DNA of 63,746 nt, filler included, from Candidatus Nanoarchaeia archaeon (lineage in GTDB: Archaea; Nanobdellota; Nanobdellia; Woesearchaeales; DATDTY01), in NCBI GenBank assembly GCA_035290625.1. It is 5 parts of 5 records of this genome, joined end to end, with 100 filler letters (N's around TTAATTAATTAA, not from the genome) between each part and the next. Parts side by side here need not be neighbours in the genome. Positions count along the whole stretch, not along the records: positions 39,294 to 51,721 come from DATDTY010000042.1; 4 more parts are not named here. The stretch is one strand, 5' to 3'. Below the pieces are notes generated by a model. It had not been told where the DNA came from. It worked only from the letters and a program-made list of their open reading frames with translations, and searched no databases. The position numbers and the translations under genes are program-made. Shown one piece after another: positions 1 to 63,746 of the stretch. Numbering within the stretch: position 1 is the stretch's first letter; the number at the start of each line of letters is the position of its first letter.

Positions 1-2
1 AG

Positions 3-173
3 AGCCTGAAAGCATGGACGTCAAAAGAGCTGCGGCAAAAGTTTGCAATTATCAGGCAAACGAGACCGGAAACAGAGGATTTCTGGGCGTCAAGCTATTA
101 CTGCGGCACAGCAGGCCATGTTTCAGCTGAAGTCGTGGCAATGTACATACGGGAGAATTCAAGCAGGTATTGA
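3..173 (+). mobile_element. tnpA: IS200/IS605 TnpA (Y1 HUH transposase), C-terminal part truncated by window start
   Basis: Manual translation SLKAWTSKELRQKF...FWASSYYCGTAGHVSAEVVAMYIRENSSRY* fits the TnpA W..SYY..T.G......YI motif; a subterminal hairpin CCCCAT-TAAC-ATGGGG follows at ~200-215. Confidence 0.8.
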
Positions 174-270
174 TGCTTCGCATCGTGGGCATCCATCTAC
201 CCCATTAACATGGGGGAGACTTAGCCCACTGTTGGTTAACAAGTTGCAAAGCTTTATAAAAAAATAAAGG

Positions 271-1383
271 TTGGTTTGCTGGGTGAGCATCAACGAGGCG
301 CAAAGGCACCATCTCAAAAGATTCATCAAAGAGCTAGAGAAGCATAGGGGCAGGCATACGGAGCTGGTTTCTGTGTATATTCCTGCAGGCTATGACATGA
401 ATAAGATCATCAATCACCTCGGCCAGGAGCAGGGCACAGCAGTCAATATCAAATCTGCATCTACAAAGAAGAATGTGATCGATGCTTTGGAGCGCATGAT
501 CCAGCATCTTCGGCTGTTCAAGAGGACTCCTGAGCATGGCTTGGCTGTCTTTTCCGGAAATGTAGCTGAAAGGGAGGGACAGAGCGATGTCAAGGTATGG
601 AGCATCGAGCCGCCAGTCCCGCTCCAGACGAGGATCTACCGCTGCGACAAGGAATTCGTCGTCAGTATCCTCGCCGAGATGATGGAATCCAAAGAGGTGT
701 ACGGGCTCGTGGTGATTGACAGGAGAGACGCAGCAATTGCTTTTTTGAAGGGCAAGACAATCCAGCCCATGGTAAAGACCCATTCAGAGGTCCCAGGAAA
801 ATTCCGCGCAGGAGGCCAATCTGCAGCGCGGTTCGCAAGGCAGAGAGAAGGCGCCATCAGGGACCATTTCAAGAAAGTTGCTGATTACATGAAAGAGCAG
901 TTCCTCAACGCCCCCCACCTCAAGGGCATTTTGGTCGGCGGACCTGGCCCGACAAAATATGATTTTGTTGATAGCGGCACGATTACTGACCAAGTGAAGC
1001 AGAAAATCATTGCAATAAAGGATTTGAGCTACACTGAGGACTTTGGGCTGCAGGAGCTTGTGGACAAAAGCCAGGACGTCCTCAGCCAGGAGGGCATCGC
1101 TGAAGAAAAAGCCATCATGAACAAGCTCTTTGAGATGCTGGCAAAGCATCCTAACGCAGTGGCGTATGGGTTCACAGAGGTGATGAAGCGCCTGGAGATG
1201 GGAGCGGTTGCCATAGTCCTCGTCTCAGAGGCAATGGAAGACGAGAAGATTGAAAAGATAGAAGAAGAGGCAAAGAGATACTCGTCTGAGGTAAAGATTA
1301 TTTCAGTTGAGACCCGGGAAGGGGTCCAGCTCAAGGACATTGGGAAGATTGCGGCAATTCTGAGATATGAGATCCAGCAGTAA
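271..1383 (+). CDS. prf1: Peptide chain release factor aRF1 (true start probably GTG at 283)
   Basis: NIKS, YRCDKEF and GGQSAARF motifs. Confidence 0.97.
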   Translation: MVCWVSINEAQRHHLKRFIKELEKHRGRHTELVSVYIPAGYDMNKIINHLGQEQGTAVNIKSASTKKNVIDALERMIQHLRLFKRTPEHGLAVFSGNVAEREGQSDVKVWSIEPPVPLQTRIYRCDKEFVVSILAEMMESKEVYGLVVIDRRDAAIAFLKGKTIQPMVKTHSEVPGKFRAGGQSAARFARQREGAIRDHFKKVADYMKEQFLNAPHLKGILVGGPGPTKYDFVDSGTITDQVKQKIIAIKDLSYTEDFGLQELVDKSQDVLSQEGIAEEKAIMNKLFEMLAKHPNAVAYGFTEVMKRLEMGAVAIVLVSEAMEDEKIEKIEEEAKRYSSEVKIISVETREGVQLKDIGKIAAILRYEIQQ

Positions 1384-1400
1384 GTATCAGCAGTGAGAGT

Positions 1401-2066
1401 ATGGACATCGTTGAGGAAGCATTCCATGGGCTCTATCCAGGCAGGCCATACACGTATGCATCTTCAGTGAAGTATTCCTGGCAGCTCAAGGATTATAACT
1501 CGAATATCAGGTTTTCTGGCAGCAATCTGGCATTCCACCTGAACAAGAAATGGAGAAAAGTAGACAAGGAGATACGCTTAGGCCTGATTCAGTCGCTGCT
1601 TTCGCAGATCTTCAAGACAAGAAGACGGACGATAGAGATGGAGTATTACAGCTCATTTATCAAGCATCTCCATCTAGCTGTGCCGAAGACAAACGTGGAC
1701 GAAAGGCTTGCCGAAGTGTTCGGGCAGCTGAACGAGCAATATTTCAATGGGATGCTCGAGATGCCAAATCTGGCAATGGGGAATTCAACGACATCCAAAT
1801 TAGGCTCATACGAGTACGCCAGGGATCTCATCACTATCAGCTCAATCCTTGCAGATCATCCAAAGCTTTTGGAATATGTGCTTTTCCATGAGATGCTCCA
1901 CAAAAAATATAAGTTCTCCAGCAAAGGAGAACGCACAATCCACCATCCTCCTGAGTTTCTTGCAGAGGAAAAGAGATTTCCAAATGCCCAGCAGCTCGAG
2001 CAGGAGTTGAGCAGAGTTGCCAGAAAGGCAAAGGGATGGAGCTGGCTGATAGGCGCCAGAACATAA
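1401..2066 (+). CDS. SprT-like/M48-type zinc metalloprotease-domain protein
   Basis: YVLFHEMLH (HExxH), downstream HPPEF, LNEQYFNG motif. Confidence 0.75.
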   Translation: MDIVEEAFHGLYPGRPYTYASSVKYSWQLKDYNSNIRFSGSNLAFHLNKKWRKVDKEIRLGLIQSLLSQIFKTRRRTIEMEYYSSFIKHLHLAVPKTNVDERLAEVFGQLNEQYFNGMLEMPNLAMGNSTTSKLGSYEYARDLITISSILADHPKLLEYVLFHEMLHKKYKFSSKGERTIHHPPEFLAEEKRFPNAQQLEQELSRVARKAKGWSWLIGART

Positions 2067-2097
2067 CATTTATATAACATCGTCTGAACCTTTCGTT

Positions 2098-2322
2098 GTG
2101 GTTGCCAAGCATCTCCCTCTTGCAGCAATGGAGAAGATCCTTAAAAAAGGAGGAGCTGAGCGTGTGGGGGAAACCGCAAAGGCCGCTCTCAGGGACATCC
2201 TGGAAGAAAGGGCTGAAGCCACTGCAAGGCTGGCGGTCAGGCTTGCGAGCCACGCAGGCAGAAAAACAGTGAAGCCCGAGGATATTGCGCTGGCTGCAAA
2301 AGATCCATCAGGCAAGGGTTAA
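2098..2322 (+). CDS. Archaeal histone (HMf-like)
   Basis: LPLAAMEKILKKGGAERVG...HAGRKTVKPEDI. Confidence 0.95.
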   Translation: MVAKHLPLAAMEKILKKGGAERVGETAKAALRDILEERAEATARLAVRLASHAGRKTVKPEDIALAAKDPSGKG

Positions 2323-2392
2323 GGAAAAGCAAGGATTGGCCGAAATACAAAAACTTAAAAAAAGAGGGAAAATAGCGTAAGGTGAAGCAGGA

Positions 2393-2791
2393 ATGGAAGG
2401 GACAAAGTTTACAAGCATCGGCTCGCTGAAGATAGGAAACTATATTGTCATAGAGGGTGTAGCCTGCAAAGTTGTTGATATCCAGATATCGCGGCCAGGA
2501 AAGCACGGTCATGCAAAAGTTCGCTTGACTGGGACTGGCCTTATTGACGAGAAAAAAAGGGTGATCGTCGCCCCCGGGCATGACAATATCGAAGTCCCTA
2601 TTGTCGATAAGCGATCGGCGCAGGTATTGTCAATCGTTGGGGAAAAGGCAAATGTTATGGACTCGGAGACTTATGAGACATTTGATCTTGCAATCCCTTC
2701 GGAATTGCAGGGAAAGCTGGCCGAAGGAAGCAGCGTGATGTATTGGAGCATCCTTGGCCAGAGAGTGATGAAGCAGATAAAAGGAGATTGA
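2393..2791 (+). CDS. eif5a: Translation factor aIF-5A
   Basis: Hypusination motif PGKHGHAK. Confidence 0.97.
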   Translation: MEGTKFTSIGSLKIGNYIVIEGVACKVVDIQISRPGKHGHAKVRLTGTGLIDEKKRVIVAPGHDNIEVPIVDKRSAQVLSIVGEKANVMDSETYETFDLAIPSELQGKLAEGSSVMYWSILGQRVMKQIKGD

Positions 2792-2793
2792 CT

Positions 2794-2955
2794 ATGGTAA
2801 AATTCCCAGAAGCGCAGGCTCGTTTGTTCAGGAATAAATTTATTTGCAAGATCTGCAAGACCGCAGTCCGGGCAGAGAATCGTTTTGTTCTTGCCGGAAA
2901 GATCAAATGCAGAAAGTGCCAGGCAAGAAAGCTGCGACCGGTTAGAAAAAAATGA
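2794..2955 (+). CDS. rpl40e: 50S ribosomal protein L40e
   Basis: MVKFPEAQARLF...CKIC...CRKC...LRP. Confidence 0.9.
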   Translation: MVKFPEAQARLFRNKFICKICKTAVRAENRFVLAGKIKCRKCQARKLRPVRKK

Positions 2956-4166
2956 ATAGTGAGCTGGTTGCAACAGGTATTCTCTTTTTTCTCCTACTAG
3001 GGCTGCTTTACTGGAAAAGGAAATTCATCACGATCGAAAAGATTTTCTTTCCGGTGCTCTATTTTGCCATGCTCCGCACAGGCCTCGGTCTTAAGCTCAT
3101 GGACCGCCTGGCAAGGCGCATGCCCCGCTTTTGGAAGGCGGTTGGCATCCTGGGCATTATTGTCGGGTTTCTCGGCATGGTCCTTATTGTTGTTGAACTG
3201 GCAATAAACTTCATCCAGATTCTTGTGACTCCCGAAGCCGCTCCGGGGGTTGGCTTGGTTCTTCCCTTCCGGCTGCACGGAGCGATCTTTGTTCCACCGC
3301 TCTACTGGATTCTTTCCATATTCTTTCTGGCAGTGATTCATGAGTTTTCCCACGGCGTGCTTGCCCGGGTCTACGGCATACCGTTAAAGTCAAGCGGGTT
3401 CGCAGCAGTGTGCTTCTTCATTCCGATCATACCTGCAGCGTTTGTCGAGCCGGATGAGCAGGAGTTGGGAAAGAGGCCTGCCTGGCAGCAGCTTTCAGTA
3501 TTTGCGGCAGGCCCCCTTGCAAACATCGTCGCCGCGTTTCTTTTGCTATTCCTCTTGGGGCAGGTTGCACAGCCCATAGTTCAGGCAATGAACTCCCAAG
3601 ACGGGATTGAGATCACGGGGTTTGATGAGGGCGGAGGATCTTCTCCTGCAAAGGAAGCGGGGCTGGAAGCTGGAGACATCATCATTCAGGCAGGGGAGAG
3701 GGAAATTAAAGACTACGACGACCTCATAGGGGTATTCAATGCAACACAGCCAGGAGACCGGATGCAGGTTTCAACTGCCGCAGGAAAGTCTGTTGAGATC
3801 ACGCTTGGCTCTCATCCCACAAACGAAGGCAGGCCATATTTGGGTATTTTTCTCGACCAGCACACGTCAATAAAAAAAGAGTACGAACCATTGCGGGGTG
3901 TGAATGGCGGGTTGATATGGGCGGCAGGAAATCCATACAAGCTCAGCTTCTATTCCCAGACAGGGCTCCTTGGCTGGATGTGGATCCTGAACCTTGGCAT
4001 CGGACTCTTCAATCTTGCGCCTCTCGGACCGATTGATGGCGGAAGAATGCTGAAGGTAGGTCTCGAGACGATGTTCAGAAAAGAAATCGCCGCCAGCATC
4101 TGGAAATGGACAGGAATCACGGTTCTTGGCATAATCCTGTTCAGCCTGACTACTGCATTCTTCTGA
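2952..4166 (+). CDS. Site-2 (M50) membrane metalloprotease with PDZ domain
   Basis: HEFSH, AGPLAN, NLAPLGPIDGG; PDZ-like SPAKEAGLEAGD. Confidence 0.93.
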   Translation: MNSELVATGILFFLLLGLLYWKRKFITIEKIFFPVLYFAMLRTGLGLKLMDRLARRMPRFWKAVGILGIIVGFLGMVLIVVELAINFIQILVTPEAAPGVGLVLPFRLHGAIFVPPLYWILSIFFLAVIHEFSHGVLARVYGIPLKSSGFAAVCFFIPIIPAAFVEPDEQELGKRPAWQQLSVFAAGPLANIVAAFLLLFLLGQVAQPIVQAMNSQDGIEITGFDEGGGSSPAKEAGLEAGDIIIQAGEREIKDYDDLIGVFNATQPGDRMQVSTAAGKSVEITLGSHPTNEGRPYLGIFLDQHTSIKKEYEPLRGVNGGLIWAAGNPYKLSFYSQTGLLGWMWILNLGIGLFNLAPLGPIDGGRMLKVGLETMFRKEIAASIWKWTGITVLGIILFSLTTAFF

Positions 4167-4176
4167 TGCGATTCAC

Positions 4177-5502
4177 CTAAAACTCAAAAACATTCTTTTT
4201 CTCTTCCCTGAGCGCAGTTGGCGCTCCGCCTCCGTGCCAGCTCACCCGCGGCCGAATCCGCATTGGGTACATCCTTTCGTTCACATCATCGAAAGCTATG
4301 GCTGAGCCAACAACACGGGGGAGATAGTTGAACTGGGTGTCTAAGCCTTCACGCATGTAGCTTTGCATAAGCATACCAAGCGCTTGGATATCAACGTTCG
4401 CGGTGATCCGATGCGAGATGACAATATCAGACTGCGTCATGACGTCGGTATGGATCTTTCCCGGCTGCTGCGATGCAAGAACAAGGGAGATTCCGGGCTG
4501 CCTTCCTTCCCGAAGGATCGTGATCAGGCTGTCCGAAGCTGCGGTTTTGCCCTTGTTGGGAAGAAACTCGTGCGCTTCATCAATGATGATCCACACCAGC
4601 GGCTCCGTGCTGGCCTCATCTTCTCCTTCAAAAATTGCCTCCCGGCTCTTCCTGATGGCCTGATATTCCTCTGCTTTTCTGGACACCATGCGGTCGATAA
4701 AGAGCTTCTGGGTCAGCAGACCGACAACCAGCGCCCGGATGTTCTCTGCACCGGGAACAACTGCATAGGCGCTCACATCAAGGATGGATATCTGGCCTCC
4801 TTTCACGATCCGGTCAATCTTAATTCCTTCTTCAGAGAAAAGGCCCCAGTGCTCAGCAACCTGGAAGCGGTTATCTGCAGCATCTCTCACAGCCTGCTCA
4901 ACCTTGCCCTCAACAGAAAGCTCGGCGCGAATATCAAGGAGAGAATAGTTCTTTCCCTCGTCCTGCAACTTTCCGATGACCCTCTCAATCAGTACTCCAA
5001 GAGGGCTGTTGATATCAATGCCGAACGCATGGCACCAGTCAAATGCGCTCAATTGGGAGGGCTGGAGGCTAAAAGGGTAGTCTACCGGGATGCCTTTTTC
5101 CTTGAATTGGCTGAAGTATCCGACGGGGGCAAAAATCAGGGGGGACAGCGGCTTCCCCTTGATTCCCCACTCCTCAAGCAGCTCTTCTTCCTGCTTATTC
5201 GGATATTTCATGGTCCAATAGATGCCCATCGTGTCAAGGATGACTATCGCCAGCCTATTTGCGATCTGTTCTGGCAAATGGGCCATGCCTTCTGCAATAA
5301 CGCCCATAGTGTAGGACTTTCCTGATCCCCTCTTGCCGCAGATAAAGACAGCATGAGATTGGGAAACATCCATATAGATCGGGTTGGAGAGGGAGGTCGT
5401 TTGGCCCATCTTCACATAATGCTTGCCAAGCAAAATCGTCCCCTCTTTCCCGAATTTCTGCTTCTGAGCCTCGTCTCTGCCAAGGATGATATCATAAACC
5501 AT
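4177..5502 (-). CDS. HerA/FtsK-like P-loop ATPase (DUF87 type)
   Basis: Walker A GKRGSGKS, Walker B IIIDEAH, REGRQPGISLVLASQQP. Confidence 0.88.
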   Translation of the reverse strand: MVYDIILGRDEAQKQKFGKEGTILLGKHYVKMGQTTSLSNPIYMDVSQSHAVFICGKRGSGKSYTMGVIAEGMAHLPEQIANRLAIVILDTMGIYWTMKYPNKQEEELLEEWGIKGKPLSPLIFAPVGYFSQFKEKGIPVDYPFSLQPSQLSAFDWCHAFGIDINSPLGVLIERVIGKLQDEGKNYSLLDIRAELSVEGKVEQAVRDAADNRFQVAEHWGLFSEEGIKIDRIVKGGQISILDVSAYAVVPGAENIRALVVGLLTQKLFIDRMVSRKAEEYQAIRKSREAIFEGEDEASTEPLVWIIIDEAHEFLPNKGKTAASDSLITILREGRQPGISLVLASQQPGKIHTDVMTQSDIVISHRITANVDIQALGMLMQSYMREGLDTQFNYLPRVVGSAIAFDDVNERMYPMRIRPRVSWHGGGAPTALREEKKNVFEF

Positions 5503-5593
5503 GAAGAAGCGTTACCGGCATTCCATAATAATCTTTTGCACTAACTAAAGAATAGTAAAGTTTATTAACAAACTGCATTCCCCCGGCGGTGAA

Positions 5594-7201
5594 ATGCCAG
5601 CCCATGATGAAGACATTGAAGAACACTATGATTGGGAAGATGATCTCGACCTGATTGGAGGGGAGATCAGTCATTCTGAGAAGGAGAGCCATTCTGAAAA
5701 GAAACAGAAAAAATCCAAAGAAACAGAAAAAAAAGTTAAGCGCGAGGAACCAAGGCCAAAAAAAGAGGAGCCAAAAGAGGTGAAGAAAGAATCTCAAGAG
5801 GATAGTGGAGATCTCTTCTCTGACTCAGTCTCTGATTCGGAGTTCTTGGACAAAGAGCCCCGGAAATCCAGCTTCGGCCTATGGGTTGCTGGCATCATCA
5901 TCTTTCTGATATTTGGGGGAGCAACATGGTATGTGCTGGCACCCGAACAGATCGCTGCAAAGAATGCAGGAGTCATCAATGGCGTTCCAGTCACAGAAGA
6001 TCAGCTTGCTACGCAATATGAGATATTTTTTCTCTTTAGTGGGCTTCCCGAAGGCTACCGCGATACCATGGGCAAAGAAGAATATCTGGATCAGATCCTC
6101 ACCAATGAAGTCCTGCTCATAAGCGCGGCTGAGGCCCAGGGCATTGAGATTATGGACAGCGAGTTGCAGCAGGAATACCAAAATTTCCTGAAGGGCAATG
6201 GCCTTACAGAGAGGGTTCTGGAGCAGCAGCTTGCTGAGAAGAAACTGGAGTTGGGTGATATCAAGCAGTTCATCAGAAATCGGATGCTCATGGCCGGATT
6301 TTTGGACAAGAATGTTTTCAGCGGAGTAACTGCCGCAGAAGAAGAGCTTACGCAGTATTTCCAGCAGAATGTGCCTGCAAAGCAAGAGCGTGTCAAGGCT
6401 TCGCATATACTGGTAACGACGAAGGAAGAGGCTGAACAGGTAGTTCGCAAGCTCAAGGCAGGCGAGGACTTCGCAGAACTTGCCAGAAACCTATCAATTG
6501 ATCCAAGCGCAAAAGCCAACAACGGATCTCTTGGATATTTTGGAAAAGGCGTAATGGTGCAGGAATTTGAATCTGCTGCGTTTTCACTTGATGTTGGAGA
6601 GATTTCTGACCCTGTTCAGACTCAGTTTGGGTTTCATATTATAAAGGTTGAGGACAGGAAAGATGAGATTACCCTTGACGATGTTCGCAGTGAGGTGGAG
6701 GCAAATGTCGTCAGAGGCAAACAGGAGCAGGCGCTTCAGGGCTTCCTGGAGCAGATGCGCGAGCGCGCTGATATTAAGATTGAGGAAGAAAGCAAAGACG
6801 GCAGCTCTGCATCAGACCAAAAATCAGGCCAGAAAAGTGAGTTCACGCCAACAGGCCAGGCAGCTTGCACTGAAGACGGGAAACCGGTTATAAGGATGTT
6901 CTCGGCTTCACGTGATCCTCAAAGCTGGAGCAGAGAGGCATTTAATTCGCTTGCCATCCAGTACCCTGATGCCGTAGTTTATAGCTGGGAGCTCGACACA
7001 GGAGACAATCTTGTGACTCCGGAAGAGGAGCATTCAGTCCCTCAATCTGAAGTGGACTTATTTATCAAGTACAGCCCGAAAAGCCAGGTTCCTGCATTTG
7101 TTTTCAGCTGCCAGTATGTTCGGATCGGGAATGCCTTCTCAGAAAGAAGTGAACAGGCCGAACTCCAGGAATTTAAGATGATGATGGAAAGGGTTCTGTG
7201 A
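5594..7201 (+). CDS. Membrane-anchored SurA/PrsA-like parvulin peptidyl-prolyl isomerase with extra C-terminal domain
   Basis: TM helix, SurA-N-like region, ASHILV...FAELARNLSID...GSLG...FESAAF...TQFGFHII. Confidence 0.88.
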   Translation: MPAHDEDIEEHYDWEDDLDLIGGEISHSEKESHSEKKQKKSKETEKKVKREEPRPKKEEPKEVKKESQEDSGDLFSDSVSDSEFLDKEPRKSSFGLWVAGIIIFLIFGGATWYVLAPEQIAAKNAGVINGVPVTEDQLATQYEIFFLFSGLPEGYRDTMGKEEYLDQILTNEVLLISAAEAQGIEIMDSELQQEYQNFLKGNGLTERVLEQQLAEKKLELGDIKQFIRNRMLMAGFLDKNVFSGVTAAEEELTQYFQQNVPAKQERVKASHILVTTKEEAEQVVRKLKAGEDFAELARNLSIDPSAKANNGSLGYFGKGVMVQEFESAAFSLDVGEISDPVQTQFGFHIIKVEDRKDEITLDDVRSEVEANVVRGKQEQALQGFLEQMRERADIKIEEESKDGSSASDQKSGQKSEFTPTGQAACTEDGKPVIRMFSASRDPQSWSREAFNSLAIQYPDAVVYSWELDTGDNLVTPEEEHSVPQSEVDLFIKYSPKSQVPAFVFSCQYVRIGNAFSERSEQAELQEFKMMMERVL

Positions 7202-7317
7202 GACTTTGCGAGATTGTTCTGAGATGGCTACCCATAGGACTCCATGTTACAGTCTCAAATAAACATCCTCCTAAAAGGTAAGAGATAAACAAGAGAAATA
7301 AAAAAGAATAAAAAACT

Positions 7318-8613
7318 CTAGCCCAGGTCTCCAACTGTCAGCACCCCAAGACGGGTTTGCTCTGACCGGATCTTGGAGTCCATGCCTATCAGGTATTTTA
7401 CATTGCTCCGCTCAGCTGTTTGGGTCAGGAGCCTGTCCACAACACCATCAAAGATGATTGCATACACTCCTGAGGTAAGGCTCTTAAGCGTGGTCACAAG
7501 TTCAGTGACAGGCACCTTGCCAAGGATAGTGAGTTTATCATCAAGGAGGTACGCTCCTCGGGTTCCCACCAAATCGTCAAGCATGGTTGAAAACGCCTTT
7601 TTCATATCTGGATGCAAGGAAGTTTCGGAGGGTGTGCTCACAGGCTGGCTTGCAGGCTGCCGGTGTTGAGGCCTATCTTGGTATTTTTCCTGGTGCTTCG
7701 ACATATCTGCGCTCCGCACAAGCTGGCGCACATAATTGCGGTTGCCGGCCTGCTGGTTACGCTCCAATTCCTTTGAAAGTTCCATCTTTGCCTGCTCAAT
7801 AGCGATCCTGGAACGCAATGCCTTATGAATCTCCTTTTGAGTGATCTCCTCAACCTCCTTCCCGTCAGGAGCCCGAGTGACAAAATCAATGTCTGCGACC
7901 TCGAGCAGCTCTTTCAGGATGAGGTTTCCACCTCGGTCCCCATCCACAAAAACTGTCACGATTTTTTCCTTGGAAAGATCGATGATAGTCTGGGGAACGC
8001 TGGTGCCGTTCATTGCAATAGCATTCTTGATACCGTGCTTGAGAAGATTCACAACATCGGCTCTTCCTTCCACCAAGATGCATTCGTTGGAGTCAGCAAT
8101 GCTCGGCCCGGCAGGAAGCCGGTCTTTGCCATATTCCTGAATCTCCATGACTCGGACAGAGTAGGCGACCTCGTCTGCAAGCTCCCGTGAATCGGGAAGC
8201 ACAGACTCTGTCAGAGTCCTCAGGAGCTCCTTAGCCCGATTGATGACAAACATACGCTTAGCGACACGCACATCCTCGATGTTAAGGACATTGACCTTGG
8301 CATTGCAAGGGCCAATCCGCTGGATGATCTCAAGAGAAGCTGCAACGATTGCGGTTTCTGCTTTGTCCAGAGAAGAAGGGATGATAATCTTGCCCCCAGT
8401 CTTCCCATTCCGGGTGTCAACATCCACCTCAATCCTTCCAATCCTTCCAGATCGCTGAAGCTCCCGCAGCTCAAGCTCGGGACCCAAAAGGCCTTCAGTC
8501 TGCCCGAATACTGCTCCGATAACGTCAGGCTTGTCAACAACCCCTTCAATGTCAATTGAGGTGTTTATGATATATTTTGCCGATAAAGGGCTTATTTTTC
8601 CCATGGTAATCAC
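7318..8613 (-). CDS. dnaG: Archaeal DnaG-like protein (TOPRIM; exosome-associated in archaea)
   Basis: GVVDKPDVIGAVFGQTEGLLG, VEGRADV, DGDRGG. Confidence 0.95.
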   Translation of the reverse strand: MITMGKISPLSAKYIINTSIDIEGVVDKPDVIGAVFGQTEGLLGPELELRELQRSGRIGRIEVDVDTRNGKTGGKIIIPSSLDKAETAIVAASLEIIQRIGPCNAKVNVLNIEDVRVAKRMFVINRAKELLRTLTESVLPDSRELADEVAYSVRVMEIQEYGKDRLPAGPSIADSNECILVEGRADVVNLLKHGIKNAIAMNGTSVPQTIIDLSKEKIVTVFVDGDRGGNLILKELLEVADIDFVTRAPDGKEVEEITQKEIHKALRSRIAIEQAKMELSKELERNQQAGNRNYVRQLVRSADMSKHQEKYQDRPQHRQPASQPVSTPSETSLHPDMKKAFSTMLDDLVGTRGAYLLDDKLTILGKVPVTELVTTLKSLTSGVYAIIFDGVVDRLLTQTAERSNVKYLIGMDSKIRSEQTRLGVLTVGDLG

Positions 8614-8617
8614 CTGT

Positions 8618-8822
8618 TGTTAGTGATACGACTTTAGAACAAGCTTTACATTGGCTCCGTGCGCGCAGGCACCTCATCTACCCCAACCCATAAGGAAATA
8701 AGGAATGTAAAACAGTTCTAAGGATATCACCGTATGATTTTGAATATGTGGCCCGTGCACTAACCCCCAGGCTCATAGCTTGAATTTATCGTAAGCTCGA
8801 CGTGGGTACTCTTGTGACGGGC
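8618..8822 (-). ncRNA. Candidate structured RNA or long leader: two long hairpins, each followed by ACA, upstream of dnaG
   Basis: Nested complementary arms GTGATA/TATCAC, TTAGAAC/GTTCTAA, TTTACATT/AATGTAAA (8623-8730) and GCCCGT/ACGGGC, AGCTT/AAGCT (8751-8822). Confidence 0.35.
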
Positions 8823-8984
8823 TTGACTGTGAAACATCACTGATTGGATAATCAATGATAGAAAAAGGAGGGGTTTGCGGCAGTATTTAAATGTATGCTT
8901 GAGTATGGCTGCTGCATTTTGGAGACGTTTTCCACAACGCTTAAAAAAGAAGGATTATTCATAAATATTCACGAAACTGTTCAA

Positions 8985-9071
8985 GCCCCGTTGGTGTAGT
9001 CCGGTCAATCATTCAGCCCTTTCGATGCAAAAAGAAAGGCTGGGACATGGGTTCAAATCCCATACGGGGCA
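8985..9071 (+). tRNA. tRNA-Glu(TTC) with 12-nt intron at 37/38 (9025-9036)
   Basis: Cloverleaf; removing the BHB intron gives CAGCC-CTTTCGA-GGCTG. Confidence 0.92.
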
Positions 9072-9115
9072 TTTGCGGAAAGGTTTATAAATAAACCAAA
9101 AGCATCTCCCCAAGG

Positions 9116-9217
9116 ATGAAGCGAAGCTCAAGGCGTTGGAAGAAGAAAAGACAAATGCGCTGGAAATGGCAACGAAAGCGCATGAAGAAAGAAAAACGGC
9201 TCCGAGCACGCAAATAG
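9116..9217 (+). CDS. rpl41e: Ribosomal protein L41e (33 aa, not in the ORF track)
   Basis: MKRSSRRWKKKRQMRWKWQRKRMKKEKRLRARK; own BRE/TATA (GAAAGGTTTATAAA) at ~9078-9091. Confidence 0.85.
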   Translation: MKRSSRRWKKKRQMRWKWQRKRMKKEKRLRARK

Positions 9218-9228
9218 CGCCATTCAGT

Positions 9229-9245
9229 AGAAATGTTTAAATACT
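9229..9245 (+). promoter_or_regulatory. Probable rRNA operon promoter (BRE + TATA)
   Basis: GAAATGTTTAAATAC ~110 nt upstream of the 16S. Confidence 0.5.
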
Positions 9246-9980
9246 ACGTCGAACTTTCATATTTCTCCAAAATCGCCTCCAGGTTAATTTTCTTTTGATG
9301 TGTACTTGATTGCAACATTAAGTATGAAGAAGGTTTATCGAATTGCGACCAGTAAAATCCCGTTGATCCTGCGGGAGATTGCTGCTATTAGGATTCGACT
9401 AAGCCATGCAAGTCTTCTCGCAAGAGAGGCAGAATGCTCAGTAACACGTCGATAATCTACCTTTAGGTCAGGGATAACCTTGGGAAACTGAGGGTAACAC
9501 CTGATAGGATATGAGTATTGGGACATCTTATATCTGAAAAGCAGTGCCTAAAGATGAGTCGGCGGTCGATTAGGTCGTTGGCGGGGTAATGGCCCACCAA
9601 GCCAAAGATCGATAGGGGCCTTGAGAGAGGGAGCCCCGAGAAGGGCACTGAGACACTGGCCCTAGCCCTACGGGGTGCAGCAGGCGCGAAAACTCTACAA
9701 TGCACGCAAGTGTGATAGGGGAATCCTAAGTGCTCATGTTTAACATGGGCTTTTGCCAAGAGTAAATATCTTGGCGAATAAGTGGTGGGTAAGACAGGTG
9801 CCAGCAGCCGCGGTAACACCTGCGCCACAAGTGGCAATCATAGTTATTTGGCCTAAAGCGTCCGTAGCTGGTTCATTAAATCTTTTGTGAAATTGTTTGG
9901 CTCAACCAAACAGCGCGCAAGAGAGACTGGTGAACTTGGAACCGGGAGGAGTCAGAAGTATTCTTGGAGTAGCGGTAAAA

Positions 9981-10024
9981 CAAACTCGCTGCGTTCATAA
10001 CTGTGAACGCAGTGGTTTTTACAG
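9981..10024 (+). other. 44-nt BHB-type intron in 16S (near E. coli position ~696)
   Basis: Helix GTAA/TTAC with AAC and AGT bulges; excision restores GCGGTAAAATGTTATAATCCC. Confidence 0.8.
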
Positions 10025-10220
10025 TGTTATAATCCCAAGAAGACTACCTGTGGCGAAGGCGTCTGACCAGAACGGATTCGACAGTGAGGGACGAAAGCTG
10101 GGGGAGCAAAACGGATTAGATACCCGTGTAGTCCCAGCCGTAAACGCTGCGAGCTAGATGGTGCATATTCTTCGAGAATGTGCAGTGTCGAAGCGAAGGC
10201 ATTAAGCTCGCCGCCTGGGA

Positions 10221-10277
<57 letters not shown>

Positions 10278-10418
10278 CGGCGTGCGGTTTAATCTAATTC
10301 AACGCAGAAAATCTCACCAATGGCGACGGCAGGAAGAAAGTCAGGCCAAAGGTCTTACTTGACGAGCCGAGAGGTAGTGCATGGCCGCCGTCAGCTCGTG
10401 CCGTGAGGTGTCCTGTTA

Positions 10419-10461
10419 AACTCATGAAGGGAGTACTAAACGAATGTCGTGAGTGACAGAA
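10419..10461 (+). other. 43-nt BHB-like intron in 16S (near E. coli position ~1093)
   Basis: Helix CTGT/ACAG with TAA and AAA bulges; excision restores CCTGTTAAGTCAGGCAACGAGCG. Confidence 0.85.
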
Positions 10462-10753
10462 AGTCAGGCAACGAGCGAGACCTGTACGTACAATTGCTAA
10501 CGACTCATTTTGAGGATTGAGTACATTGTACGGACTGCCTTCGAAAGGAGGAGGAAGGTGCAGGCAACGGTAGGTCTGTATGCTCCGAATCTATTGGGCT
10601 ACACGCGCGCAACAATGGTAAGGACAATGGGTTACAACTCCGAAAGGAGAAGTTAAACCTCGAAACCTTATCGTAGTTCAGATTGAGGGTTGGAACTCAC
10701 CCTCATGACGTTGGAATCCCTAGTAATCGAGTGTCATCATCGCTTGGTGAATG

Positions 10754-10789
<36 letters not shown>

Positions 10790-10864
10790 ACCGAGCAGGG
10801 TTTAGGTGAGTATAAGGTTTTTACCTTATCCGAACCTAAGCTCAGTGAGGTGGGTTAAGTCGTC

Positions 10865-10907
<43 letters not shown>

Positions 10908-10951
10908 TTTTGTTTTAATATCACTGGTCGGTAAACCTTCACAATCATGCC

Positions 10952-11064
10952 GGGCCCGTAGCTCAGCAGCAGAGCGCCGCCCTTGCACGTGACAAAGTCA
11001 CACAAGCGAGGCGGAGGTCTCGGGTTCAAAATGTGGAATGCACATGAACGTCCCGACGGGTCCA
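10952..11064 (+). tRNA. tRNA-Ala(TGC) in the ITS with two introns (10988-11008 at 37/38; 11031-11050 in T-loop)
   Basis: Both BHB excisions restore canonical CTTGCAA and TTCAAAT loops. Confidence 0.92.
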
Positions 11065-11171
11065 GTTCCTGATTGCATCACAAGAATCACGATGATAGAG
11101 AAAGATCAGGTTCAGAATCGCAGGATTCTGAATCTGGGTCGATAAATGATGAGACCATGCAGACAAAGGAG

Positions 11172-14104
11172 CCAATCAAATGCTATTAGGTGGATGACTC
11201 GGTTCTAGAGCTGATGAAGGATGTGACTAGCTGCATTAAGCTTTGGCGAGATGCATGTAATCCTTGAACCAAAGATATCCGAATGGGACTTCCCTTTAAA
11301 TCCGAAAGGATGGGGAACTTGGGGGACTGAAACATCTTAGTACCCAAAGGAAAAGAAATCAATCGAGATGCTGTGAGTAAGAGCGACCGAAAACAGCACA
11401 AGACAAACCGAATCTTCCTTAGAAATAAGGAAGGGATGTGGTGTTGAAGGACTGCCTTTTATCCGGCTCGGATGATTCAAACTCTTCTGGAAAGTTGGGC
11501 CGAAGAGGGTGAAAGCCCCGTAGAAGAAATCTGAGTGGATTGTGGCAGGATCCTGAGTACTGTTCGCTGGAAACCGAACAGGAAGCTGGGAGGCATCAAC
11601 TTCCAATCTTAAATACTCCTAGAGACCGATAGAGAATAAGTACCGTGAGGGAAAGTTGAAAAGAACCCTTAACAGGAACTGAAAAGACCCTGAAACCTAA
11701 TAGCTATAGTGGGGTGCGGCTTTACGGAGTTGCACCGTGCGTTTTGAATAACGTGCCAGGGAGTGTATCTGAGTGGCGAGAGTAATCTGAAAAGGAGGAC
11801 TCATAGGGAAACCAATGACCCGCAGCTTGCAAGGGGTAAGGTATGAAAGTGCCTTGAGTCACTTGGGTACGACCCGAATCCGAGCGATCTACTCCAGGGC
11901 AGGGTGAAGTCAGGGTAAAACCTGGTGGAGGCCCGAAGAGGTTCTACGGGCAAGTGTTCTTCTGACCTTGGAATAGGGGTGAAAAGCCAATCGAGCTCGG
12001 TGATAGCTGGTTCCAGCCGAAGTTGGCCGTAGTCAAGTCTGAAGCGAGAGCGCCTAAGTGGTAAAGAGACGGATTTTAGGTATCAGGTGTCGAAAGGCAT
12101 CGGTCTTTTGTCCAACTCAGAATGCTTAGGCCTTGTAGACCTTTGGATACGGGGTGCCGGGGTAAGCTTGGTATCCGAGAGGGGAACAACCCAGACTTCC
12201 GTTAAGGTCCCAAAATAATGACTCAGTGTGAAAGGGTGAAGAGTGTCCGCAACCTGAGACAGCGAGGAGGTTGGCTTAGAAGCAGCCATCCTTTAAAAAG
12301 TGCGTAATAGCTTACTCGTCAAGGTTGTAGGCCTCGAAGATGGACGGGGCTAAGTCATTTACCGATACGGAAGACATCATATGATTGTGATAGGCTGGCG
12401 TTTTGATAGGGCAGAAGCACGCTCGAGAGAGTGTGTAGACCTTTCAAAAATGAAAATCCTGGCGGAAGTAGGAGCAGAGAAGAGTGAGACACTCTTCCAC
12501 CGAAAGGGCAAGGGTTCCTTGGCAATGTCAATCAGCCAAGGGTTAGTTGATCCTAACCACGTTCAGAAATTGAACAAAGGGAAAGGGAAACAGGTTAATA
12601 TTCCTGTACTATTCGAGTATGCGCGGCAACGCAAGTCTTGTTTCTGACGCTTCGGGAGAGGTCGGCATATCCAGTGAGGTATGTTAACCTGGACAAATGA
12701 AGGGAGTATTGTAACGATGAGAACTTCATTAAAACAGGGAATAGTATTCCGCAAGGAGTATCCGGCTCGTATCTGGAGCTCATAAAAAAGGAACAGGAAA
12801 AGATCTCGGATATTCATACCCAGAACCAGCACTGGTGCCCCTAGGTGAGAAGCCTAAGGTGTGTAGGTATAATCCAATTAAGGGAACTCGGCAAATTAGT
12901 CCCGTGACTTCGGCATAAGGGATCCCTGCGGTTGTCAACGCGATCGCAGGGCGCAGTAACAGAGATGGTCCGACTGTTTAACAAAAACCAAATTAACTGC
13001 TAGCCTGTAAAGGTGCGTACAGTTGATGACGCCTGCCCAGTGCCAGTACTTGAAACCCCAATTCAATGGGGCTAAGAGCTGGTAAACGGCGGGGGTAACT
13101 ATAACTCTCTTAAGGTAGCGTAATACCTTGCCGATTGAATGTCGGCTCGCATGAATGGCGTAACGAGATCGTCGCTGTCCCTAGTTGGAAGCCTCCGAAC
13201 ACTCTTTCCTGGTGCAAAGGCCAGGGATCTCCAGTGGGAAGTGAAGACCCCGTGAAACTTTACTGTAGCTTGCTGCTGTTATGTGGGCTTCGTTATATAG
13301 CGTAAGTAGGAGTCGTTAAAGCAAAGGCGCAAGCTTTTGTGTAGACGCCAATGTAACACTACTTTTCGGAGCCTACGTAACTCATTGGGAAACCAAGACA
13401 CCAGCAGGTGGACAGTTTGGCTGGGGTGGCACCCTGCTGAAAAGATATCAGCAGGGCCCTAAGGTTGGCTCAAGAGGTTCAGAAATCCTCTGTAGAGTGT
13501 AAGGGCATAAGCCGGCCTGATTGGACTTCTATCAAGATGAACTCCAAACGCGAAAGCGTGGCCTAGCGAACTCCCGTACCTCCTTGGTGGGGGTCGGGAA
13601 TGACCGAAAAGTTACTCCGGGGATAACAGAGTCGTCTCGCCCGAGAGTTCATATCGACGGCGAGGCTTGCTACATCGATGTCGGCTCTTCCTATCCTGCG
13701 CGTGCAGAATATTTCGAAGGAACTGAGAAATGCTCAGAAATCTTCGATTTCTGTTGGCGTGCAAGGGTGGGGGTGTTCACCCGTTAAAAGGGATCGTGAG
13801 CTGGGTTCAGAACGCTGCGAGGCAGTTTGTTTAATATCTACTGGAGATGTTGGTGTCTGAAGGGAAGGAAGCCATAGTACGAGAGGAACTGGCTTTCGGA
13901 GCCTCTGGTTTACCTGTTATCTTCCAAGGTACGCAGGGCAGCTACGCTCTAAGGGATAAGTGCTGAAAGCATCTAAGCACGAAGCCCTCCTTGAAAAGAG
14001 ACACCGCAGGACCCTCCTAGAAGAGGAGCTTGATGGGATTGGTGTGTACGCACGAAGCTTCGGCGACGTGTTCAGCATGCAATTTCCAAACGTCCGTAAT
14101 TGGT
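11172..14104 (+). rRNA. rrl: 23S rRNA (ends approximate) with one short insertion
   Basis: CTGAAACATCTTAGTACC, GGTAACTATAACTCTCTTAAGGTAGC, peptidyl-transferase region; processing stem GACCATGCAGACAA (11153)/TTGTCTGCATGGTC (~14109). Confidence 0.97.
13710..13756 (+). other. 47-nt insertion, probable BHB intron, in 23S near E. coli ~2534
   Basis: Helix GCAG/CTGT with AAT and TGG bulges; excision restores GCGCG-TGCAGAAG-CGTGC hairpin. Confidence 0.7.
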
Positions 14105-14221
14105 TTCCTTGTCTGCATGGTCTTTTTTTCTTTTACAGTCAGATGACAAAGAGATAGCGAAAGCTCTATCTGAACCAAGCTCACAATAGTTTTTTATAGA
14201 TGCTCTTGCGCGCCCCTAATA

Positions 14222-14653
14222 ATGGCGCGGATGTACAAGAACATAGAGATTTGGGGATTGAGCTACAATTTTGTATTGGATATGTATGCACTTACCGAAA
14301 AGTTCCCGGAAAGTGAAAGAAACAATTTGACATCGCAGATGAGAAGGGCGGCAACCTCAATTCCGTTGAATATAGCTGAAGGGAGTAGCAGAAAGTCAAC
14401 CAAAGAATTTCTAAACTTCCTTAATTATGCATACGGTTCTGCAAAAGAGCTGGATGTCCTCTTATCGCTATCCAAGGATTTAAAGTTTGTTAATAAGGAA
14501 GAATACGACGTTGCATATAAAAAATTGGATAAGCTCATGGCAAAATTGTATGCATTTCTGCAAAATATCGAAAAACGGTTGGGCAATAAAAAGAAATTTA
14601 ATTTCTTCCAAAAGTTTGAAGAAGTCAAGCAATACAAAAGTGATCTAAATTGA
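14222..14653 (+). CDS. Four-helix-bundle protein (23S rRNA IVS-protein / bAvd-like family)
   Basis: FPESE..NLTSQMRRAATSIPLNIAEGSSR...FLNYAYGSAKEL. Confidence 0.9.
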   Translation: MARMYKNIEIWGLSYNFVLDMYALTEKFPESERNNLTSQMRRAATSIPLNIAEGSSRKSTKEFLNFLNYAYGSAKELDVLLSLSKDLKFVNKEEYDVAYKKLDKLMAKLYAFLQNIEKRLGNKKKFNFFQKFEEVKQYKSDLN

Positions 14654-15633
14654 TTTGCTTAGGGATAGAATCAACAGCCCACACCTTCGGCGTTGGAATC
14701 GTTACAGGCAAGGGGAAGATTCTGGCAAATGCCCGGTCAGTGTTCACCACAAAGTGTGGGGGTATCCATCCAACAAAGGCAAAAGAGCATCACGAAAAAG
14801 CTGCGGAAAGCATCATGAAGGATGCCTTCAGCCAGTCCCATCTTACCGAACAGGATATCGATCTTATTGCATTTTCCCAAGGCCCGGGGCTTCCACCGTG
14901 TCTTCTGGTGGGCCTGAAGAAAGCCAGAGAGATTGCAATCAGGAACAAAATCCCATTGATCGGTGTTAATCACTGCATTGCCCATCTTGAAATCGGAAGG
15001 CTGCTCACAAAGGCGGAGGATCCAGTATTGGTGTATGTTTCCGGAGCCAACACCCAGATCATCGCCTACGAAGGGAGAAAGTACAGGGTCTTCGGTGAAA
15101 CTCTTGATAATGGGATAGGGAATTTTCTCGACGGATTTGCCCGGGCTTTGGGTTTTGGCTTCCCAGGCGGACCAAAGATTATGGAATTGGCGAAAAAAGC
15201 AAAAAGATTTGTTGAGCTGCCGTATGCTGTCAAAGGTATGGACGTTTCATTTGGCGGAATCCAGACAAACCTCAAGCAGAAAATGATGCAAGGCTACGCA
15301 AAGGAAGATCTCGCCTACTCCTGCCAGGAGACAGTCTTTGCGATGGTGACTGAGGTCACAGAAAGGGCATTGGCGCATACAGGAAAAAGAGAGGTGGTTT
15401 TAGGAGGAGGAGTAGCCTGTAATACACGACTTCAGGAGATGATGAGGAAGATGTGTAAGGCGCGTGGAGCAAAATCCTACAAAGTTCAGAATGAGTTCAA
15501 CAATGACAACGGAGCAATGATTGCGTGGTTAGGCTGTGTTCAGTATTCCTGCCATAAAAAAAATACAGGAGATGCCAAAGCAGATATCAAGCCGCGTTGG
15601 CGGACCGATGATGTTGAAGTGTATTGGCGATAG
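14650..15633 (+). CDS. kae1: tRNA t6A synthase Kae1/TsaD
   Basis: LGIESTAHT, VNHCIAHLE, VSGANTQ, GGVACN, DNGAMIA. Confidence 0.96.
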   Translation: MICLGIESTAHTFGVGIVTGKGKILANARSVFTTKCGGIHPTKAKEHHEKAAESIMKDAFSQSHLTEQDIDLIAFSQGPGLPPCLLVGLKKAREIAIRNKIPLIGVNHCIAHLEIGRLLTKAEDPVLVYVSGANTQIIAYEGRKYRVFGETLDNGIGNFLDGFARALGFGFPGGPKIMELAKKAKRFVELPYAVKGMDVSFGGIQTNLKQKMMQGYAKEDLAYSCQETVFAMVTEVTERALAHTGKREVVLGGGVACNTRLQEMMRKMCKARGAKSYKVQNEFNNDNGAMIAWLGCVQYSCHKKNTGDAKADIKPRWRTDDVEVYWR

Positions 15634-15648
15634 AGCGGTATAGGGCAG

Positions 15649-15832
15649 GGCTCAGTAGAAAGTCCGGCATCATTTTTGCGGGCTTCTTCAGCTCCATAAA
15701 CGGTGCTGACAGAGGGTAGGCCCCTTCGGGGCTGCCAGCATACGCGAATCCAAGCGCAAGCGAGCCGTCGGCGTGCGAGCAAGCCCACCTTGCTCGCTTG
15801 CAAGCCACTGCCGACTGACTTCCTACTGAGCC
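15649..15832. mobile_element. MITE-like element family B, copy 1 (184 bp)
   Basis: TIR GGCTCAGTAG..CTACTGAGCC; homologous to 21536-21719. Confidence 0.8.
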
Positions 15833-15870
15833 ATACAGAAGAGAGGTTAAGGGACAAAGCAATACTTGCA

Positions 15871-17754
15871 TCAGGCAGATTTCAGCTTCTTAAGGATTTC
15901 CTGTTTTCCTTTCCAGTTCAACGCCTCGGCCAAGACATCAACTATTGAGCTAACAGCAATAATCTCTATCTTTTTCATCTTGGCAGGATCAAGGATGATA
16001 TCATTCAGGTTTGATTGAGGCACAATGACTTTCTTCAGTCCTGCTTCTATTGCCGCCTCCACCTTCGCAGATACCCCCCCAACGGGAAGGACATCTCCTC
16101 GAACGGAAAGTGATCCAGTCATCGCAATGCTCTGCTTCACAGGGATTTCATGGAGTGCAGAGATGATAGAGGTTGCCAAAGCTATAGAGGCTGAGTCCCC
16201 TTCAACTCCTTCATAGGTTTGGAGGAATTGCACAAAAATGTCATATTTCTCCTTGATGTCAACGCCAAAGTAGCGCTTAATCACGGCAGAGACATTCGTA
16301 ACAGCCTCTTTCGCAATCTCACCGAGCTTTCCAGTTGCAATAATCTTTGAGCCTTTTCCAGGAGTCACTTGGGATTCGATAGGAAGGATGATTCCTGCAT
16401 AGACTGCTGTCTCTCCGCCTCCCAAGACAGCGAGGCCATTGACTCTCCCGACTTTCTCACCCTGGGTAATAATCACATTATACTCTTTTTTGCGCTCAAT
16501 GTATTTATCAGAGATCTGCTGCTCCAAGGTACGCGCAGACTTCATGCCTGCAAGGATATGCTCTTTGGTGGCAAGGGATGCGTTCTGTTCAACAGCAACA
16601 TCCCCTGCTGCACGGATAAGGCCCCCAAGCTCCCTGAGCCGAAGAGTCAAGTGCCCTTTCCTGCTTGCCCTGCGTTTTGCCTCCTCGATGATCTCAAGAA
16701 CAGCATCCCTGCTAAAGGGAGGAATCTTTTTATCCCGGCTGATCTCCTGGGCAACGAATAATGCCAGTTTATTCCTGTTCTCTGCGGTGTCTGGCATGGT
16801 TTCCTGCATAAACACCTCATACCCATACCCCCGTATTCTGGACCGCAGCGCCGGATGCATGTTCTTTATGGTCTCCTGGTTGCCTGCTGCAACAAGGACG
16901 AAATCGCAGGGAACTGGCTCAGTCCGTACCATCGCTCCCGCAGAGCGCTCGCTCTGTCCGGTAATGCTGAATTTCTTTTCCTGCAGCGCAGAGAGAAGCT
17001 CCTGCTGGGTCTGCGGCGCCAGCGTTGCCATCTCATCAATGAACAGCACGCCCATATGCGCCTTATGGATCATCCCTGCAACAACACGCTCATGCGCAGG
17101 AGTTCCAAGGCCGCCGCTTTGAAAGGGATCATGAAGCACATCGCCAAGCAGGGCTCCTGCATGGGCTCCTGTAGCATCATAGAATGGAGCCTGTTTTTGC
17201 TGGAAATTATCAACAATGATTTTTGGAATCCTTGTACGATCTCCCATCTTCTTTCCAAGGTTCATGAAGATGGCAAAGGCTACGAGAAATGCCATCCCTC
17301 CAAGGAAGAATGCGGTGAACATTATGGCAGCGACTGTAGCTCCATACAGCTTAGTATAGTAGGAATATGCCCACCAGGGCGCAAACATGGCAACAAGGAC
17401 AAGGATAAACATGACAAAGTTCTGGTTCTTAAAGCTCGTCACGCTCTGGACACGTGCTTTCGCAACAAGCTCCCGGGAGGACCCGCCCGGCATCGTCCTG
17501 ATAAGAGGCTGGTTCTCATCATTAGGGTTGGGAAAAGCTACAATATCCAAGAGCTTCTCCTTGGGAAGCAGCTCTGCCAACGCCATTCCAAGCATGGATT
17601 TGCCTGTTCCAGGATCCCCAATGAGGAAAACATGCCTGCGCTGCTTGCTCGCCTTCCTGCTGATAGCAACAGCATGATCCTGGCCAATAACCTGATCGAT
17701 AAGCGCCTTTGGCACTTGCAGTTCTGCTGTCGTCTCAAATTGTAGGGAAGGCAT
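15871..17754 (-). CDS. lonB: Archaeal ATP-dependent protease LonB
   Basis: [10 protein letters not shown] insertion, LFIDE, EGDSAS catalytic Ser, PVGGVSAK. Confidence 0.96.
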
Positions 17755-17830
17755 GAATGACCAGAATCGAGGTGCTTTTAAAAAGATTATGATTTAAGGC
17801 ACAGGCCATAGGAAATGCCCAAAGCAAAAA

Positions 17831-18027
17831 GGCTCCGGTGAAAATGGCGTTGCCGTCAGTTCGTGAGGCTCTTAAGCACAAAGACGTCAAACCGACGAGG
17901 GGGTTGTCCCATTCGGGGAATGCCGGTCACCCCCATTGTATGCGCAGCCGAACCGACGTGCTCCGAAGGAGCGCCCGGAAATGCTTGGCATTTCCGACGG
18001 CAACCTTGAAAAGATTTTCACCGATCC
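17831..18027. mobile_element. MITE-like element family C, copy 1
   Basis: TIR CGGTGAAAAT..ATTTTCACCG; flanked by direct repeat AAGCAAAAA (17822-17830, 18028-18036). Confidence 0.8.
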
Positions 18028-18186
18028 AAGCAAAAAGTAAAAGTATAAATAACCGAGCCATTCTCCCTCACTGCATGAAAATTGCTAAAGATGCGGAGAG
18101 TGGATACGCTGTGTCTTTAGGCCTGCTTCTCCTGCTGCTCTGAGGCCCCATCGCCGGGATATCCTTGATGGGCCTTTGCATATGAT

Positions 18187-18750
18187 TTGTTCTGGGGTAT
18201 TCTGGCAATGCAAAAAAAGGTTACTGCAATGACTATCGTATCTCCCAGTGAAGGGCTTTTAAGAAAGCTGAGTGATGAGAGAATCATATACTTGAAGCGT
18301 GAGGAGAGAGCTTTCCTTGAGCGCGGCATGAGCAGAGAGGAAGTTCGTTTTCGATACAGCCAGGATAGGGTGGGAATCAGGGGGATTGTCACGTCGTTAG
18401 GAGGACCTATCAGGATTGGGGGTAAAATAGTGTTAAGCCTGCCTGAGACCCTAAAATTCGGGTCTGAAAAAGGCGTGGAGTGTGTAGAGGCAGTGGAGTA
18501 TCCATCTCATGCAACCTTCGAATCTGTTGGCCTTTACTGGATGGAGGACGCAGCAACAGGGATCCATGAGGAATCTGAGCAGCAAGGATTGCAGGATTTA
18601 GTATTTCCTGCGATGCTCATCTACGCTCTCAACCATATGGAGCAGATAGGAACCTATCAGTATCGTTTTAAGAAAGGAGTTCCACGAGAGGGCACCATTC
18701 TGGCAGCATACGTCACCGATAAATACGTCAGGACCCCGGCATACTTTTAA
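18187..18750 (+). CDS. Hypothetical protein
   Basis: 187-aa ORF with no recognisable motif; start uncertain. Confidence 0.5.
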   Translation: MFWGILAMQKKVTAMTIVSPSEGLLRKLSDERIIYLKREERAFLERGMSREEVRFRYSQDRVGIRGIVTSLGGPIRIGGKIVLSLPETLKFGSEKGVECVEAVEYPSHATFESVGLYWMEDAATGIHEESEQQGLQDLVFPAMLIYALNHMEQIGTYQYRFKKGVPREGTILAAYVTDKYVRTPAYF

Positions 18751-18776
18751 ACAGGAGCAAATCCCTTTCTATAACT

Positions 18777-19115
18777 GTGAAAGAAGCGACAATCCTCAAA
18801 ATTAGCCTTGTAACCACGATTATAGGCCTATTTCTTTTATTTTACATTGGACTACAGCCGCTTGCCGAAACTTCAGCAGAAGATCTCCTGGAAAAAACAG
18901 AAGGAGCCGTGAAATTTACAGGCCAGGTCAAAGGCGTATCAAGAGCAGAGGGAGTTACTTTTGTAAAAGTGGTGCAGCCTGTAGAGACAACAGTTGTTGT
19001 TTTTGGCAATACAATCAACCTCAGCCAGGGAGATACTATTGAGATCATTGGAGACCTAGACCAGTTTAATGGGCAAAAAGAAGTTATTGCACGCAGAATC
19101 CGCATGGTTACATGA
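18777..19115 (+). CDS. Membrane-anchored OB-fold protein
   Basis: N-terminal TM; VKFTGQV...GDTIEIIG....GQKEVIA. Confidence 0.7.
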   Translation: MKEATILKISLVTTIIGLFLLFYIGLQPLAETSAEDLLEKTEGAVKFTGQVKGVSRAEGVTFVKVVQPVETTVVVFGNTINLSQGDTIEIIGDLDQFNGQKEVIARRIRMVT

Positions 19116-19146
19116 GAGAGCAAAGATAGGATTGAGTAAGGTAGGA

Positions 19147-20199
19147 TTAAGAAAGTTGTGTGGAGAGTTCTAGAGCAGGCAAATCCGCTGTAGTAATCCG
19201 TTGAGGGAGATAAGGCAATAGAAATGCCGGAGTAATGCCCATGTCCTGGTACCTTTCCCTTGTCTTGCGAATGGTGGGCTTGAGATACTTTAGGTATTCA
19301 TCCAAAGGCTCAGTAAAAGGATATTCCTGTCCATCCTCCTGGATTGTTGACCGAATATTGCTAAGCTCCTTCTGAATAATGAATGGGGGGCTCATGCTGT
19401 GCGAAATAAAGTCTGGATCATAATTTCCGATATTGTTCCCTATCAAACAGTAATGGATAAGCTGCCTGTCAAGAATCTCCATCAAGCCGAGAGCCTGCAG
19501 CTTGCCAAAATAGTACCCAAGCTTTTCCGTAGCGGCTGATGTATCCCGAAGAAGAGGGAAGAATCCGCGTAAGTACCAGAGTTTGTCTGAATTTGAAGCC
19601 AGCGCAGAAAATGGAGGCGTAACTCTGCCAAGATCAGTAGAGCTGTAGATTCTCTCTAATCCAATGAGAAGATGAGGTTCGGGGATTACCATCAGACCCC
19701 CATTCTTAGCTGCGCCAATCTGAGCAGGGGTTTTAGAGGAACCATAAAACTGCGCGGTTGAATCGTAATCAAACTTCTTGCCTAATCTCCTTCTGGCTAT
19801 TGGAGCAATCATTGTATCAAGAGGGTATTTCCGGGCCTCCCGTAAGATAAGAACACTCCCATCCTGCCCCTGCAGGCATGCGATGTTCGGAAGTTTTAAC
19901 ATGTCAGAATCAAAATTACTGCGGGGTCGTACTTCATACATTTTCTTTGAAGTGTCATCAAACATAATCTCCGCGAGGATATTAGCTGGTTCGGTTTGCC
20001 GCCAAGCAGCAACTTTGCGGGTAACCGGCTCATTATATTGCGGATCTGCGTGGTTCTTCCGCTTAAAGGAATTGAGATTAAGGTGAACCACATCTTCAAG
20101 TCCAGTATAGAGGGCATCAAAAACCTGTTGAGGGCTAAGTTCCTCCCCTTGTAAGGTAAAGGATATTCTGCGTGGTTTTCCCCTCTCGAAATTTGCCAT
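19147..20199 (-). CDS. Hypothetical protein
   Basis: 350-aa ORF with upstream TTTATAAA. Confidence 0.6.
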   Translation of the reverse strand: MANFERGKPRRISFTLQGEELSPQQVFDALYTGLEDVVHLNLNSFKRKNHADPQYNEPVTRKVAAWRQTEPANILAEIMFDDTSKKMYEVRPRSNFDSDMLKLPNIACLQGQDGSVLILREARKYPLDTMIAPIARRRLGKKFDYDSTAQFYGSSKTPAQIGAAKNGGLMVIPEPHLLIGLERIYSSTDLGRVTPPFSALASNSDKLWYLRGFFPLLRDTSAATEKLGYYFGKLQALGLMEILDRQLIHYCLIGNNIGNYDPDFISHSMSPPFIIQKELSNIRSTIQEDGQEYPFTEPLDEYLKYLKPTIRKTRERYQDMGITPAFLLPYLPQRITTADLPALELSTQLS

Positions 20200-20314
20200 G
20201 GGCTACATGCAAGTCCTTAGGGTTTATAAATCTTCCTTTTTTAACTACTTATAGATAGTTAAATTATTGAGTTTCGGTCATAAGCTATTATAAGTCCAGA
20301 ATATCTCTCCCTAT

Positions 20315-21523
20315 ATGTTTGAGATTATTGTTGCCATTGGCGTAGGGATCGTTTTCGGCATCATCACCGGCCTTACTCCGGGCATCCATATCAATCTCGT
20401 CAGTGTGCTGTTGGTCAGCTCCTCAAGCTACTTTCTTGGCTTTACAGAGCCAATCACGCTTGCGGTGTTCATTATAGCTATGGGGGTCACGCATACATTC
20501 CTTGATGCCATCCCCTCCATTTTCCTGGGAGCCCCAGATGAGTCCCAAATCCTCAATGTGCTGCCAGGCCATCGCTTATTGCTGAGAGGGATGGGCTATG
20601 AGGCAGTGAAGCTGACAGTAATTGGTTCCTTAATGGGGCTTCTGATAACAATCCTATTGCTCCCTATACTCATGCCGCTTTCGATCATTATATTTACAGG
20701 ATTGCAGAACGTGGTTGGCTACATCTTGGTGGCTGTAAGCGTCTTCATGATACTCAAGGAGAGAGGATTAAACAGGAAATTCTGGGCGTTTCTGGTGTTT
20801 ATGCTCTCAGGCATCCTTGGAGTCCTTGTCCTTACGATGCCTGATATCAGCCAGCCTTTATTCCCATTGCTTTCTGGCTTATTTGGAGTTGCCACACTCC
20901 TGGATTCGCTGACCCAGAACGTAAGCCTTCCTAAGCAACGAGTGACTGAAATGATAACACCAGAAAGGTCAGGCATGCTCAAGGCATTCGGAGGGGCTGT
21001 TTTTTCAGGCTCATTAACAGGATTGTTTCCTGGACTTGGCTCAGCTCACGCAGCAATCATTGCGATGCAGTTCCTTGGAAACATCGGCATGTACAGCTTT
21101 ATGATACTGATTGGAGGGATTAGCACGGTGAACTTCCTCTTCTCTCTGGTAACATTTTACACAATTGATAAGGCAAGGAACGGAGGCATTGTAGCCATAC
21201 AGGAGATTGTAGGAAGCATTGATTTCAGCCAGTTCATGCTTCTTGTGGCAGTTTCCCTTGTTGCTGGAGGCATTGCTACCTTCCTTGCATTGCTCTTCAG
21301 CAGGGGCTTTGCAGCTATTGTGAGCAAAGTGAACTACAAGCATCTCAGTCTGACGATTATGCTCCTCATTGGAATTCTTGCGGTCGTCTTTGATGGTCTT
21401 ACTGGCCTCTTAATCCTTGCCGCAAGCACAGCGATTGGTTTGATCCCTCCGCATGTGCAGGTGAAGCGCAGCATGGCAATGGGCGTTCTGCTGCTTCCTG
21501 TCATTCTGTTCTTCCTCTTGTGA
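20315..21523 (+). CDS. TctA-like (DUF112) membrane permease
   Basis: GLTPGIHIN, IPSIFLGAP, LPGHRLL; multiple TM helices. Confidence 0.88.
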   Translation: MFEIIVAIGVGIVFGIITGLTPGIHINLVSVLLVSSSSYFLGFTEPITLAVFIIAMGVTHTFLDAIPSIFLGAPDESQILNVLPGHRLLLRGMGYEAVKLTVIGSLMGLLITILLLPILMPLSIIIFTGLQNVVGYILVAVSVFMILKERGLNRKFWAFLVFMLSGILGVLVLTMPDISQPLFPLLSGLFGVATLLDSLTQNVSLPKQRVTEMITPERSGMLKAFGGAVFSGSLTGLFPGLGSAHAAIIAMQFLGNIGMYSFMILIGGISTVNFLFSLVTFYTIDKARNGGIVAIQEIVGSIDFSQFMLLVAVSLVAGGIATFLALLFSRGFAAIVSKVNYKHLSLTIMLLIGILAVVFDGLTGLLILAASTAIGLIPPHVQVKRSMAMGVLLLPVILFFLL

Positions 21524-21535
21524 GATCTATCTTCC

Positions 21536-21719
21536 GGCTCAGTAGAAAGTCCGGCATCAATTCTGCGAGCTTCTTTGCAATCATGAGCAGTGCTGACAGA
21601 GGGTTGCCCCATCCGGGGGTGTCAGCAATCGCAGATACAAGAACAAGCGAGCCGGTGGCTAGCGAGCAAGCTCGCCTTGCTCGCTTGCAAGCCACTGCCG
21701 ATTGAATTTCTACTGAGCC
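21536..21719. mobile_element. MITE-like element family B, copy 2 (184 bp)
   Basis: TIR GGCTCAGTAGAAA..TTTCTACTGAGCC; CTTCC repeated on both flanks. Confidence 0.8.
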
Positions 21720-22333
21720 CTTCCTGTAACCACATATTCGAGCTTGCGGGTATTGATGAAAAGATTGTAAAGATACGCGCGCAGCTCTTCAAGCTTTGCT
21801 TTGAATTTAGGCATTCTGCCAAGAATTTGCTCTGCTGTCTTGTACACACTCTTATGATAAGGAGGAATATTCTTTGCTAAAATTTCCTCCTTAAGCTCCA
21901 GATATGATTCACAGGTGGAAAGTTCGCCCTGGATTTCAGTAGTCAAGAGCCGAAGCTCTTTCTGGAAGTCCTCAACCTCTTTCAGTTCAGACTCCACAAA
22001 TTGTTTAATCTCAGTAAGTGGTTTCTGATTTGGCAAGCGTAAAGCAGAGGACTTAAGAGAATATGTAATTCTTTCCAAATTCTTATGCGACCGGTTCAGC
22101 TTCTGTAAAAAAGAAAGCGTCTTTGTAAGGTTATCACGTGCTTTTGCCAGCATCTTTATGCTGAAGGAGACATCCGGCTTCGGAAGCATATAACCAGCAA
22201 ATTGTTCTCCTTCAGAATATGCACGGATGGCCTTATCAAGAAGCTTGCATTCCTTCGCCTCTGCGCACTCCTGAAGGAGCGATGCTTCAGAAATGCTTTC
22301 AGGCTTTTTTCTGAACCAGTTAAGGAGGCCCAT
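21710..22333 (-). CDS. Hypothetical helical/coiled-coil protein; stop codon lies inside the family B element
   Basis: ORF from MGLLNWFRKK; the upstream ORF extension lies in a repeat. Confidence 0.55.
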   Translation of the reverse strand: MGLLNWFRKKPESISEASLLQECAEAKECKLLDKAIRAYSEGEQFAGYMLPKPDVSFSIKMLAKARDNLTKTLSFLQKLNRSHKNLERITYSLKSSALRLPNQKPLTEIKQFVESELKEVEDFQKELRLLTTEIQGELSTCESYLELKEEILAKNIPPYHKSVYKTAEQILGRMPKFKAKLEELRAYLYNLFINTRKLEYVVTGRAQ

Positions 22334-22378
22334 AAGGAGATCATATACCAATGCTAATAAAAAGGTTTTGGATGACGC

Positions 22379-22544
22379 AGACGCAATTGAAAAGTTATGC
22401 AGCGCCATCTTGTGAGCCATAGTATGCTGGAAGTATCACACCGACAAGAGGGTCGGCTCCTACGGAGAATGTCGGTTATCCGCCTTCTGGTGCATGGCGA
22501 ACCTGGCGCTGCCGAGCGAAGCGAGCAGCTTTTCAATTGCGCCC
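22379..22544. mobile_element. MITE-like element family A, copy 1
   Basis: TIR CGCAATTGAAAAG..CTTTTCAATTGCG; flanking direct repeat GATGACGC(AG). Confidence 0.85.
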
Positions 22545-22590
22545 GATGACGCAGCAAACCTTATAAACCATCTATAACCTCCCTGAATGC

Positions 22591-22851
22591 ATGGAAGCAG
22601 TCATCATCAATTACCGCTCAAATCGCCACAGCCAGACTTGCCATCACATCATTGCTGAAACCAGGGGAATCAGCAAAAGGGATGACGCTGCAAAGCTTGT
22701 CGGCAAAGAGGTCAGCTGGAAGTCGCCTGCTGGAAAAGAGATAAAAGGGAAGGTTGCCTCTGCGCATGGCAATAAAGGCGCCTTAAGGATCATCTTTGAG
22801 AGAGGCCTTCCAGGCCAGGCATTGGGCGGCAAGATTGAGATAAAGGCCTAA
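22591..22851 (+). CDS. rpl35ae: 50S ribosomal protein L35Ae
   Basis: IKGKVASAHGNKGALRIIFERGLPGQALG. Confidence 0.95.
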   Translation: MEAVIINYRSNRHSQTCHHIIAETRGISKRDDAAKLVGKEVSWKSPAGKEIKGKVASAHGNKGALRIIFERGLPGQALGGKIEIKA

Positions 22852-23081
22852 AGCCCTTTCCTAAACGCCCCTTCTGTTTCTCGGGTGATCAGGAATCTCT
22901 TGAAGATCAGGATGAAGCCTGCCAAAGCGCTTCCAATGGAGATGATGTAGGTAAAAGGCATTCTAAAAGGCTCCAGGTCAAAAAAGGAGAGGAGGTTCAG
23001 CTGGTCAAGAAAGATGATTGCTCCTGCAAATAAAAAAAGAAATCCGACCAGGATCCTTATGCTGAATCCTTTCTTGGCCAT
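22848..23081 (-). CDS. Small two-TM membrane protein
   Basis: Hydrophobic 77-aa ORF abutting the upstream gene. Confidence 0.6.
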   Translation of the reverse strand: MAKKGFSIRILVGFLFLFAGAIIFLDQLNLLSFFDLEPFRMPFTYIISIGSALAGFILIFKRFLITRETEGAFRKGL

Positions 23082-23468
23082 TTAATAAACTCCTTTGAAT
23101 GCTCCTCCTAAAAGCAGCAACCCTCCCAATGCAAGCACAGCATCCACAGCAATCTGAATTCCGCCAGGCAAGGTAAACCCAATGACACGATAGTGGTTGA
23201 GTAAGGGGATAATCCCTAAGGCAATCAAGACAATACCTACAACAAGGCTGATGCGCATCAATCCTTTATTGATTAAGGCTTCCCTGCTTGCATCAACAAG
23301 CAGCCAGATCCCTCCAACAACAAAGACTATCCAAAGAGCCAGCTCAGGAAGAGCAGGCAGCGTAAAGGATATTAGATTCAATGTGTTAAGCAACGGAAGA
23401 CCTCCTTGCACAAGAAGGATTAGTCCTAAAATGAAGCTTATCGTTTTTCTCGCAGTTAGCATTGGCAT
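23082..23468 (-). CDS. Four-TM membrane protein with internal duplication
   Basis: Repeated G.lPLLN....I.FTLP motif. Confidence 0.65.
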   Translation of the reverse strand: MPMLTARKTISFILGLILLVQGGLPLLNTLNLISFTLPALPELALWIVFVVGGIWLLVDASREALINKGLMRISLVVGIVLIALGIIPLLNHYRVIGFTLPGGIQIAVDAVLALGGLLLLGGAFKGVY

Positions 23469-23601
23469 CACCTGATGGTTGATACTGTCTTTTTGGCTTA
23501 CTCGTATATAAATGTTGTGGAGATTTTTGAGTACTGGCAAATGGAAAGGTTTATATAAAAGAAAAAACGAGAGGGGATATCAAAATCCAAGAGGTGCAAG
23601 G

Positions 23602-24975
23602 ATGAGAAAAAAACTGCCTTTTCTTTTTACGTTCCTGTTTCTGGTTTCTATCGCAACAGTCAGTGCACAACTGAACATAGGTGAATTATTGGAGAATACT
23701 GGCTTGGATGCGTTCTTTGTAGAAGTGATTAGCCCAGATGGGAGGATAGCTGAACCCTACGGTGTGCTCTATTTACGAATCATCCTCTTCATCATCGTGT
23801 TTGCATTGTTCTATGGAGTATCCAATCTTGTTTTAGCGAATATTGAGAAACGCCCGCGTATATTTGTTGCTCTCGGCCTTGGCTTGCTTTCTGTTGTGGC
23901 AATTCCTGTAACAATGTTACAAACACTGGTCTCTGGCTACGCTGTTGGGCTTTTTGTGACACTCACCTTAGTCCTTATCCTGGGCGCGGTGTACATCGGG
24001 CATAAAATAGGGGAGAGCCAGGGAGGAAGATTCGCAAAAGGGGTGCTATTTTTATTCGCAGGCTATTTTGTGCAGGGGATGTTAGTAGGCGGCCTCGCAA
24101 ACCTTGGGGGGGTGATACCTGCCCCTACAGGAGGGATTGGCTTAAATGAGATAAGCAGCATCCTCACTCTGGTGAGTGTTATTATGGTGTTTATGGGATT
24201 CTGGTATATATTTACATCCTTCAGTAGGAGGGTTGCAGAAGAAGGCGGAGTTGGAGGGTTGGAAGGTGTTGGAGAACGCCTTTCCAATGTGAGGGGAGGA
24301 ATAAACAGCTTCAAAAAGGGATATAAGGACTTTGTAGGAAGGACCGCACTCGAAGAAAGAGCAACAAAGAAGATCGAGGATATCGAGAAAGAGGTAGGTG
24401 ACGAAAACGACCAGATAATAGCCGCATTAGGAAGTTTGCTTCAGGCTCTGTCGAGCAGACAAATCTCAAAAAAAGTTCCGGAAATCAAAAAGATACTCAA
24501 CACGATAAAGAAAATCGAAACACAGGAAACCTCACATCTGAAGGAACTTTGGAAAACCGCAAAAACATGGGAAAAGGTGCATGCTAAGATTATAAGCATT
24601 CAAAGCGCTACAGGAGCTACTCTAAAAGATCGGATAAAGACGGGGCTAGGGGTGACGATGGTCAGTCCTGCGCTTGAAAAAAATGTAGAGGATATCCAAC
24701 AAATGATAGCAAGAAGCAATGTATTAGACAAAACAGCTTTGAAAAATATAGCAGCAGCTGCAAATCTTGACAACCAATATAGACAAAACATCGGAGCAGC
24801 ATACCAGGCAATGTCATCTGGAAATGTTCTGGGAGCAAAGCAAGATATCAAGGCTGCTATTCAGAACAAAACCGATGAGAATAGGATGCTTGCCAACTTA
24901 AAGGCAGCAGAGAAGATAGCAGAGGACTTAGAAAGGGCAATGGAAGTCAAAGGAGGAATTGCTTCCAAGATTTAG
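23602..24975 (+). CDS. Membrane protein with signal peptide, several TMs and C-terminal helical region
   Basis: Hydrophobicity pattern; GAGGTG RBS before ATG 23602. Confidence 0.7.
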   Translation: MRKKLPFLFTFLFLVSIATVSAQLNIGELLENTGLDAFFVEVISPDGRIAEPYGVLYLRIILFIIVFALFYGVSNLVLANIEKRPRIFVALGLGLLSVVAIPVTMLQTLVSGYAVGLFVTLTLVLILGAVYIGHKIGESQGGRFAKGVLFLFAGYFVQGMLVGGLANLGGVIPAPTGGIGLNEISSILTLVSVIMVFMGFWYIFTSFSRRVAEEGGVGGLEGVGERLSNVRGGINSFKKGYKDFVGRTALEERATKKIEDIEKEVGDENDQIIAALGSLLQALSSRQISKKVPEIKKILNTIKKIETQETSHLKELWKTAKTWEKVHAKIISIQSATGATLKDRIKTGLGVTMVSPALEKNVEDIQQMIARSNVLDKTALKNIAAAANLDNQYRQNIGAAYQAMSSGNVLGAKQDIKAAIQNKTDENRMLANLKAAEKIAEDLERAMEVKGGIASKI

Positions 24976-25007
24976 CAATGGAGTATCACTCAACATAGTA
25001 AGTCAAC

Positions 25008-25718
25008 ATGCAGCTCCAACTCAACAAAAAACCTCAGAACTGTACCTTGATTATCGGTTTTCCAGGCTTCGGGTTAGTTGGAACAATCGCCACAGAGTTC
25101 CTGATTGAACATCTCCAGACAGTGAAGATAGGAAAAGTTACCACAGAAGATGTTGCCGCTATCGTTGCCATCCATGAATCAAAGATTGTTGAGCCGATAG
25201 GCATCTTCTATAACAAGAAGTGGAATATAGCCATCCTCCATGTTGTGAATGCTGTTGCAAACATCGAGTGGAAGCTTGCTGAGGTTATCGACGATCTGGT
25301 CAAAAAGCTTAAAGTCAAGGAGATTGTTTCCTTGGAAGGCGTCGGCTCCCAGATTCCTACAGAGACAAGCAGGGTATTTTACTTCCTGACCAGTACAAAG
25401 AACGAGAAGAAGATCAAAAGCCTTGCAATCGAGCCATTGAAGGAAGGGATCATCATGGGAGTGACTGGAGCGATCCTGCTCAGGATGGAGCATTTTCCAA
25501 CAACCTGCTTCTTCGCAGAGACCCATACCCAGATGCCGGATTCAAAAGCTGCTGCAAAGATCATCGAAACCCTGGATAAGTATATGGGCTTGGCTGTCGA
25601 TTATAAGCCGCTTCTCAAGCAGGCAGAGAAGTTTGAGGAGAAGCTAAAGGACCTCATGAAGCAGTCCCAGCAGTCTCAGGACATGCAGGACAAGAAAAAG
25701 TTAAGTTATGTGGGTTAA
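25008..25718 (+). CDS. PAC2-family proteasome assembly chaperone
   Basis: GFPGFGLVGTIATEFL, PDSKAAA, acidic/aromatic C-terminus YVG. Confidence 0.9.
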   Translation: MQLQLNKKPQNCTLIIGFPGFGLVGTIATEFLIEHLQTVKIGKVTTEDVAAIVAIHESKIVEPIGIFYNKKWNIAILHVVNAVANIEWKLAEVIDDLVKKLKVKEIVSLEGVGSQIPTETSRVFYFLTSTKNEKKIKSLAIEPLKEGIIMGVTGAILLRMEHFPTTCFFAETHTQMPDSKAAAKIIETLDKYMGLAVDYKPLLKQAEKFEEKLKDLMKQSQQSQDMQDKKKLSYVG

Positions 25719-25812
25719 CGGACAATCTGCGCGTTTTCAATCTCCAGAAAAGCCCGGTCACCTGTCAGGAATATTCGGTGATTTTCTAAAGCAAAGGTAT
25801 AGCCCCGAGTGT
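25715..25812 (-). pseudogene. VapC/PIN-domain C-terminal remnant
   Basis: GYTFALENHRIFLTGDRAFLEIENAQIVR*; no intact upstream frame seen. Confidence 0.5.
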
Positions 25813-25942
25813 GGTTAATAATTCAAATGATATAGCAAGATTTCTTGCTATATTAAGGATATTGTGCCTTAAGATAATGATGGCACAATATGACAATATC
25901 TTTGCTTCTTTCTTAAGTCTTGTAGTCATTAATCCTGCATTG

Positions 25943-26042
25943 NNNNNNNNNNNNNNNNNNNNNNNNNNNNNNNNNNNNNNNNNNNNTTAATTAATTAANN
26001 NNNNNNNNNNNNNNNNNNNNNNNNNNNNNNNNNNNNNNNNNN
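25943..26042. other. Artificial contig linker (N-run with TTAATTAATTAA)
   Basis: The same 100-nt spacer occurs four times. Confidence 0.98.
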
Positions 26043-26043
26043 C

Positions 26044-26229
26044 AGAGTCAACAGGCCACAAACCAACGGCAAAGTAGAACGCTTCTTCCTCAGCTACAAG
26101 ACAGAATACGCAACAGGATCATTCGCTAATCTTGCTGACTATATCAGGCATCATAATGAGGCACGGCCTCATATGAGCCTGAACTTCAAGACTCCAAGAG
26201 AAGTATGGAATGAACTAAAGCGGAAGTAG
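26044..26229 (+). mobile_element. IS481-like DDE transposase C-terminus (truncated by gap)
   Basis: RPQTNGKVERFF...HNEARPHMSLNFKTP; followed by duplicated CGGAAGTAGTTTCGTGA. Confidence 0.85.
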
Positions 26230-26269
26230 TTTCGTGACCGGAAGTAGTTTCGTGATAATAGAAAGGTGG

Positions 26270-26477
26270 GGCGCCATTGAAAAGTTCCTCACTTCGTTCG
26301 GCAACGCCAGGCTCGCCATATAACCCCCTCCTCATAAACGACATTCCCCGACTGGGGCATCCCCCTTGTCGTTGCTCTGCTCTCTATTTAAATGGCTCAC
26401 GGATGGCGTTGCACTAAAAAATCAAAGATTTTTGGTGCACCTCGCTTTGCTCGGTTGCATCACTTTTCAATGAGCCT
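26270..26477 (-). mobile_element. MITE-like element family A, copy 2 (inverted, with 46-bp internal insertion)
   Basis: TIR CATTGAAAAGT..ACTTTTCAATG; reverse complement aligns with the other A copies. Confidence 0.8.
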
Positions 26478-26529
26478 TAATGTGGGTTTGGACGATTGCA
26501 TCAACCGAAACCTCAAAAAATACAATGCA

Positions 26530-26631
26530 TGGGGCTGCCCGGACTTTCGACAGAGCAACAGAGGGCTCTCATTCGAACCGGGGACCTCTACCACCCCAAG
26601 GTAGGATCATACCAAGCTAGACCACAGCCCC
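26530..26631 (-). tRNA. tRNA-Pro(GGG) with 28-nt T-loop intron (26544-26571)
   Basis: Cloverleaf on minus strand; BHB helix TTCG/CGAA; excision gives CCCGG-TTCGAAT-CCGGG. Confidence 0.92.
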
Positions 26632-26753
26632 ACAGACAGAGTTTTTCTGCTCGGCTTTAATTTATTTTCTAAAACAAAATAGTGAGGCGCAAAAAAAAGC
26701 ACAATGTTTTTAAAGGGAGGTCAAAGATTCAACTGCTCCAAAAAGGAGGAAAC

Positions 26754-26918
26754 ATGGCAGAGAAACCAAAGAAAAGCGCAAAATCAGAAGAGAAAAGAGA
26801 AGAAGAAGGCTCAGAAGAACCTGAAACGCCCCAGAAGGATTCCAAAGATGCGAAAGAGGCAAAAGAAGAAAATGACGATGATGAACACGAAGACTTCGAG
26901 GATGAGGATGAATATTGA
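26754..26918 (+). CDS. Small acidic low-complexity protein
   Basis: AGGAGG RBS, MAEKPKK...EDEDEY. Confidence 0.55.
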   Translation: MAEKPKKSAKSEEKREEEGSEEPETPQKDSKDAKEAKEENDDDEHEDFEDEDEY

Positions 26919-26971
26919 AGGTATGAATTCTGCACAATGTTTATAAAACAGGTGATTATTCTATAAACCAG

Positions 26972-27093
26972 CCCCACCTAGCTCAACGGCAGAGCGCATG
27001 GCTGTAGATATCACGCAGAGGTGCCAATAAGGCTGGGATGAAGCGTGATCAGCCGTGACCATGAGGTTGCTGGTTCAAGTCCGGCGGTGGGGA
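26972..27093 (+). tRNA. tRNA-Tyr(GTA) with ~50-nt anticodon-loop intron
   Basis: CCCCACC/GGTGGGG acceptor stem; CATGG-CTGTAGA-CCATG after excision. Confidence 0.9.
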
Positions 27094-27249
27094 CTCTTCT
27101 CTCCAAAAATAGGCAAATCGCGACCTGCCAAACGAAACCTTTTTAAATAGAGAACAAACACCAAAAAGCATGTGCGCGGAATGCTTCTTTAGATTGACTT
27201 GTTTTCTTCAGCGAAAATAAGCATCTAAAGGAAGCTATGTCAGGCTGTT

Positions 27250-27367
27250 GCCCTGGTAGTGTAGCTCGGCCCAGTGATGGTGAAGCCATCCGCTGCGAGA
27301 ACTATCATGAAGCCCTGTCGAGGCTTCGACCCGGGTTCAAAAGTTCCTGAAAATCCCGGCCAGGGCG
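27250..27367 (+). tRNA. tRNA-Asp(GTC) with D-loop intron (27271-27301) and T-loop intron (27342-27353)
   Basis: Two BHB motifs (CTCG/CGAG; TTCA/TGAA); excision gives a canonical cloverleaf. Confidence 0.9.
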
Positions 27368-27375
27368 TTTCCATT

Positions 27376-27481
27376 GGGCCGGTAGCTCAGCCTGGAACAA
27401 GGACTTGTGGGCAATAGAGCACCTGAACACATGGTGAAGCTTTTAACCAGGTGGTCGCGAGTTCGAATCTCGTCCGGCCCA
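27376..27481 (+). tRNA. tRNA-Lys(TTT) with D-loop intron (27396-27414) and anticodon-stem intron (27426-27438)
   Basis: BHB helices GCCT/GGGC and CACC/GGTG; excision gives CCTGG-CTTTTAA-CCAGG. Confidence 0.9.
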
Positions 27482-27492
27482 TGCCTATCAAC

Positions 27493-27729
27493 ATGAAGTT
27501 TGACATCACCAATCATTCGTTGGTTCCGAAACATAGTATATTGAGTGAAAAGGAGAAGGCGGACCTCCTCGAGAAGTATCAGATATCCATGAATGAACTG
27601 CCAAAAATCCTCAAGACCGATCCTGCGATCAGACATCTTCCGGTGAAAGAAGGGAATATCATTAAGATTGTCAGGGAAAGCCCGACTGCCGGAAAAGTGG
27701 TGTTTTTCAGGGGAGTCATAAGTTCGTAA
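27493..27729 (+). CDS. rpoH: RNA polymerase subunit H (Rpo5)
   Basis: HSLVPKHSIL, LPKILKTDP, IVRESPTAG. Confidence 0.96.
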   Translation: MKFDITNHSLVPKHSILSEKEKADLLEKYQISMNELPKILKTDPAIRHLPVKEGNIIKIVRESPTAGKVVFFRGVISS

Positions 27730-27730
27730 A

Positions 27731-29218
27731 ATGAGGAAATATTCTAAAGTATTGCTTCAAAGTTTCTTCAGGGAGTACAGCCTGGTGAACTCAGATATTG
27801 AGAGTTTTAATTATTTTATCGAGAAGCAGCTCCAGGAGATTGTCGATGAGAACAAGGAGATTGAGCCCACAATTATCCCCCACAATATTGACAGTTTTAA
27901 GATACGGCTTGATAAGATATGGGTTGTAAAACCAGAGATAACAGAGGCTGATGGAAGCAAGCGGAACATTCTCCCCATTGAAGCGCGCCTCAGGAAGATC
28001 ACCTATGCTGCCCCTTGCTTTATCGAGGTGAGCGCGCATGTCAACGATGTCCAGCGGGAATCTTTCACCACCCAGATTGGGAGCGTTCCCATCATGCTCA
28101 AGAGTAAATTATGCCATTTGAATGGCTTGGACAAGCAGAAGTTAATCGAAGCAGGCGAGGATCCTGAAGATCCGGGCGGGTATTTTATTATTAACGGGAC
28201 AGAGAAAGTGCTTGTGAACATCGAAGATCTGGCTCCGAACAACCTCCTGGTTGAAAGGGAGAGGACCGGGGTTTCCGACTTTACGGCAAAGATGTTCTCG
28301 GAGCGCGGATCCTTCAAAATCCCTCATACCATGGAGCGCCTGAAGGACGGGGTTTTCTATCTGAGCTTCACCCGCGTAAAACGAATTCCTGTGGTGGTTA
28401 TTATCAAGGCGCTCGGTCTGCTCAAAGATGAGGATATTATGCACCATGTCAGCAGCGAGAGGCAATATGATGAAGTGCTGATCAATCTCTACGAATATAT
28501 TGATATCAAGAATCAGGAAGAGGCGGTGGATTGGATCGCGAAGAAGATCGGAATCACACAGTCCAAGGACATTCGCGTGCAGCGGATGTATGAGATTTTG
28601 GATAAGTACCTCCTGCCGCATCTCGGCATCGAAAAAGAGAGCCGGATGTTCAAGGCATATAACCTCTGCAAGATAATACGAAGGTTCCTGAGTGTAGCCA
28701 ACGGAGAGAGCCCGGTGGATGATAAGGACCATTATATGAACAAGCGCCTCAAAAGCTCAGGGGATCTCCTCGCAGACCTTTTCCGGGCAAATCTCAAAGT
28801 GCTGATAGGGGATATGCTGTACAATTTCCAAAGGATTGTAAAGCGAGGGAAATTCCCGAGCATCAAGATAATTATCAGGGACAAGCTGTTGACGCAGAGG
28901 ATTTACAGCAGCATGGCAACCGGGAATTGGGTGGGCGCCCGGAAGGGAGTGAGCCAGAGAATCCAACGGATCAACTTCCTTGAAACATTATCGCATCTTC
29001 AGCGGGTTGTATCTCCATTAAGCGCAACCCAGGAAAACTTTAAGGCGCGAGAGCTGCATGCAACGCATCTTGGGAGACTCTGCCCAATCGAGACCCCTGA
29101 AGGAACAAACATCGGTTTAAGGAAGAACCTTGCGCTTCTCAGCCAGGCCTCAGGTCAGACGCCAGAAGAGGAGATTATGAAATCCTTGAAAAACTATGGT
29201 TTGAAGCCAGTACAATGA
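27731..29218 (+). CDS. rpoB2: RNA polymerase subunit B''
   Basis: GGYFIINGTEKV, GRLCPIETPEGTNIGL. Confidence 0.97.
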   Translation: MRKYSKVLLQSFFREYSLVNSDIESFNYFIEKQLQEIVDENKEIEPTIIPHNIDSFKIRLDKIWVVKPEITEADGSKRNILPIEARLRKITYAAPCFIEVSAHVNDVQRESFTTQIGSVPIMLKSKLCHLNGLDKQKLIEAGEDPEDPGGYFIINGTEKVLVNIEDLAPNNLLVERERTGVSDFTAKMFSERGSFKIPHTMERLKDGVFYLSFTRVKRIPVVVIIKALGLLKDEDIMHHVSSERQYDEVLINLYEYIDIKNQEEAVDWIAKKIGITQSKDIRVQRMYEILDKYLLPHLGIEKESRMFKAYNLCKIIRRFLSVANGESPVDDKDHYMNKRLKSSGDLLADLFRANLKVLIGDMLYNFQRIVKRGKFPSIKIIIRDKLLTQRIYSSMATGNWVGARKGVSQRIQRINFLETLSHLQRVVSPLSATQENFKARELHATHLGRLCPIETPEGTNIGLRKNLALLSQASGQTPEEEIMKSLKNYGLKPVQ

Positions 29219-31017
29219 GCGAAGTCTATCTCAACGGAAAATATGTAGGGACAGTTGACGACGGATCCGAGTTCGTCTCCCATCTGATTAGAGATAGGAG
29301 GAAGGGAGTTATCCATTCAAATGTGAACGCAGCCTATAAAGATGCAAGTGATGAGGTTGTAATCGAATCCGGGAAGGGGCGCGTGCGGCGGCCACTCATT
29401 GTAGTGCACGATGGGGTGCCTCTGCTCACCGAGAATCATGTAAAGCAGATCCAGAAAGGCGAGATGAAGTGGAAAGACCTCATCGAGCAGGGAGTGGTAG
29501 AGATGCTGGACGCCATGGAAGAAGAAAAGAGCCTCGTTGCATTCAATGAAGACGAGCTGAGCATAGATCACACGCATATGGAGATCAGCCCAATCGTGAT
29601 GCTTGGCCTTACTACTTCTCTCGTTCCTTTTGCAAATCACAACCAGTCCTCAAGGCTCAATGCTGGATCGAAGAACCAGAAACAGGCAGTTGGGTTGTAT
29701 GCTTCAAACTTTGCGGTGAGGATGGACATGGACGTCAATGTTCTGAACACCCCCCAGATACCGTTAGTAGGGTCTATCATGCACGAGATCAGCGAGTACG
29801 AAAAGCATCCTGCGGGGCAGAATGTCATCGTCGCAATCATGAGTTTCATGGGCTACAATATGGAAGACGCAATCATCCTCAATCAAGGATCTGTGGATCG
29901 GGGGCTTGGGAGATCCACGTATTTTAGGCCCAGCGTCTCTGAAGAATTGAGGTATAGCGGCGGCCTGATGGACCAGATTATGATCCCCGACAAGGATGTA
30001 AAGGGGTACAAGAGCGAGAAGGATTATCGGCTGCTTGAGAAGGATGGCATCATCTACCCCGAAGCAGTGATTGCTGAAGGGGATGTCGTTATTGGGAAGG
30101 TTTCTCCCCCAAGATTCCTGAGCAGCATGGAAGAGTATAATCTTACATCAAATGTGAAGAGGGAAAGCTCAGTGTCGATCAGCCATGGAGAAAAAGGAGT
30201 TGTGGATTTTGTCCTTGTCACAGAGAACGAAGAAGGCAATAAGCTCGTACAGGTCCGCGTGAGGGATGCGCGGATTCCGGAGATAGGGGACAAGTTTACT
30301 TCCAGGCACGGGCAGAAGGGCGTGGTCGGCCTTATCGTGCCTGAAGCGGACATGCCCTTCTCGAGTTCAGGTGTTGTTCCGGACATTATGTTCAGCCCGC
30401 ACGGAATCCCATCCCGAATGACCATTGCTCACTTGCTTGAACTCATTGCAGGAAAGACGGGGGCATTAGGCGGGCGCTTTATCAACGGAACTACCTTTGA
30501 TGCGGAAAGTGAGGAAGATATAAGGAGGGAATTACAGTCCTATGGGTTCCAGGAAAATGGAACGGAAACGTTCTACAATGGGATGACGGGGGAAAAGATT
30601 GAGGCAAAGATTTTTGTTGGAAGTATGTATTATTTAAAACTGAAGCACATGGTTGCAAACAAGATTCATTCGAGAGCCAGAGGGCCAATTCAACTCCTGA
30701 CGCGGCAGCCAACAGAAGGCCGCGCGAAAGAGGGGGGATTGCGCCTTGGAGAGATGGAAAAGGATACATTCGTTGCCCATGGTGCCGCCCTGCTCCAGAA
30801 AGAGAGATTTGATTCAGACAGGACAGTGGTCCCTGTATGCGAGAATTGCGGAATCCTTGCGATCCACAATGAGTTCAAAAACACCGCCTATTGTGTAGTT
30901 TGCGGCGATAATGTTGAGATTAATAACATTGAGATCAGCTATGCCTTCAAGCTCATGCTTGATGAGTTCAAGACCCTCGGCATCTACCCTAAACTGACGC
31001 TGGAGAATAAGTATTGA
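29215..31017 (+). CDS. rpoB1: RNA polymerase subunit B'
   Basis: GDKFTSRHGQKG, RQPTEGRAKEGGLRLGEME. Confidence 0.97.
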   Translation: MSEVYLNGKYVGTVDDGSEFVSHLIRDRRKGVIHSNVNAAYKDASDEVVIESGKGRVRRPLIVVHDGVPLLTENHVKQIQKGEMKWKDLIEQGVVEMLDAMEEEKSLVAFNEDELSIDHTHMEISPIVMLGLTTSLVPFANHNQSSRLNAGSKNQKQAVGLYASNFAVRMDMDVNVLNTPQIPLVGSIMHEISEYEKHPAGQNVIVAIMSFMGYNMEDAIILNQGSVDRGLGRSTYFRPSVSEELRYSGGLMDQIMIPDKDVKGYKSEKDYRLLEKDGIIYPEAVIAEGDVVIGKVSPPRFLSSMEEYNLTSNVKRESSVSISHGEKGVVDFVLVTENEEGNKLVQVRVRDARIPEIGDKFTSRHGQKGVVGLIVPEADMPFSSSGVVPDIMFSPHGIPSRMTIAHLLELIAGKTGALGGRFINGTTFDAESEEDIRRELQSYGFQENGTETFYNGMTGEKIEAKIFVGSMYYLKLKHMVANKIHSRARGPIQLLTRQPTEGRAKEGGLRLGEMEKDTFVAHGAALLQKERFDSDRTVVPVCENCGILAIHNEFKNTAYCVVCGDNVEINNIEISYAFKLMLDEFKTLGIYPKLTLENKY

Positions 31018-31037
31018 GGCCAGGAGCAGGTTGTGAT

Positions 31038-33701
31038 ATGACAGAAGAAACAAAGGCAGAAACAAAAGAGGCGCAGCCTGAAAAGAAGGAAGCGGAAGAT
31101 TTTCCTGAGAGGTACATCTTCAAACAGGTGAAATCATTTGTATTTGGTGTCCTGTCTCCCAAGATGATCAAGAAGATGGCAGTGGCAAAGATCGTCACGC
31201 CAGAGCTCTATGATAAGGAGGGGTACCCTGTCGATGGGGGGCTCATGGACATCCGCTTGGGAGTGATCGATCCCGGATTGAAATGCAGGACTTGTGGATC
31301 CAAACTCAAGGAGTGCATCGGCCACTTCGGCTATATCGAACTCGCACGGCCAGTTATTCATGTTAAATTTGTTGAGATCATCCATATGCTGCTGCAGTGC
31401 ACCTGCAGGGAATGCGGGCATGCCCTTCTCCAAAAGAACAAGAAAGATGGCCTTGTTGCTGAAATACGCATGGTTGCGGAGAAAGAGGGGCCTATCGCCA
31501 TGCGAAAAAAGGTCAAGGCTGCAATCGCAGGTATAAAGTCAACAAACAAATGCCCATTGTGCAAGGCAAAGCAGTTTAAAATCACCATAGAGAAACCCAC
31601 AACCTTTATCGAGAATGAACAGCGTGTGAGTCCTATCGAGGTAAGGACGCGGCTGGAGAAGATCCCGGATGATGACTTAGAGGTGTTTGGCCTGAATGTA
31701 AGCGCAGTCCGCCCTGAGTGGCTGATCCTGACTATACTTTCCATCCCTCCGGTTACCATGAGGCCTTCAATCACGCTCGAGAGCGGCGAGAGGAGCGAGG
31801 ATGACCTTACACATAAGATAGGGGATATTGTGCGGATTAACCAGCGGTTGTTTGAGAACATCAATGCCGGAGCGCCGGAGATCATTATTGAAGACCTCTG
31901 GGACCTTCTCCAATACCATATCACGACCTTCTTTGATAATTCTATCCCCCAGCTTCCTGTTGCAAGGCACCGAAGCGGCCAGCCGCTCAAGACCCTCTCC
32001 GAGAGGATCAAAAGCAAAGATGGAAGGATCCGCCACAATCTTGCTGGAAAAAGGACGAACTTCTCTGCAAGGACGGTCATCAGCCCTGACCCGAGGATAC
32101 AGCTCAATGAGGTCGGAGTCCCAAAAGTCATGGCTATGAATCTTACGGTTCCTGAAAGGGTCACAGAATGGAACCTTGCATACCTCAAAAAGTTTATGGA
32201 GCGCGGTCCGGGGCAATACCCTGGGGCGAATTACGTCATCAGGCCCGACGGGAAGAAAAAGAAGATAACGGAAGAGACGCAGGAAGCCTCACTGGAAGAA
32301 GTTGCCCCAGGATATATCGTGGAGAGGCACCTCATTGACGGAGATATTGCAATCTTCAATCGCCAGCCATCCTTGCACAGGATGAGCATGATGTGCCACA
32401 GAGTGCGGGTCCTTCCAGGGAAGACATTGAGGATCAATCCAGCAGTCTGCCACCCGTACAACGCTGATTTTGACGGAGATGAGATGAATCTCCATATCCC
32501 CCAGACAGAGGAAGCCCGGGCAGAGGCTGAAATTCTGATGGAAGTGCAGACACAGCTCATATCGCCAAGGTACGGACTGAGCATAGTGGGGTGTGTCCAG
32601 GATGCGATCTCCGGAAATTATATCCTGACAAGATATGGAAAGATGCCGCGGACAGAAGCTATTGACCTGCTCTATGCAACGGGGGTTAGAGACTTCTCAA
32701 GGCTTCCAAAAAAGCAGGTTGTAGATGGAAAAGAGATATTCAGCGCTCTTCTTCCTCCGGATTTCAGTTTTTCAGGCCATGCCAAAGTATGCAGCGAGGG
32801 CTGCTCGAAGGATACGCATGTCCTGATTTCCAAAGGCAGATTGATATCGGGGGTCATGGACAAGGCAAATTTAGGCGAAGGATCAGGACTGATGATGAGA
32901 GAGCTGCACAAGAAATATGGCAAGGATTTCTCCCTGGACTTCCTGCAGAAACTCTACCGGCTTGGCACTGACTCGTTGCTGAAGTTTGGATTTTCATCTC
33001 CGTTATCTGATGTGGATATCCTCCCTGAAGGAAAAGCAGAGATAAAAAAAGTGCTCGATCAGGCCGAGCAGGAATCGCAGGAGCTCATCAGGTCATTCCG
33101 GGAGGGAAAATTGGAGGCATTTCCCGGAAGGAGCGCCGAAGAGACCTTGGAATTGAGGATTCTTGAAGTCCTCAACAAGGCAAGGAATCAGACAGGGATA
33201 TTGGTCTCTAAGTATGCGGCATCAGGCACGCATATGCTTATCATGGCAAAATCCGGGGCCCGCGGGAATATCATTAACCTCGCGCAGATGGCTGCTTGTG
33301 TGGGCCAGCAGGCAATGCGGGGAAAGCGCATCGAGAAAGGCTATTCCGAAAGGACATTATCCTGCTTCAAGAGGGGCGATCTGTCTCCTGACGCACGTGG
33401 ATTCATCAGGAGGGGGTTCAAGGAAGGCATGACGCCTCAGGAATTCTTTTTCGGGGCGATCACTGGCAGAGACTCCCTTATGGATACTGCCTTAAGGACG
33501 CCAAAGAGCGGTTATCTTTACCGGCGCCTGGCCAATGCAATGCAGGATCTTAAGGTGGAGTATGATAATACGGTAAGAGATTCCAACAAGAAGATCGTCC
33601 AGTTTAGGTATGGAGAAGACGGAATCGACGTGTCCAAATCAGAGAACGGAAAGATAAATGTGAAGAAAATCATCCAGGAGGTCGTAGGAAACGGGAATTA
33701 A
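31038..33701 (+). CDS. rpoA1: RNA polymerase subunit A'
   Basis: Catalytic NADFDGD, CIGHFG. Confidence 0.98.
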
Positions 33702-33702
33702 T

Positions 33703-34863
33703 ATGGAAGAAATAAAACTGCTTGAGAGAAAGCTTCCCTTGGCAATCATCAAGGAGATACGCGAGAATCTGCCCAAGAATGTGGGAAAGGCCCGCTACAC
33801 GGAAGTTCTCCAGAAGGTGTTGGAGGAGTACAAGCAATCCCGTGTTGAGCCAGGCGAGTCTGTAGGCCTTATATCCGCGGAGTCAATTGGGGAACCGAGC
33901 ACTCAAATGACCCTGAATACCTTCCACTTTGCGGGCGTAGCTGAGATGAATGTGACTGTGGGCCTTCCACGAATAATCGAAGTCCTCGATGGGAGGAAGG
34001 AGATATCAACACCTATGATGGAGATTTATCTGAAAAAGCCATACAGCAAAGGGGCAGAGATTCGAAAAGCTGGAGCCTTGATCAAGGAAACTCAGTTTAA
34101 GGAGATTGTAAAGGAGTTCTCAATCAACATGCTGGAAACAAGCATTGAGATTACAGTAGACAGGGAAAGAATGCAGGAATTGGGCGTCAACGAGCCTACC
34201 GTTCTCAAGAATGTCGCAAAGGAGATTAAGGGATTTGCAGCAAAGTTCAAAGATAAGGATACTCTTGTCCTAAAGAGTAAGAGCAAAGAAAAGGCATTCA
34301 ATGAGGTGTATCTTGCAAAGGAGAAGGTGAAGGGGGTGTACCTCAAAGGGATCAAGGACATTTCCCAGATACTCACAGTGAAGAAAGGAGATGAATACAT
34401 GATTATAACGTCCGGAAGCAACCTCAAGGACACCTTTGATCTTGATATTGTTGATGCAGCACGGACTACAACGAATAATGTTTTTGAGATAGCTGATGTG
34501 CTCGGCATCGAGGCGGCCCGGCAGGCAATCATCAACGAGGTCTACAAGGTCATTGAAGCTCAAGGGTTAAACGTTGACATTAGGCATATCATGCTCGTAG
34601 CAGATACGATGTGCGCAGGAGGGAAAATCAAAGGTGTAACAAGGTATGGAGTGGTAAGTGAAAAGGCGTCTGTGCTCGCACGCGCCTCGTTTGAAACCCC
34701 GATCAAGCATATAGTAAATGCGGCGATGTCCGGGGAAGAGGACAAACTCAATTCTGTGGTGGAAAATGTCATGCTGAACCAGCCAATCCCGGTTGGAACA
34801 GGGCTGCCCGGGCTCCGGATTAAATTAAAGCAAGAGGAGGATCATGGCAAAGAAGGAGATTGA
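33703..34863 (+). CDS. rpoA2: RNA polymerase subunit A''
   Basis: [25 protein letters not shown]. Confidence 0.97.
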
Positions 34864-35134
34864 TGAGCAGCTTGCTGAAGTCAGGCAGGCGCTGAAATCA
34901 AAGAAGCTTGTGATAGGGACAGAGAGAACCCTCAAGTCGCTCAAGATTGGCGGAATCCAGAAAGTATTCTTAGCAGCAAACTGTCCGGAGCAGGTCAAGG
35001 CGGATGTCGCCTATTATGCCAGAATAGGCAATGCGGCTGCGGTCAGGCTCAAGTATGATAATGAGGAACTCGGAGTAATATGCAAGAAGCCCTTTGCAAT
35101 TTCTATTCTTGGAGTAAAGACAGGGAATGGTTAA
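34844..35134 (+). CDS. rpl30e: 50S ribosomal protein L30e
   Basis: L7Ae/L30e motif [10 protein letters not shown]; operon position. Confidence 0.92.
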
Positions 35135-35543
35135 AATAAAGTATGACAGCCAGCTGATGAAGACGATGAGTGTGTTTGAGCAGGTGACGCACGCAAAGCT
35201 CAAAGACGCGGTTGATCAGGAAAACAGGATTTTGTTTGTCACTGAAGAGAATGAGGCTGGCAGGGCAATCGGCAGGCACCATAGCAACAGCGAAAAACTT
35301 GCGAGGCTCCTGAAAAGAAAGATTAAAATAGTGGAATTTAACCCCGATGTCAAGGGGTTCATCAGGAACTTGGTGTATCCGCTGAATACAAGGGATATAG
35401 AGGAATCCCAAGGCACGATAACTATCTCTTCCGGTGATCCGGAGACAAAAAGGATCCTCATCGGAAGAGACGCAAAAAATCTCAAAGACCTTAGGAGCGT
35501 CGTGAAGCGGTTTTTTGACATACAGGAGATACGAATAATATAG
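35127..35543 (+). CDS. nusA: Archaeal NusA (KH domains)
   Basis: [24 protein letters not shown]; operon position. Confidence 0.92.
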
Positions 35544-35557
35544 GGAGAATAGAGAAC

Positions 35558-35995
35558 ATGGGAAGCAAGAGCCGCGGCATGTTTGCTGCGAACAAGCTGA
35601 AGAGGAGAAGAGCCCAATCGAAGTGGCTGCACCGGTCCTATATCAAAAGGATCCTTCGCCTTAAGGAGAGGTCAGACCCATTGGAGGGGTCATCGCAGGC
35701 AAAGGGCCTGGTGTTGGAGAAGATTCAGCTCGAAGCAAAGCAGCCCAACTCAGGAATGAGGAAATGTGTCCGGGTCCAGCTCACGAAGAATGGAAGGCAG
35801 GTCAGTGCGTTTTGCCCCGGCGACGGAGCCACAAAGCTCATTGACGAGCATGATGAGGTTATCATAGAGTGCATTGGCGGAAAGATGGGCCGCGCAAAGG
35901 GGGATATCCCGGGAGTCCGGTGGCAGGTCATCAAAGTCAACGACCAGAGCTTAAAGGCACTGCTGGCAGGAAAGATTGAGAAGGCAAGAAGATGA
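35558..35995 (+). CDS. rps12: 30S ribosomal protein S12
   Basis: [24 protein letters not shown]. Confidence 0.97.
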
Positions 35996-36585
35996 TCAAA
36001 GCATTTGACAGATGGGGCACTGAAGGGATCGAGGTTCAGGACAAAGGCCTTCAGAATTATATCACATTGGAGCCAAAAATTGTTCCCCGCACAGGCGCGC
36101 GCTATGCAGGAAACAAGTTTCACAAGAGCAAGACATTCATCATTGAGCGCCTGATGAACAAGGTCATGATTCCTGGCCATAAGAACAAGAAACATTTTAA
36201 GACAAGCTATCCCATGACAGGGAAAGCGCTCACGGCGTATGGGCTGATCAAGCAAGTGCTGACAAAAATTGAATCAACAACCAAGCAGAATCCTATAGGG
36301 GTTGTCGTTCGTGCAATAGAGAATGCTGCAACACGGGAAGAGATTGTTACAATTGAGTATGGAGGCGCGCGCTACCCGAAAGCAGTTGAGTGCGCGCCGC
36401 AGCGGAGGGTTGACATTGCGTTGCGGTGGATGGTCCAGGGCGCATATCACAAGTCATTTAATTCCAAGAAAAGCTTCGCTGATGCGCTTACCGAAGAGAT
36501 TATCAATGCTTCCCAGGCAAGCCAGAACTCAAACGCCATTTCTAGAAAGCTAGAGCTTGAAAGGCAGGCTGATGCGAGCAGGTAG
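35992..36585 (+). CDS. rps7: 30S ribosomal protein S7
   Basis: [21 protein letters not shown]. Confidence 0.97.
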
Positions 36586-36635
36586 GGACAGCTTCTGTAT
36601 TCGCTGCTCTGCAGATTTCAACAAAATTAAAACCA

Positions 36636-37505
36636 CTATTTCTTCCTCTGCTGGTACGCCATTCTCGGTCCAGCCCGTGGAGACTGCCGAAGGATAGGCG
36701 CAGGAGAAGGTTCTTCCTTAGATGGAATTTCCGGCTCATACTCATGATATTCGTAAGGGATGCCGCCCTGAGCCCCCATACTCAAGTCTTTTTTGGAAAA
36801 GTCTTTTTGCTCTAAGCGATGATACTGAAAACGCAAATGGTCGTATTTTCGCCTTGCATTCCTTATAAGAGTCCCCTCCTCACTTGAGTGCTCGCTAAAA
36901 GAAGGTATAAAAAGTTTTTCTGATGGAAAATGATGTTCTGAAAGGGATGTATGGAGGCTCTCCAAGTAAGGTTCAACATCTTCTTTGGAAAGACGCCCCG
37001 AAACGCTATGGACTTCGAGTTCCAGCACAAGATTCCACAAAAGGCACTGATAGAAGTCATGTACAGAAGTTTTGTTGAATGTGGTACGTACAGAATCGGC
37101 ATTCAATGGTGTAGGCTGATCTGTTTCCCTGAGAATCGCCTTCCCTTGATCAAGATCATACTCCAAAGGGATAAGAGCATAGTTGTTGGGTCCTGTAATA
37201 AACAAGCCGTCAAGACGCTGAGCGTGCTGATGGACTAAATGGGGCCCAAGAAGCAAAGGGATGTTCTGTCGACCCCCCTCAACTGAAAGGTAATTTAAGA
37301 GCGACTCAAGAGGTTTGAGGGAGAGTGCTTTCTCGAAATTGGACCGAGATTGGCCTGTAAGAGGCTCGCCAAATCTGTCAGAACTAAAAACAAATAAGCT
37401 GCTGCTATCAGTGATACAATAGGCCGGACCAAGGTACTCCGCCTTATGGCTTGATATATCACGTCCTTGCAAAGACCCAATGCGCGGAGGCTGATGAGGG
37501 TTCAT
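36636..37505 (-). CDS. Hypothetical protein
   Basis: 289-aa ORF with upstream TATA-like TTATAAA. Confidence 0.55.
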   Translation of the reverse strand: MNPHQPPRIGSLQGRDISSHKAEYLGPAYCITDSSSLFVFSSDRFGEPLTGQSRSNFEKALSLKPLESLLNYLSVEGGRQNIPLLLGPHLVHQHAQRLDGLFITGPNNYALIPLEYDLDQGKAILRETDQPTPLNADSVRTTFNKTSVHDFYQCLLWNLVLELEVHSVSGRLSKEDVEPYLESLHTSLSEHHFPSEKLFIPSFSEHSSEEGTLIRNARRKYDHLRFQYHRLEQKDFSKKDLSMGAQGGIPYEYHEYEPEIPSKEEPSPAPILRQSPRAGPRMAYQQRKK

Positions 37506-37673
37506 AGGCAGAGAGATATGCAGGCATTTATAAGAATTGCTATTACTTCGTTATTTTAAGGTAGGTACAGCCACCAAAACACTTAAAAACAGTCATAATT
37601 GCTCCACGCGGCAGGCCATGCAGGAATTCCTTAAGAAAATACCCCGAACTCCTCCAAGCGCTTGATTTCTGCA

Positions 37674-38615
37674 TCAGCCAAACGTGCCTGACCGCCACCG
37701 CCTCACAGCCCCAATCTCATTGCGAAAGAATACGACGGGGTCATTCGGCATCCAGTGGACAGATGAGGTCTCGATGACAAAAGGCGCGGAAAGCCGTCTT
37801 ACGGGATTGAGAAGCCTCTGTTCATCCTCAGTAAGCAGCGAAAAGGGCTTGTGCCTTGCTCCAGTTACAGAATCGTTCCCGCTGAAGTGAACATACGCAA
37901 TATCCGTTTTAAATTCTCTAAGCAGACCGAGCAGTTCCTCAGGTGAGATTGTCAAGGCATGCGTCGTATCAAGACAGAGCTTCATTCCTGGATTCATATC
38001 CAAAATTGATCGGTACAGAGAGAAAGGCAGCTGGTATTGTTTAATAGTATTCTCAATGCAGAGGATAGTGCGGGGTGATACGATGCCGAGCGAGTCAGTA
38101 ATCATGCCAAGGTTAGCGGGCTTGAACATATGCAGTACAATATGCCTTGCCCTAATCCGGGCTGCAATATCCCCAATCTTCTGCATAAAAGGGGTGTCTT
38201 CAGCTCCATAGAAAATCCTCCTTCCATCATCCCATTGCCATGGCGCATGAATGCTGTTGCACCGAAATTGCATCAGCACCTCCCATTCATCATCTGTCAG
38301 CTGAAATGTGGCTACATCTTGAGGCTGTGCAAAGGTAAGCTCAATGCCGTCAGCTGGAAGCCGCAGTGCAATTTTGGTGTCGAGTGCTGTATCTCTGCCG
38401 GTGAGCGCCGTATTCCCCTTGCTACTCTTGTAGAAGTTTCCAGTCGCAAGGCAGACTTCACCTGAGCTCAACAGCGTCACCCCGGTGTATAGAATCTGCC
38501 CCCCCTTCGTTAACTTCCAGCACATACTGCGCCGGCGCGTCCGTAGTAATGAGTGGACAGGGATCAACCCTGCATGGAAGCCCCTTTTTGACATCAAGAA
38601 CTGTGCCAGCTCCAA
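37674..38615 (-). CDS. AP-endonuclease-2/xylose-isomerase-like TIM-barrel protein (true start probably downstream of 38615)
   Basis: VLH, LCIEN, LCLDTTHA, YVHFS..D....H, VIE metal motifs. Confidence 0.7.
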   Translation of the reverse strand: MELAQFLMSKRGFHAGLIPVHSLLRTRRRSMCWKLTKGGQILYTGVTLLSSGEVCLATGNFYKSSKGNTALTGRDTALDTKIALRLPADGIELTFAQPQDVATFQLTDDEWEVLMQFRCNSIHAPWQWDDGRRIFYGAEDTPFMQKIGDIAARIRARHIVLHMFKPANLGMITDSLGIVSPRTILCIENTIKQYQLPFSLYRSILDMNPGMKLCLDTTHALTISPEELLGLLREFKTDIAYVHFSGNDSVTGARHKPFSLLTEDEQRLLNPVRRLSAPFVIETSSVHWMPNDPVVFFRNEIGAVRRWRSGTFG

Positions 38616-38901
38616 TAAAGATGATATCCAGAGGAATGAAGGTGTTCTTCATCCAGAAAGCCGGAGTAACCTCCTTCCCAAAGACAAACAACATTCCTGA
38701 GCCTGATGCTAAAGATGACCTGTTCATAAGCCCTTGGCTGCGCTCTGAATCAGTATCTGCGATCTCAATCGAAAACTGGAGTTCTCCATCATCCGTATGA
38801 ACAACGACTGAGCTTATATCATCTTGAGAGCACCCTCCTGATACAAAGAGCAAAGAGAAAAGGATACTCCAATAGATTGTTCCATATGAATGAGTAATCA
38901 T
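38458..38901 (-). CDS. DUF192 family protein, possible lipoprotein
   Basis: EIADT..ERSQGLM.R, GMLFVF, FWMKNTFIPLDIIF, YVLEVN; VSGGC lipobox-like. Confidence 0.9.
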   Translation of the reverse strand: MITHSYGTIYWSILFSLLFVSGGCSQDDISSVVVHTDDGELQFSIEIADTDSERSQGLMNRSSLASGSGMLFVFGKEVTPAFWMKNTFIPLDIIFIGAGTVLDVKKGLPCRVDPCPLITTDAPAQYVLEVNEGGADSIHRGDAVELR

Positions 38902-38956
38902 GGGTTTCATCAACATTAGCAAAAAGGAACTCTTTAAAAAGATTATTGGTGGGTAA

Positions 38957-39048
38957 CGCTCCGGTGAAAATGGCGTTGCAAGAAAATTGGAGATTTTCTG
39001 CACGGAAAATCTATGATTTTCCTGTGCCGTCAATTCGTGAGGCTCTTA
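38957..39048. mobile_element. MITE-like family C, left part, interrupted by an IS200 element
   Basis: GCTCCGGTGAAAATGGCGTTGC..CGTCA(A/G)TTCGTGAGGCTCTTA matches 17832-17872, with a 48-bp insert. Confidence 0.75.
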
Positions 39049-39052
39049 TACG

Positions 39053-39193
39053 GTGACCTCCTCCCCGCCCTAAAGGGCGGGGCTTCCTGCGCTAACTGAA
39101 CACCACGTTGTGGTGTGCTTCCTGATTCTTGATATAGGCCTCACAAACGGCAAGATCATTCACTCCTACCGTCGCTGAATAACTGCTCGGCGC
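39053..39193 (-). mobile_element. tnpA: IS200-type element: tnpA 3' end plus right end
   Basis: APSSYSATVGVNDLAVCEAYIKNQEAHH..* (39092-39193), then GAAGCCCCGCCCTTTAGGGCGGGGAGGAGGTCAC. Confidence 0.88.
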
Positions 39194-39293
39194 NNNNNNN
39201 NNNNNNNNNNNNNNNNNNNNNNNNNNNNNNNNNNNNNTTAATTAATTAANNNNNNNNNNNNNNNNNNNNNNNNNNNNNNNNNNNNNNNNNNNN
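39194..39293. other. Artificial contig linker
   Basis: N-run with TTAATTAATTAA. Confidence 0.98.
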
Positions 39294-39458
39294 GGTGGCA
39301 TTGAAAAGTCATGCAGCGCCCTCTTGTAAGCCATTATAACGGAGCGGCGGCACAGCGACAAGAGGGTCGCCTCCCTCGGAGAATGTCGCTATTCTGCCTG
39401 ACTTGCGCATGGCGAACCTGGCGCTGCCGAGCGAAGCGAGCAACTTTTCAATGCCACC
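39294..39458. mobile_element. MITE-like element family A, copy 3
   Basis: Perfect TIR GGTGGCATTGAAAAGT..ACTTTTCAATGCCACC. Confidence 0.88.
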
Positions 39459-39464
39459 TTCCCC

Positions 39465-40583
39465 TCATAACGAATATATGTGTAAGGTCTCTTCTGCACA
39501 TCTCCTCCATGAGAATTCCTGTGCTGTTTTGAGGCCTTGCTTGATTCTCTTGTTTCTTAAAGAGTTGTTTTGGATGAGTTCCTGCATTTTTCTACATAGT
39601 TCATGAGGATCTTTCGGATTGAATGCGCAAGGGATTTCTTTGACAATCTCTCGGTTTGTTGGAATTTGAGATGCTAATACCGGACAGCCGCACTTCATTG
39701 CCTCTAGGATAGGGAGGCCGAAGCCTTCGTATAAGGAAGGCCAGACAAACAGCTCTGCGGTATTATAGTAGAGGACGAGGTCGGATCTTGGGATGAATCC
39801 TGTGGAGATAATGTCGTTTTTAAGATTGAGTTTTTCTATGAGTTTGAATATACATTTGTATTTCCAGCCTTTCTTTCCAACAATGATTAGTTTGTATGTA
39901 GGGTGCTGTTTTCTTATTTCATTGAATGCTCTGATGAGCGCCGGTATGTTCTTCCTCGGCTCTATTGTGCCTACATAGAGGATGAACGGAAAGGTTATAC
40001 TGTTCTTTCTTTTGAATTCGCTGATTGCTTTCCTATTCTTAATTCTTTTACAGTCGTTTTCTGCAGCTTCATAGGTTACGTGTATTTTTTTAGGGCTGAT
40101 GCGAAAAATTCTTATAATATCCTCTTTTGTGTTTTCTGATACCGTGATTATCTTATGGACATTTTTTAGTATTATTTTAAGGCCGATCTTATGCTCGAGG
40201 TATGGCAGCATGCCTTGTGTTTTTGGATAGAGCAACGGAGCGAGGTCATGGATGGTCACAATCATCTTGTATTTCTGTTTGAAGAAGAATGGCCCTATTT
40301 GTGTTGGCTCGTGAACTACGTCCAGGTTATATTTTCTTAGAAGCAACGGAAATATGATCAGTTTTCTCAGCTGCCTATAGAATGGAAATTCGTAAAGAGG
40401 GATGATGATGTGCTTTATATTTCTGTTTTTGTATATCTTATTCCTGTTGTCTTTTCTGTAATGGATTAAAAAATATTCGTTATTTTTATCGCTATTGAGG
40501 ACATTCTTAACAAGATTTCGGGTGTAGGTTGTAATGCCCGCGCCATTGTCATCGATTGAGTCGGTGATTATGCCTATTCTCAT
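39465..40583 (-). CDS. GT4 family glycosyltransferase
   Basis: TIHDL, VGTIEPRKN, EGFGLPILEAM. Confidence 0.95.
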   Translation of the reverse strand: MRIGIITDSIDDNGAGITTYTRNLVKNVLNSDKNNEYFLIHYRKDNRNKIYKNRNIKHIIIPLYEFPFYRQLRKLIIFPLLLRKYNLDVVHEPTQIGPFFFKQKYKMIVTIHDLAPLLYPKTQGMLPYLEHKIGLKIILKNVHKIITVSENTKEDIIRIFRISPKKIHVTYEAAENDCKRIKNRKAISEFKRKNSITFPFILYVGTIEPRKNIPALIRAFNEIRKQHPTYKLIIVGKKGWKYKCIFKLIEKLNLKNDIISTGFIPRSDLVLYYNTAELFVWPSLYEGFGLPILEAMKCGCPVLASQIPTNREIVKEIPCAFNPKDPHELCRKMQELIQNNSLRNKRIKQGLKTAQEFSWRRCAEETLHIYSL

Positions 40584-40647
40584 TTTTGTTTGGGAACGCG
40601 AGGCTCTTTAAAAACATTTATATATTCGCCACCACTTCTGAGGAGAG

Positions 40648-41586
40648 ATGGCCAAGAAGCAAAGACGCCGCGTTGACATTTCTCTTGTTATCCCTGTGTA
40701 TAATGAGGAGAAGAACCTTCTTTACTTGTATAGAAATATCAATCGTGCTCTTCATGATTATCACGGAGAGTACGAGATTATTTTCATAGATGACGGAAGT
40801 AGTGATGGCAGCCTTGCGGTTCTTCAGGGGCTTGCGAGAGAAAAAGATATACGGATTGTGGAGTTTCAAACCAATTACGGCAAATCAGCTGCGCTTACTG
40901 CAGGATTCAAACTGGCTCAGGGAGGGCTGGTTATAACCATGGACGCCGATCTTCAGGACGACCCAGCCGAAATCCCTCGGTTTTTGGATGAGATCCGACA
41001 TTGCGATGTTGTTGTCGGTTGGAAGTATAGGAGAAAAGATCCGCTTTCCAAGACGATTCCATCCAGGTTTTTTAATTATTCTATAGCTCTCCTAACTAAG
41101 ATCCGGATTCATGACTCAAATTGCGGGTTCAAGGCTTTTAGGAGGAGAGTGATCGAGAATATCCAGATTTATGGAGAACTCCATCGCTACATCCCGGTTT
41201 TGGCATTTTGGAAGGGATTTGAGGTAAGAGAGATGAAGATCAGGCATCATCCAAGGATTTATGGAAAATCTAAATATGGTATAGGGCGCTTATTTAAGGG
41301 GTTCCTCGATTTGATTACTGTGAAGTTTCTTATCAGCTACGGTCAGAGTCCTTTTTACTTGTTCGGTGGAATTGGAATAATCTTCAGTGTTATTGGTTTT
41401 ATATTAGGAGTTTATCTAACCACACTAAAGGTACTGGTAGGTGCCTCCATAGGCAGGAGGCCTTTATTGATATTTACAATGCTGCTTCTTGTCCTTGGTG
41501 TGCAATTCATAGGGATTGGGCTTCTTGGGGATATGGTATCTTATCAAAGGGAAAAAGAGCAATATATTGTAAAGAGGATCATTTAG
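40648..41586 (+). CDS. GT2 polyprenol-phosphate glycosyltransferase (ArnC/DPM-like)
   Basis: PVYNEE, DDGSSD, DADLQDDP, two C-terminal TMs. Confidence 0.93.
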   Translation: MAKKQRRRVDISLVIPVYNEEKNLLYLYRNINRALHDYHGEYEIIFIDDGSSDGSLAVLQGLAREKDIRIVEFQTNYGKSAALTAGFKLAQGGLVITMDADLQDDPAEIPRFLDEIRHCDVVVGWKYRRKDPLSKTIPSRFFNYSIALLTKIRIHDSNCGFKAFRRRVIENIQIYGELHRYIPVLAFWKGFEVREMKIRHHPRIYGKSKYGIGRLFKGFLDLITVKFLISYGQSPFYLFGGIGIIFSVIGFILGVYLTTLKVLVGASIGRRPLLIFTMLLLVLGVQFIGIGLLGDMVSYQREKEQYIVKRII

Positions 41587-42308
41587 ACATCGGCTTCTTG
41601 TCTAGAGGTGTCTCTTGCAAATGTTCTTAGAACAACGTGCCTTAATGGCCTATAGTAGTACGCCATCCATCCGATATTTTTGAGGATGACAAGCATTATC
41701 GAATATAGCACCAATGCATAAAGATTGATAGACTTTATTGTGAAGAATGATGCGAGTATGGGGATAAGTACAAAAGCAATTAAACGGCAATCTTCAAAAT
41801 ACATCCATTCATTGTATCTGGCATGTTTCATTTTATTCAGAGCCTCTTTATCCAGGATTAAAATGACAACCAAATGCTGAAGAGGGTGGATTAAGGACAT
41901 AAGAATAATAAAGGGCGTTAATAAGAAGATGAGTGTCTCATTAAGGTTATAGAAAAGTGCGATGGTAATCAGCGCAGTTCCGATATAGCCGGTGACCCAA
42001 TCAAAGATGCCTCCCCAGCGTGAGGATACACCCCACAGCCTTGCTAGTTTTCCGTCGACATTATCGAGAAGGAATCGCAACAGGAAAAAGAGCGCTCCGC
42101 CGATAAGATGACCGGTGATAGACAGGTAGGCGCTAAAAATGACTGCGATGAAGGAAAGGAGGGTAATCATGTTTGGAGAGAGCCGAAGTATGTTGCCAAA
42201 GACCCACCCTAATATTAAATAGGGGTAATGAAGAAACATATTTGCGCGAGGCATCGGAACTGTAGCGACACGATCCAAATCATTGAAAGTAATCCTCTTT
42301 TTTTCCAT
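41583..42308 (-). CDS. CDP-alcohol phosphotransferase family protein
   Basis: SPNMIT, DNVDGKLAR....S.WGGIFD signature. Confidence 0.92.
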   Translation of the reverse strand: MEKKRITFNDLDRVATVPMPRANMFLHYPYLILGWVFGNILRLSPNMITLLSFIAVIFSAYLSITGHLIGGALFFLLRFLLDNVDGKLARLWGVSSRWGGIFDWVTGYIGTALITIALFYNLNETLIFLLTPFIILMSLIHPLQHLVVILILDKEALNKMKHARYNEWMYFEDCRLIAFVLIPILASFFTIKSINLYALVLYSIMLVILKNIGWMAYYYRPLRHVVLRTFARDTSRQEADV

Positions 42309-42309
42309 G

Positions 42310-42417
42310 TTATTGCATCAAGAGCTTTAAATATATGAAAAATAGGATGATAGACATCCAGACCATAAGGACTGCATCAATAATGAATAGATTCAGGAGT
42401 GTGCTTAGTTCAACCAT
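42310..42417 (-). CDS. 35-aa hydrophobic peptide (not in the ORF track)
   Basis: MVELSTLLNLFIIDAVLMVWMSIILFFIYLKLLMQ fills the gap between two co-oriented genes. Confidence 0.5.
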   Translation of the reverse strand: MVELSTLLNLFIIDAVLMVWMSIILFFIYLKLLMQ

Positions 42418-42433
42418 GAGTCTCACTTGTTAT

Positions 42434-43231
42434 TTAATGCTTGGGAAGAGATTCGGCAATGCATTTTAAAATCTTTGCTTCCGTGACTAGCAGATAGGCT
42501 CTCTCACGATCAACCCGCAGATGCTTATTAATGTTAAGGTGTCTGAGCAGAAATCTTACGGCCCTATCCACTGTCTCATAGTTTACTGGTGGGCTTCCGA
42601 GCTCTCCAAGCCGTATAATCATGGCTTTCAGTAAGGCTGGGCTATTAAGGTCGTTGTCTTTCTGTTTTAACACTCGCTTGCGAATAAGGGGGGGGAATGC
42701 TTCAGAGTTTATCTGTATTTTATCAATATCGGCTTTCGCCACTTTTTCCCTGAACTCTTGTTGCAATTGCTTCTCTTGCCATCTCCTTTGAAGTAAGGAA
42801 TAGTCTATTTTGTTCCAGAATTCCCAATGGCCCGAGGGGATAGCTGAATATGGCAGGAACGCCTGTACTGGATAAACGCATGCATTTAGGTAGATGTGGG
42901 TTATGAGGCTCAGGCATGCATCTTGCCTGCTGAGGTTTAATGTCTTTTCTTGACCCAATTCGGAGATTGAGACTAGGAGGTTGTCTTTTTCCGCCTGAAT
43001 CTTGAGATATTCAAGCGAACCTTTTGAAATGTTAGTTTTCTTTCCTTTAAAAAGACAAAATGCTGCATCCAGCAATCTTGGCTGGTTTTCTAGTGTGTGG
43101 GTGTAGAGGGAATTGAAGGGTTGCAGATGGAACTGTATCCCCGGGATCAACGAGAAGAACGCATTTGACTCGTCCGCATTGCAGCTCTTGAGGATTTTTT
43201 GTGATATAAGCAGATGTGTCTTGCTATCCAT
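42434..43231 (-). CDS. Hypothetical protein, possibly a degenerate zinc-hydrolase-like fold
   Basis: MDSKTH N-terminus and LITHIYLN; weak signal. Confidence 0.55.
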   Translation of the reverse strand: MDSKTHLLISQKILKSCNADESNAFFSLIPGIQFHLQPFNSLYTHTLENQPRLLDAAFCLFKGKKTNISKGSLEYLKIQAEKDNLLVSISELGQEKTLNLSRQDACLSLITHIYLNACVYPVQAFLPYSAIPSGHWEFWNKIDYSLLQRRWQEKQLQQEFREKVAKADIDKIQINSEAFPPLIRKRVLKQKDNDLNSPALLKAMIIRLGELGSPPVNYETVDRAVRFLLRHLNINKHLRVDRERAYLLVTEAKILKCIAESLPKH

Positions 43232-43327
43232 ACAGTTTAGGGATATACTTGTGGTTTTAAATTTTTGCGTTTGGCCTGATTTCGCAGAATCAAAAATTAT
43301 ATATACTAGTAAAAGTAACGATAGTGA

Positions 43328-44860
43328 ATGGGAGAAGGAAGGAATGGTATGCCTGGCAGGAACTTCAGAGTCCTACTCATCCACGCAAATTCTTCAATGG
43401 ACACGCTGATTCCACCCAATTTGGCAACCCTTTCTGCGTGCTTAAAGAGGGCAGGGAACGAAGTCAGGCTCTTTGACACTACTTTCTACAATACGCGGGG
43501 GTTTACTGGAGATGATGCCCGGGTAAGGACGTTGCAGGTCAAGGAGACGCATTTTTCTGATTATGGAATTTATTTTAATGATACAGATATGCTCCAGGAT
43601 TTTCTGGAGATGGTTGAAGAGTTTAAGCCAGACCTCATTGGCTTTTCTGCAGTTGAGTTAACATTTAAGATGGGAATGGAAATTATTGATGCTGTGAAGA
43701 GGGTTAAGTCCGAGATTGTTGTTGCTTGCGGCGGAGCACATGCTATGACTTCTCCAGAGGACGTTATAGATGAAAGGAATATCGATATTGTCTGTGTCGG
43801 AGAGGCTGAAAATTCTTTTGTTGAATTGTGTGAAAAATTGAGAAATAAGGAGGATTATACGGGAATCCTTAATCTCTGGGTAAAAAAGGATGGCAAGATT
43901 CATAAGAATAGGCTTGGAAATCTTATCGATATGGATGATTTGCCGATGCAGGATTGGGAGATTTTTGACAGGAGAAGGATCTACAAACCCATGTCCGGGA
44001 ATATCGGAAGGACTGGATGTTTTGAGCTGACCCGAGGATGTATCTACTCCTGCACGTTCTGCATAAATGAATTCCTCAATAAGGTTCACAAGCATAAGAG
44101 TTATCGGGAGAAGAGTATCCCTAAGTTTATCGATGAGGTGAAATATTTTAAAGACAAATACGGACTTGAATATGTCTATATTCTTGCGGAGATGTTCCTG
44201 CCAACATCAAAAGAGCGCATTAGAGAGTTTTCACGCTTATGGAAGGAAAAGGTTGGGATTCCTTTCTGGTGTCAGGTGAGGGTAGAAGGGGTTGACGAGG
44301 AGAATGTAAGGCTCCTTGAGGACGCCGGCTGTGTTTCGATATCTGCAGGGGTAGAAAGCGGAAATCAAGAGTTTAGAAGGAAAGTCATACACAGGATGAT
44401 GAGCAATGAGAAGATCGTTGAGGCCTTTCGGCTTCTTAAGAACAGCAAGATGCAGATTTCAGCAAATAGTATTATTGGATTTCCTGGAGAAACAAGGGAG
44501 CAGATATTTGACACAATTGAGTTGAATAGGAAACTTGGGCTTGATAATATCATGATACATGTCTTTAACCCTTATCGCGGGACTAGCTTATATGACCTTA
44601 GTGTTGAAAGGGGGTATATCCCCCAGGACCATATGGCCGGAGATTACAGGGCTGATTTTACTCTGAATATGCCCCATATATCCAAGGAAGAGATTCTCGG
44701 ATTGCAGAGAACGTTTGTACTGTATGCCAAGTTTCCAAGAGAGATGTGGCCTGAGATTAGGATAGCTGAGAAGTTTGATGAAGAAGGGAATAAAAAGTTT
44801 GAAGAATTGAGTAAGATTTACAGAGAGAAGTTCTTTTTGGAAAAACCTGTTATGCATTAA
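43328..44860 (+). CDS. B12-binding radical SAM enzyme
   Basis: N-terminal cobalamin-binding domain (GGAHA..PE, VGEAE); RGCIYSCTFC; GVESG. Confidence 0.93.
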   Translation: MGEGRNGMPGRNFRVLLIHANSSMDTLIPPNLATLSACLKRAGNEVRLFDTTFYNTRGFTGDDARVRTLQVKETHFSDYGIYFNDTDMLQDFLEMVEEFKPDLIGFSAVELTFKMGMEIIDAVKRVKSEIVVACGGAHAMTSPEDVIDERNIDIVCVGEAENSFVELCEKLRNKEDYTGILNLWVKKDGKIHKNRLGNLIDMDDLPMQDWEIFDRRRIYKPMSGNIGRTGCFELTRGCIYSCTFCINEFLNKVHKHKSYREKSIPKFIDEVKYFKDKYGLEYVYILAEMFLPTSKERIREFSRLWKEKVGIPFWCQVRVEGVDEENVRLLEDAGCVSISAGVESGNQEFRRKVIHRMMSNEKIVEAFRLLKNSKMQISANSIIGFPGETREQIFDTIELNRKLGLDNIMIHVFNPYRGTSLYDLSVERGYIPQDHMAGDYRADFTLNMPHISKEEILGLQRTFVLYAKFPREMWPEIRIAEKFDEEGNKKFEELSKIYREKFFLEKPVMH

Positions 44861-44894
44861 TTGGAGCACGATGGATTGCCCGTTTATCAGAGTA

Positions 44895-46028
44895 TTAGAG
44901 AATCCTTGTTAGTATCCCTCTCTCTATTGTTTCGGTTACCATTACAGGATTATTGATTACTCTTTGAGGGTTGAATCCATGATCTATGATGTTTCCTAAG
45001 TCCCCCCCATGGATTCCCAATCTGCTTAATCTTGTTTCAAGGCCTATCTGCTCCATTAGACTTATGAGTTTGTCTCTCGCTTCTTCTCCGTCTTTTGCAC
45101 TTAATAAGCTGAGTAATTCTGAAATGCGAGTTTTAACAGTATCTATTGCCAGCCCATTCTGTATGTTTTCCGGAGTTACATTTTCATTGATTGGAAAGAA
45201 ATAAGGAAGAGTAAGCATAACTGCGTGGCCATGGGGGATATTGTGGTATGCTGTTAATGGATAGGATATGGCATGCGCTGCTGTTGTTTTTGCTATGGCT
45301 ATCGATTTTCCTGCGAGATGGGCTGCATACATCATTGCTGCACGATTTTCGGGGGTTGGAGCATTAACAGCTTGGACAATATTGGAAAGAATGATAGGGA
45401 TTGCCTCCCTGCTGTATTGCCTTGATTCCTCTGTTGATTTAACAGACCATAATCCCTCTATGGCTTGCGCAAGAGCATCCACTCCTGTTTGAGCTGTGAT
45501 TTTTGGCGGGAGGGAATAGGTCAAAGATGGGTCTAAGAGGATATGTTCAGGGACCATACTAGGGTGAGCGAGAGAGTATTTTGTTTTATCAATGTATACA
45601 ACTGCAAATGGCGTTATTTCAGCTCCTGATCCGGAAGTGGTTGGAATGAGTATTCTTGGAAGATTGCTTCCATTTGCTTTTATTTTTGCGGTTATGTATT
45701 CTTTGATGGGCATTGTTTCTTTGTAAAGCAATGCTGCTGCTTTAGCTATGTCCATAACCTTCCCGCCACCGACTGCTATGATAAAGTCTATATTATTTTC
45801 CCGGATAAGGGTTATGGTCTTCCGGACGTCTTCTATTGATGGAATTTGATTGCGCGTTGAAGCATAGGTTACCCTATAGCCTTTAAGTTGAGGGCTGATG
45901 AGCTTCTCTGCTCCTGAGGCATAATACGAATTCTCTCCATTTAATAGGAGGATAGAGTGAGGCTTCTCTTTTTGGAGTATGCCTGCTATTTCATTTAGGG
46001 GGCTGGGATTTTCATATACGACTGCCAT
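44895..46028 (-). CDS. Phosphonoacetaldehyde reductase (iron-containing ADH, PhpC/FomC-like)
   Basis: GGGKVMD, PTTSGSGAEIT, HAISYP, PHGHA; adjacent to the decarboxylase. Confidence 0.88.
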   Translation of the reverse strand: MAVVYENPSPLNEIAGILQKEKPHSILLLNGENSYYASGAEKLISPQLKGYRVTYASTRNQIPSIEDVRKTITLIRENNIDFIIAVGGGKVMDIAKAAALLYKETMPIKEYITAKIKANGSNLPRILIPTTSGSGAEITPFAVVYIDKTKYSLAHPSMVPEHILLDPSLTYSLPPKITAQTGVDALAQAIEGLWSVKSTEESRQYSREAIPIILSNIVQAVNAPTPENRAAMMYAAHLAGKSIAIAKTTAAHAISYPLTAYHNIPHGHAVMLTLPYFFPINENVTPENIQNGLAIDTVKTRISELLSLLSAKDGEEARDKLISLMEQIGLETRLSRLGIHGGDLGNIIDHGFNPQRVINNPVMVTETIERGILTRIL

Positions 46029-46032
46029 AGGT

Positions 46033-47166
46033 TTAGCCTCTTGAGATATACTCCATAAATGCTTTTTTGTTTTCTATTGGAGTTATTGTGGGTCTTCCAA
46101 GATTGACCCTTGCTCCTTTGTTGATTTTGATTTCCAATAAAGATGGGCCGTCGATTGATTGAAGCAGACTTAATTTGCCCTTGATATCCTCAGGGGTTTC
46201 TGCGCATGCTGTGCTAGTATAACCGCAAGCTTTTGCGATAGCCGGAAGGTCTATGTTGAATGCTGCAGTAGGTTGCCCGCCGACAGAATCATGAGACCCG
46301 TTATTGAAGATGATATGCCTTAAATTCTTTGGTTTCTTATCGCCGATTATTGCAAGCACGCCCATATGCATTATTACGGCGCCGTCACCATCGAAGCAGT
46401 ATACATTTCTGCCAGGCCTTGATAGGGCGATGCCTAAAGCAATACTTGAGGAATGCCCCATAGAGCCAACGGTAAGAAAATCCTTTTTATGATCATGGCC
46501 GAGTTCTTCCCTAAATGCAAATACTTCCCGAGATGCCTTTCCTGTCGTGGATACTATGATATCATCATCCTTTAGGTTCCCTGCAATCAATTTTATTGCC
46601 TCTTCCCGGCTTAATTCAAATTTCACTTTTGTTTCGCTCTTAAGAGGGTATGCATTGAATGTTCCTTCTCTAACAACAAGCGCATAAGGAGTATTGCTAC
46701 CCTTCATTGAAGAATATGCCTTATCTACGGCTTCCTTCAGTTCTTTCCCCTCCTGCGGCAGGATGGAATAAGGTATCCCCAGCGTGTCTAACTGATCCAG
46801 GGTTATCTTTCCCATCTTTTTGTGCTGTGGCTCATCTTCGCGTTCTCCTCTCCAGCCTATAACCAACAGCACGGGAATGCTGTAAACGTCTGCATCTGTA
46901 AGCGAGGTTAAAGGATTGACGCAATTTCCCAAGCCAGAATTCTGCATGTAAACTACTCCGATCTGTTTGGTAGCAAGATGGTAGCCTGCTGCTAGCGCTA
47001 TTGCGTTTCCCTCATTTGCGCAGATGATATGATTTTTTGAATTGTCTGTGATGTAGGCACAAAAATGTGCCAGCAGCGAATCTGGGACCCCCGTAAATAA
47101 ATTGCTTCCGTTCTCTATAATGGATTCGTAAAGTATTTTTGCATCGATCATTTTATTCCTTTTCAT
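46033..47166 (-). CDS. aepY: Phosphonopyruvate decarboxylase
   Basis: GVPDSLL, NEGNA, YMQNSGLGN, EPQH, GSMGH, DGDG, HDSVGGQ. Confidence 0.96.
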   Translation of the reverse strand: MKRNKMIDAKILYESIIENGSNLFTGVPDSLLAHFCAYITDNSKNHIICANEGNAIALAAGYHLATKQIGVVYMQNSGLGNCVNPLTSLTDADVYSIPVLLVIGWRGEREDEPQHKKMGKITLDQLDTLGIPYSILPQEGKELKEAVDKAYSSMKGSNTPYALVVREGTFNAYPLKSETKVKFELSREEAIKLIAGNLKDDDIIVSTTGKASREVFAFREELGHDHKKDFLTVGSMGHSSSIALGIALSRPGRNVYCFDGDGAVIMHMGVLAIIGDKKPKNLRHIIFNNGSHDSVGGQPTAAFNIDLPAIAKACGYTSTACAETPEDIKGKLSLLQSIDGPSLLEIKINKGARVNLGRPTITPIENKKAFMEYISRG

Positions 47167-47187
47167 CTCCTCGGCATTTTTATTAGG

Positions 47188-48501
47188 TCATTTGCTTGCA
47201 GGTATCAAGGTGATTGTCTCTTTTATGGGATAGCATACCTCATTTGCCTCATGGCATCTTTCGTGCTTTAATATGAGTTTTGCTGTCTCCACCATTGCAG
47301 GATATGCGCTTCTCAGCATATGGTTTGCATAGATGACAATATTCACGCCAGCGTCCGCCAGTTCTCTTTCGGTGATATGACTATAGGTACTGGGCACCGC
47401 CACTAATGGCACTCTCTGCTCAAATTTGGCATAGAGATTGCAGAATTCAAGCACTTCCTTGGCGTTATCTGCCTTGCTGTGAATCATAATTCCATCTGCT
47501 CCTGCTTTTATATATGCTTGAGCCCTTTTTAGAGCGTCTCCATGCCCCTTCCCAAGGATTAGACTTTCAATCCTTGCAATAATCATAAAATCATCTGTGA
47601 CTTGTGCGTTCTTTCCTGTTTTTATCTTTCCGCAGAAATTCTGCACGCTATCTTGGGTTTGGCCTGCTTCGGCCCCGAAAAGGGAGTTCCTCTTTGCTCC
47701 GGTCTTATCTTCAATGATTACTGCTGAAACTCCAAGCCTTTCAAGTGTCTTAACCATGAATCCAAAATGCTCTGGCAGCCCTCCGTCGTCACCATCAAAG
47801 ATAAGTGGTTTTGTCGTTACCTCAAATATTTGATCTATGGTGTGCACCCGAGAACTTACATCTACAACTTTTGTGTCTGGCTTGCCTTTGGCAGTTGAGT
47901 CTGTCAGGCTGCTTGCCCACATTCCATCGAATTCTTTTACGTTGTCTCCTTCAATTAGCTGTGTGGTCTCAACTATTCTCCCTGTCAGACCGTTATGCAC
48001 TTCCATGATCCTTACAATTGGCTTAAGTTCTAATAATTTTTTTAGTTTCCTTAGGCGTATTTCGGGTGTTGTTCCTATCGCATTCATCCTACTAACTATT
48101 TGACTTGAAGAAATGTCTTTTGTATAGTCAACTTCTACAAGCTTCCCACCCCATTCCCTTAATACCTCAATTACTTTTGCCCGTGTTTCCTTTTGGGTGC
48201 CGGTTCTCCAATCAGTGCCGTGAACAACGTAGTCCGGCCTCATTTTTTTTAGGTTAGGAAGATAATCCAGAGATGCTTGCGGGATTACCTTTTCTATGCC
48301 TTTAATATTCTCAATTATTCTTTTTCTTTGTTCGTATGAGAGAAGTGGGAGGCGTTTATAGCCTGCCAATGCCATATCTGTCATCAAACCAACAGTTACT
48401 TCCCCTAATTTTCGTGCATTCTCTATAATATTTATATGCCCGTGGTGGATGATGTCAGCGGCCATGCTGACATATACCTTTGCTTTTTTCACTTCGCTCA
48501 T
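47188..48501 (-). CDS. aepX: Phosphoenolpyruvate mutase with N-terminal cytidylyltransferase domain
   Basis: HHGH CTase motif; PepM signature [17 protein letters not shown]. Confidence 0.97.
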
Positions 48502-49226
48502 GCTTTTCTCTCTATTCGATTATTAGCGTATATCTGATTATTAGCGCGTTTGAGATCCTCTTGATTGTCTATTTCCATACAGAATCCGTTATAGTACAAT
48601 GGATGCATTTCTATTTCGCTGCTTAATTCATTCAACGCGTTCTCAGCATATTCCGAAACCCTTCCATTTGATATGAATTCACAGATTTTCCTCATCCAAA
48701 GAAGAAAATGTTCTTTTGATATCCGATAGATTGGTGCACAGAAATATGCCCCTTCTCCAAAGATATCCACCCCGATCTTTGCAATGCGTCCATCTATCAC
48801 TCTTGCCTTGAAATCTTTATCAGGAAGCTGAAGATTCTTGGCAAGAGGTATTGAAGTTACCTCTTGCTTAAGAAGGTTTGACAGTATGCTTTTTTCAAAG
48901 AGCAGATCTCCGTGCATAAATATCACATCTTCATTTATCAAATGGTGTGTGAGCCAGAGTGAGTAAATATAGTTGGTTTCTTTATACTTGCGATTCCTGA
49001 CGTATGTAATTGAGATTTTCGGAAAATTCTTTCTTACGTACGACTTGATCTGGTCCTCAAAGGGTCCTGTGGTGATTATTATGTCTGTGATGCCACAGGC
49101 AATTAACTCCCTTAATTGATGGCCAAGAATTTCAGTTCCGCCAACTTTGATCAAACATTTAGGAGTGTTGCTTGTCAACGAATTTAGTCTGCATCCCCGT
49201 CCAGAATTGACAATGATGGCCTTCAT
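48498..49226 (-). CDS. LicC/PntC-like nucleotidyltransferase
   Basis: MKAII..SG.G.RL...[25 protein letters not shown]. Confidence 0.88.
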
Positions 49227-49328
49227 TCGGCTTTGAGTGCATGGCCTATTTAAAAGCGTTCCACCGAAAACCTTAAATAGGATGCTGGCAACTTCCTGCA
49301 ATCTTTAAAGAGTTTTTCGGAGTGCTCT

Positions 49329-50921
49329 ATGGAACCGTTGCTGAAAAAGAAAGTCTTGCTTGTCAATCCAAAGCCTATGTCTGATAATTTCAGCAGCGGC
49401 CTTCCCATCGGACTTTTAGCTCTTGCTTCAGTGATCAGAGATGAGTACGAGGTTAAGATTGTTATGGCAAGACCTATGAGAGATTATTACAAAGAAGCCC
49501 TTAATTTTCTTGATGACGATACATTATGTGTAGGATTTAGTGTGATGACTGGTTATCAGATCACTGATGCTATCAATATTTGTAAGCTCATTCGAAAGAA
49601 AAATCCAAAGGTAAAGATTATTTGGGGAGGGGTGCATCCAACACTCCTTCCTGAGCAGACTGCAAAGAGTGAATGGGTCGATATTGTTATAAAAAGCTAT
49701 TGCGAGACTGCATTCAGGGAGATTGTTGATTGTTTAGCTCAGCACAAACCTTATGCTGATGTCAAAGGTATTGTTTACAGGGAAGGAAGCAATGTTGTGA
49801 GCACGCCTCCGCGCGTCATGGACGATCCTAATGATCTCCCAAGGATGCCTTACGAACTTGTAAGCGAGAGGATTTTGAATAATGATCTCGTCGATGATAA
49901 AACTGTTGAATATATAAGCAGCAGAGGATGTTTTTTTGAGTGCGCCTTTTGTTTTGAGATTAAGATGAGCCAAAAGGTTTGGAAAGGTCTTTCTTCTGGT
50001 AGAGTGCTAGATGATTTTGAATGGTTATCTAAGATATATGGTATAAAGAAGATTCGAATGCTTGACAGCCTGTTTTTTACAAATAAAAGAAGAGCTAAGG
50101 AGATATTCCAAGGGATTGTAGATAGAAAGATTCCAATAAGATTAGAGTTTCTGAATGGGAGAACGAGACAGTTGAATATGTATGAGCCCGAAATGTGGGA
50201 ACTGATGAAGAAATGCGGAGTGATTGAGTTTCTTGTAGGAGCGGAATCGGGAACTGATGCTGTGTTAGAGTTGATCAATAAAGGATGCAGCGTAGAAGAC
50301 ACAAAGAAACTTGTCAGAACATGTAATAAGTACGGATTGAAGGTTATTCTTTCATGCATGACTGGACTTCCTCAGATCCCCGGCTTGAGGATGAAGGAGG
50401 AATTTAATTCAACGCTGGATCTTATTGCCTATGCGTGGAGCATTAATTCTAATAATGATGCGTACCTTATACCCTTTACACCGTATCCTAACGGAACTGC
50501 GCTTTGGAATCTCTGTGTAAAGAACGGATATAAGGAACCCCAGACTTTGGAGGGGTGGGGAGAGGTGGAATCGTATCGGCATAATACTCCGTGGGTGCCG
50601 AGGAAGTACAAAAGATGGGTTCAGATGATTCAGTATGATTATATCTTTCCGTTCATAAATGGGAGCATAGAAAGATATTGGCTTCCAAAAGTAAAGAGAT
50701 TCAAACCAGTTGCAAAGATTGGCTACAAAGTTGCCTTATCTGTTGCTAGGTTTAGGTTTAGGCATAAGTTTTTTTATTTGCCTGCTGAATGGTATCTTAT
50801 ACGACTCTATAAATACTTACGAACGAAGCAAGAAGACAAAGTCAGATTAGCTGAATTACAAGGACGTGGGCTGGATTCAAAGCTTGATACGCTTATTTTT
50901 TCAAAAGCCGAGGCAAAATAA
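49329..50921 (+). CDS. B12-binding radical SAM enzyme
   Basis: PIGLLALAS, WGGVHPTLLPE, SRGCFFECAFC, GAESG. Confidence 0.93.
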   Translation: MEPLLKKKVLLVNPKPMSDNFSSGLPIGLLALASVIRDEYEVKIVMARPMRDYYKEALNFLDDDTLCVGFSVMTGYQITDAINICKLIRKKNPKVKIIWGGVHPTLLPEQTAKSEWVDIVIKSYCETAFREIVDCLAQHKPYADVKGIVYREGSNVVSTPPRVMDDPNDLPRMPYELVSERILNNDLVDDKTVEYISSRGCFFECAFCFEIKMSQKVWKGLSSGRVLDDFEWLSKIYGIKKIRMLDSLFFTNKRRAKEIFQGIVDRKIPIRLEFLNGRTRQLNMYEPEMWELMKKCGVIEFLVGAESGTDAVLELINKGCSVEDTKKLVRTCNKYGLKVILSCMTGLPQIPGLRMKEEFNSTLDLIAYAWSINSNNDAYLIPFTPYPNGTALWNLCVKNGYKEPQTLEGWGEVESYRHNTPWVPRKYKRWVQMIQYDYIFPFINGSIERYWLPKVKRFKPVAKIGYKVALSVARFRFRHKFFYLPAEWYLIRLYKYLRTKQEDKVRLAELQGRGLDSKLDTLIFSKAEAK

Positions 50922-51010
50922 AGAAAACCGAACGCATCCGCGGCCTAAAGGTCCTGGTTTTTGATAGTGCGATTCTCCAGACAAGAAAATTGCGGAGCGA
51001 TTTTCTGCCC

Positions 51011-51068
51011 GTGACCTCCTCCTGCGCAAACTGAACACTACGTTGTGATATGCATCTTGGTTCTTGAT
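51011..51068 (-). mobile_element. Decayed IS200 right-end relic lacking the terminal hairpin
   Basis: Aligns to 39053-39133 with the CCCCGCCC/GGGCGGGG hairpin deleted; encodes IKNQDAYHNVVFS. Confidence 0.75.
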
Positions 51069-51379
51069 GGAGGCCAAGAACCACCATTGTCGTGTGTAAG
51101 GGAATAGAGGATTATGCATGGACATTCGCAACGAATATTCATTTCAAGACTCGAGTAGAATATATCTGGCGATACAAGAGAAGATAACAAATAGAAACAA
51201 ATTTCAGAGTAGAAGATGATGGGAGGATTAAGAGCAAGAGTTGCTCTTATCTAATCGGGTATTTCTACTTTCTCGTGAGTTTATGGCTCCATCTCCTTTG
51301 GATTGTCAATAAGAATATTAACCCTTATGTTCCGTATAAGAAATATCTGGATATTGTTGAGCAGAGGCTCACGTTAGAG

Positions 51380-51665
51380 TATCTGGAGCTTCATGGAATT
51401 TGAGGCGACGCTATAGCGTTAGCTTTCATGGAATAGCAAGAAGCAGGGGGTGGAAAGGAATATCTGGGACTAATCTCTGATCCTAATGCACCTACGTATC
51501 CTCTAAGTGTATGAGGGGGGTGCTTAGAGACTATATGGAATGAGAACGTTCGTCTGTAATCGGAGATGCTGGGTCAGAACCGGCTCGATTGCAAGTTAAC
51601 TCACAATTAGAAAGATTTAAGGGGGCTTCAGCCCCCATCTAATGGATAGATGGGGGTGGTGGAGA
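51380..51665 (+). pseudogene. Possible heavily degraded tnpB with right-end hairpin
   Basis: Broken frames WKGI..., YVSSKCMRG, RTFVCN..C, followed by CCCCCATCTA-ATGGA-TAGATGGGGG. Confidence 0.35.
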
Positions 51666-51721
51666 CCCCACAATGCGAAAGAGAACATATGATGTAGACC
51701 TTAATAAAGTTGTTGCTAAGA

Positions 51722-51821
51722 NNNNNNNNNNNNNNNNNNNNNNNNNNNNNNNNNNNNNNNNNNNNTTAATTAATTAANNNNNNNNNNNNNNNNNNNNNNN
51801 NNNNNNNNNNNNNNNNNNNNN
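51722..51821. other. Artificial contig linker
   Basis: N-run with TTAATTAATTAA. Confidence 0.98.
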
Positions 51822-51941
51822 ACTGCGAATAGCATGCTCAAACGAGGCATGGGAGAAACCTTACGGGGGAAGTCCGTCGGCATGCAGGCAAGGCACTTCT
51901 ATATGAAGTGCTTTACGCATAATATGTTGGTGAGGGGTTAA
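51822..51941 (+). mobile_element. IS5/IS4-like DDE transposase C-terminus (truncated by gap)
   Basis: TANSMLKRGMGETLRGKSVGMQ....MKCFTHN pattern. Confidence 0.6.
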
Positions 51942-52060
51942 GATGGAACTTGCAATCGAGCCCGTAAATCAAAAACTTTAAATACTCTGAAAGGGGCGGT
52001 ATCCAAAAGGCACATATATTTGTATTGGCCTTGTAAAAAAACATCATCAAGCGAGGAGGA

Positions 52061-52996
52061 TTGCCCATGAGAGTCTCTTACCTATTATTCTTTGTTGTGA
52101 TAGCTCTAGGACTTGCAGCCTGTACGACACCGCAAGGAGGAGTCACTGTCCCTAATTCTCCCTATCAGGGCGGTTCTCAGGGATTAGTCCTGGAAATCGG
52201 GGACCTTGGAATCTTTAACGACCAAACCAACACAGAGGAGATTTTTGAAGGCGAGCCAATTCCTGTCGAGGTCACCCTGAAGAATAAGGGAGAATATGAA
52301 GTGCAGCCAGGAGAGGCAGCTGTAGATCTGCTCGGCATCTTCCAGAGTGATTTTTCAGGGCTTCCGGCAATCCGGCTTTCGAACACTGAGGCAATAGAAA
52401 AGGTTTCTGAATTCAACACTGAAGGAGGGGAGACAAGGCTAGCATTCACAGAAGGAAATGGAATGGTTGACCAGAGGCAGCTCGGGGATGCAAGCTTCAG
52501 GGATTTGAGCATTTTTACCAGGTATACCACACGCTATAAAACCTTTGCACTTGTGCCAAAGGTATGCTTCAAGGAAGACCTGCAGGATGAGAGTGTCTGT
52601 GATGTTGACGAGGTCAAGGATGTCTTCTCCTCTGGAGCTCCTATCCAGGTCAAGCGGGCGGAGGAGAGCAGGGCAGGAACTGGCCTGATTGCAGTTGAAT
52701 TTGAGGTTGAGAACGTCGGAGGAGGAGAATCAGCTGTCCATGGCCGTGCATTTGACAGCAGGTACAACGAGTTCGGGTTTGCAGTTGATCCTGCCGCAGA
52801 AGCTTCGATCTGGCAGTGCACATCGAGGGGCAGATCAGATTCTGCAAGATTTGACGCCAATGGAAAAGCGCAGATTCGCTGCAGGACAATCACTCCATTG
52901 CCGGAAAACGCGCTCTACACACGCCAGCTTGGATTGACGCTTGATTATGACTACCGGCTCATCACGCATGAGCAGGTCAGGATCATAAACCAGTAA
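52061..52996 (+). CDS. Putative surface lipoprotein (beta-rich)
   Basis: Signal peptide ending LGLAA-C; LKNKGE and FEVENVGGG Ig-like motifs. Confidence 0.7.
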   Translation: MPMRVSYLLFFVVIALGLAACTTPQGGVTVPNSPYQGGSQGLVLEIGDLGIFNDQTNTEEIFEGEPIPVEVTLKNKGEYEVQPGEAAVDLLGIFQSDFSGLPAIRLSNTEAIEKVSEFNTEGGETRLAFTEGNGMVDQRQLGDASFRDLSIFTRYTTRYKTFALVPKVCFKEDLQDESVCDVDEVKDVFSSGAPIQVKRAEESRAGTGLIAVEFEVENVGGGESAVHGRAFDSRYNEFGFAVDPAAEASIWQCTSRGRSDSARFDANGKAQIRCRTITPLPENALYTRQLGLTLDYDYRLITHEQVRIINQ

Positions 52997-53105
52997 CCTC
53001 TTTTATTTTTCAATATTATTTTCTTTTCTATTTTCTATTCACCCATTTTCAATATCTTTTTATAGGTATTAGCTCTTCTTTATCGAACTGCCTATCAGAC
53101 TAACC

Positions 53106-54614
53106 ATGGCCTCTCAACAGATACCCGAACTCCTTGAAACACTCCATCCTCTTGAGCGCAGAGTTCTTCCCCATCTTCTGAAGGACCCCGACCTTGCATC
53201 TGTTGTCCGGGCAAGTGGCCTTGCTGAAATCGAGGTCATGCGGGCCTTCCAGTGGCTTGCTCGTAAGAAGATTGTCAATCTATCAATTGTTGCCAAAGAA
53301 GTTGCCAGGCTTGACGGCCTTGGAGAAACGTACAAGAAGCTTGGTCTTCCTGAGTACCGGCTGCTCGCATCCCTGAAGAACACCCATGCTATCCAGGACC
53401 TTCCAAAGCTTTCAGGTCTGACACAGCAAGAGGTTGCAGTGTCTGTCGGCCTGCTCAAGACAGAAGGCTGCATTTCAGTTGAGAAAGGCTCTGTGGCAAG
53501 GATTAAAGATAGCCAGCCTGGCAAGGCGCCTTCTGATCTTTTGCTTGCAAAGCTTCCTGCATCGATTTCTGAGCTAAGCACAGACGAGCGTGAGATCCTG
53601 AAAGAACTCCAGAAGCGCAACCAGATTGTGCGTATGACGCTTGAAAAGAACGTCAAGGCGCATCTCACCTCTCTCGGAAAGCAGGCTGCAGAACGGATGG
53701 GCGAAAGCCAGCTCATCGAAGCCCTGGACTCTGTTATCCTGCAGAAGAAACAGTGGAAAGACAAGCGTTTTCGGAGATATGACGTTGTGGCTCCTGTGCC
53801 CCGCATCTATCCTGGAAAAAAGCAGCCCTATAGGAGCTTCCTTGACTATGTCAGGAGGCAGTTTCAAAGCCTTGGCTTTACCGAGATGTTTGGCCCGCTT
53901 GTCGAGGCAGAGTTCTGGGATATGGATGCCTTGTTTATGCCGCAAGACCATAGCGCGAGGGACATCCATTCGGCTTACTATGTGCAGGAGCCAAGAACCA
54001 TGAAGATCAACCCCTCTGTCCTTGCAAAGGTCAGGAGCAGCCACGAGGATGGATTCAACACCGGATCATTGGGATGGCAGTACTCTTTTGCTCTGGAGCA
54101 GACGCAACGCACGATCCTCAGGACCCAGGGAACCGCATGCTCTGCCAGGATGCTGGCAAGCAAAGAACTCCAGATTCCGGGAAAGTATTTTGCCATTGTG
54201 CGCTGTTTCAGGCCTGATATCATTGATGCAACCCACAATGTGGATTTTTTCCAGACTGAAGGGATTGTTGTTGATGAAGGGCTTAATCTTAGACATCTCA
54301 AATGGCTGCTGAAACTCTTTGCAGAGAAATTTGCAGATACTTCAACCATTAAGATCAAGCCGGGCTATTTTCCGTTCACCGAGCCTTCACTTGAGCTTTA
54401 TGCGCGGCATCCGAAGCTTGGCTGGATAGAACTTGGGGGGGCAGGGATCCTCCGGCCTGAAGTTGTAAAGCCCCTTACAGGCAAGGACATCAGTGTCCTG
54501 GCTTGGGGGATCGGGATAGACCGCATCGGGATGTTCAAGCTTGGGATCAAGGATATCCGTGATCTGTTCAGCTCAGATCTTGGGGCTTTAAGAAACAGCA
54601 ACGCCTTTTACTAA
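53106..54614 (+). CDS. pheS: Phenylalanine-tRNA ligase alpha subunit (archaeal type)
   Basis: LFMPQDHSARD, DATH..F.Q.EG, YFPFTEPS, AWGIGIDR. Confidence 0.97.
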   Translation: MASQQIPELLETLHPLERRVLPHLLKDPDLASVVRASGLAEIEVMRAFQWLARKKIVNLSIVAKEVARLDGLGETYKKLGLPEYRLLASLKNTHAIQDLPKLSGLTQQEVAVSVGLLKTEGCISVEKGSVARIKDSQPGKAPSDLLLAKLPASISELSTDEREILKELQKRNQIVRMTLEKNVKAHLTSLGKQAAERMGESQLIEALDSVILQKKQWKDKRFRRYDVVAPVPRIYPGKKQPYRSFLDYVRRQFQSLGFTEMFGPLVEAEFWDMDALFMPQDHSARDIHSAYYVQEPRTMKINPSVLAKVRSSHEDGFNTGSLGWQYSFALEQTQRTILRTQGTACSARMLASKELQIPGKYFAIVRCFRPDIIDATHNVDFFQTEGIVVDEGLNLRHLKWLLKLFAEKFADTSTIKIKPGYFPFTEPSLELYARHPKLGWIELGGAGILRPEVVKPLTGKDISVLAWGIGIDRIGMFKLGIKDIRDLFSSDLGALRNSNAFY

Positions 54615-54615
54615 C

Positions 54616-56280
54616 ATGCCAACTATCACCCTGATTAAGAAGGATCTCGAGGCCTTATCGGGAAAGAGGTTTTCCCTGAAGGAGATTGAGCGCCTTCTGG
54701 AATATGGGAAAGGAGAGCTCGCAAGCTATGATGAGAAAAGCGACGAGCTCAAGCTTGAGTTCCAGGACACGAATATGCCGTATCTCTGGTCAGCAGAGGG
54801 TGTTAGCAGGCTCTTTCGCGGGATTCTTGGCAAGCAGACCGGCCTGCAGATCCCACGTTTTTTGAAGAGCAGGCATAGTATCATCGTAGACCCTTCCATT
54901 GAGAGCATCAGGCCTCATATCGGAGCTTTTGTTGCAGAGGGAGCGGCCATTGATGAGCAGACGCTCCAGCAGCTTATCAGCCTTCAGGAGAAGCTTGCAG
55001 AGACCTATGGCAGGCAGCGCCGCAAGGTTTCTCTGGGCATCTACAAGTGCGATGCGATCACTTTCCCTGTTACTTACAAGGCAGCAGATCCGGATTCTGT
55101 CTCATTTATCCCTCTTGATTTCAATGAATCAATGACCTTGCGCCGCATACTCCATGAGCACCCAAAAGGCAAGGAGTACGGGCATCTGGTGCAAAAGCAC
55201 AGCAGTTACCCCCTCCTTATAGATTCCATGCAGGAGGTGCTGAGCTTTCCGCCTATCATCAATTCCAATACTACTGGCAGGGTTCAGCCAGGAGACACCA
55301 AGATTCTGGTAGAAGCAACCGGAACTGATTATGGGGCTGTCCAGCTGAGCCTCATCATCTTTGCATTTGGCCTTGCTGACCGGGGGTTTTCTCTCTCCAG
55401 CATCAGCGTGCGGGCTGGATCCCGGATAGTCCAGACTCCGCACATCGAACGCAAGTCTTTGCGGATTTCAAAAGATGATGTTGCATCCCTGCTTGGCGTG
55501 GCTCTGCAAGAGAGTCAAATCAAGACCATCCTTGAACGCTTTGGCTATGGAGTGCAGGGAATGACTGCCACTCCGCCTTTGTACCGCAAGGATATCCTCC
55601 ACCCAAGAGACGTCATTGAGGATATTGCGATCGGTTATGGCTATGAGAAGCTTGAGGGCATTCCATTGTCTTCGTATACACAACCTCTCGTGCATCAGCT
55701 CGTCGCTTTTATTGATGTCTGCAGGGATCTCATGATCGGATTTGGCTTTCAAGAGGTGCAGAGCCCTCTACTCACAAATCCTCTTGTTATGTCAGATTCC
55801 ATGCGGCTTCCTGCGAAGGATCTCGTTCAGCTGAAGAACCCAATGTCAGAAACCTACTCAGCTGTTCGGAACTCACTCCTCCCCCAATTGCTTGAATTTG
55901 CATCAAAAAACAAGCATCAGGGATACCCACAATCCGTCTTTGAGGAAGGGCCTATCACCAGCATCAGCCAGCCTTCTGCGTCGAATGGGCCTGATCCTGA
56001 GCATCTTGCAGCAGTGCTGCTGCATGATAAGGCAAACTACACCCACATGAAGCAGATCCTTGAGGCATTCTTCCGGGCTCTCGGAGCAACAATCACCCCG
56101 GCTCCTTTTGACCACCCTTCCTTTATACCTGGAAGATGCGCTGAGGTCGTTCTTAAAAAGAGGATAGGCTATTTTGGAGAAATCCATCCCGAAGTCCTGG
56201 AAGCATTTGCTATCGGTGTTCCCTGCATCGGCTTTGAGCTCGATCTCTCTAGCCTGTTCAGCTTCAGAAATAGGAAATAA
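54616..56280 (+). CDS. pheT: Phenylalanine-tRNA ligase beta subunit
   Basis: MPTI, SFPPIINS, DILHPRDVIEDIAIGYGY, GEIHPEVL. Confidence 0.97.
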   Translation: MPTITLIKKDLEALSGKRFSLKEIERLLEYGKGELASYDEKSDELKLEFQDTNMPYLWSAEGVSRLFRGILGKQTGLQIPRFLKSRHSIIVDPSIESIRPHIGAFVAEGAAIDEQTLQQLISLQEKLAETYGRQRRKVSLGIYKCDAITFPVTYKAADPDSVSFIPLDFNESMTLRRILHEHPKGKEYGHLVQKHSSYPLLIDSMQEVLSFPPIINSNTTGRVQPGDTKILVEATGTDYGAVQLSLIIFAFGLADRGFSLSSISVRAGSRIVQTPHIERKSLRISKDDVASLLGVALQESQIKTILERFGYGVQGMTATPPLYRKDILHPRDVIEDIAIGYGYEKLEGIPLSSYTQPLVHQLVAFIDVCRDLMIGFGFQEVQSPLLTNPLVMSDSMRLPAKDLVQLKNPMSETYSAVRNSLLPQLLEFASKNKHQGYPQSVFEEGPITSISQPSASNGPDPEHLAAVLLHDKANYTHMKQILEAFFRALGATITPAPFDHPSFIPGRCAEVVLKKRIGYFGEIHPEVLEAFAIGVPCIGFELDLSSLFSFRNRK

Positions 56281-56287
56281 GTCTATC

Positions 56288-56605
56288 TCACTTGGACGCA
56301 GCTTTATCCTTTGGCTCAGCTTTCTTCCTGGCCTTCTTCGGTTTTGGCGTCTCCTCTTTCAGAGATTTTTTTACCGCGGCTTCAATGCCTATCTTCTTCA
56401 ATGCCTCAACGACAGCTTCGTGGTCTGCCTTCTGGCTGATTTCTATCACCTTATCAATGGGCTCGAGATGAAGTATATTGCATTTTCTTCTCCGTGTTTC
56501 CCCATCTACCAGAACATGATTCTTGTCAATGGTGTCAATGACAACACACCTCTTTCCAGCATCCCTTCCTGCAGTCTTCAGGCACAATCTTCCAACTTCC
56601 ATCAT
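56288..56605 (-). CDS. rpl14e: 50S ribosomal protein L14e
   Basis: EVGRLCLKTAGRDAGKRCVV...RRRKCNILHLEP. Confidence 0.95.
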   Translation of the reverse strand: MMEVGRLCLKTAGRDAGKRCVVIDTIDKNHVLVDGETRRRKCNILHLEPIDKVIEISQKADHEAVVEALKKIGIEAAVKKSLKEETPKPKKARKKAEPKDKAASK

Positions 56606-56889
56606 TGTGATGCACCTTTGAACTCCATACTGCGAGCCTTTACCGTGATACGCTGCCTTGTGCATCTGCTGCACAGCACGCCTCCAAAAGGGCGCTCGGG
56701 CCTTTTCTGAGTCTTTGCCATGCTCCTGAGCTCTGCCGGGCTCGCCCTCGGCATCCCCTTTAGAGCATCGCCGCAGCCAGCACATCTATGCTGCTTCGGC
56801 TTTCTCTTCTTGTACTGTATGACTCTCCCTTTGGGAACCCGTACATGGATACGCCTGTATGTCCTGGACCGAAGACTGCCTCTGACCAT
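56602..56889 (-). CDS. rpl34e: 50S ribosomal protein L34e
   Basis: CAGCG, KRPERPFGGVLCSRC. Confidence 0.95.
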   Translation of the reverse strand: MVRGSLRSRTYRRIHVRVPKGRVIQYKKRKPKQHRCAGCGDALKGMPRASPAELRSMAKTQKRPERPFGGVLCSRCTRQRITVKARSMEFKGASQ

Positions 56890-57230
56890 GCTGGTTGGGG
56901 GTAGGGATGGGTTTAAAAAGGTTGCTTTATCATGGGCGTAACTCAGCGTTCGTATTTAATGCCCATGTATAAACCATAATCAGATAAAACTGGATGTCCT
57001 GGTTTTAAGCCAGCGCAAGCTTGTTCTGCTGCTACTGAAAACACCATCACCGGCATATTTCTTGTATGCGCTTGCTCAGCAACTGCCGCAACAGAAGGAG
57101 TTTCTGCAGAAGAGCTATATGGCTCGATTATTACAATGTCATAATTTCAAGAGGTTTTTAGGGAATTCTCTCCGTTAAAGCGAACAAAGTGATCAATCTA
57201 GGAAAACAGAAAGGGCAAGGAGTAGTTTTA

Positions 57231-57548
57231 TTACATTGGAATTATTTTGATTCCTTCTTTGTCTTTCGTTAATGTTCCATGTTTTCCAGCAGAAATATTG
57301 TATTCATCTGCAATGTCGCTTGGAATTCTAACAGCAATACTATTTCCCCATTTAGAAAATGTTATATCTTTTGCATGCCTTAATTTTCTATATTTGCCTG
57401 CCAATACTTTTAATTGTTTCATATTCATAATTTCTTCTCCACATTCCAAGCATTTATAAGTTTCAAATTCTATTCCATCCTGCTCCATAACATCTTTTTT
57501 CTTTTCCATTTTTCCTTTCTGACATACTGGGCATTTCATTTTAATCAC
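57231..57548 (-). CDS. Putative antitoxin: YgiT-type zinc finger + AbrB/MazE domain
   Basis: CPVC...CLECGE; SKWGNSIAVRIP. Confidence 0.85.
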   Translation of the reverse strand: MIKMKCPVCQKGKMEKKKDVMEQDGIEFETYKCLECGEEIMNMKQLKVLAGKYRKLRHAKDITFSKWGNSIAVRIPSDIADEYNISAGKHGTLTKDKEGIKIIPM

Positions 57549-57783
57549 CTCGTTCTATTGTTTTGATTATTATACAATGACCTAAATCTTCGCCAACACA
57601 GATTATTGAGCCTTCTTTGCTCTTTTTGACAAATTTTATTCCATGCTTTCCAAATCTTTTTACTTTTCCTGTTTGCAAAACATCGTAAACTTGGTCTGGA
57701 AAAGCAATTTCTCTTTCCCTTGCTCTTTTAACAGCATGGACTTTGATGACAATAGGTTTACCTTGAAAGTAAATATCTTCCAT
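57541..57783 (-). CDS. Putative DUF4258/RelE-like toxin
   Basis: HAVKRARER.I, C-terminal IIKTI; overlaps the antitoxin start. Confidence 0.7.
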   Translation of the reverse strand: MEDIYFQGKPIVIKVHAVKRAREREIAFPDQVYDVLQTGKVKRFGKHGIKFVKKSKEGSIICVGEDLGHCIIIKTIERGD

Positions 57784-57893
57784 GATGTAGATACTTGGAT
57801 ATACATGTATATAAATCTTGTGGTTTTATGAATGTTAGTTAAGGGGAAAAAGAAAACGTAACTATTATAAAGTAAATATTATTTCGGTTATAT

Positions 57894-58667
57894 ATGAAAT
57901 TCAGACCATGCATTGATATTCATAAAGGACAAGTCAAACAAATTGTGGGTGGGACTTTAAGAGATGATTCTCTGGGTTTAATTGAAAATTTTGTTGCCGG
58001 CAAAGATGCTGCTTATTTTGCAGAAATGTATAAAAAAGATCGATTAATAGGTGGGCATGTGATTATGCTTGGACCTGGGAATGAAGAAGAAGCGTTAAAA
58101 GCATTAAGAGCATATCCTCAAGGATTACAGATTGGCGGAGGAATCAAACCTGAAAATGCAGAATATTTTTTAGAACAAGGAACAAGCCATGTTATTGTAA
58201 CCTCTTATGTTTTTAAAGATGGTAAGATTAATTTTGAGAATCTCGACAAATTAGTTAGCGTTGTTGGAACTAACAGATTAGTTCTAGATTTGAGTTGTAG
58301 GGAAAGAGATGGAACATATTTAGTTGTGACAGATAGATGGCAAAATTTTACAGATTTTGAAGTAACTCCTGAGCATCTTGGCCAATTAGCTAGTTATTGT
58401 GATGAATTTCTCATTCATGGAGCTGATGTTGAAGGCCAATGTAATGGAATTCAAACAGGCCTTGTACGAAGATTAGGATTATGGGCAAGTAGACAAGATG
58501 TTAATACTACTATGACTTATGCTGGAGGAATTCGATCCTTAGATGATCTTAAATCAACGCAGCGTCTTGGCAATGGTAAATTAGATTTTACAGTAGGTAG
58601 TGCTCTAGATATTTTTGGTGGAAAATCATTAACTTACAGGGAAGTTGTTGATTGGAAACCAGAGTAG
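57894..58667 (+). CDS. hisA: HisA isomerase of the His6 ('eukaryotic') type
   Basis: FRPCIDIHKGQVKQIVGGTL, GGHVIMLG, LDLSCR, TVGSALDIFGG. Confidence 0.93.
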   Translation: MKFRPCIDIHKGQVKQIVGGTLRDDSLGLIENFVAGKDAAYFAEMYKKDRLIGGHVIMLGPGNEEEALKALRAYPQGLQIGGGIKPENAEYFLEQGTSHVIVTSYVFKDGKINFENLDKLVSVVGTNRLVLDLSCRERDGTYLVVTDRWQNFTDFEVTPEHLGQLASYCDEFLIHGADVEGQCNGIQTGLVRRLGLWASRQDVNTTMTYAGGIRSLDDLKSTQRLGNGKLDFTVGSALDIFGGKSLTYREVVDWKPE

Positions 58668-59000
58668 TTTTCTTTTGCCCAAAATAAATTGTTTTGCCCC
58701 CGAGTAATCTTGAAACTAATTCTTGTTAAGTTCGTTTCCCATACGCAAGTGTGGGAAAACTGCGTCCGCAGAGTTGTGTTTAAGTTCCAATCAATCCGAG
58801 GCGTAGCCGAGACATACTGTCCGAAGGACTGGGGGAGTTCTATTCCATAAAAAGAGCTTTAGCGATACTACAAGAATAAGGATCAGGGGGAGTTCCTATC
58901 TTGTTTTTCGCATTCCAAGGCGGGGCGTTTCTTACAAAGACTACTTTACAGTGATAAATAGCGAAAGCTTTATAAATAAGTGTTTATTTTAGCTCTTAAA

Positions 59001-59843
59001 ATGACATTAGAAAACGTTACAGGAAATTTATTGGCTTACAAAGGATTAGAGCCAGGCACATTTCAGCATGTTGACCAGCTTACTACTGAGCGAAGAACCA
59101 ATCATGGATTAAGAAATCAATGGTTTTATACTGCTGATGGAGAATTATATACTGTTCAAAAAAGAAAGCATTTATGGGTTATTACTCGTGAACCACAAAA
59201 TTTAGTCTTAGAAAATATTGACGGAGCATATAGGCAACTAACAGTACAAGGAGACTATTTTCCCGATACCGAAGCTGCTCAAACTTCTTTAGAGCATAAA
59301 GACAGTGTTGTTGTTAATCTAAAAGGATTAAAACTTGTGAAAGATAATGATCAATATGGTCACTTTGTGGTTGATCCTAAAGCAGTAAAGAAGTTAAATT
59401 CTGAGCAAAGAAAAGCTGCTCAACGTATCTATGGTCCCGATGAGGAAAATTTTGGCCTAAACATGGAGATGTTTGCAGAAGCAGGAAAAACTCCCTATGT
59501 TTTAGTATTAATGCCTGATTATGTGCAAGGTACTTTAAGAAGTAATGATAAAAAATTCGTTGGGCGGGCTTCGTGGCTGAATGGTTTCGGCAGCAATTCC
59601 CATTTCAATGCCCTTGATCGTGACGTAGACAATCGGGACGCCCTGCGTGGGGTACGTCGTGTCATCGCCGAAGGCGACGCGCCCGAAAATGAAGTTCCAC
59701 ATGCTCCACAGGAAACAGGAATTGTTGGACAGCTTCCACTTGAAGATATTCTAGCTTGTTTGGGCGAGGATGTTGCTCCATCTGTAAGACCTGCTATTGA
59801 AGGAAGAATAAAAGAAGTTTATAGAAAAGCATATAAACAATAA
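59001..59843 (+). CDS. Probable DGR target (variable) protein
   Basis: C-terminal RASWLNGFGSNSHFNALDRDVDNRDALRGV followed by a TCGCC-GAA-GGCGA hairpin. Confidence 0.65.
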   Translation: MTLENVTGNLLAYKGLEPGTFQHVDQLTTERRTNHGLRNQWFYTADGELYTVQKRKHLWVITREPQNLVLENIDGAYRQLTVQGDYFPDTEAAQTSLEHKDSVVVNLKGLKLVKDNDQYGHFVVDPKAVKKLNSEQRKAAQRIYGPDEENFGLNMEMFAEAGKTPYVLVLMPDYVQGTLRSNDKKFVGRASWLNGFGSNSHFNALDRDVDNRDALRGVRRVIAEGDAPENEVPHAPQETGIVGQLPLEDILACLGEDVAPSVRPAIEGRIKEVYRKAYKQ

Positions 59844-59872
59844 TTTTTTCTTCACAATTGAAACTAATTGCT

Positions 59873-60126
59873 GTTATCTACCCCGAGCCGAAGGCGAGAG
59901 CGCAGCGGGGGTTGCCCCCTTCGGGGTGCCGAGTAGGCTGAGCGGAGCGAAGCCGTCCGAAGCCATCTTCATCACCGCCGACTGCATAAATAATGAATTT
60001 ATCAGGAACTCCAAAAAATTGTAGATAATTCCTGTTCTACGCCCTGAGCTGAAAGCGAAAGTGCAACGTTGTCGAGGATTTGTGAAGCAAACCGCAGAAG
60101 TTTTTTCGTCGCCGCATAGCTTTAAC
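59873..60126. repeat. GC-rich multi-hairpin noncoding element related to the MITE core
   Basis: GGGGGTTGCCCCCTTCGGGG and GAGCGAAGC motifs shared with families A-C. Confidence 0.45.
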
Positions 60127-60195
60127 AGGAGTTGGGGGTTAAATCTAAGTTTTTTGAATTTTATTTTTAGCAAACATTGTTATCCATGACGCAAA

Positions 60196-60295
60196 NNNNN
60201 NNNNNNNNNNNNNNNNNNNNNNNNNNNNNNNNNNNNNNNTTAATTAATTAANNNNNNNNNNNNNNNNNNNNNNNNNNNNNNNNNNNNNNNNNNNN
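60196..60295. other. Artificial contig linker
   Basis: N-run with TTAATTAATTAA. Confidence 0.98.
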
Positions 60296-60654
60296 CGAGG
60301 TAAGACCGCATCGAAGCTTACGCTTCGAGATTCTGGAAACTCCAGAGCAGGCATTTGTCAGGAAGATGAAAAAGGAGGCTTAATAAACATGAAACGAATT
60401 AAGCTATCGAAGGGAAATACTTTCAGGATAGCACAGCTGCTAAGTTGTTAACCCTACTTTTTGCAAAGGGAAGGGTGCCGCCCCTTTTGCGAGGCAGCCC
60501 AACTGAACTTGAAAAGTTTAATTTACCGCTTGGCAGAAACTCCTGTAAGATTCCGATTTGCCTAAGACACCGCCTTTTCCGCACTTCCAATACTTGGCTG
60601 CTGCCAGTTCGCGAACCATAACCCTTTTAAACACTTGCCAATTTCATCCCTCTT

Positions 60655-61038
60655 ATGGCATTCACCCATGGCAGATCCAGGCGTTCGACTTCAGGAGCCT
60701 ACATCAGAAAGAACCTTAAAGGCAGCAGGCATTTTGCTTCTGGACGGAACCCTACGTTTACCAAGTTTGGCCCAAGGAAGATCAAGCAGGATCGCCAGAA
60801 GGGCGGCGGCACCAAGACACGACTCCTTATGGCAGATATAGTCAATGTTTCTGATGCGAAAACAAAGAAAACATTTAAGGTTAAGATTACCGGAATCCTG
60901 GAGAACCCTGCGTCATCAAACCTTGTCAGGAGAAATATCCTCACAAAAGGAACTGTAGTCCAGACAGAAAAAGGCAAGGCAAGGATTACCTCGCGGCCAG
61001 GGCAGGAAGGGACTGTGAGCGGCGTTTTACTTTCTTAA
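60655..61038 (+). CDS. rps8e: 30S ribosomal protein S8e
   Basis: ENPAS.NLVRRNILTKG, ARITSRPGQEG. Confidence 0.96.
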   Translation: MAFTHGRSRRSTSGAYIRKNLKGSRHFASGRNPTFTKFGPRKIKQDRQKGGGTKTRLLMADIVNVSDAKTKKTFKVKITGILENPASSNLVRRNILTKGTVVQTEKGKARITSRPGQEGTVSGVLLS

Positions 61039-61103
61039 ATTCATCATTAATTAGGGGTTACAAAAAGGAATGTTTATAAACTAACGTATGTTTTCCCGAC
61101 GCT

Positions 61104-62120
61104 ATGAATGAACAATATGCTTGCCCGGCCCATGGGCATATGCTGACAAAGGCCCTCAATGAGGATGGCACTATTGTCCAGCTTCCGGATGCCCTCAAGG
61201 CAAGAGAGCAGCATTATTACTGCCCAAACCCAGAATGCGGGATTAGGGTGGTTCCAGAGGGTGGTTGCATCAACCGGGCTACAGATTTCTATCGGCACGG
61301 ACATTTTAATGCACTCCCTGGTATTCCATGCAAACGTCAGGAGACCTACACTGGGCCAAAAAAGTCTCTTACCTCGCTTGTTAAAGAGGCCATAGCTTCT
61401 GGTCTTACCTTCTCCCGTGATTTTGATGTGGTTGAGACTGATTCGTTGTACTCCAGCTTCCATCGTAGGGGTGGGGATACGGGATATACTCCAAAACAGC
61501 CTTTTACTGTAGATATCTTTTGCCGCAGAGAAGGCCGGTATGGCATGGACACTATCCTGCATGTTGTGGAGTTGCCTCTCAAAGGATCATGCAATGACCT
61601 CTATCAAAAAGTCAGGGAAATCGCTTTTGAGCTTCCTCCCTCAAGGAAGAAAAGGGTTCTTGAATCAAATAGCGGCACACTTGAGATTGCACAGCGCATC
61701 TATCAGAATTTTATTGTTGTGATGAATGAGCATTCCTATAAACCTGCTGGCCAAAACGCAGCTGAACTTCCACCTACGGTGCATAATTTTATCGGCGATC
61801 TCTCAGGGCCTATTTATTTTTTCGACCTGGAGCATTTTATTGTTTCAGATGTGAAACTTTCAAGTCCTGAGCCTGTTCCAGATACGCCTCCTAAAAATCC
61901 CAACCGCATTTTTCATGTCCATAAGCGGGATATGCCTTACTTCAGCCTTGAGGGTATTTGGATTGGCAATTTTGCAAAAGAGCTGAGGAACTGGAAGGGC
62001 AGGAACAGCGTGCATATCACTGCCTGGAAGAAAGCGGTTCCCATACCTCTTGATATCGATGAAAATGGAAATCCTGTTTCTGTGTTCCGCAATGGTGGCC
62101 AAGGAGAGTTTTTACTTTAG
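61104..62120 (+). CDS. Hypothetical protein with N-terminal Cys/His zinc-finger-like motif (CoiA-like)
   Basis: YYCPNPECG...HF......C; later VDIF. Confidence 0.55.
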   Translation: MNEQYACPAHGHMLTKALNEDGTIVQLPDALKAREQHYYCPNPECGIRVVPEGGCINRATDFYRHGHFNALPGIPCKRQETYTGPKKSLTSLVKEAIASGLTFSRDFDVVETDSLYSSFHRRGGDTGYTPKQPFTVDIFCRREGRYGMDTILHVVELPLKGSCNDLYQKVREIAFELPPSRKKRVLESNSGTLEIAQRIYQNFIVVMNEHSYKPAGQNAAELPPTVHNFIGDLSGPIYFFDLEHFIVSDVKLSSPEPVPDTPPKNPNRIFHVHKRDMPYFSLEGIWIGNFAKELRNWKGRNSVHITAWKKAVPIPLDIDENGNPVSVFRNGGQGEFLL

Positions 62121-62129
62121 GGGATTTAT

Positions 62130-62465
62130 ATGGCACTTGACCCTGAAGCGCGTTACTCTTTACAACTTACATCTCTTATAACCAAACTCATGAGTGCAGC
62201 AGGCCTTTATTCTACTAGTCGGGGATATATGTTGCAATCCCAATATGATACTGATGTTAAGCAGTCCTCCATTTTCGTCTATGAACTCCTTAAGGCCTTT
62301 CAGGCCTACCATACTAAGAAAGACTCAGGTTCGCTGCTTGCTGCAGACCCGTCCGCCAGCATACGAAGATTTATAATTGACTCAGCGGCAGACCTCCCTA
62401 AGAATGCCCGCGATTTTCTCGACGATGTTGTTACAGAAGGCATCGGTATGTTTCATGACCGGTGA
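62130..62465 (+). CDS. Hypothetical protein
   Basis: 111-aa ORF; its stop codon lies in the target duplication of the family A element. Confidence 0.5.
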   Translation: MALDPEARYSLQLTSLITKLMSAAGLYSTSRGYMLQSQYDTDVKQSSIFVYELLKAFQAYHTKKDSGSLLAADPSASIRRFIIDSAADLPKNARDFLDDVVTEGIGMFHDR

Positions 62466-62469
62466 AAAA

Positions 62470-62675
62470 GGTGGCATTGAAAAGTCATGCAGCGCCCTCT
62501 TGTGAGCCATCTTAAAATAAGACAGCAGAGCGACAAGGAGGTTGCCCCCTTCGGGGAATGTCGCTATTCTTCCTGACTTGCGCATGGCGAACTGCTCCGC
62601 AGGAGCGACCAAAAATGCGAAGCATTTTTGAGTACTGGCGCTGCCGAGCGAAGCGAGCAACTTTTCAATGCGACC
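62470..62675. mobile_element. MITE-like element family A, copy 4 (with 42-bp insertion)
   Basis: TIR GGT(G/C)GCATTGAAAAGT; perfect 8-bp TSD GTGAAAAA (62462-62469, 62676-62683). Confidence 0.9.
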
Positions 62676-62731
62676 GTGAAAAACCAACATCTTTATATAG
62701 CAAAAACGTCTGATTTCTCTGCAGAGGTGAA

Positions 62732-63121
62732 ATGATGGCGTTCTTCCGCAAGCTGATGTTCTGGAAAAAAGACGATCTTGATTTAAGCAATCTGGGAGCT
62801 CTTGGAGCAGAGCCTCGAGCATCTCTTGGGCAGATGCCTGGCGAAATGCCTGCAGATACTGGCAGGCCACAATTTTCATATCCGAATGCCCCGGAGCTTG
62901 TCCCTCCGGCAGAGTCCTTTCCTCGGCATGGCATGGCAGGCATGGGAGCAAGCATGGGATATTCTGGCAGCGATTCCTCATTCATCCTTGCAAAAGACAT
63001 AGAAATCCTCTCGAGCAAGCTTGACGCATTGCGGGCAGGCATAGAAAGCATCAACCAGCGCCTGGCAAATCTGGAGCGCATGGCGGGAGCTGACAATCAG
63101 CAACGAAAATACCAATGGTAA
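62732..63121 (+). CDS. Hypothetical protein with C-terminal coiled coil
   Basis: GAGGTG RBS; KDIEILSSKLDALR...INQRLANLER. Confidence 0.7.
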   Translation: MMAFFRKLMFWKKDDLDLSNLGALGAEPRASLGQMPGEMPADTGRPQFSYPNAPELVPPAESFPRHGMAGMGASMGYSGSDSSFILAKDIEILSSKLDALRAGIESINQRLANLERMAGADNQQRKYQW

Positions 63122-63746
63122 GGCAGTTTGCTCTGGTAGCTTTTCTTGCAGTAGTGCTGGATCAGGCATCAAAATACATTGCACGTACGTTTCTGGGGAA
63201 TCCTGTCAACCTTGTTCCTTCTTTTCTGTCATTTGAGCTGGTTCGCAACACTGGAACAAGCTTTGGCCTTTTCCAGAACCTCAATCTTTTTTTTCTCATC
63301 ATCGGAGCTGTTTTCTCATTCGGCATTTTGCTTTGGTATCCGAAGATTCCCAAGGACAATCTCCATCAGGCAGGGTTTGCATTCATATTGGGCGGCGCGG
63401 TTGGCAATACTCTTGATAGGGTTTTTCTCGGATATGTTACTGATTTTATCTCCTTCAGCTTCTGGCCTGCATTTAATGTTGCAGACTCTGCGCTCACCAT
63501 CGGCGTTGTCCTGCTTTTGTATGCGTCTTTTCCAAAGAGATCTCCGGTTACTAGGAAAGGACAAATGACTCTGTTTTTGGTTCTTGCTCTGGCCGTCCTC
63601 TTTGCCGTCTTCTACATCTTTTTTATCCAGGGAGAGGTTACTGACATCAGGTCAGCAGGGCAGGCAACTGAGAGGATTACCGGAACCTTTGAGCTGACTC
63701 CGATCAAATCGTATGTTTCCAATTGTCTGCAGAATACTGCTGAGGC
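63115..63746 (+). CDS. lspA: Signal peptidase II (LspA) domain fused to a class III signal-peptide protein; runs off the window end
   Basis: Manual translation: LDQASK, NTGTSFG, GGAVGNTLDR, VTDFI, FNVADSA, then without a stop RKGQ-MTLFLVLALAVLF...YVSNCL. Confidence 0.88.
   Translation, partial: MVRQFALVAFLAVVLDQASKYIARTFLGNPVNLVPSFLSFELVRNTGTSFGLFQNLNLFFLIIGAVFSFGILLWYPKIPKDNLHQAGFAFILGGAVGNTLDRVFLGYVTDFISFSFWPAFNVADSALTIGVVLLLYASFPKRSPVTRKGQMTLFLVLALAVLFAVFYIFFIQGEVTDIRSAGQATERITGTFELTPIKSYVSNCLQNTAE

What the first reader, a model, noticed from the sequence alone, without database searches (positions are those of the whole stretch)
15649..62683. Three MITE-like families with different ends share one covarying structured core
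Seen: family A (22379, 26270 inverted, 39294, 62470), B (15649, 21536) and C (17831, 38957 partial) have different TIRs (ATTGAAAAG, GGCTCAGTAG, CGGTGAAAAT). All full copies carry the same inner module: stem-GAC(A/G)-purine-rich (A)GAGGGT loop-short CCCC/GGGG hairpin-closing stem. Stems show compensatory changes between copies: AGCGACA/TGTCGCT, ACCGACA/TGTCGGT, AACGACA/TGTCGTT; CTCC/GGAG vs CCCC/GGGG; GCAGCGCC/GGCGCTGC vs GCAACGCC/GGCGTTGC vs GTTGCCGTC/GACGGCAAC. Linker sequences diverge. Established: ordinary MITEs need only their ends. Inference: the interior is a selected RNA or ssDNA structure (mobile ncRNA, processing/regulatory element or HUH/recombinase substrate) carried by several transposon ends. 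I cannot match it to a known family.
Basis: partly seen in the sequence, partly recalled or inferred. Interest (0 to 1): 0.85.

Follow-up and report, generated by a model that had tools for sequence, protein, structure and literature searches.

The report
Folded-core mini-transposons of DPANN archaea
A tiny groundwater archaeon carries well over a hundred miniature transposons with IS5-type ends that land just upstream of promoters and share one conserved folded interior, whose mutation pattern points to an unusual three-stranded DNA knot of unknown use.

Summary
The seven window copies belong to a family of about 160-185 elements (about 2% of this 1.37-Mb MAG); a covariance model finds it in 41 of 149 other genomes of the order. 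A, B and C are end variants of one MITE type: their ends best match IS5-family elements of related genomes (14/14 in one case). A ends make 8-bp, B/C ends 9-bp target duplications. Copies sit 14-19 nt upstream of TATA boxes in either orientation. The interior covaries strongly, in a held-out set too, and has no Rfam match. Near-pure Watson-Crick stems (G-T = A-C), c(GNA)g loops and no orientation bias favour a DNA fold over an RNA. New here: three segments of the core change together as a mirror (A-T-A versus G-C-G), as a small triplex would require, in an order that fits none of the four described intrastrand classes. The same core also occurs in an IS6-ended MITE, in the 3' region of some IS5-like elements and in hairpins without ends, so it is a passenger module. 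Transposase partner, fold and function are inferred, not shown.

The parts
15649..15832 (+). MITE copy B1 (B/C-type ends); carries an optional hairpin module in its 3' arm; 9-bp duplication decayed (6 of 9)
17831..18027 (+). MITE copy C1; exact 9-bp target duplication; optional two-hairpin module after the G.A stem
21536..21719 (+). MITE copy B2; 13/13 terminal repeat, no 9-bp duplication left
22379..22544 (+). MITE copy A1; exact 8-bp target duplication; TATA-like box about 16 nt beyond its 3' end
22447..22468 (+). Core of A1: purine run u (22447-22452), 3-nt link, pyrimidine run c (22456-22460), T-N-C loop, purine run d (22464-22468); carries the A-T-A allele at position 3 of the proposed triplex
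   Evidence: sequence; covariation
26270..26476 (-). MITE copy A2 with an extra module in its left arm; an IS481-like element is inserted at its edge
38957..39052 (+). Left part of a C-type copy (end, P1 arm with an inserted hairpin, G.A stem), cut by an IS200-type element at 39053
39294..39458 (+). MITE copy A3, starting at a contig edge; near-identical copies on five other contigs
51582..51721 (+). Left end and first codons of an IS5-like element (8-bp duplications); intact copy elsewhere in the genome (L108)
51822..51962 (+). Last codons and right end of another copy of the same IS5-like element
59884..59965 (+). Hairpin without terminal repeats that carries the same core (59907-59927); member of a second repeat family; boundaries approximate
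62470..62675 (+). MITE copy A4; exact 8-bp target duplication; 43-nt two-hairpin module at about 62593-62635

Best explanation
These are non-autonomous transposons (MITEs) of about 163 bp, moved in trans by IS5-family DDE transposases of the same archaeal order (inferred from end identity and 8/9-bp duplications). They insert 14-19 nt upstream of a TATA box with the promoter firing away from them, in either orientation (shown as a statistic; cause inferred, probably TBP/TFB-bound or bent DNA). The interior is kept as a fold of single-stranded or extruded DNA: a rod made of the terminal repeats, stem P1, a stem with tandem G.A pairs, two unpaired spacers of about 20 nt, stem P2 and a core in which a purine run contacts a C-rich/G-rich hairpin as a third strand (secondary structure shown by covariation; triplex inferred from three-way covariation). 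The fold is selected at the level of the element: it makes a short element a better substrate or template during transposition and copying, so ends of different IS types that capture it spread to high copy number (inferred).
For: Ends: best match of 219 of 220 ends is an IS5-like end, 166 of 220 at 11/14 or more, 5 at 14/14 (panel of 14 IS5-like and 3 IS6-like ends); those ISs show 9-bp duplications, best family NF033579 for 7 of 7, over cut-off in 2; a collapsed IS with one of these ends lies at contig ends of this genome. Duplications: A ends 15 of 26 perfect 8-bp, 0 perfect 9-bp; other ends 18 of 134 perfect 9-bp, 2 perfect 8-bp. Promoters: 71 of 109 copies versus 355 of 3000 control sites; gene points away in 66 of 71. 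Fold: 82% of cells paired versus 67% shuffled and 33-48% slid in an unfitted alignment; 93% and 421 double changes versus 118 in 61 further hits. DNA: 35 G-T versus 31 A-C among about 3,140 stem cells here and 16 versus 18 in relatives; c(GNA)g hairpins 104 and 73 on the two strands versus 25 shuffled; GNRA = GNYA loops; 33 versus 24 copies with and against tandem genes. Triplex: where the hairpin pair is T-A the mirrored base is A in 23 of 25 and 12 of 12, 6 of 6 and 4 of 5 held-out, 16 of 16 in the second family (my count of 67 rows).
Against: No transposition, fold or transcript was observed. No IS with A-type ends was found, and most end types have no transposase visible in this assembly. 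A-type ends also carry unrelated interiors in other genomes, so the interior is not required for movement. 27 of 29 loci of the second core-bearing family show no duplication, so the core spreads or persists without IS ends. The three-way alleles may each have arisen once and been inherited; the position-2 allele can also be read as a register shift; 22 of 34 copies with A at u3 keep a C-G pair. The mirror geometry needs a 3-4 nt link to cross 4-5 triples, which I could not model. The core loop also reads as cUNCGg on the top strand in 46 copies. Folding energies do not separate the strands.
Confidence: 0.5

Rival explanations
1. The core (or the whole P1-to-P1' rod) is a selfish unit of its own, the substrate of an unidentified enzyme in the manner of REP/REPIN repeats; IS5 and IS6 ends only pick it up because all these elements crowd the same spot upstream of promoters.
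For: The core occurs in hairpins without terminal repeats in 28 of 261 genomes (27 of 29 fetched loci lack a duplication), in a 144-bp MITE with IS6-type ends and a perfect 9-bp duplication (L421), and in the 3' region of 3 of 8 related IS5-like elements. GNA-capped hairpin modules insert at fixed positions and are almost confined to the elements.
Against: No shared gene next to the end-less copies. No DUF559 gene in this genome, the partner that other AI notes propose for BoxC-type repeats. The full interior is nearly always inside ends at a constant total length (46 of 61 held-out hits with terminal repeats, mode 163-166 bp).
Confidence: 0.22
2. The fold acts in RNA: read-through transcripts reach the element just before the next promoter, and the structure terminates, processes or stabilises them, insulating the promoter and making insertions harmless.
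For: Position directly upstream of promoters. The tandem G.A pairs are on one strand in 95 of 102 copies, the linkers are A-rich on that strand, and the core loop reads cUNCGg in 46 copies. A pyrimidine-type triplex on the opposite strand could form in RNA (PMC4666352, introduction). MITE transcripts are known to fold (PMC10969869, passages).
Against: G-U is no commoner than A-C in stems. No orientation bias to genes or promoters. The base that should close a UNCG loop is often A or T. No Rfam family. A purine-type triplex on the G.A strand is said not to form in RNA (PMC4666352, introduction).
Confidence: 0.18
3. No selected function: arms of a palindrome are kept complementary by template switching during replication, and conservation reflects descent and horizontal spread of a few successful MITE masters.
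For: Stems are almost pure Watson-Crick with symmetric mismatches, as copy-correction would give; the terminal repeats covary just like the inner stems.
Against: Copy-correction should erase the tandem G.A mismatch and pair up the linkers; instead G.A is kept in 95 of 102 copies, linkers stay unpaired and near 20 nt while falling into 67 and 63 sequence clusters among 101 copies. It cannot produce mirror (non-complementary) covariation at two positions.
Confidence: 0.1

Closest known systems
MITEs derived from IS5-family elements; Sulfolobus SM3/SM3A moved by ISC1058
   Same: Archaeal non-autonomous element, terminal repeats matching an IS, short direct repeats; SM3A is 164 bp and depends on ISC1058 (PMC3718332, passages). 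That ISC1058 is IS5-family with 9-bp duplications is recalled, not from a call.
   Different: No sequence comparison with SM3 was made. Here dozens of end variants share one interior with order-wide covariation, optional modules and a fixed distance to TATA boxes; I saw none of this in the passages read.
IS5 family, NCBIfam NF033579 (transpos_IS5_2); IS903-like group
   Same: The autonomous elements with matching ends are 0.9-1.2 kb, encode 270-315 aa DDE transposases with NF033579 as best hit and make 9-bp duplications. Likeness to the IS903 group (G-rich ends, 9-bp duplication) is recalled.
   Different: 5 of 7 tested and the genome's own L108 fall below the family cut-off; the ISs do not carry the full interior.
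BoxC / PIT / TM-ECO intrastrand triplex repeats (Holder et al. 2015, PMC4666352)
   Same: Dispersed, intergenic, orientation-free repeats with three runs able to form a hairpin plus third strand, short 3-nt links, unknown function (introduction and passages).
   Different: TM-ECO runs pyrimidine-purine-purine with about 9-nt runs and was not found in mobile elements. Here the order is purine-pyrimidine-purine, runs are 5-6 nt, the first run mirrors the last, and the motif is nested in a stem inside MITEs.
Structured ssDNA candidates from comparative genomics (attC-like DUF1874, ARRPOF, GEBRO, PAGEV; PMC5737381)
   Same: Covarying folds that may work as single-stranded DNA and are hard to tell from RNA by sequence alone (passages).
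   Different: No Rfam match at gathering or E-value level; copies flank housekeeping genes such as rps15, not cassettes.

Membership tests
MITE (prokaryotic) | Short, multicopy, no transposase | tested here: met
   136-270 bp, 163 delimited copies, 28,970 bp; 110 well delimited
MITE (prokaryotic) | Terminal inverted repeats | tested here: met
   Left-right agreement 0.67-1.0 per position over the first 14 bases; 46 of 61 held-out hits
MITE (prokaryotic) | Target-site duplication | tested here: met
   8 bp in 15 of 26 A-type, 9 bp in 18 of 134 others, 30 with at most one mismatch; many are decayed, mis-delimited or mis-assembled
MITE (prokaryotic) | Mobilised in trans by an autonomous IS | not testable with these tools
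   Only end identity and duplication length are available
IS5-family-derived MITE | Ends match an IS5-family element with the same duplication length (B/C ends) | tested here: met
   14/14 to L276, 13/14 to L272 and L278; 9-bp duplications in L263, L276, L278; L272 and L278 pass the NF033579 cut-off
IS5-family-derived MITE | Same for A ends (8-bp duplication) | tested here: inconclusive
   Best match 11-12/14 to L272; the genome's own IS5-like L108 makes 8-bp duplications but matches most A ends poorly; no A-ended IS among 26 non-self loci
IS6-family-derived MITE | Ends match an IS6-family element | tested here: not met
   1 of 220 ends had an IS6-like best match. Met only by the core-bearing locus L421 of another genome
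BoxC/PIT/TM intrastrand triplex (classes I-IV) | Three runs in one of the four fold-back orders, third strand set by simple folding | tested here: not met
   Order purine-pyrimidine-purine with first run mirroring the last; class definitions from PMC4666352
BoxC/PIT/TM intrastrand triplex (classes I-IV) | Triplex formed in vitro (CD, NMR, DMS) | not testable with these tools
   No experiment possible
Known Rfam family | Score above gathering threshold | tested here: not met
   No hit on any element
REP/REPIN with RAYT, or other HUH substrate | No 8-9 bp duplication; linked HUH transposase gene | tested here: not met
   The main family has 8/9-bp duplications; no common gene beside 29 end-less core loci. 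RAYT itself was not searched for.
Integron attC array | Same-strand sites alternating with cassette ORFs, integrase gene | tested here: not met
   Closely spaced copies in G101 flank core genes; both orientations in this genome
Guide RNA (bridge-like or sno-like) with two variable segments | Variable segments match targets | tested here: not met
   Linkers match neither own flanks (5.8 versus 5.7 permuted) nor the masked genome (longest 15-16, shuffled 15); foreign targets not searched

The most novel reading that the evidence does not exclude
The 22-nt core is a new kind of intrastrand triplex, with a crossing link and a third strand that mirrors the far arm, and it is a portable cis-acting signal in single-stranded DNA. 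It is read by a host or mobile-element protein, moves between IS5 ends, IS6 ends and end-less hairpins across a whole DPANN order, and lets any element that carries it spread to a promoter-upstream safe site. The two 20-nt spacers would set the geometry of that protein-DNA complex.
Probability: 0.25. Interest if true: 0.85.

Novelty: new variant of a known kind. Interest (0 to 1): 0.62.

Why it matters
MITEs are common, and high MITE density in a Woesearchaeota genome is already in print (105 per Mb, PMC11602168, passage). What would surprise a specialist is an interior under structural selection across an order while ends are exchanged, with covariation that points to base triples. Natural covariation evidence for a DNA triplex is rare, and the role of dispersed triplex repeats such as BoxC is an open question; here the motif sits in an element with a candidate transposase, so its effect can be measured in a transposition assay. 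The fixed insertion point upstream of TATA boxes, shared by IS5-, IS6- and IS481-like elements of this genome, suggests promoter-guided targeting in archaea, which matters for how compact DPANN genomes tolerate 2% repeat load.

Tried and rejected
IS1595, ISL3, IS1 as partners: no family hit in this genome. IS6 as main partner: the genome has an active IS6 (L001, passes NF033587, 9-bp duplications), but its ends match poorly, and several high-copy genomes (G101, G119, G073, G069, G054) had no hit to the IS6 alignment at E 1e-10; assemblies drop ISs, so this is weak. Interior as part of an IS: 0 hits of model R2 in 81 IS loci, none with the sequence profiles. Cassette array: rejected. Linkers as guides: no match. 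DUF559 partner: none here. Viral contigs 0 matches; plasmids no match. Expression: no RNA holder was listed; three runs laid covered only rRNA, which says nothing either way. My first structure string was off by one column in two helices; model R1 was not used again and the slide control showed the error. RNAalifold found the G.A stem but paired the P2 5' strand with the link after the purine run; that pairing is possible but the outer P2 pairs covary with the 3' strand. The automatic end finder mis-delimits some copies, so later counts use 110 well-delimited ones. Apparent mosaics are partly assembly chimeras: the same left halves join different right halves in metagenome loci L142 and L166. 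Literature searches gave no description of this family; the supplement of PMC11602168, which lists 18,091 archaeal MITE sequences, could not be read and may hold these sequences.
Full report
Observation. The window is five contigs of a 1.37-Mb archaeal MAG joined by N spacers. A profile built from their cores finds 125 hits in the genome and none in the reversed genome. Profiles of the left and right ends find 174 and 115 hits, none in controls, in 185 clusters. An automatic end finder delimits 163 elements covering 28,970 bp, 2.1% of the genome; some are mis-delimited, so later counts use 110 clean ones. Two single copies fold far better than shuffles as DNA (z -4.1 and -6.5).

Anatomy. Each full copy reads: target duplication, terminal repeat, stem P1 (8 bp), a short bulge, a stem with a central tandem G.A, linker 1, stem P2, core, P2', linker 2, G.A stem', P1', a small GNA-capped hairpin, terminal repeat, duplication. 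Linker 1 is 19-21 nt in 72 of 101 parsed copies and linker 2 is 18-20 nt in 63 of 101. Their sequences fall into 67 and 63 clusters and do not pair with each other. The G.A/G.A centre is kept in 95 of 102 copies here and is replaced by Watson-Crick A-T pairs in some relatives. Optional hairpin modules of about 40-56 nt insert at fixed places and are almost confined to the elements.

Ends. A, B and C share GG(C/T)-N6-7-AAA, and more than 20 variants occur in this genome. Duplication length follows end type: A ends give a perfect 8-bp repeat in 15 of 26 and never a perfect 9-bp one; the others give a perfect 9-bp repeat in 18 of 134 (30 with one mismatch allowed) and a perfect 8-bp one in 2. Near-identical A copies at different sites with intact duplications show recent movement.

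Distribution. An exact 26-letter core pattern gave 39 loci in the species-genome collection, all titled archaeal: 31 Woesearchaeota, Nanoarchaeota or Nanoarchaeia, 3 'archaeon', 5 'uncultured Methanosarcinales' (I did not check those five labels). It gave 56 metagenome loci (many identical to this genome) and 0 viral loci. Model R2 hits 41 of 149 other genomes of the order, many with several copies (at most 23 candidates scored per genome; one of the 41, G131, is unpublished and enters only tallies). In a phylum-wide sample all 26 other positive genomes were of this order. Relatives keep the length near 163 bp and often a 9-bp duplication (46 of 61 held-out hits have terminal repeats, 12 a 9-bp repeat).

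Covariation. On a plain MAFFT alignment of 70 copies, 82.2% of cells pair against 67.0% in shuffles and 33-48% when partners are slid; 326 cells change on both sides against 113. The core columns there were fixed by the search pattern, but P1, the G.A stem and outer P2 were not. Model-fitted alignments of 52 and 61 further hits give 94.8% and 93.0%, with 325 and 421 double changes against 87 and 118; these lean towards the model. Rfam has no match at gathering level or among weak hits.

Partner transposases. The genome holds an IS6 (L001; 9-bp duplications) and an IS5-like element (L108; 8-bp duplications; its ends are in the window at 51582 and 51962). Screening PF01609 hits across the order showed 0.9-1.2 kb elements whose ends match MITE ends: L276 at 14/14, L272 and L278 at 13/14, L279 identical over 15 bases to an end type of this genome, L316 identical over 17 bases to MITE ends in other genomes; L263, L276 and L278 have perfect duplications that extend to 9 bp. 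Both ends of an L279-like IS lie at contig ends here. All 7 proteins tested have NF033579 (IS5 family) as best hit, 2 above cut-off. Of 220 ends, 219 match an IS5-like end best, in a panel of 14 IS5-like and 3 IS6-like ends. No IS with A ends was found among 26 non-self loci; there, A ends again show 8-bp repeats and carry either this interior or unrelated hairpin interiors. Earlier AI notes on this genome also named IS5; I read them.

Insertion site. Those notes also reported a fixed distance to promoters, which I then tested. A TATA-like motif lies 10-20 nt outward from an end in 71 of 109 copies, peaking at 14-19 nt, equally on the 5' (40) and 3' (38) side, against 355 of 3000 random intergenic sites. 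The gene beyond points away in 66 of 71 cases and its ATG is 42-48 nt from the end in 40 of 66. Room on the other side ranges from none to several hundred bases, so crowding alone does not fix the distance. IS6-like ends (7 of 9 with a motif, mostly 14-17 nt) and IS481-like ends (20-23 nt) do the same. Orientation to tandem genes is 33 with and 24 against. Gene calls were a simple longest-ORF rule.

DNA or RNA. Stems are nearly pure Watson-Crick: 35 G-T and 31 A-C cells here, 16 and 18 in relatives. RNA helices normally favour G-U strongly (established knowledge). c(GNA)g hairpins number 104 on the top and 73 on the bottom strand against 25 in shuffles, and GNRA and GNYA loops are equally common; d(GNA) triloops are very stable in DNA (PMC3201870, abstract listing). 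Against this, the G.A pairs are strand-specific, and the core loop reads cUNCGg on the top strand in 46 copies, largely the same sites as the bottom-strand GNA loops. No RNA run holds the stretch, which is uninformative.

The core. It has a purine run u (6 nt), a 3-nt link, a pyrimidine run c (5 nt), a T-N-C loop and a purine run d (5 nt). c pairs with d: c2=T goes with d4=A in 23 of 30 and c3=T with d3=A in 12 of 12. The run u changes with them at the mirrored position only: u2 is A in 23 of 25 copies with d4=A and u3 is A in 12 of 12 with c3=T, among 197 cores; off-diagonal pairs show no such link. With a parser blind to u, 56 of 61 held-out hits give A in 6 of 6 and 4 of 5 T-A cases against G in 43 of 47 and 46 of 51 C-G cases. 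A second context, searched with all three positions free, gives A-T-A 16, G-C-G 45, A-C-G 5, G-C-A 1 and G-T-A 0 in 67 rows (my count; five G131 rows dropped). Watson-Crick pairing in any single register cannot give this; G.G-C and A.A-T triples on the top strand, or C.G-C and T.A-T triples on the bottom, can (inference). Limits: the two alleles may each have one origin, the position-2 allele can be read as a register shift, family B has A at u3 with a C-G pair, and the short link must cross the helix. The order purine-pyrimidine-purine with mirror symmetry is none of the four classes in PMC4666352 (introduction part 1 and passages), whose TM-ECO motif was not found in mobile elements.

The core travels. 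It lies in the 3' non-coding region of IS5-like L286, L289 and L293, degenerate in L285, and absent from L287, L288, L292 and L295. It lies in a 144-bp MITE with a perfect 13-bp IS6-type repeat and 9-bp duplication (L421). It lies in hairpins without ends: 5 in this genome including window 59907, and in 28 of 261 genomes, with no duplication in 27 of 29 loci and no common neighbour gene. The full interior was not found in 81 IS loci.

Reading. Shown: copy number, ends, duplications, promoter distance, covarying secondary structure, three-way covariation, occurrence of the core under several end types. Inferred: mobilisation by IS5-family transposases (likely), a DNA-level fold (moderately likely), a triplex contact (about 0.65), and a benefit to spread (about 0.5). 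Precedents: SM3A of Sulfolobus, 164 bp and dependent on ISC1058 (PMC3718332, passages); internal sequences that raise or lower transposition of plant MITEs (PMC12595863, passages); high MITE density in a Woesearchaeota genome (PMC11602168, passages; supplement unreadable); ssDNA candidates among covarying motifs (PMC5737381, passages). PMC13343696, PMC10969869 and PMC6807381 (passages) did not mention this family in what I read.

Verdict. A new variant of a known kind: IS5-type MITEs with an undescribed, selected interior. The carrier is ordinary; the mirrored core and the promoter-upstream targeting are the parts worth an experiment. Interest 0.62.

Noticed in passing
window 26043-26269: 3' end of an IS481-like element (rve_3 hit) with a tandem repeat in its end; it inserted at the edge of MITE A2 with an apparent 15-bp duplication shared with contig C30.
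   Followed up: partly
window 39053-39193: End of an IS200-type element with a GC-rich hairpin, inserted into a C-type MITE; same end on contigs C18 and C54.
   Followed up: partly
window 25804-25942; G000 C34 end and C9 end: An IS end shared by several contigs is inserted inside the C-run of the MITE core in C34 and C9, suggesting an IS that hits the core. Family not determined; L107 (PF01609, 511 aa) has different ends.
   Followed up: no
G000 C15:2072-2290, C17, C30; C67:39800: Separate MITEs built from the ends of the genome's IS5-like element L108, without the core, and a 32-bp palindrome made of two IS6 ends.
   Followed up: no
L263, L269, L272, L278, L279, L108 (5' regions): The IS5-like elements share a hairpin pair just before the start codon that would hide a ribosome-binding site; sequences covary between elements.
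   Followed up: no
L185, L187-L207: Distant IS6-like ORFs of 280-590 aa without clear terminal repeats in many genomes of the order, one next to an integrase-like gene.
   Followed up: no
L328, L329, L340, L341, L346, L349: A-ended MITEs in two other genomes keep P1, the G.A stem and linkers but have a different A/T-rich P2 and altered core.
   Followed up: no
window 26972-27093: tRNA match spanning 122 nt, so probably intron-containing; another tRNA lies at about 26535-26635 that Rfam did not list.
   Followed up: no
window 60296-60400: End of another IS481-like element shared by eight contig ends.
   Followed up: no

Follow-up and report, generated by a model that had tools for sequence, protein, structure and literature searches.

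Comparative genomics ties a cobalamin-dependent radical SAM group to phosphonate genes in an archaeal gene cluster

By comparative genomics, the B12-binding radical SAM protein rSAM_A, encoded beside phosphonate genes of a Candidatus Nanoarchaeia archaeon, belongs to an uncharacterised DYR-motif group that travels with phosphonate genes. From its known type, the surrounding gene set is predicted to produce a carbon-phosphorus compound with a nucleotide tag, whose likely destination is the cell surface. A radical SAM group whose occurrence goes with that of pepM in archaea and in several phyla of bacteria, and that has members fused to phosphonopyruvate decarboxylase (Ppd) or AEP transaminase, points to an undescribed alkylated surface phosphonate, most likely 2-hydroxypropyl- or 2-aminopropylphosphonate. 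If this is true, Fom3-type chemistry would serve cell-envelope rather than antibiotic synthesis, environmental phosphonate pools would gain a compound class, and an archaeon of reduced genome would be devoting scavenged cobalamin to its surface coat. A simple marker for the pepM-linked group is the DYR motif, which in rSAM_A is D439/Y440/R441.

The window (the whole stretch of DNA analysed, 63,746 nucleotides) consists of five contigs with N spacers between them, and one contig, C42 (39294-51721, 12.4 kb), holds the entire cluster. All genes named in the original prediction are present as ten intact ORFs, and the families assigned to them are borne out. C42 carries the following features:

39294..39459, no strand: multi-copy hairpin repeat of ~165 bp ('family A') at the left end of C42, with exact 141-bp overlaps with C67 and C45 and raised depth
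39465..40583, minus strand: GT4 glycosyltransferase, 372 aa (PF00534)
40648..41586, plus strand: GT2 polyprenyl-phosphate glycosyltransferase (ArnC/AglJ-like), 312 aa, with two hydrophobic C-terminal segments
41583..42308, minus strand: CDP-alcohol phosphotransferase, 241 aa (PF01066), candidate phosphonate transferase
42434..43231, minus strand: all-helical 265-aa protein of no known family
43328..44860, plus strand: rSAM_A, B12-binding radical SAM of the DYR-motif group, predicted CMP-phosphonate C-methylase
44895..46028, minus strand: Fe-ADH (PhpC/FomC role), predicted to convert phosphonoacetaldehyde to HEP
46033..47166, minus strand: Ppd, phosphonopyruvate decarboxylase (TIGR03297, 485.5 bits, cut-off 312.5)
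47188..48501, minus strand: CTase (PF01467)-PepM fusion of Fom1 architecture (TIGR02320, 393.6, cut-off 319.55)
48498..49226, minus strand: NTP transferase, MobA/LicC-like and PntC-like (likely start ATG 49226; longest ORF from TTG 49301)
49329..50921, plus strand: rSAM_B, divergent B12-binding radical SAM
51582..51721, plus strand: 5′ part of an IS5-like element present in several copies, at the right end of C42 and common to C49 and C25

The core of the cluster (NTP transferase, CTase-PepM, Ppd and Fe-ADH) would form a common route to CMP-hydroxyethylphosphonate (CMP-HEP), and an ordinary one; pepM occurs in 20 of the 401 genomes of the order. The route had been proposed from the first reading, and its first two steps now stand on family scores above curated cut-offs: PepM, which has the EDKxxxxxNS motif (at 264), would turn PEP into phosphonopyruvate, and Ppd would turn this into phosphonoacetaldehyde. 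The next two steps are assigned less directly. Fe-ADH (best model TIGR03405, 172.5, under its cut-off of 423.7) would form HEP, as suggested by its family, by its position next to ppd and by the fact that no AEP-transaminase orthologue was found in the genome; Fe-ADH is present in 14 of 19 loci of the order. CMP would then be added by the fused CTase, by likeness to the Fom1 CTase, and/or by the PntC-like NTP transferase. The two nucleotidyltransferases of the cluster are the PF01467 domain fused to PepM (PDB 5x3d, E 2.4e-52) and an adjacent PF12804 gene, and the NTP transferase shares 43-52% identity with the NTP genes of six pepM loci.

Both rSAM_A and rSAM_B lie on the strand opposite to this four-gene run and thus outside its operon. 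Nonetheless, a comparison across genomes and loci ties one of them, rSAM_A, to phosphonate synthesis more strongly than the first reading could see. Within the order, pepM is found in four of the five other genomes with an rSAM_A orthologue (at least 50%) compared to 15 of 395 without (Fisher p 1.8e-5, the related genomes not being independent). Among GTDB loci, pepM is present in 46 of the 63 genomes that carry the DYR type and in 0 of 16 with sister types, a division that matches the DYR motif without exception. PepM, Ppd, AEPT or Fe-ADH are present in 21 of 34 loci of two archaeal-rich subclades (12 of the 14 loci of at least 10 kb) and in none of 58 sister loci. We also found two kinds of fusion, with each partner above its cut-off: P0048 and P0056 encode Ppd-rSAM_A, and L021 encodes rSAM_A-AEP transaminase-methyltransferase. 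At three loci (L039, L102 and L165), an rSAM_A-type gene sits within the pepM-ppd run on the same strand.

The DYR group is hosted by DPANN archaea, Omnitrophota, anammox bacteria, Rhodospirillales and Gammaproteobacteria; Magnetospirillum sp. XM-1 (P0096) and Scalindua are among its carriers. Trees were built with FastTree and IQ-TREE (42 rows), and the whole group reaches a support of only 86/71 in the more careful IQ-TREE analysis. rSAM_A had no match in plasmids at 1e-40, and no RNA holder is listed. We considered the dehydrogenase beside bacterial rSAM_A members as a Psf3-like 2-oxopropylphosphonate reductase and rejected this assignment, as none of its 22 PDB matches could be recognised as an enzyme of that kind.

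The association has exceptions. An rSAM_A orthologue was not seen in 15 of the 19 other pepM genomes of the order (three candidates scored per genome), hence rSAM_A is accessory. In addition, 17 of the 63 DYR carrier genomes have no pepM match, including Brocadiales with Ppd and AEPT adjoining, and bacterial members of the group mostly have the gene away from pepM. The first two counts also suit a different reading, in which unmodified CMP-HEP from the cluster would decorate the surface, and rSAM_A would act on the acceptor, be it a sugar or a lipid, or only co-travel in a surface island. B12-binding proteins are indeed widespread in the order (found in 31 of 41 genomes; eight in this one), and the sister groups are found with CMP-sugar pathways. 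We consider this reading a minority possibility that deserves weight: the fusions to core phosphonate enzymes and the loci with the gene inside the operon argue against it, and so does the pepM split by DYR motif, although activity on a phosphonylated acceptor would yield such a split too.

Instead, we favour a pathway drawn by analogy with Fom3, which may well be right: CMP-HEP would be C-methylated by rSAM_A with scavenged cobalamin and then passed by the phosphotransferase to a surface glycan or a scavenged lipid alcohol. A 5′-deoxyadenosyl radical would abstract a hydrogen, and the methyl group of methylcobalamin would be added, most likely onto C2, giving CMP-2-hydroxypropylphosphonate. 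rSAM_A is a class B cobalamin-dependent radical SAM protein (PF02310 and PF04055 above cut-offs). Its CxxxCxxC barrel motif and its GG and GE cobalamin motifs (PMC9204698) are intact, with G135-G136, E159 and C238/242/245 invariant. Since the sister groups adjoin CMP-sugar cytidylyltransferases, a CMP-linked substrate fits. The DYR group goes about equally with AEP and HEP clusters (7 and 8 of 34 loci, respectively) and is therefore not HEP-specific; bacterial pepM loci with the group have AEPT in 9 of 16 cases and Fe-ADH in 0 of 16.

rSAM_A might also act on the CMP-phosphonate in another way, by C1 methylation or by non-methylating radical chemistry such as dehydration, deamination or an oxygen-independent C1-C2 scission that yields methylphosphonate. 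The linkage and the fusions would serve this equally, and a position shared by HEP and AEP, such as C1, would suit the presence of the group with both routes; an abstractable hydrogen is likewise available at C2 of both compounds, so C2 methylation fits both too. The predicted structure (pLDDT 93) matches TsrM, MgmA, OxsB and TokK, and the fold also matches the non-methylases AprD4 and OxsB. While AprD4, a dehydratase, gives the best PDB sequence match and HpnJ, a non-methylase, is the top family model, both matches are weak (81 bits, and 136 compared to a cut-off of 578), and most annotated cobalamin-dependent radical SAM proteins are seemingly methylases (PMC9204698). P-methylation requires a phosphinate route, and the CPEP mutase model scores only 47.9 of 420 on PepM. 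Assignment of rSAM_A to the PhpK P-methyltransferases (TIGR04479, 91.9, cut-off 600) or to the Sden_1168 family (NF038361, 89, cut-off 575) was likewise rejected. Overall, we find chemistry on the CMP-phosphonate other than C2 methylation unlikely. Less likely by far, rSAM_A would represent an unrecognised cross-domain family whose radical chemistry is new and has CMP-activated HEP or AEP as its substrate; in the most extreme case, this would be an oxygen-free C1-C2 cleavage replacing MpnS as a methylphosphonate source in anoxic waters and aquifers.

The original prediction had put forward both B12 radical SAM proteins, and this holds for rSAM_A, with its pepM linkage and fusions, but not for rSAM_B. 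Its best relatives are only 38-39% identical, pepM is present in 2 of 13 matched genomes of the order (p 0.12), and none of PepM, Ppd and Fe-ADH was found in the seven relative loci fetched (L198-L204), so we rejected it as a pathway member. Its scores are 77.1 for TIGR04479 (cut-off 600) and 47.8 for NF038361 (cut-off 575). rSAM_B is probably one of the eight general surface-locus B12 radical SAM proteins of this genome. As a weak residual sign, relatives of 28-31% identity occur in the pepM loci L021 and L022.

Relatives of the 265-aa protein adjoin Ppd in four other loci, and the His/Asp pattern of the family is partly lost in the C42 copy. The structural model is confident (pLDDT 95) and gave no Foldseek match at E<=0.001 (best Z 4.0), from which neither a lack of relatives nor a novel fold follows. 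None of 51 family members has a Pfam match, and no usable Atlas match was obtained.

The archaeal origin of the contig, assumed in the original prediction, is upheld. The RNA-polymerase and PheS genes near the cluster in the window lie on other contigs; C42 itself has no marker gene, has a GC of 0.417 and, by its tetranucleotide distance from the genome mean, comes 59th among 61 contigs, which would fit a mis-binned bacterial contig. Yet both ends of C42 overlap other contigs of the bin exactly over 140-141 bases, including C67, which encodes archaeal-type translation factors (ORF starts read), and the IS exits lead to C50 (PheS, rpL14e), C41 and C74. Furthermore, PepM and rSAM_A have their nearest named relatives in Woesearchaeota, Nanoarchaeota or unclassified archaea, and the same gene run recurs in a member of the order on a contig of 572 kb (L005). 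A bacterial source is accordingly very improbable. The 'family A' element is real, with matches on 28 of 83 other contigs. The IS200 relic is not confirmed. A short hairpin repeat lies at ~50920-51005 and is 79-84% similar to copies on C55 and C33, and there is a remnant interrupted by many stops for which no second copy was found. The right end is the IS5-like transposase 5′ end (NF033579, 98.9 bits, under the cut-off of 140).

A surface destination, as first proposed, agrees with the neighbouring glycosyltransferases and membrane phosphotransferase and with related loci among flippases and glycosyltransferases. The CDP-alcohol phosphotransferase, the sole PF01066 member found in the genome, would attach the phosphonate to its acceptor, a glycan of the surface or a lipid alcohol that is scavenged. 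PF01066 is present in 232 of 401 genomes of the order and is thus a weak phosphonate marker (16 of 19 pepM genomes compared to 215 of 381 others, p 0.017), and we discarded it as such. AglB is present. GGGP synthase (PcrB family, PF01884) was not found in this genome by a search positive in 7 of 14 controls, which speaks against the suggested acceptor being an archaeal lipid made by the host cell itself. The genome encodes two class II RNRs and CobS was not found in it, consistent with the expected need for scavenged cobalamin; a point against the favoured pathway is that no BtuF-like binder or PduO-type adenosyltransferase was found.

Compared to the early fosfomycin route of Streptomyces (Fom1 CyTase-PepM, Fom2, FomC and Fom3, the last given as UniProt Q56184 in PMC8158854; PMC8158854, PMC9088020), C42 shares the CTase-PepM fusion, Ppd, Fe-ADH, a class B cobalamin radical SAM protein and, by prediction, the CMP-HEP intermediate. 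This likeness is less special than it had seemed: CTase-PepM fusions are 23.6% of Ppm proteins (PMC6697681), and the core occurs in ~5% of the order. C42 has in addition a PntC-like transferase, a CDP-alcohol phosphotransferase and glycosyltransferases, and the rSAM_A type, likened to Fom3 by analogy, also goes with AEP routes. FomD and Fom4 were not found: no FomD-family DUF402 (PF04167) is detected in this genome, rated 100% complete (search positive in 7 of 14 controls), and the sole Cupin_2 match, in a search with no HppE-specific profile behind it, is a frame of 129 aa that matches unrelated cupins in the PDB. This agrees with the earlier remark that no epoxidase is visible. Because neither FomD nor an epoxidase was found, the cluster is not fosfomycin synthesis. 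Fom1-, Fom2-, FomC- and Fom3-like functions are all there, as synthesis of a free phosphonate of small size, for instance an antibiotic resembling fosfomycin, would require; given the two functions not found and the surface-type genes here and at related loci, such a product is scarcely credible.

The P-methyltransferases PhpK/BcpD and Sden_1168 share with rSAM_A the B12-binding and radical SAM domains and the phosphonate gene context, but their phosphinate route is not on C42. A Borg surface-modification cluster (bioRxiv 10.1101/2024.11.05.622173) has, as C42, a PEP-mutase/cytidylyltransferase fusion and a CDP-alcohol phosphotransferase among archaeal surface-glycan genes; it is of the AEP-transaminase type, and 'radical SAM' and 'B12' appear nowhere in the main text of that report. 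PntC/Ppm surface tailoring clusters (PMC6697681) and the 'Burkholderiales CDP-OH' phosphonolipid family (PMC8942020) combine PepM, two nucleotidyltransferases and a CDP-alcohol phosphotransferase, as C42 does, and use a CMP-phosphonate as donor for surface decoration, a role predicted alike for C42. C42 differs by its predicted HEP rather than AEP branch and by its archaeal host, in which GGGP synthase was not found. Where those systems have a 2-oxoglutarate/Fe(II) oxygenase, C42 has the B12 radical SAM protein.

The 12,428-bp contig C42 (GC 0.417), occupied along its whole length by the phosphonate finding (window 39294-51721), carries a tight minus-strand run encoding an NTP-transferase, a fused cytidylyltransferase (CTase)-PEP mutase (PepM), a phosphonopyruvate decarboxylase (Ppd) and an Fe-ADH, with a 4-bp overlap followed by 21- and 4-bp gaps. 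PepM and Ppd pass curated profile cut-offs and the PepM motif is intact. The CTase domain matches that of a PEP-mutase fusion, PDB 5x3d (E 2.4e-52), which we take to be Fom1. The cluster genes are real and as originally predicted, and the pathway core is of an already known kind. Because no AEP-transaminase (AEPT) orthologue was found in the genome, the gene content points to 2-hydroxyethylphosphonate (HEP) as the likely branch.

The bin comprises 84 contigs totalling 1.37 Mb (completeness 100%, contamination 1.14%) and is archaeal, because RpoB and RpoA' pass archaeal cut-offs. The N spacers with a 12-base linker at window 25943-26042, 39194-39293, 51722-51821 and 60196-60295 are contig joins, and gene order across them is artificial. 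C42 bears no marker genes and ranks 59th of 61 contigs by tetranucleotide distance (r 0.86), as a contig mis-binned from another organism might, but we consider mis-binning unlikely. Its leftmost 141 bases are identical to the ends of C67 (EF-1a-, EF-2- and aIF2g-like ORFs, judged by their starts) and C45 (flippase, GTs, carbamoyltransferases), and its left-end sequence belongs to a repeat present on 28/83 other bin contigs, in line with the predicted link through a family A element. The right end runs into an IS5-like element with a full copy on the AglB contig, C49; the element's remaining ends connect to C50, C41 and C74. For the proposed coverage check, depth was read from run X1, possibly the source sample: it stays level at 16-17 across the unique stretch of C42 and reaches about 90-110 at either end, which fits ends made of repeats. 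The named nearest relatives of PepM and of the radical SAM protein rSAM_A are Ca. Woesearchaeota, Nanoarchaeota or unclassified archaea. Hairpin repeats of this kind (~165-210 bp) lie at window 39294-39459, 22386-22537 and 62470-62675 and on at least 28 other bin contigs.

Two B12-binding radical SAM genes accompany the pathway genes:
43328-44860 (+), rSAM_A
49329-50921 (+), rSAM_B

B12-binding proteins are common in the order Woesearchaeales (31/41 genomes; 8 in this one), so adjacency of such a gene alone means little. Both genes had been predicted to be phosphonate-linked; this is supported for rSAM_A and not for rSAM_B, whose top relative reaches at most 39% and whose link to pepM is not significant (2/13 genomes, p 0.12). 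At E<=1e-100, 593 relatives of rSAM_A were retrieved (roughly 25 at 72-85%), and pepM occurs in 4/5 other genomes of the order with a >=50% orthologue (only 3 candidates scored per genome). FastTree analysis of 160 aligned loci (the top 80 out of 228 together with the top 80 out of 463 or more) recovered a 91-row rSAM_A group (SH 98) marked by D439-Y440-R441 (DYR), with Y440 and R441 in 99% of its rows vs 0% of the 69 remaining rows. IQ-TREE on 42 rows supported the window's subgroups (95/96 for 24 rows including bacteria), the whole group receiving only 86/71.

Genomes whose best locus has DYR carry pepM in 46/63 cases vs 0/16 without it (79/80 GTDB loci; L098, a second piece from one genome, is omitted, and pepM-negative G447 counts on both sides). 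The proteobacterial genomes (16/16 positive) are kin to each other, so the p-values overstate. Counted by locus, the two archaeal-rich subgroups have a core phosphonate gene in 21/34 loci vs 0/58 sister loci, a set that excludes the L008 homologue (33%, on a long branch, with pepM 8 kb away), a second copy in L102 and the duplicate L087. The L008 homologue and the second copy in L102 count against a clean split. Gene fusions, namely Ppd-rSAM_A (P0048, P0056) and rSAM_A-AEP transaminase-methyltransferase (L021), tie the enzyme to the phosphonate pathway. rSAM_A thus belongs to an uncharacterised group of cobalamin radical enzymes whose link to phosphonate synthesis is firm. This group is the new part of the finding; its reaction is the part we infer.

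A ~210-aa protein with weak matches to MtrA and dihydropteroate-synthase-like models adjoins rSAM_A in three close loci (L033:11494-12147, L037:5550-6200, L113:493-1122). Among bacterial members (L041-L082; Scalindua, Rhodospirillales, Gammaproteobacteria), 49 loci retain an upstream gene for a xylose-isomerase-like TIM barrel; the downstream gene often encodes a beta-hydroxyacid dehydrogenase or an LPG-synthase-like protein, and pepM usually lies far away. In Brocadiales and a metagenome contig (L044, L055, L057, L128), an rSAM_A homologue has nearby genes for an AEP-transaminase, an NTP transferase and a Ppd split into alpha and beta parts. The carriers G416, G425 and G427 gave no pepM match at 1e-60, which could mean that pepM has diverged or lies far off, or that these genes serve a sulfonate counterpart of the pathway.

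The CxxxCxxC, GG and GE motifs of rSAM_A, described in PMC9204698 for base-off cobalamin binding, are all intact. Its structure model (pLDDT 93) matches TsrM, AprD4, MgmA, OxsB, CysS and TokK at 14-19% identity. Family-model scores rejected PhpK and Sden_1168 as identities. By analogy, rSAM_A may function like Fom3. Fe-ADH occurs in 8 and AEPT in 7 of the 34 loci, and the bacterial pepM loci retrieved have AEPT in 9/16 and Fe-ADH in 0/16; a methylase of CMP-2-substituted ethylphosphonate would suit both contexts. C1 methylation or non-methylating chemistry is a possible alternative. Because sister groups adjoin NeuA/NeuB and other CMP-sugar genes, there are hints that the wider family recognises CMP-linked substrates. 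The genome encodes two class II (B12) ribonucleotide reductases (C51:46919-48559, C15:15194-17323) and eight B12-rSAMs, but searches of it turned up no CobS, no BtuF-like binder and no PduO-type adenosyltransferase, so cobalamin must be supplied from outside the cell, as predicted.

The phosphonate had been proposed to be transferred to an archaeal lipid or surface glycan. Because the genome's sole PF01066 member lies on C42 and no GGGP synthase was found in the genome, a glycan or scavenged lipid is the more likely acceptor, rather than self-made archaeol.

A further family adjoins Ppd in several loci:
42434-43231, 265-aa all-helical protein; relatives at L044:246-1121, L057, L118 and L128

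Its 79 representatives conserve H6, D33, H40, H45, H112 and D116, three of which are altered in the window copy. The model is confident, yet gave no clear PDB fold match; the family could be a metal-dependent phosphodiesterase.

Across the order, pepM (E<=1e-40) occurs in 20/401 genomes, a tally that, like the order-wide counts for rSAM_A and rSAM_B, takes in nine genomes flagged unpublished, the named loci being independent of those nine. The 19 other loci include Fe-ADH in 14, some B12-rSAM in 8 (within the stretch retrieved) and a CDP-alcohol phosphotransferase in 6; some bear sulfatase-like or LicD proteins. A stand-alone PF01467 protein (~180 aa, N-terminal NKSNGQLC(V/I)T(I/V)P), absent from C42, often precedes CTase-PepM (15 loci; L008-L017 and others). 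A second B12-rSAM group, absent from the window, recurs in L009, L015, L018, L020, L022 and L165 and is nearer Sden_1168 (318.5 of 575 bits for the L009 copy).

A literature search, with most subscription papers outside it, returned no publication on phosphonates and PEP mutase in DPANN archaea and no pepM-linked B12-rSAM family beyond Fom3, PhpK and SD1168; titles and abstract openings on Woesearchaeota phosphonates mention no such cluster. In Campylobacter, one radical SAM gene flanks ppm-ppd (PMC8942020). Fosfomycin synthesis requires FomD and Fom4 (PMC8158854, PMC9088020). In contrast to the Streptomyces pathway, family searches found neither the FomD nor the Fom4 family in this genome, which agrees with the earlier remark that no epoxidase was visible. 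A preprint on Borgs (bioRxiv 10.1101/2024.11.05.622173) reports that they carry a PepM-cytidylyltransferase fusion among their surface genes.

Follow-up and report, generated by a model that had tools for sequence, protein, structure and literature searches.

A signal peptidase II gene runs on in frame into a surface-protein gene

The window analysed here is a stretch of 63,746 nucleotides that joins five contigs of one genome by N runs. The host is a groundwater archaeon of the order Woesearchaeales (archaeal SSU rRNA at 9356-10905 of the window), and its assembly (84 contigs, 1.37 Mb) has a marker-based completeness of 100%. At the end of one of these contigs, C53, a single frame runs stop-free from an ATG at 63115 to the end of the window (Table 1). 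The final 141 bases of this contig are identical to the first 141 bases of contig C44 of the same genome, where the frame continues for 275 codons to a stop. The sequence-only reading had described an LspA (signal peptidase II) with VTDFI and FNVAD motifs that reads without a stop into a class III-type site and then an ectodomain, and this arrangement is borne out: everything lies in one frame, the first part matches PF01252, and the class III region, RKGQMTLFLVLALAVLF, occupies aa 147-163. It had also called the ORF missed by the ORF track; the frame is indeed easily overlooked, only because it runs off the contig, but a 211-aa partial of it is present in NCBI.

Table 1. Features at the fused locus and candidate lipoprotein substrates (positions in the window)
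Feature	Position	Strand	Basis or remark
Gene of 129 aa, function not assigned	62732..63121	+	Upstream of lspA, overlaps lspA start by 7 bases; ORF; no Pfam match
LspA (signal peptidase II) domain, aa 1-141; predicted to have four membrane helices	63115..63537	+	PF01252, TIGR00077, PDB matches, model
Junction: LspA tail and basic linker to Gly149	63517..63561	+	Identical in contigs of four runs and in L033/L034
Buried class III signal R147 K148 G149 / Q150, then hydrophobic helix aa 151-171	63553..63627	+	Predicted fifth membrane helix
Ectodomain start, unnamed Nanobdellota family	63628..63746	+	Runs on to aa 439 on contig C44 (frame 2-826)
Candidate LspA/Lgt substrate, Sec-type signal, lipobox LAA/C	52067..52996	+	Among 11 scan matches; contig other than that of lspA
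Weaker candidate substrate, VSGG/C	38458..38901	-	ORF; not among 11 scan matches

The entire ORF is present on two metagenome contigs, L033 and L034, where it encodes 439 and 443 aa, and six full-length database sequences of the fused protein measure 439-449 aa; the five that were aligned are identical over aa 1-210. A stop or frameshift at the junction, named beforehand as the outcome that would undo the fusion, was looked for in contigs from four sequencing runs of four studies, and the junction was free of substitutions and indels in all four (4 of 20 listed runs, compared as assembled contigs, which hide rare variants). The X1 contig covers the whole stretch with no difference, and those of X4, X6 and X5 cover 63095-63746, 62700-63629 (at depth 3.4) and 63497-63746, respectively; the genome assembly may derive from X1 and X4, but X5 and X6 carry no such mark. 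Past the window end, L033 and L034 differ from the very first base, and the contig breaks there because an allelic bubble begins at that point. The read-through of lspA into the next gene is real.

The LspA domain is complete and fits a lipoprotein pathway common in the order

The N-terminal domain matches Pfam Peptidase_A8 (PF01252) over aa 8-139 (E 3e-36, 125 bits against a cut-off of 25), TIGR00077 lspA (87.4 bits against 73.95) and the PDB entries 6ryo, 9emz and 5dir (E 2e-19 to 1e-17). Asp110 of VTDFI (63442-63444) and Asp124 of FNVAD (63484-63486), which we take to be the catalytic pair, align with the same motifs in S. aureus and P. aeruginosa LspA and are invariant among 18 LspA sequences, and all 15 of the 15 positions invariant in that set (besides Met1) are retained. 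In a structural model of the fusion, judged on secondary structure and confidence values rather than coordinates, the LspA part has helices at 2-26, 57-73, 82-105 and 122-138 and strands at 31-45 and 108-114, with a pLDDT of 86-98 per block over aa 1-140; the LspA fold, four helices and a beta cradle, is thus predicted to be intact within the fusion. The domain resembles bacterial LspA in its full-length match, its two Asp motifs, its four predicted helices, and the presence of an Lgt partner and lipobox proteins in the genome. It differs in its archaeal host and in about 300 additional residues at the C-terminus; the tail after FNxAD measures 16-29 residues in 38 of 44 same-order homologs. 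The gene is single-copy in the source genome (one match).

The sequence-only reading had asked for an Lgt and had proposed a bacterial-style lipoprotein pathway with two lipobox proteins as substrates. The search for Lgt was successful (E 7e-77; TIGR00544, 216 against 118.9 bits): an intact bacterial-type gene lies at 17706-18482 of contig C75 (L089 1462-2238), followed on its 3' side by a CGPC protein that is presumably thioredoxin-like. A genome-wide lipobox scan, run without a shuffled control, returned 11 ORFs. One of the two proposed substrates, at 52067-52996, is among them; the other, the ORF at 38901, carries VSGG/C and is not. Lgt, LspA and the 11 lipobox ORFs together support the pathway, as a feature of the whole order and not of this locus.

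LspA as such is not exceptional in the order. Of 401 genomes of the order, 364 carry it (264/281 of high quality), and 140 of 151 carry Lgt (108/115 of high quality), according to searches that were positive in 10/10 bacterial controls and 0/4 other controls. These tallies, like that of the ectodomain family below, include genomes flagged unpublished (14 named for LspA, three for Lgt and three for the ectodomain), and we make no claim on these alone. In the parts consulted, publications of 2015, 2025 and 2026 state that archaea have no LspA or Lgt homologs; contrary to those statements, both enzymes, of bacterial type, are near-core in this archaeal order. The main texts of PMC8204110, PMC9258230, PMC8421398 and PMC13473441 do not mention the lspA/lgt enzymes, which their supplementary annotation tables may list. 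We also note that two records titled Methanosarcinales (L150, L151) have lspA neighbours as in Woesearchaeota records and group with these in a tree; the titles may be wrong.

A class III signal is buried behind four helices

Behind the LspA tail and a basic linker the protein reads RKG/QMTLF; the model places a helix at 147-174 after a short loop, and hydropathy peaks here at 3.09. As in archaeal class III proteins cut by A24 peptidases (PibD, FlaK, EppA), basic residues stand at -3 and -2, Gly at -1 and Gln at +1, ahead of a hydrophobic helix, and the Gln is invariant across 35 family members. The +5 residue is Phe154, as in the family consensus, and differs from EppA substrates, since the acidic +5 residue of EppA-type pilins is absent. 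The main difference is one of position: PMC4187195, in the part consulted, describes class III signals at the N-terminus with a usual length of 6-12 residues, whereas this site lies at aa 149, behind four helices, with the nearest in-frame ATG 147 codons upstream and the nearest in-frame TTG 13 codons upstream. The same source gives cleavage after Gly -1, with basic residues at -2/-3 and a Gln at +1 that is important for EppA, so that the cut, which the sequence-only reading had written one residue further on as RKGQ/, belongs between Gly149 and Gln150. Three codons in the junction are of note: TTG at 63517, which is in frame, ATG at 63521-63523 (frame +1) and TAG at 63552-63554 (frame +2).

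A candidate peptidase for such a site is encoded in the genome. A PibD-type enzyme had been suggested as something to look for, and an A24 peptidase of 285 aa with a GGGD motif was found, over the cut-off of PF01478 (E 5e-18) and under that of the FlaK model (E 2e-16); as for known class III substrates, pilus assembly genes, here for ATPases and platform proteins, are also present in the genome. In LspA both termini lie on the cytoplasmic side. With this topology, the buried signal should face the cytoplasm, and cleavage of the fused product is plausible: an A24 peptidase is present, the site is intact in sequence, and the predicted topology is compatible. Prepilin peptidases act on class III proteins from the cytoplasmic side (PMC4187195 and PMC4343526, in the parts consulted). 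A class III motif scan of the genome gave 33 matches, most with a start 1-12 codons upstream. On contigs C22 and C57, short class III genes stand in tandem and are nearly identical in signal and helix; they probably encode pilins.

The ectodomain belongs to an unnamed family and varies in blocks

The family of the partner protein (aa 147-439) has matches in 116 of 401 same-order genomes at E 1e-25; the source genome holds three paralogs of the ectodomain, and the homolog P0121 is 30% identical to it over 308 columns. No Pfam family fits the ectodomain. Its neighbours in the Atlas are clusters of hypothetical archaeal proteins, mostly of Nanobdellota, and a single-sequence search returned only its own clusters. 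With the ectodomain model (pLDDT 81), Foldseek gave nothing at E 0.001, and a fold search against 48,161 chains reached a best Z of 4.5, pilins scoring level with unrelated chains, at Z 3.2-3.5 over 73-79 residues; in a profile search of PDB sequences the best match had an E of 0.019. We do not call the ectodomain a pilin because no solved structure matches it clearly. In this, and in the lack of a Pfam match, it differs from the class III proteins named above. Searches that return no clear match do not show that the fold is new.

Alleles of the ectodomain differ in sharply bounded blocks of much lower identity within otherwise identical DNA. Over the ORF, L033 and L034 differ only at codon 211 and in a block at aa 212-279 (L033 3432-3648), where 32 codons carry amino-acid changes, nine are silently changed and 27 are unchanged, with a four-residue indel. 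P0002 and P0021 differ in further blocks past aa 300, so that allelic blocks lie at aa 212-279 and about 300-436. A blastn search of the source genome found no silent donor copy of the variable block. This mosaic pattern fits recombinational exchange of blocks in a domain that is exposed, and suggests use of the partner protein; it gives no date for the fusion.

The fusion is apparently private to one species

The sequence-only reading had proposed looking for the fusion in related genomes, and every relative read has separate genes, not fused in this way, which gives no support to a conserved, evolved polyprotein. In 29 same-order genomes, and in 17 more picked for long open frames or kinship, the lspA end was read and no fusion to a class III protein was found. 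Among 56 metagenome loci, two represent this species and the other 54 are not fused this way (two end at a contig edge), and an HMM pass over 114 fetched loci with LspA placed both domains in one ORF only in the loci of this species. Searches of protein sets gave the same result: among 17 LspA-bearing proteins of 241-769 aa, the ectodomain partner occurred only in the cluster of this species (11 of the 17 were read, and the rest measure 246-261 aa), and none of the best 150 matches from 1.84 billion representatives spans both parts. A scan of genome contigs with the fused protein gave no confirmed relative among 377 candidate stretches, and one with P0031 gave six loci, none fused. Open frames reach at most 363 aa among the LspA matches listed (150 of 366). 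The fusion is apparently private to this species. Since the genomes searched include no other genome of the same genus or family, its age is bounded only loosely.

A close counterpart is an unfused pair in G001 and G136, which belong to another family (f2) of the same order. These genomes have the same three-gene order, and the homolog there matches the partner over its whole length (24% over 308 columns, E 2e-22); the difference is that lspA and the full-length homolog are separate ORFs, each with its own start and stop, overlapping by four bases. These are the only two of 29 homolog loci in other genomes in which the gene adjoins lspA; in the other 27 it lies elsewhere. In all 29 it stands alone as a gene, with an in-frame ATG 2-12 codons before the motif in 26 and none in the other three.

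A second C-terminal LspA fusion, independent of this one and likewise limited to one lineage of the order, occurs in G008 (L026 1465-2556) and G212 (L094), where a 224-residue tail of LspA holds a serine hydrolase domain (Ser_hydrolase, PF06821) and a class III signal gene follows the ORF. It differs from the present fusion in that its partner is without a class III site and in that it is common to two genomes of one genus. We also encountered a protein of 358 aa with two LspA domains in tandem (P0037).

Probable origin in a recent, tolerated merger, with a probable cut at the buried site

We favour, with moderate confidence, a recent accidental merger of neighbouring genes that has been tolerated, its product probably being cut at the buried site by the A24 peptidase. 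On this account lspA and a neighbouring class III surface-protein gene would have merged recently at a short overlap into one ORF, giving a five-helix precursor of 439-449 aa. The simplest such event would be a one-base deletion between ATG 63521 and TAG 63552. If one base is added back between them, the LspA tail ends 22 residues after FNVAD, within the usual range, and the partner gains a start that precedes Lys148 by 12 codons, the same spacing as in its closest paralog. The two codons are possibly relics of two overlapping genes. The same pattern is seen in 14% of 20,101 control coding windows, and the one-base route is therefore only weakly favoured. A point change of the stop codon is another possible origin, and would also require loss of the start of the partner. 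Two quick, unfinished and largely unresolved trees gave no indication either way as to inheritance of the adjacency and neither grouped the ectodomain or LspA with G001/G136 nor excluded them from these.

After the merger, the LspA end would lie in the cytoplasm and present the basic linker and RKG/Q where prepilin peptidases would cut. The A24 peptidase would cleave after Gly149, yielding an LspA with an eight-residue basic tail, which would continue to trim Lgt-modified lipoproteins, and a mature surface protein beginning at Gln150. Tolerance of the merger may rest on the expected cytoplasmic position of the buried signal, within probable reach of the peptidase, and the merger would persist since its cost is small, not for any added function. 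The stronger claim, that the ORF is a working two-protein precursor from which the prepilin peptidase, by cutting behind four helices, frees both the sole LspA of the cell and a block-exchanging surface protein, falls somewhat short of probable in our estimate. The sequence-only reading had posed a polyprotein split by prepilin peptidase and a recent stop loss as alternatives; what finds support is a recent, species-private merger with plausible cleavage, but not a conserved polyprotein, and the two proposals are not true alternatives.

The same merger could also leave the site uncut, so that LspA works with five helices and carries the ectodomain as an outside passenger, which would itself work, or be redundant, while unprocessed. 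The long C-terminal addition that LspA tolerates in G008 and G212 would allow this, as would the predicted integrity of the LspA fold in the fusion and the three ectodomain paralogs in the genome. We nevertheless think it unlikely, given that the site fits the family consensus at -2, -1 and +1 and should face the peptidase, and that we saw nothing blocking access.

Rather less likely still is that the two proteins are mostly made separately, with the long ORF a minor product, either because translation also starts internally, at TTG 63517 or ATG 63565, or because ribosomes slip by -1 and reach the TAG at 63552. Both in-frame start codons are present, a purine-rich stretch before ATG 63565 pairs with the 16S tail at -4.5 kcal/mol, and there are two tetramer slip candidates, at 63529 and 63535. 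Against this, 23% of 3,843 internal Met codons reach -4 kcal/mol, ribosome-binding scores of this kind separating true from internal starts poorly, the purine-rich stretch is dictated by the R-K-G codons, and TTG 63517 reaches only -2.2 kcal/mol. The stretch 63472-63552 lacks an in-frame slippery heptamer, the downstream folds are weak (-12 to -14 kcal/mol, without a shuffled control), and an internal start would leave lspA without a stop.

We give little credence to an old fusion kept by selection, in which coupling LspA to a surface protein would, for example, tie lipoprotein maturation to pilin-type processing or bring LspA close to a surface complex. In its favour, all six full-length sequences retain the fusion despite strong variation in the ectodomain, and the two genes are also adjacent in the family of G001 and G136. 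However, the DNA of L033 and L034 is identical across lspA and the junction, and the alleles therefore give no evidence of age; no second lineage with the fusion was found in the genomes, metagenome loci and protein sets searched, and most homologs lie away from lspA. Finally, an assembly or consensus error concealing a stop or frameshift is extremely improbable: the end of the contig is 200 bases away and the evidence consists of contigs, but the same junction recurs in the genome assembly, two other metagenome assemblies, the contigs of the four runs and sequences from several sources, and the contig break has its own cause in the allelic bubble.

Significance and neighbouring features

The components are known, and their fusion in one ORF is a new variant. 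A literature search, the scope of which left out most subscription journals, returned no description of this fusion, of Lgt/LspA in Woesearchaeota or of internal class III cleavage; PMC13705601 reports that type IV filament genes are scattered in Nanobdellati, and the word 'fused' is absent from the portion of its text seen. The fusion itself is a one-species curiosity, and its value is as a compact test of A24 cleavage at internal class III sites. If the ORF is a two-protein precursor, it would represent maturation of one signal peptidase by another in nature, and class III cleavage would need no free N-terminus; predictors that consider only the N-terminus would therefore miss substrates.

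Several features around the locus are worth recording. A gene with a similar C-terminus to that of the 62732-63121 product lies just 5' of lspA in most of 29 relative loci, read by eye; the product has a low-complexity middle and a conserved coiled C-terminus, and is a candidate partner of the lipoprotein pathway. Further upstream, window 61104-62465 holds ORFs of 338 and 111 aa, neither with a Pfam match, separated by a stop and nine bases, possibly a single gene that has been interrupted. Many contigs carry a dispersed repeat (about 120-210 bases), copies of which lie in the window at 62470-62678 and 39294-39459. The gene 3' of the fusion (L033 4142-5767, also on C44) encodes 541 aa with only weak Pfam matches; the outer part of its product is rich in Cys and Asp, and a membrane helix and short, repeated helical domains are also present.
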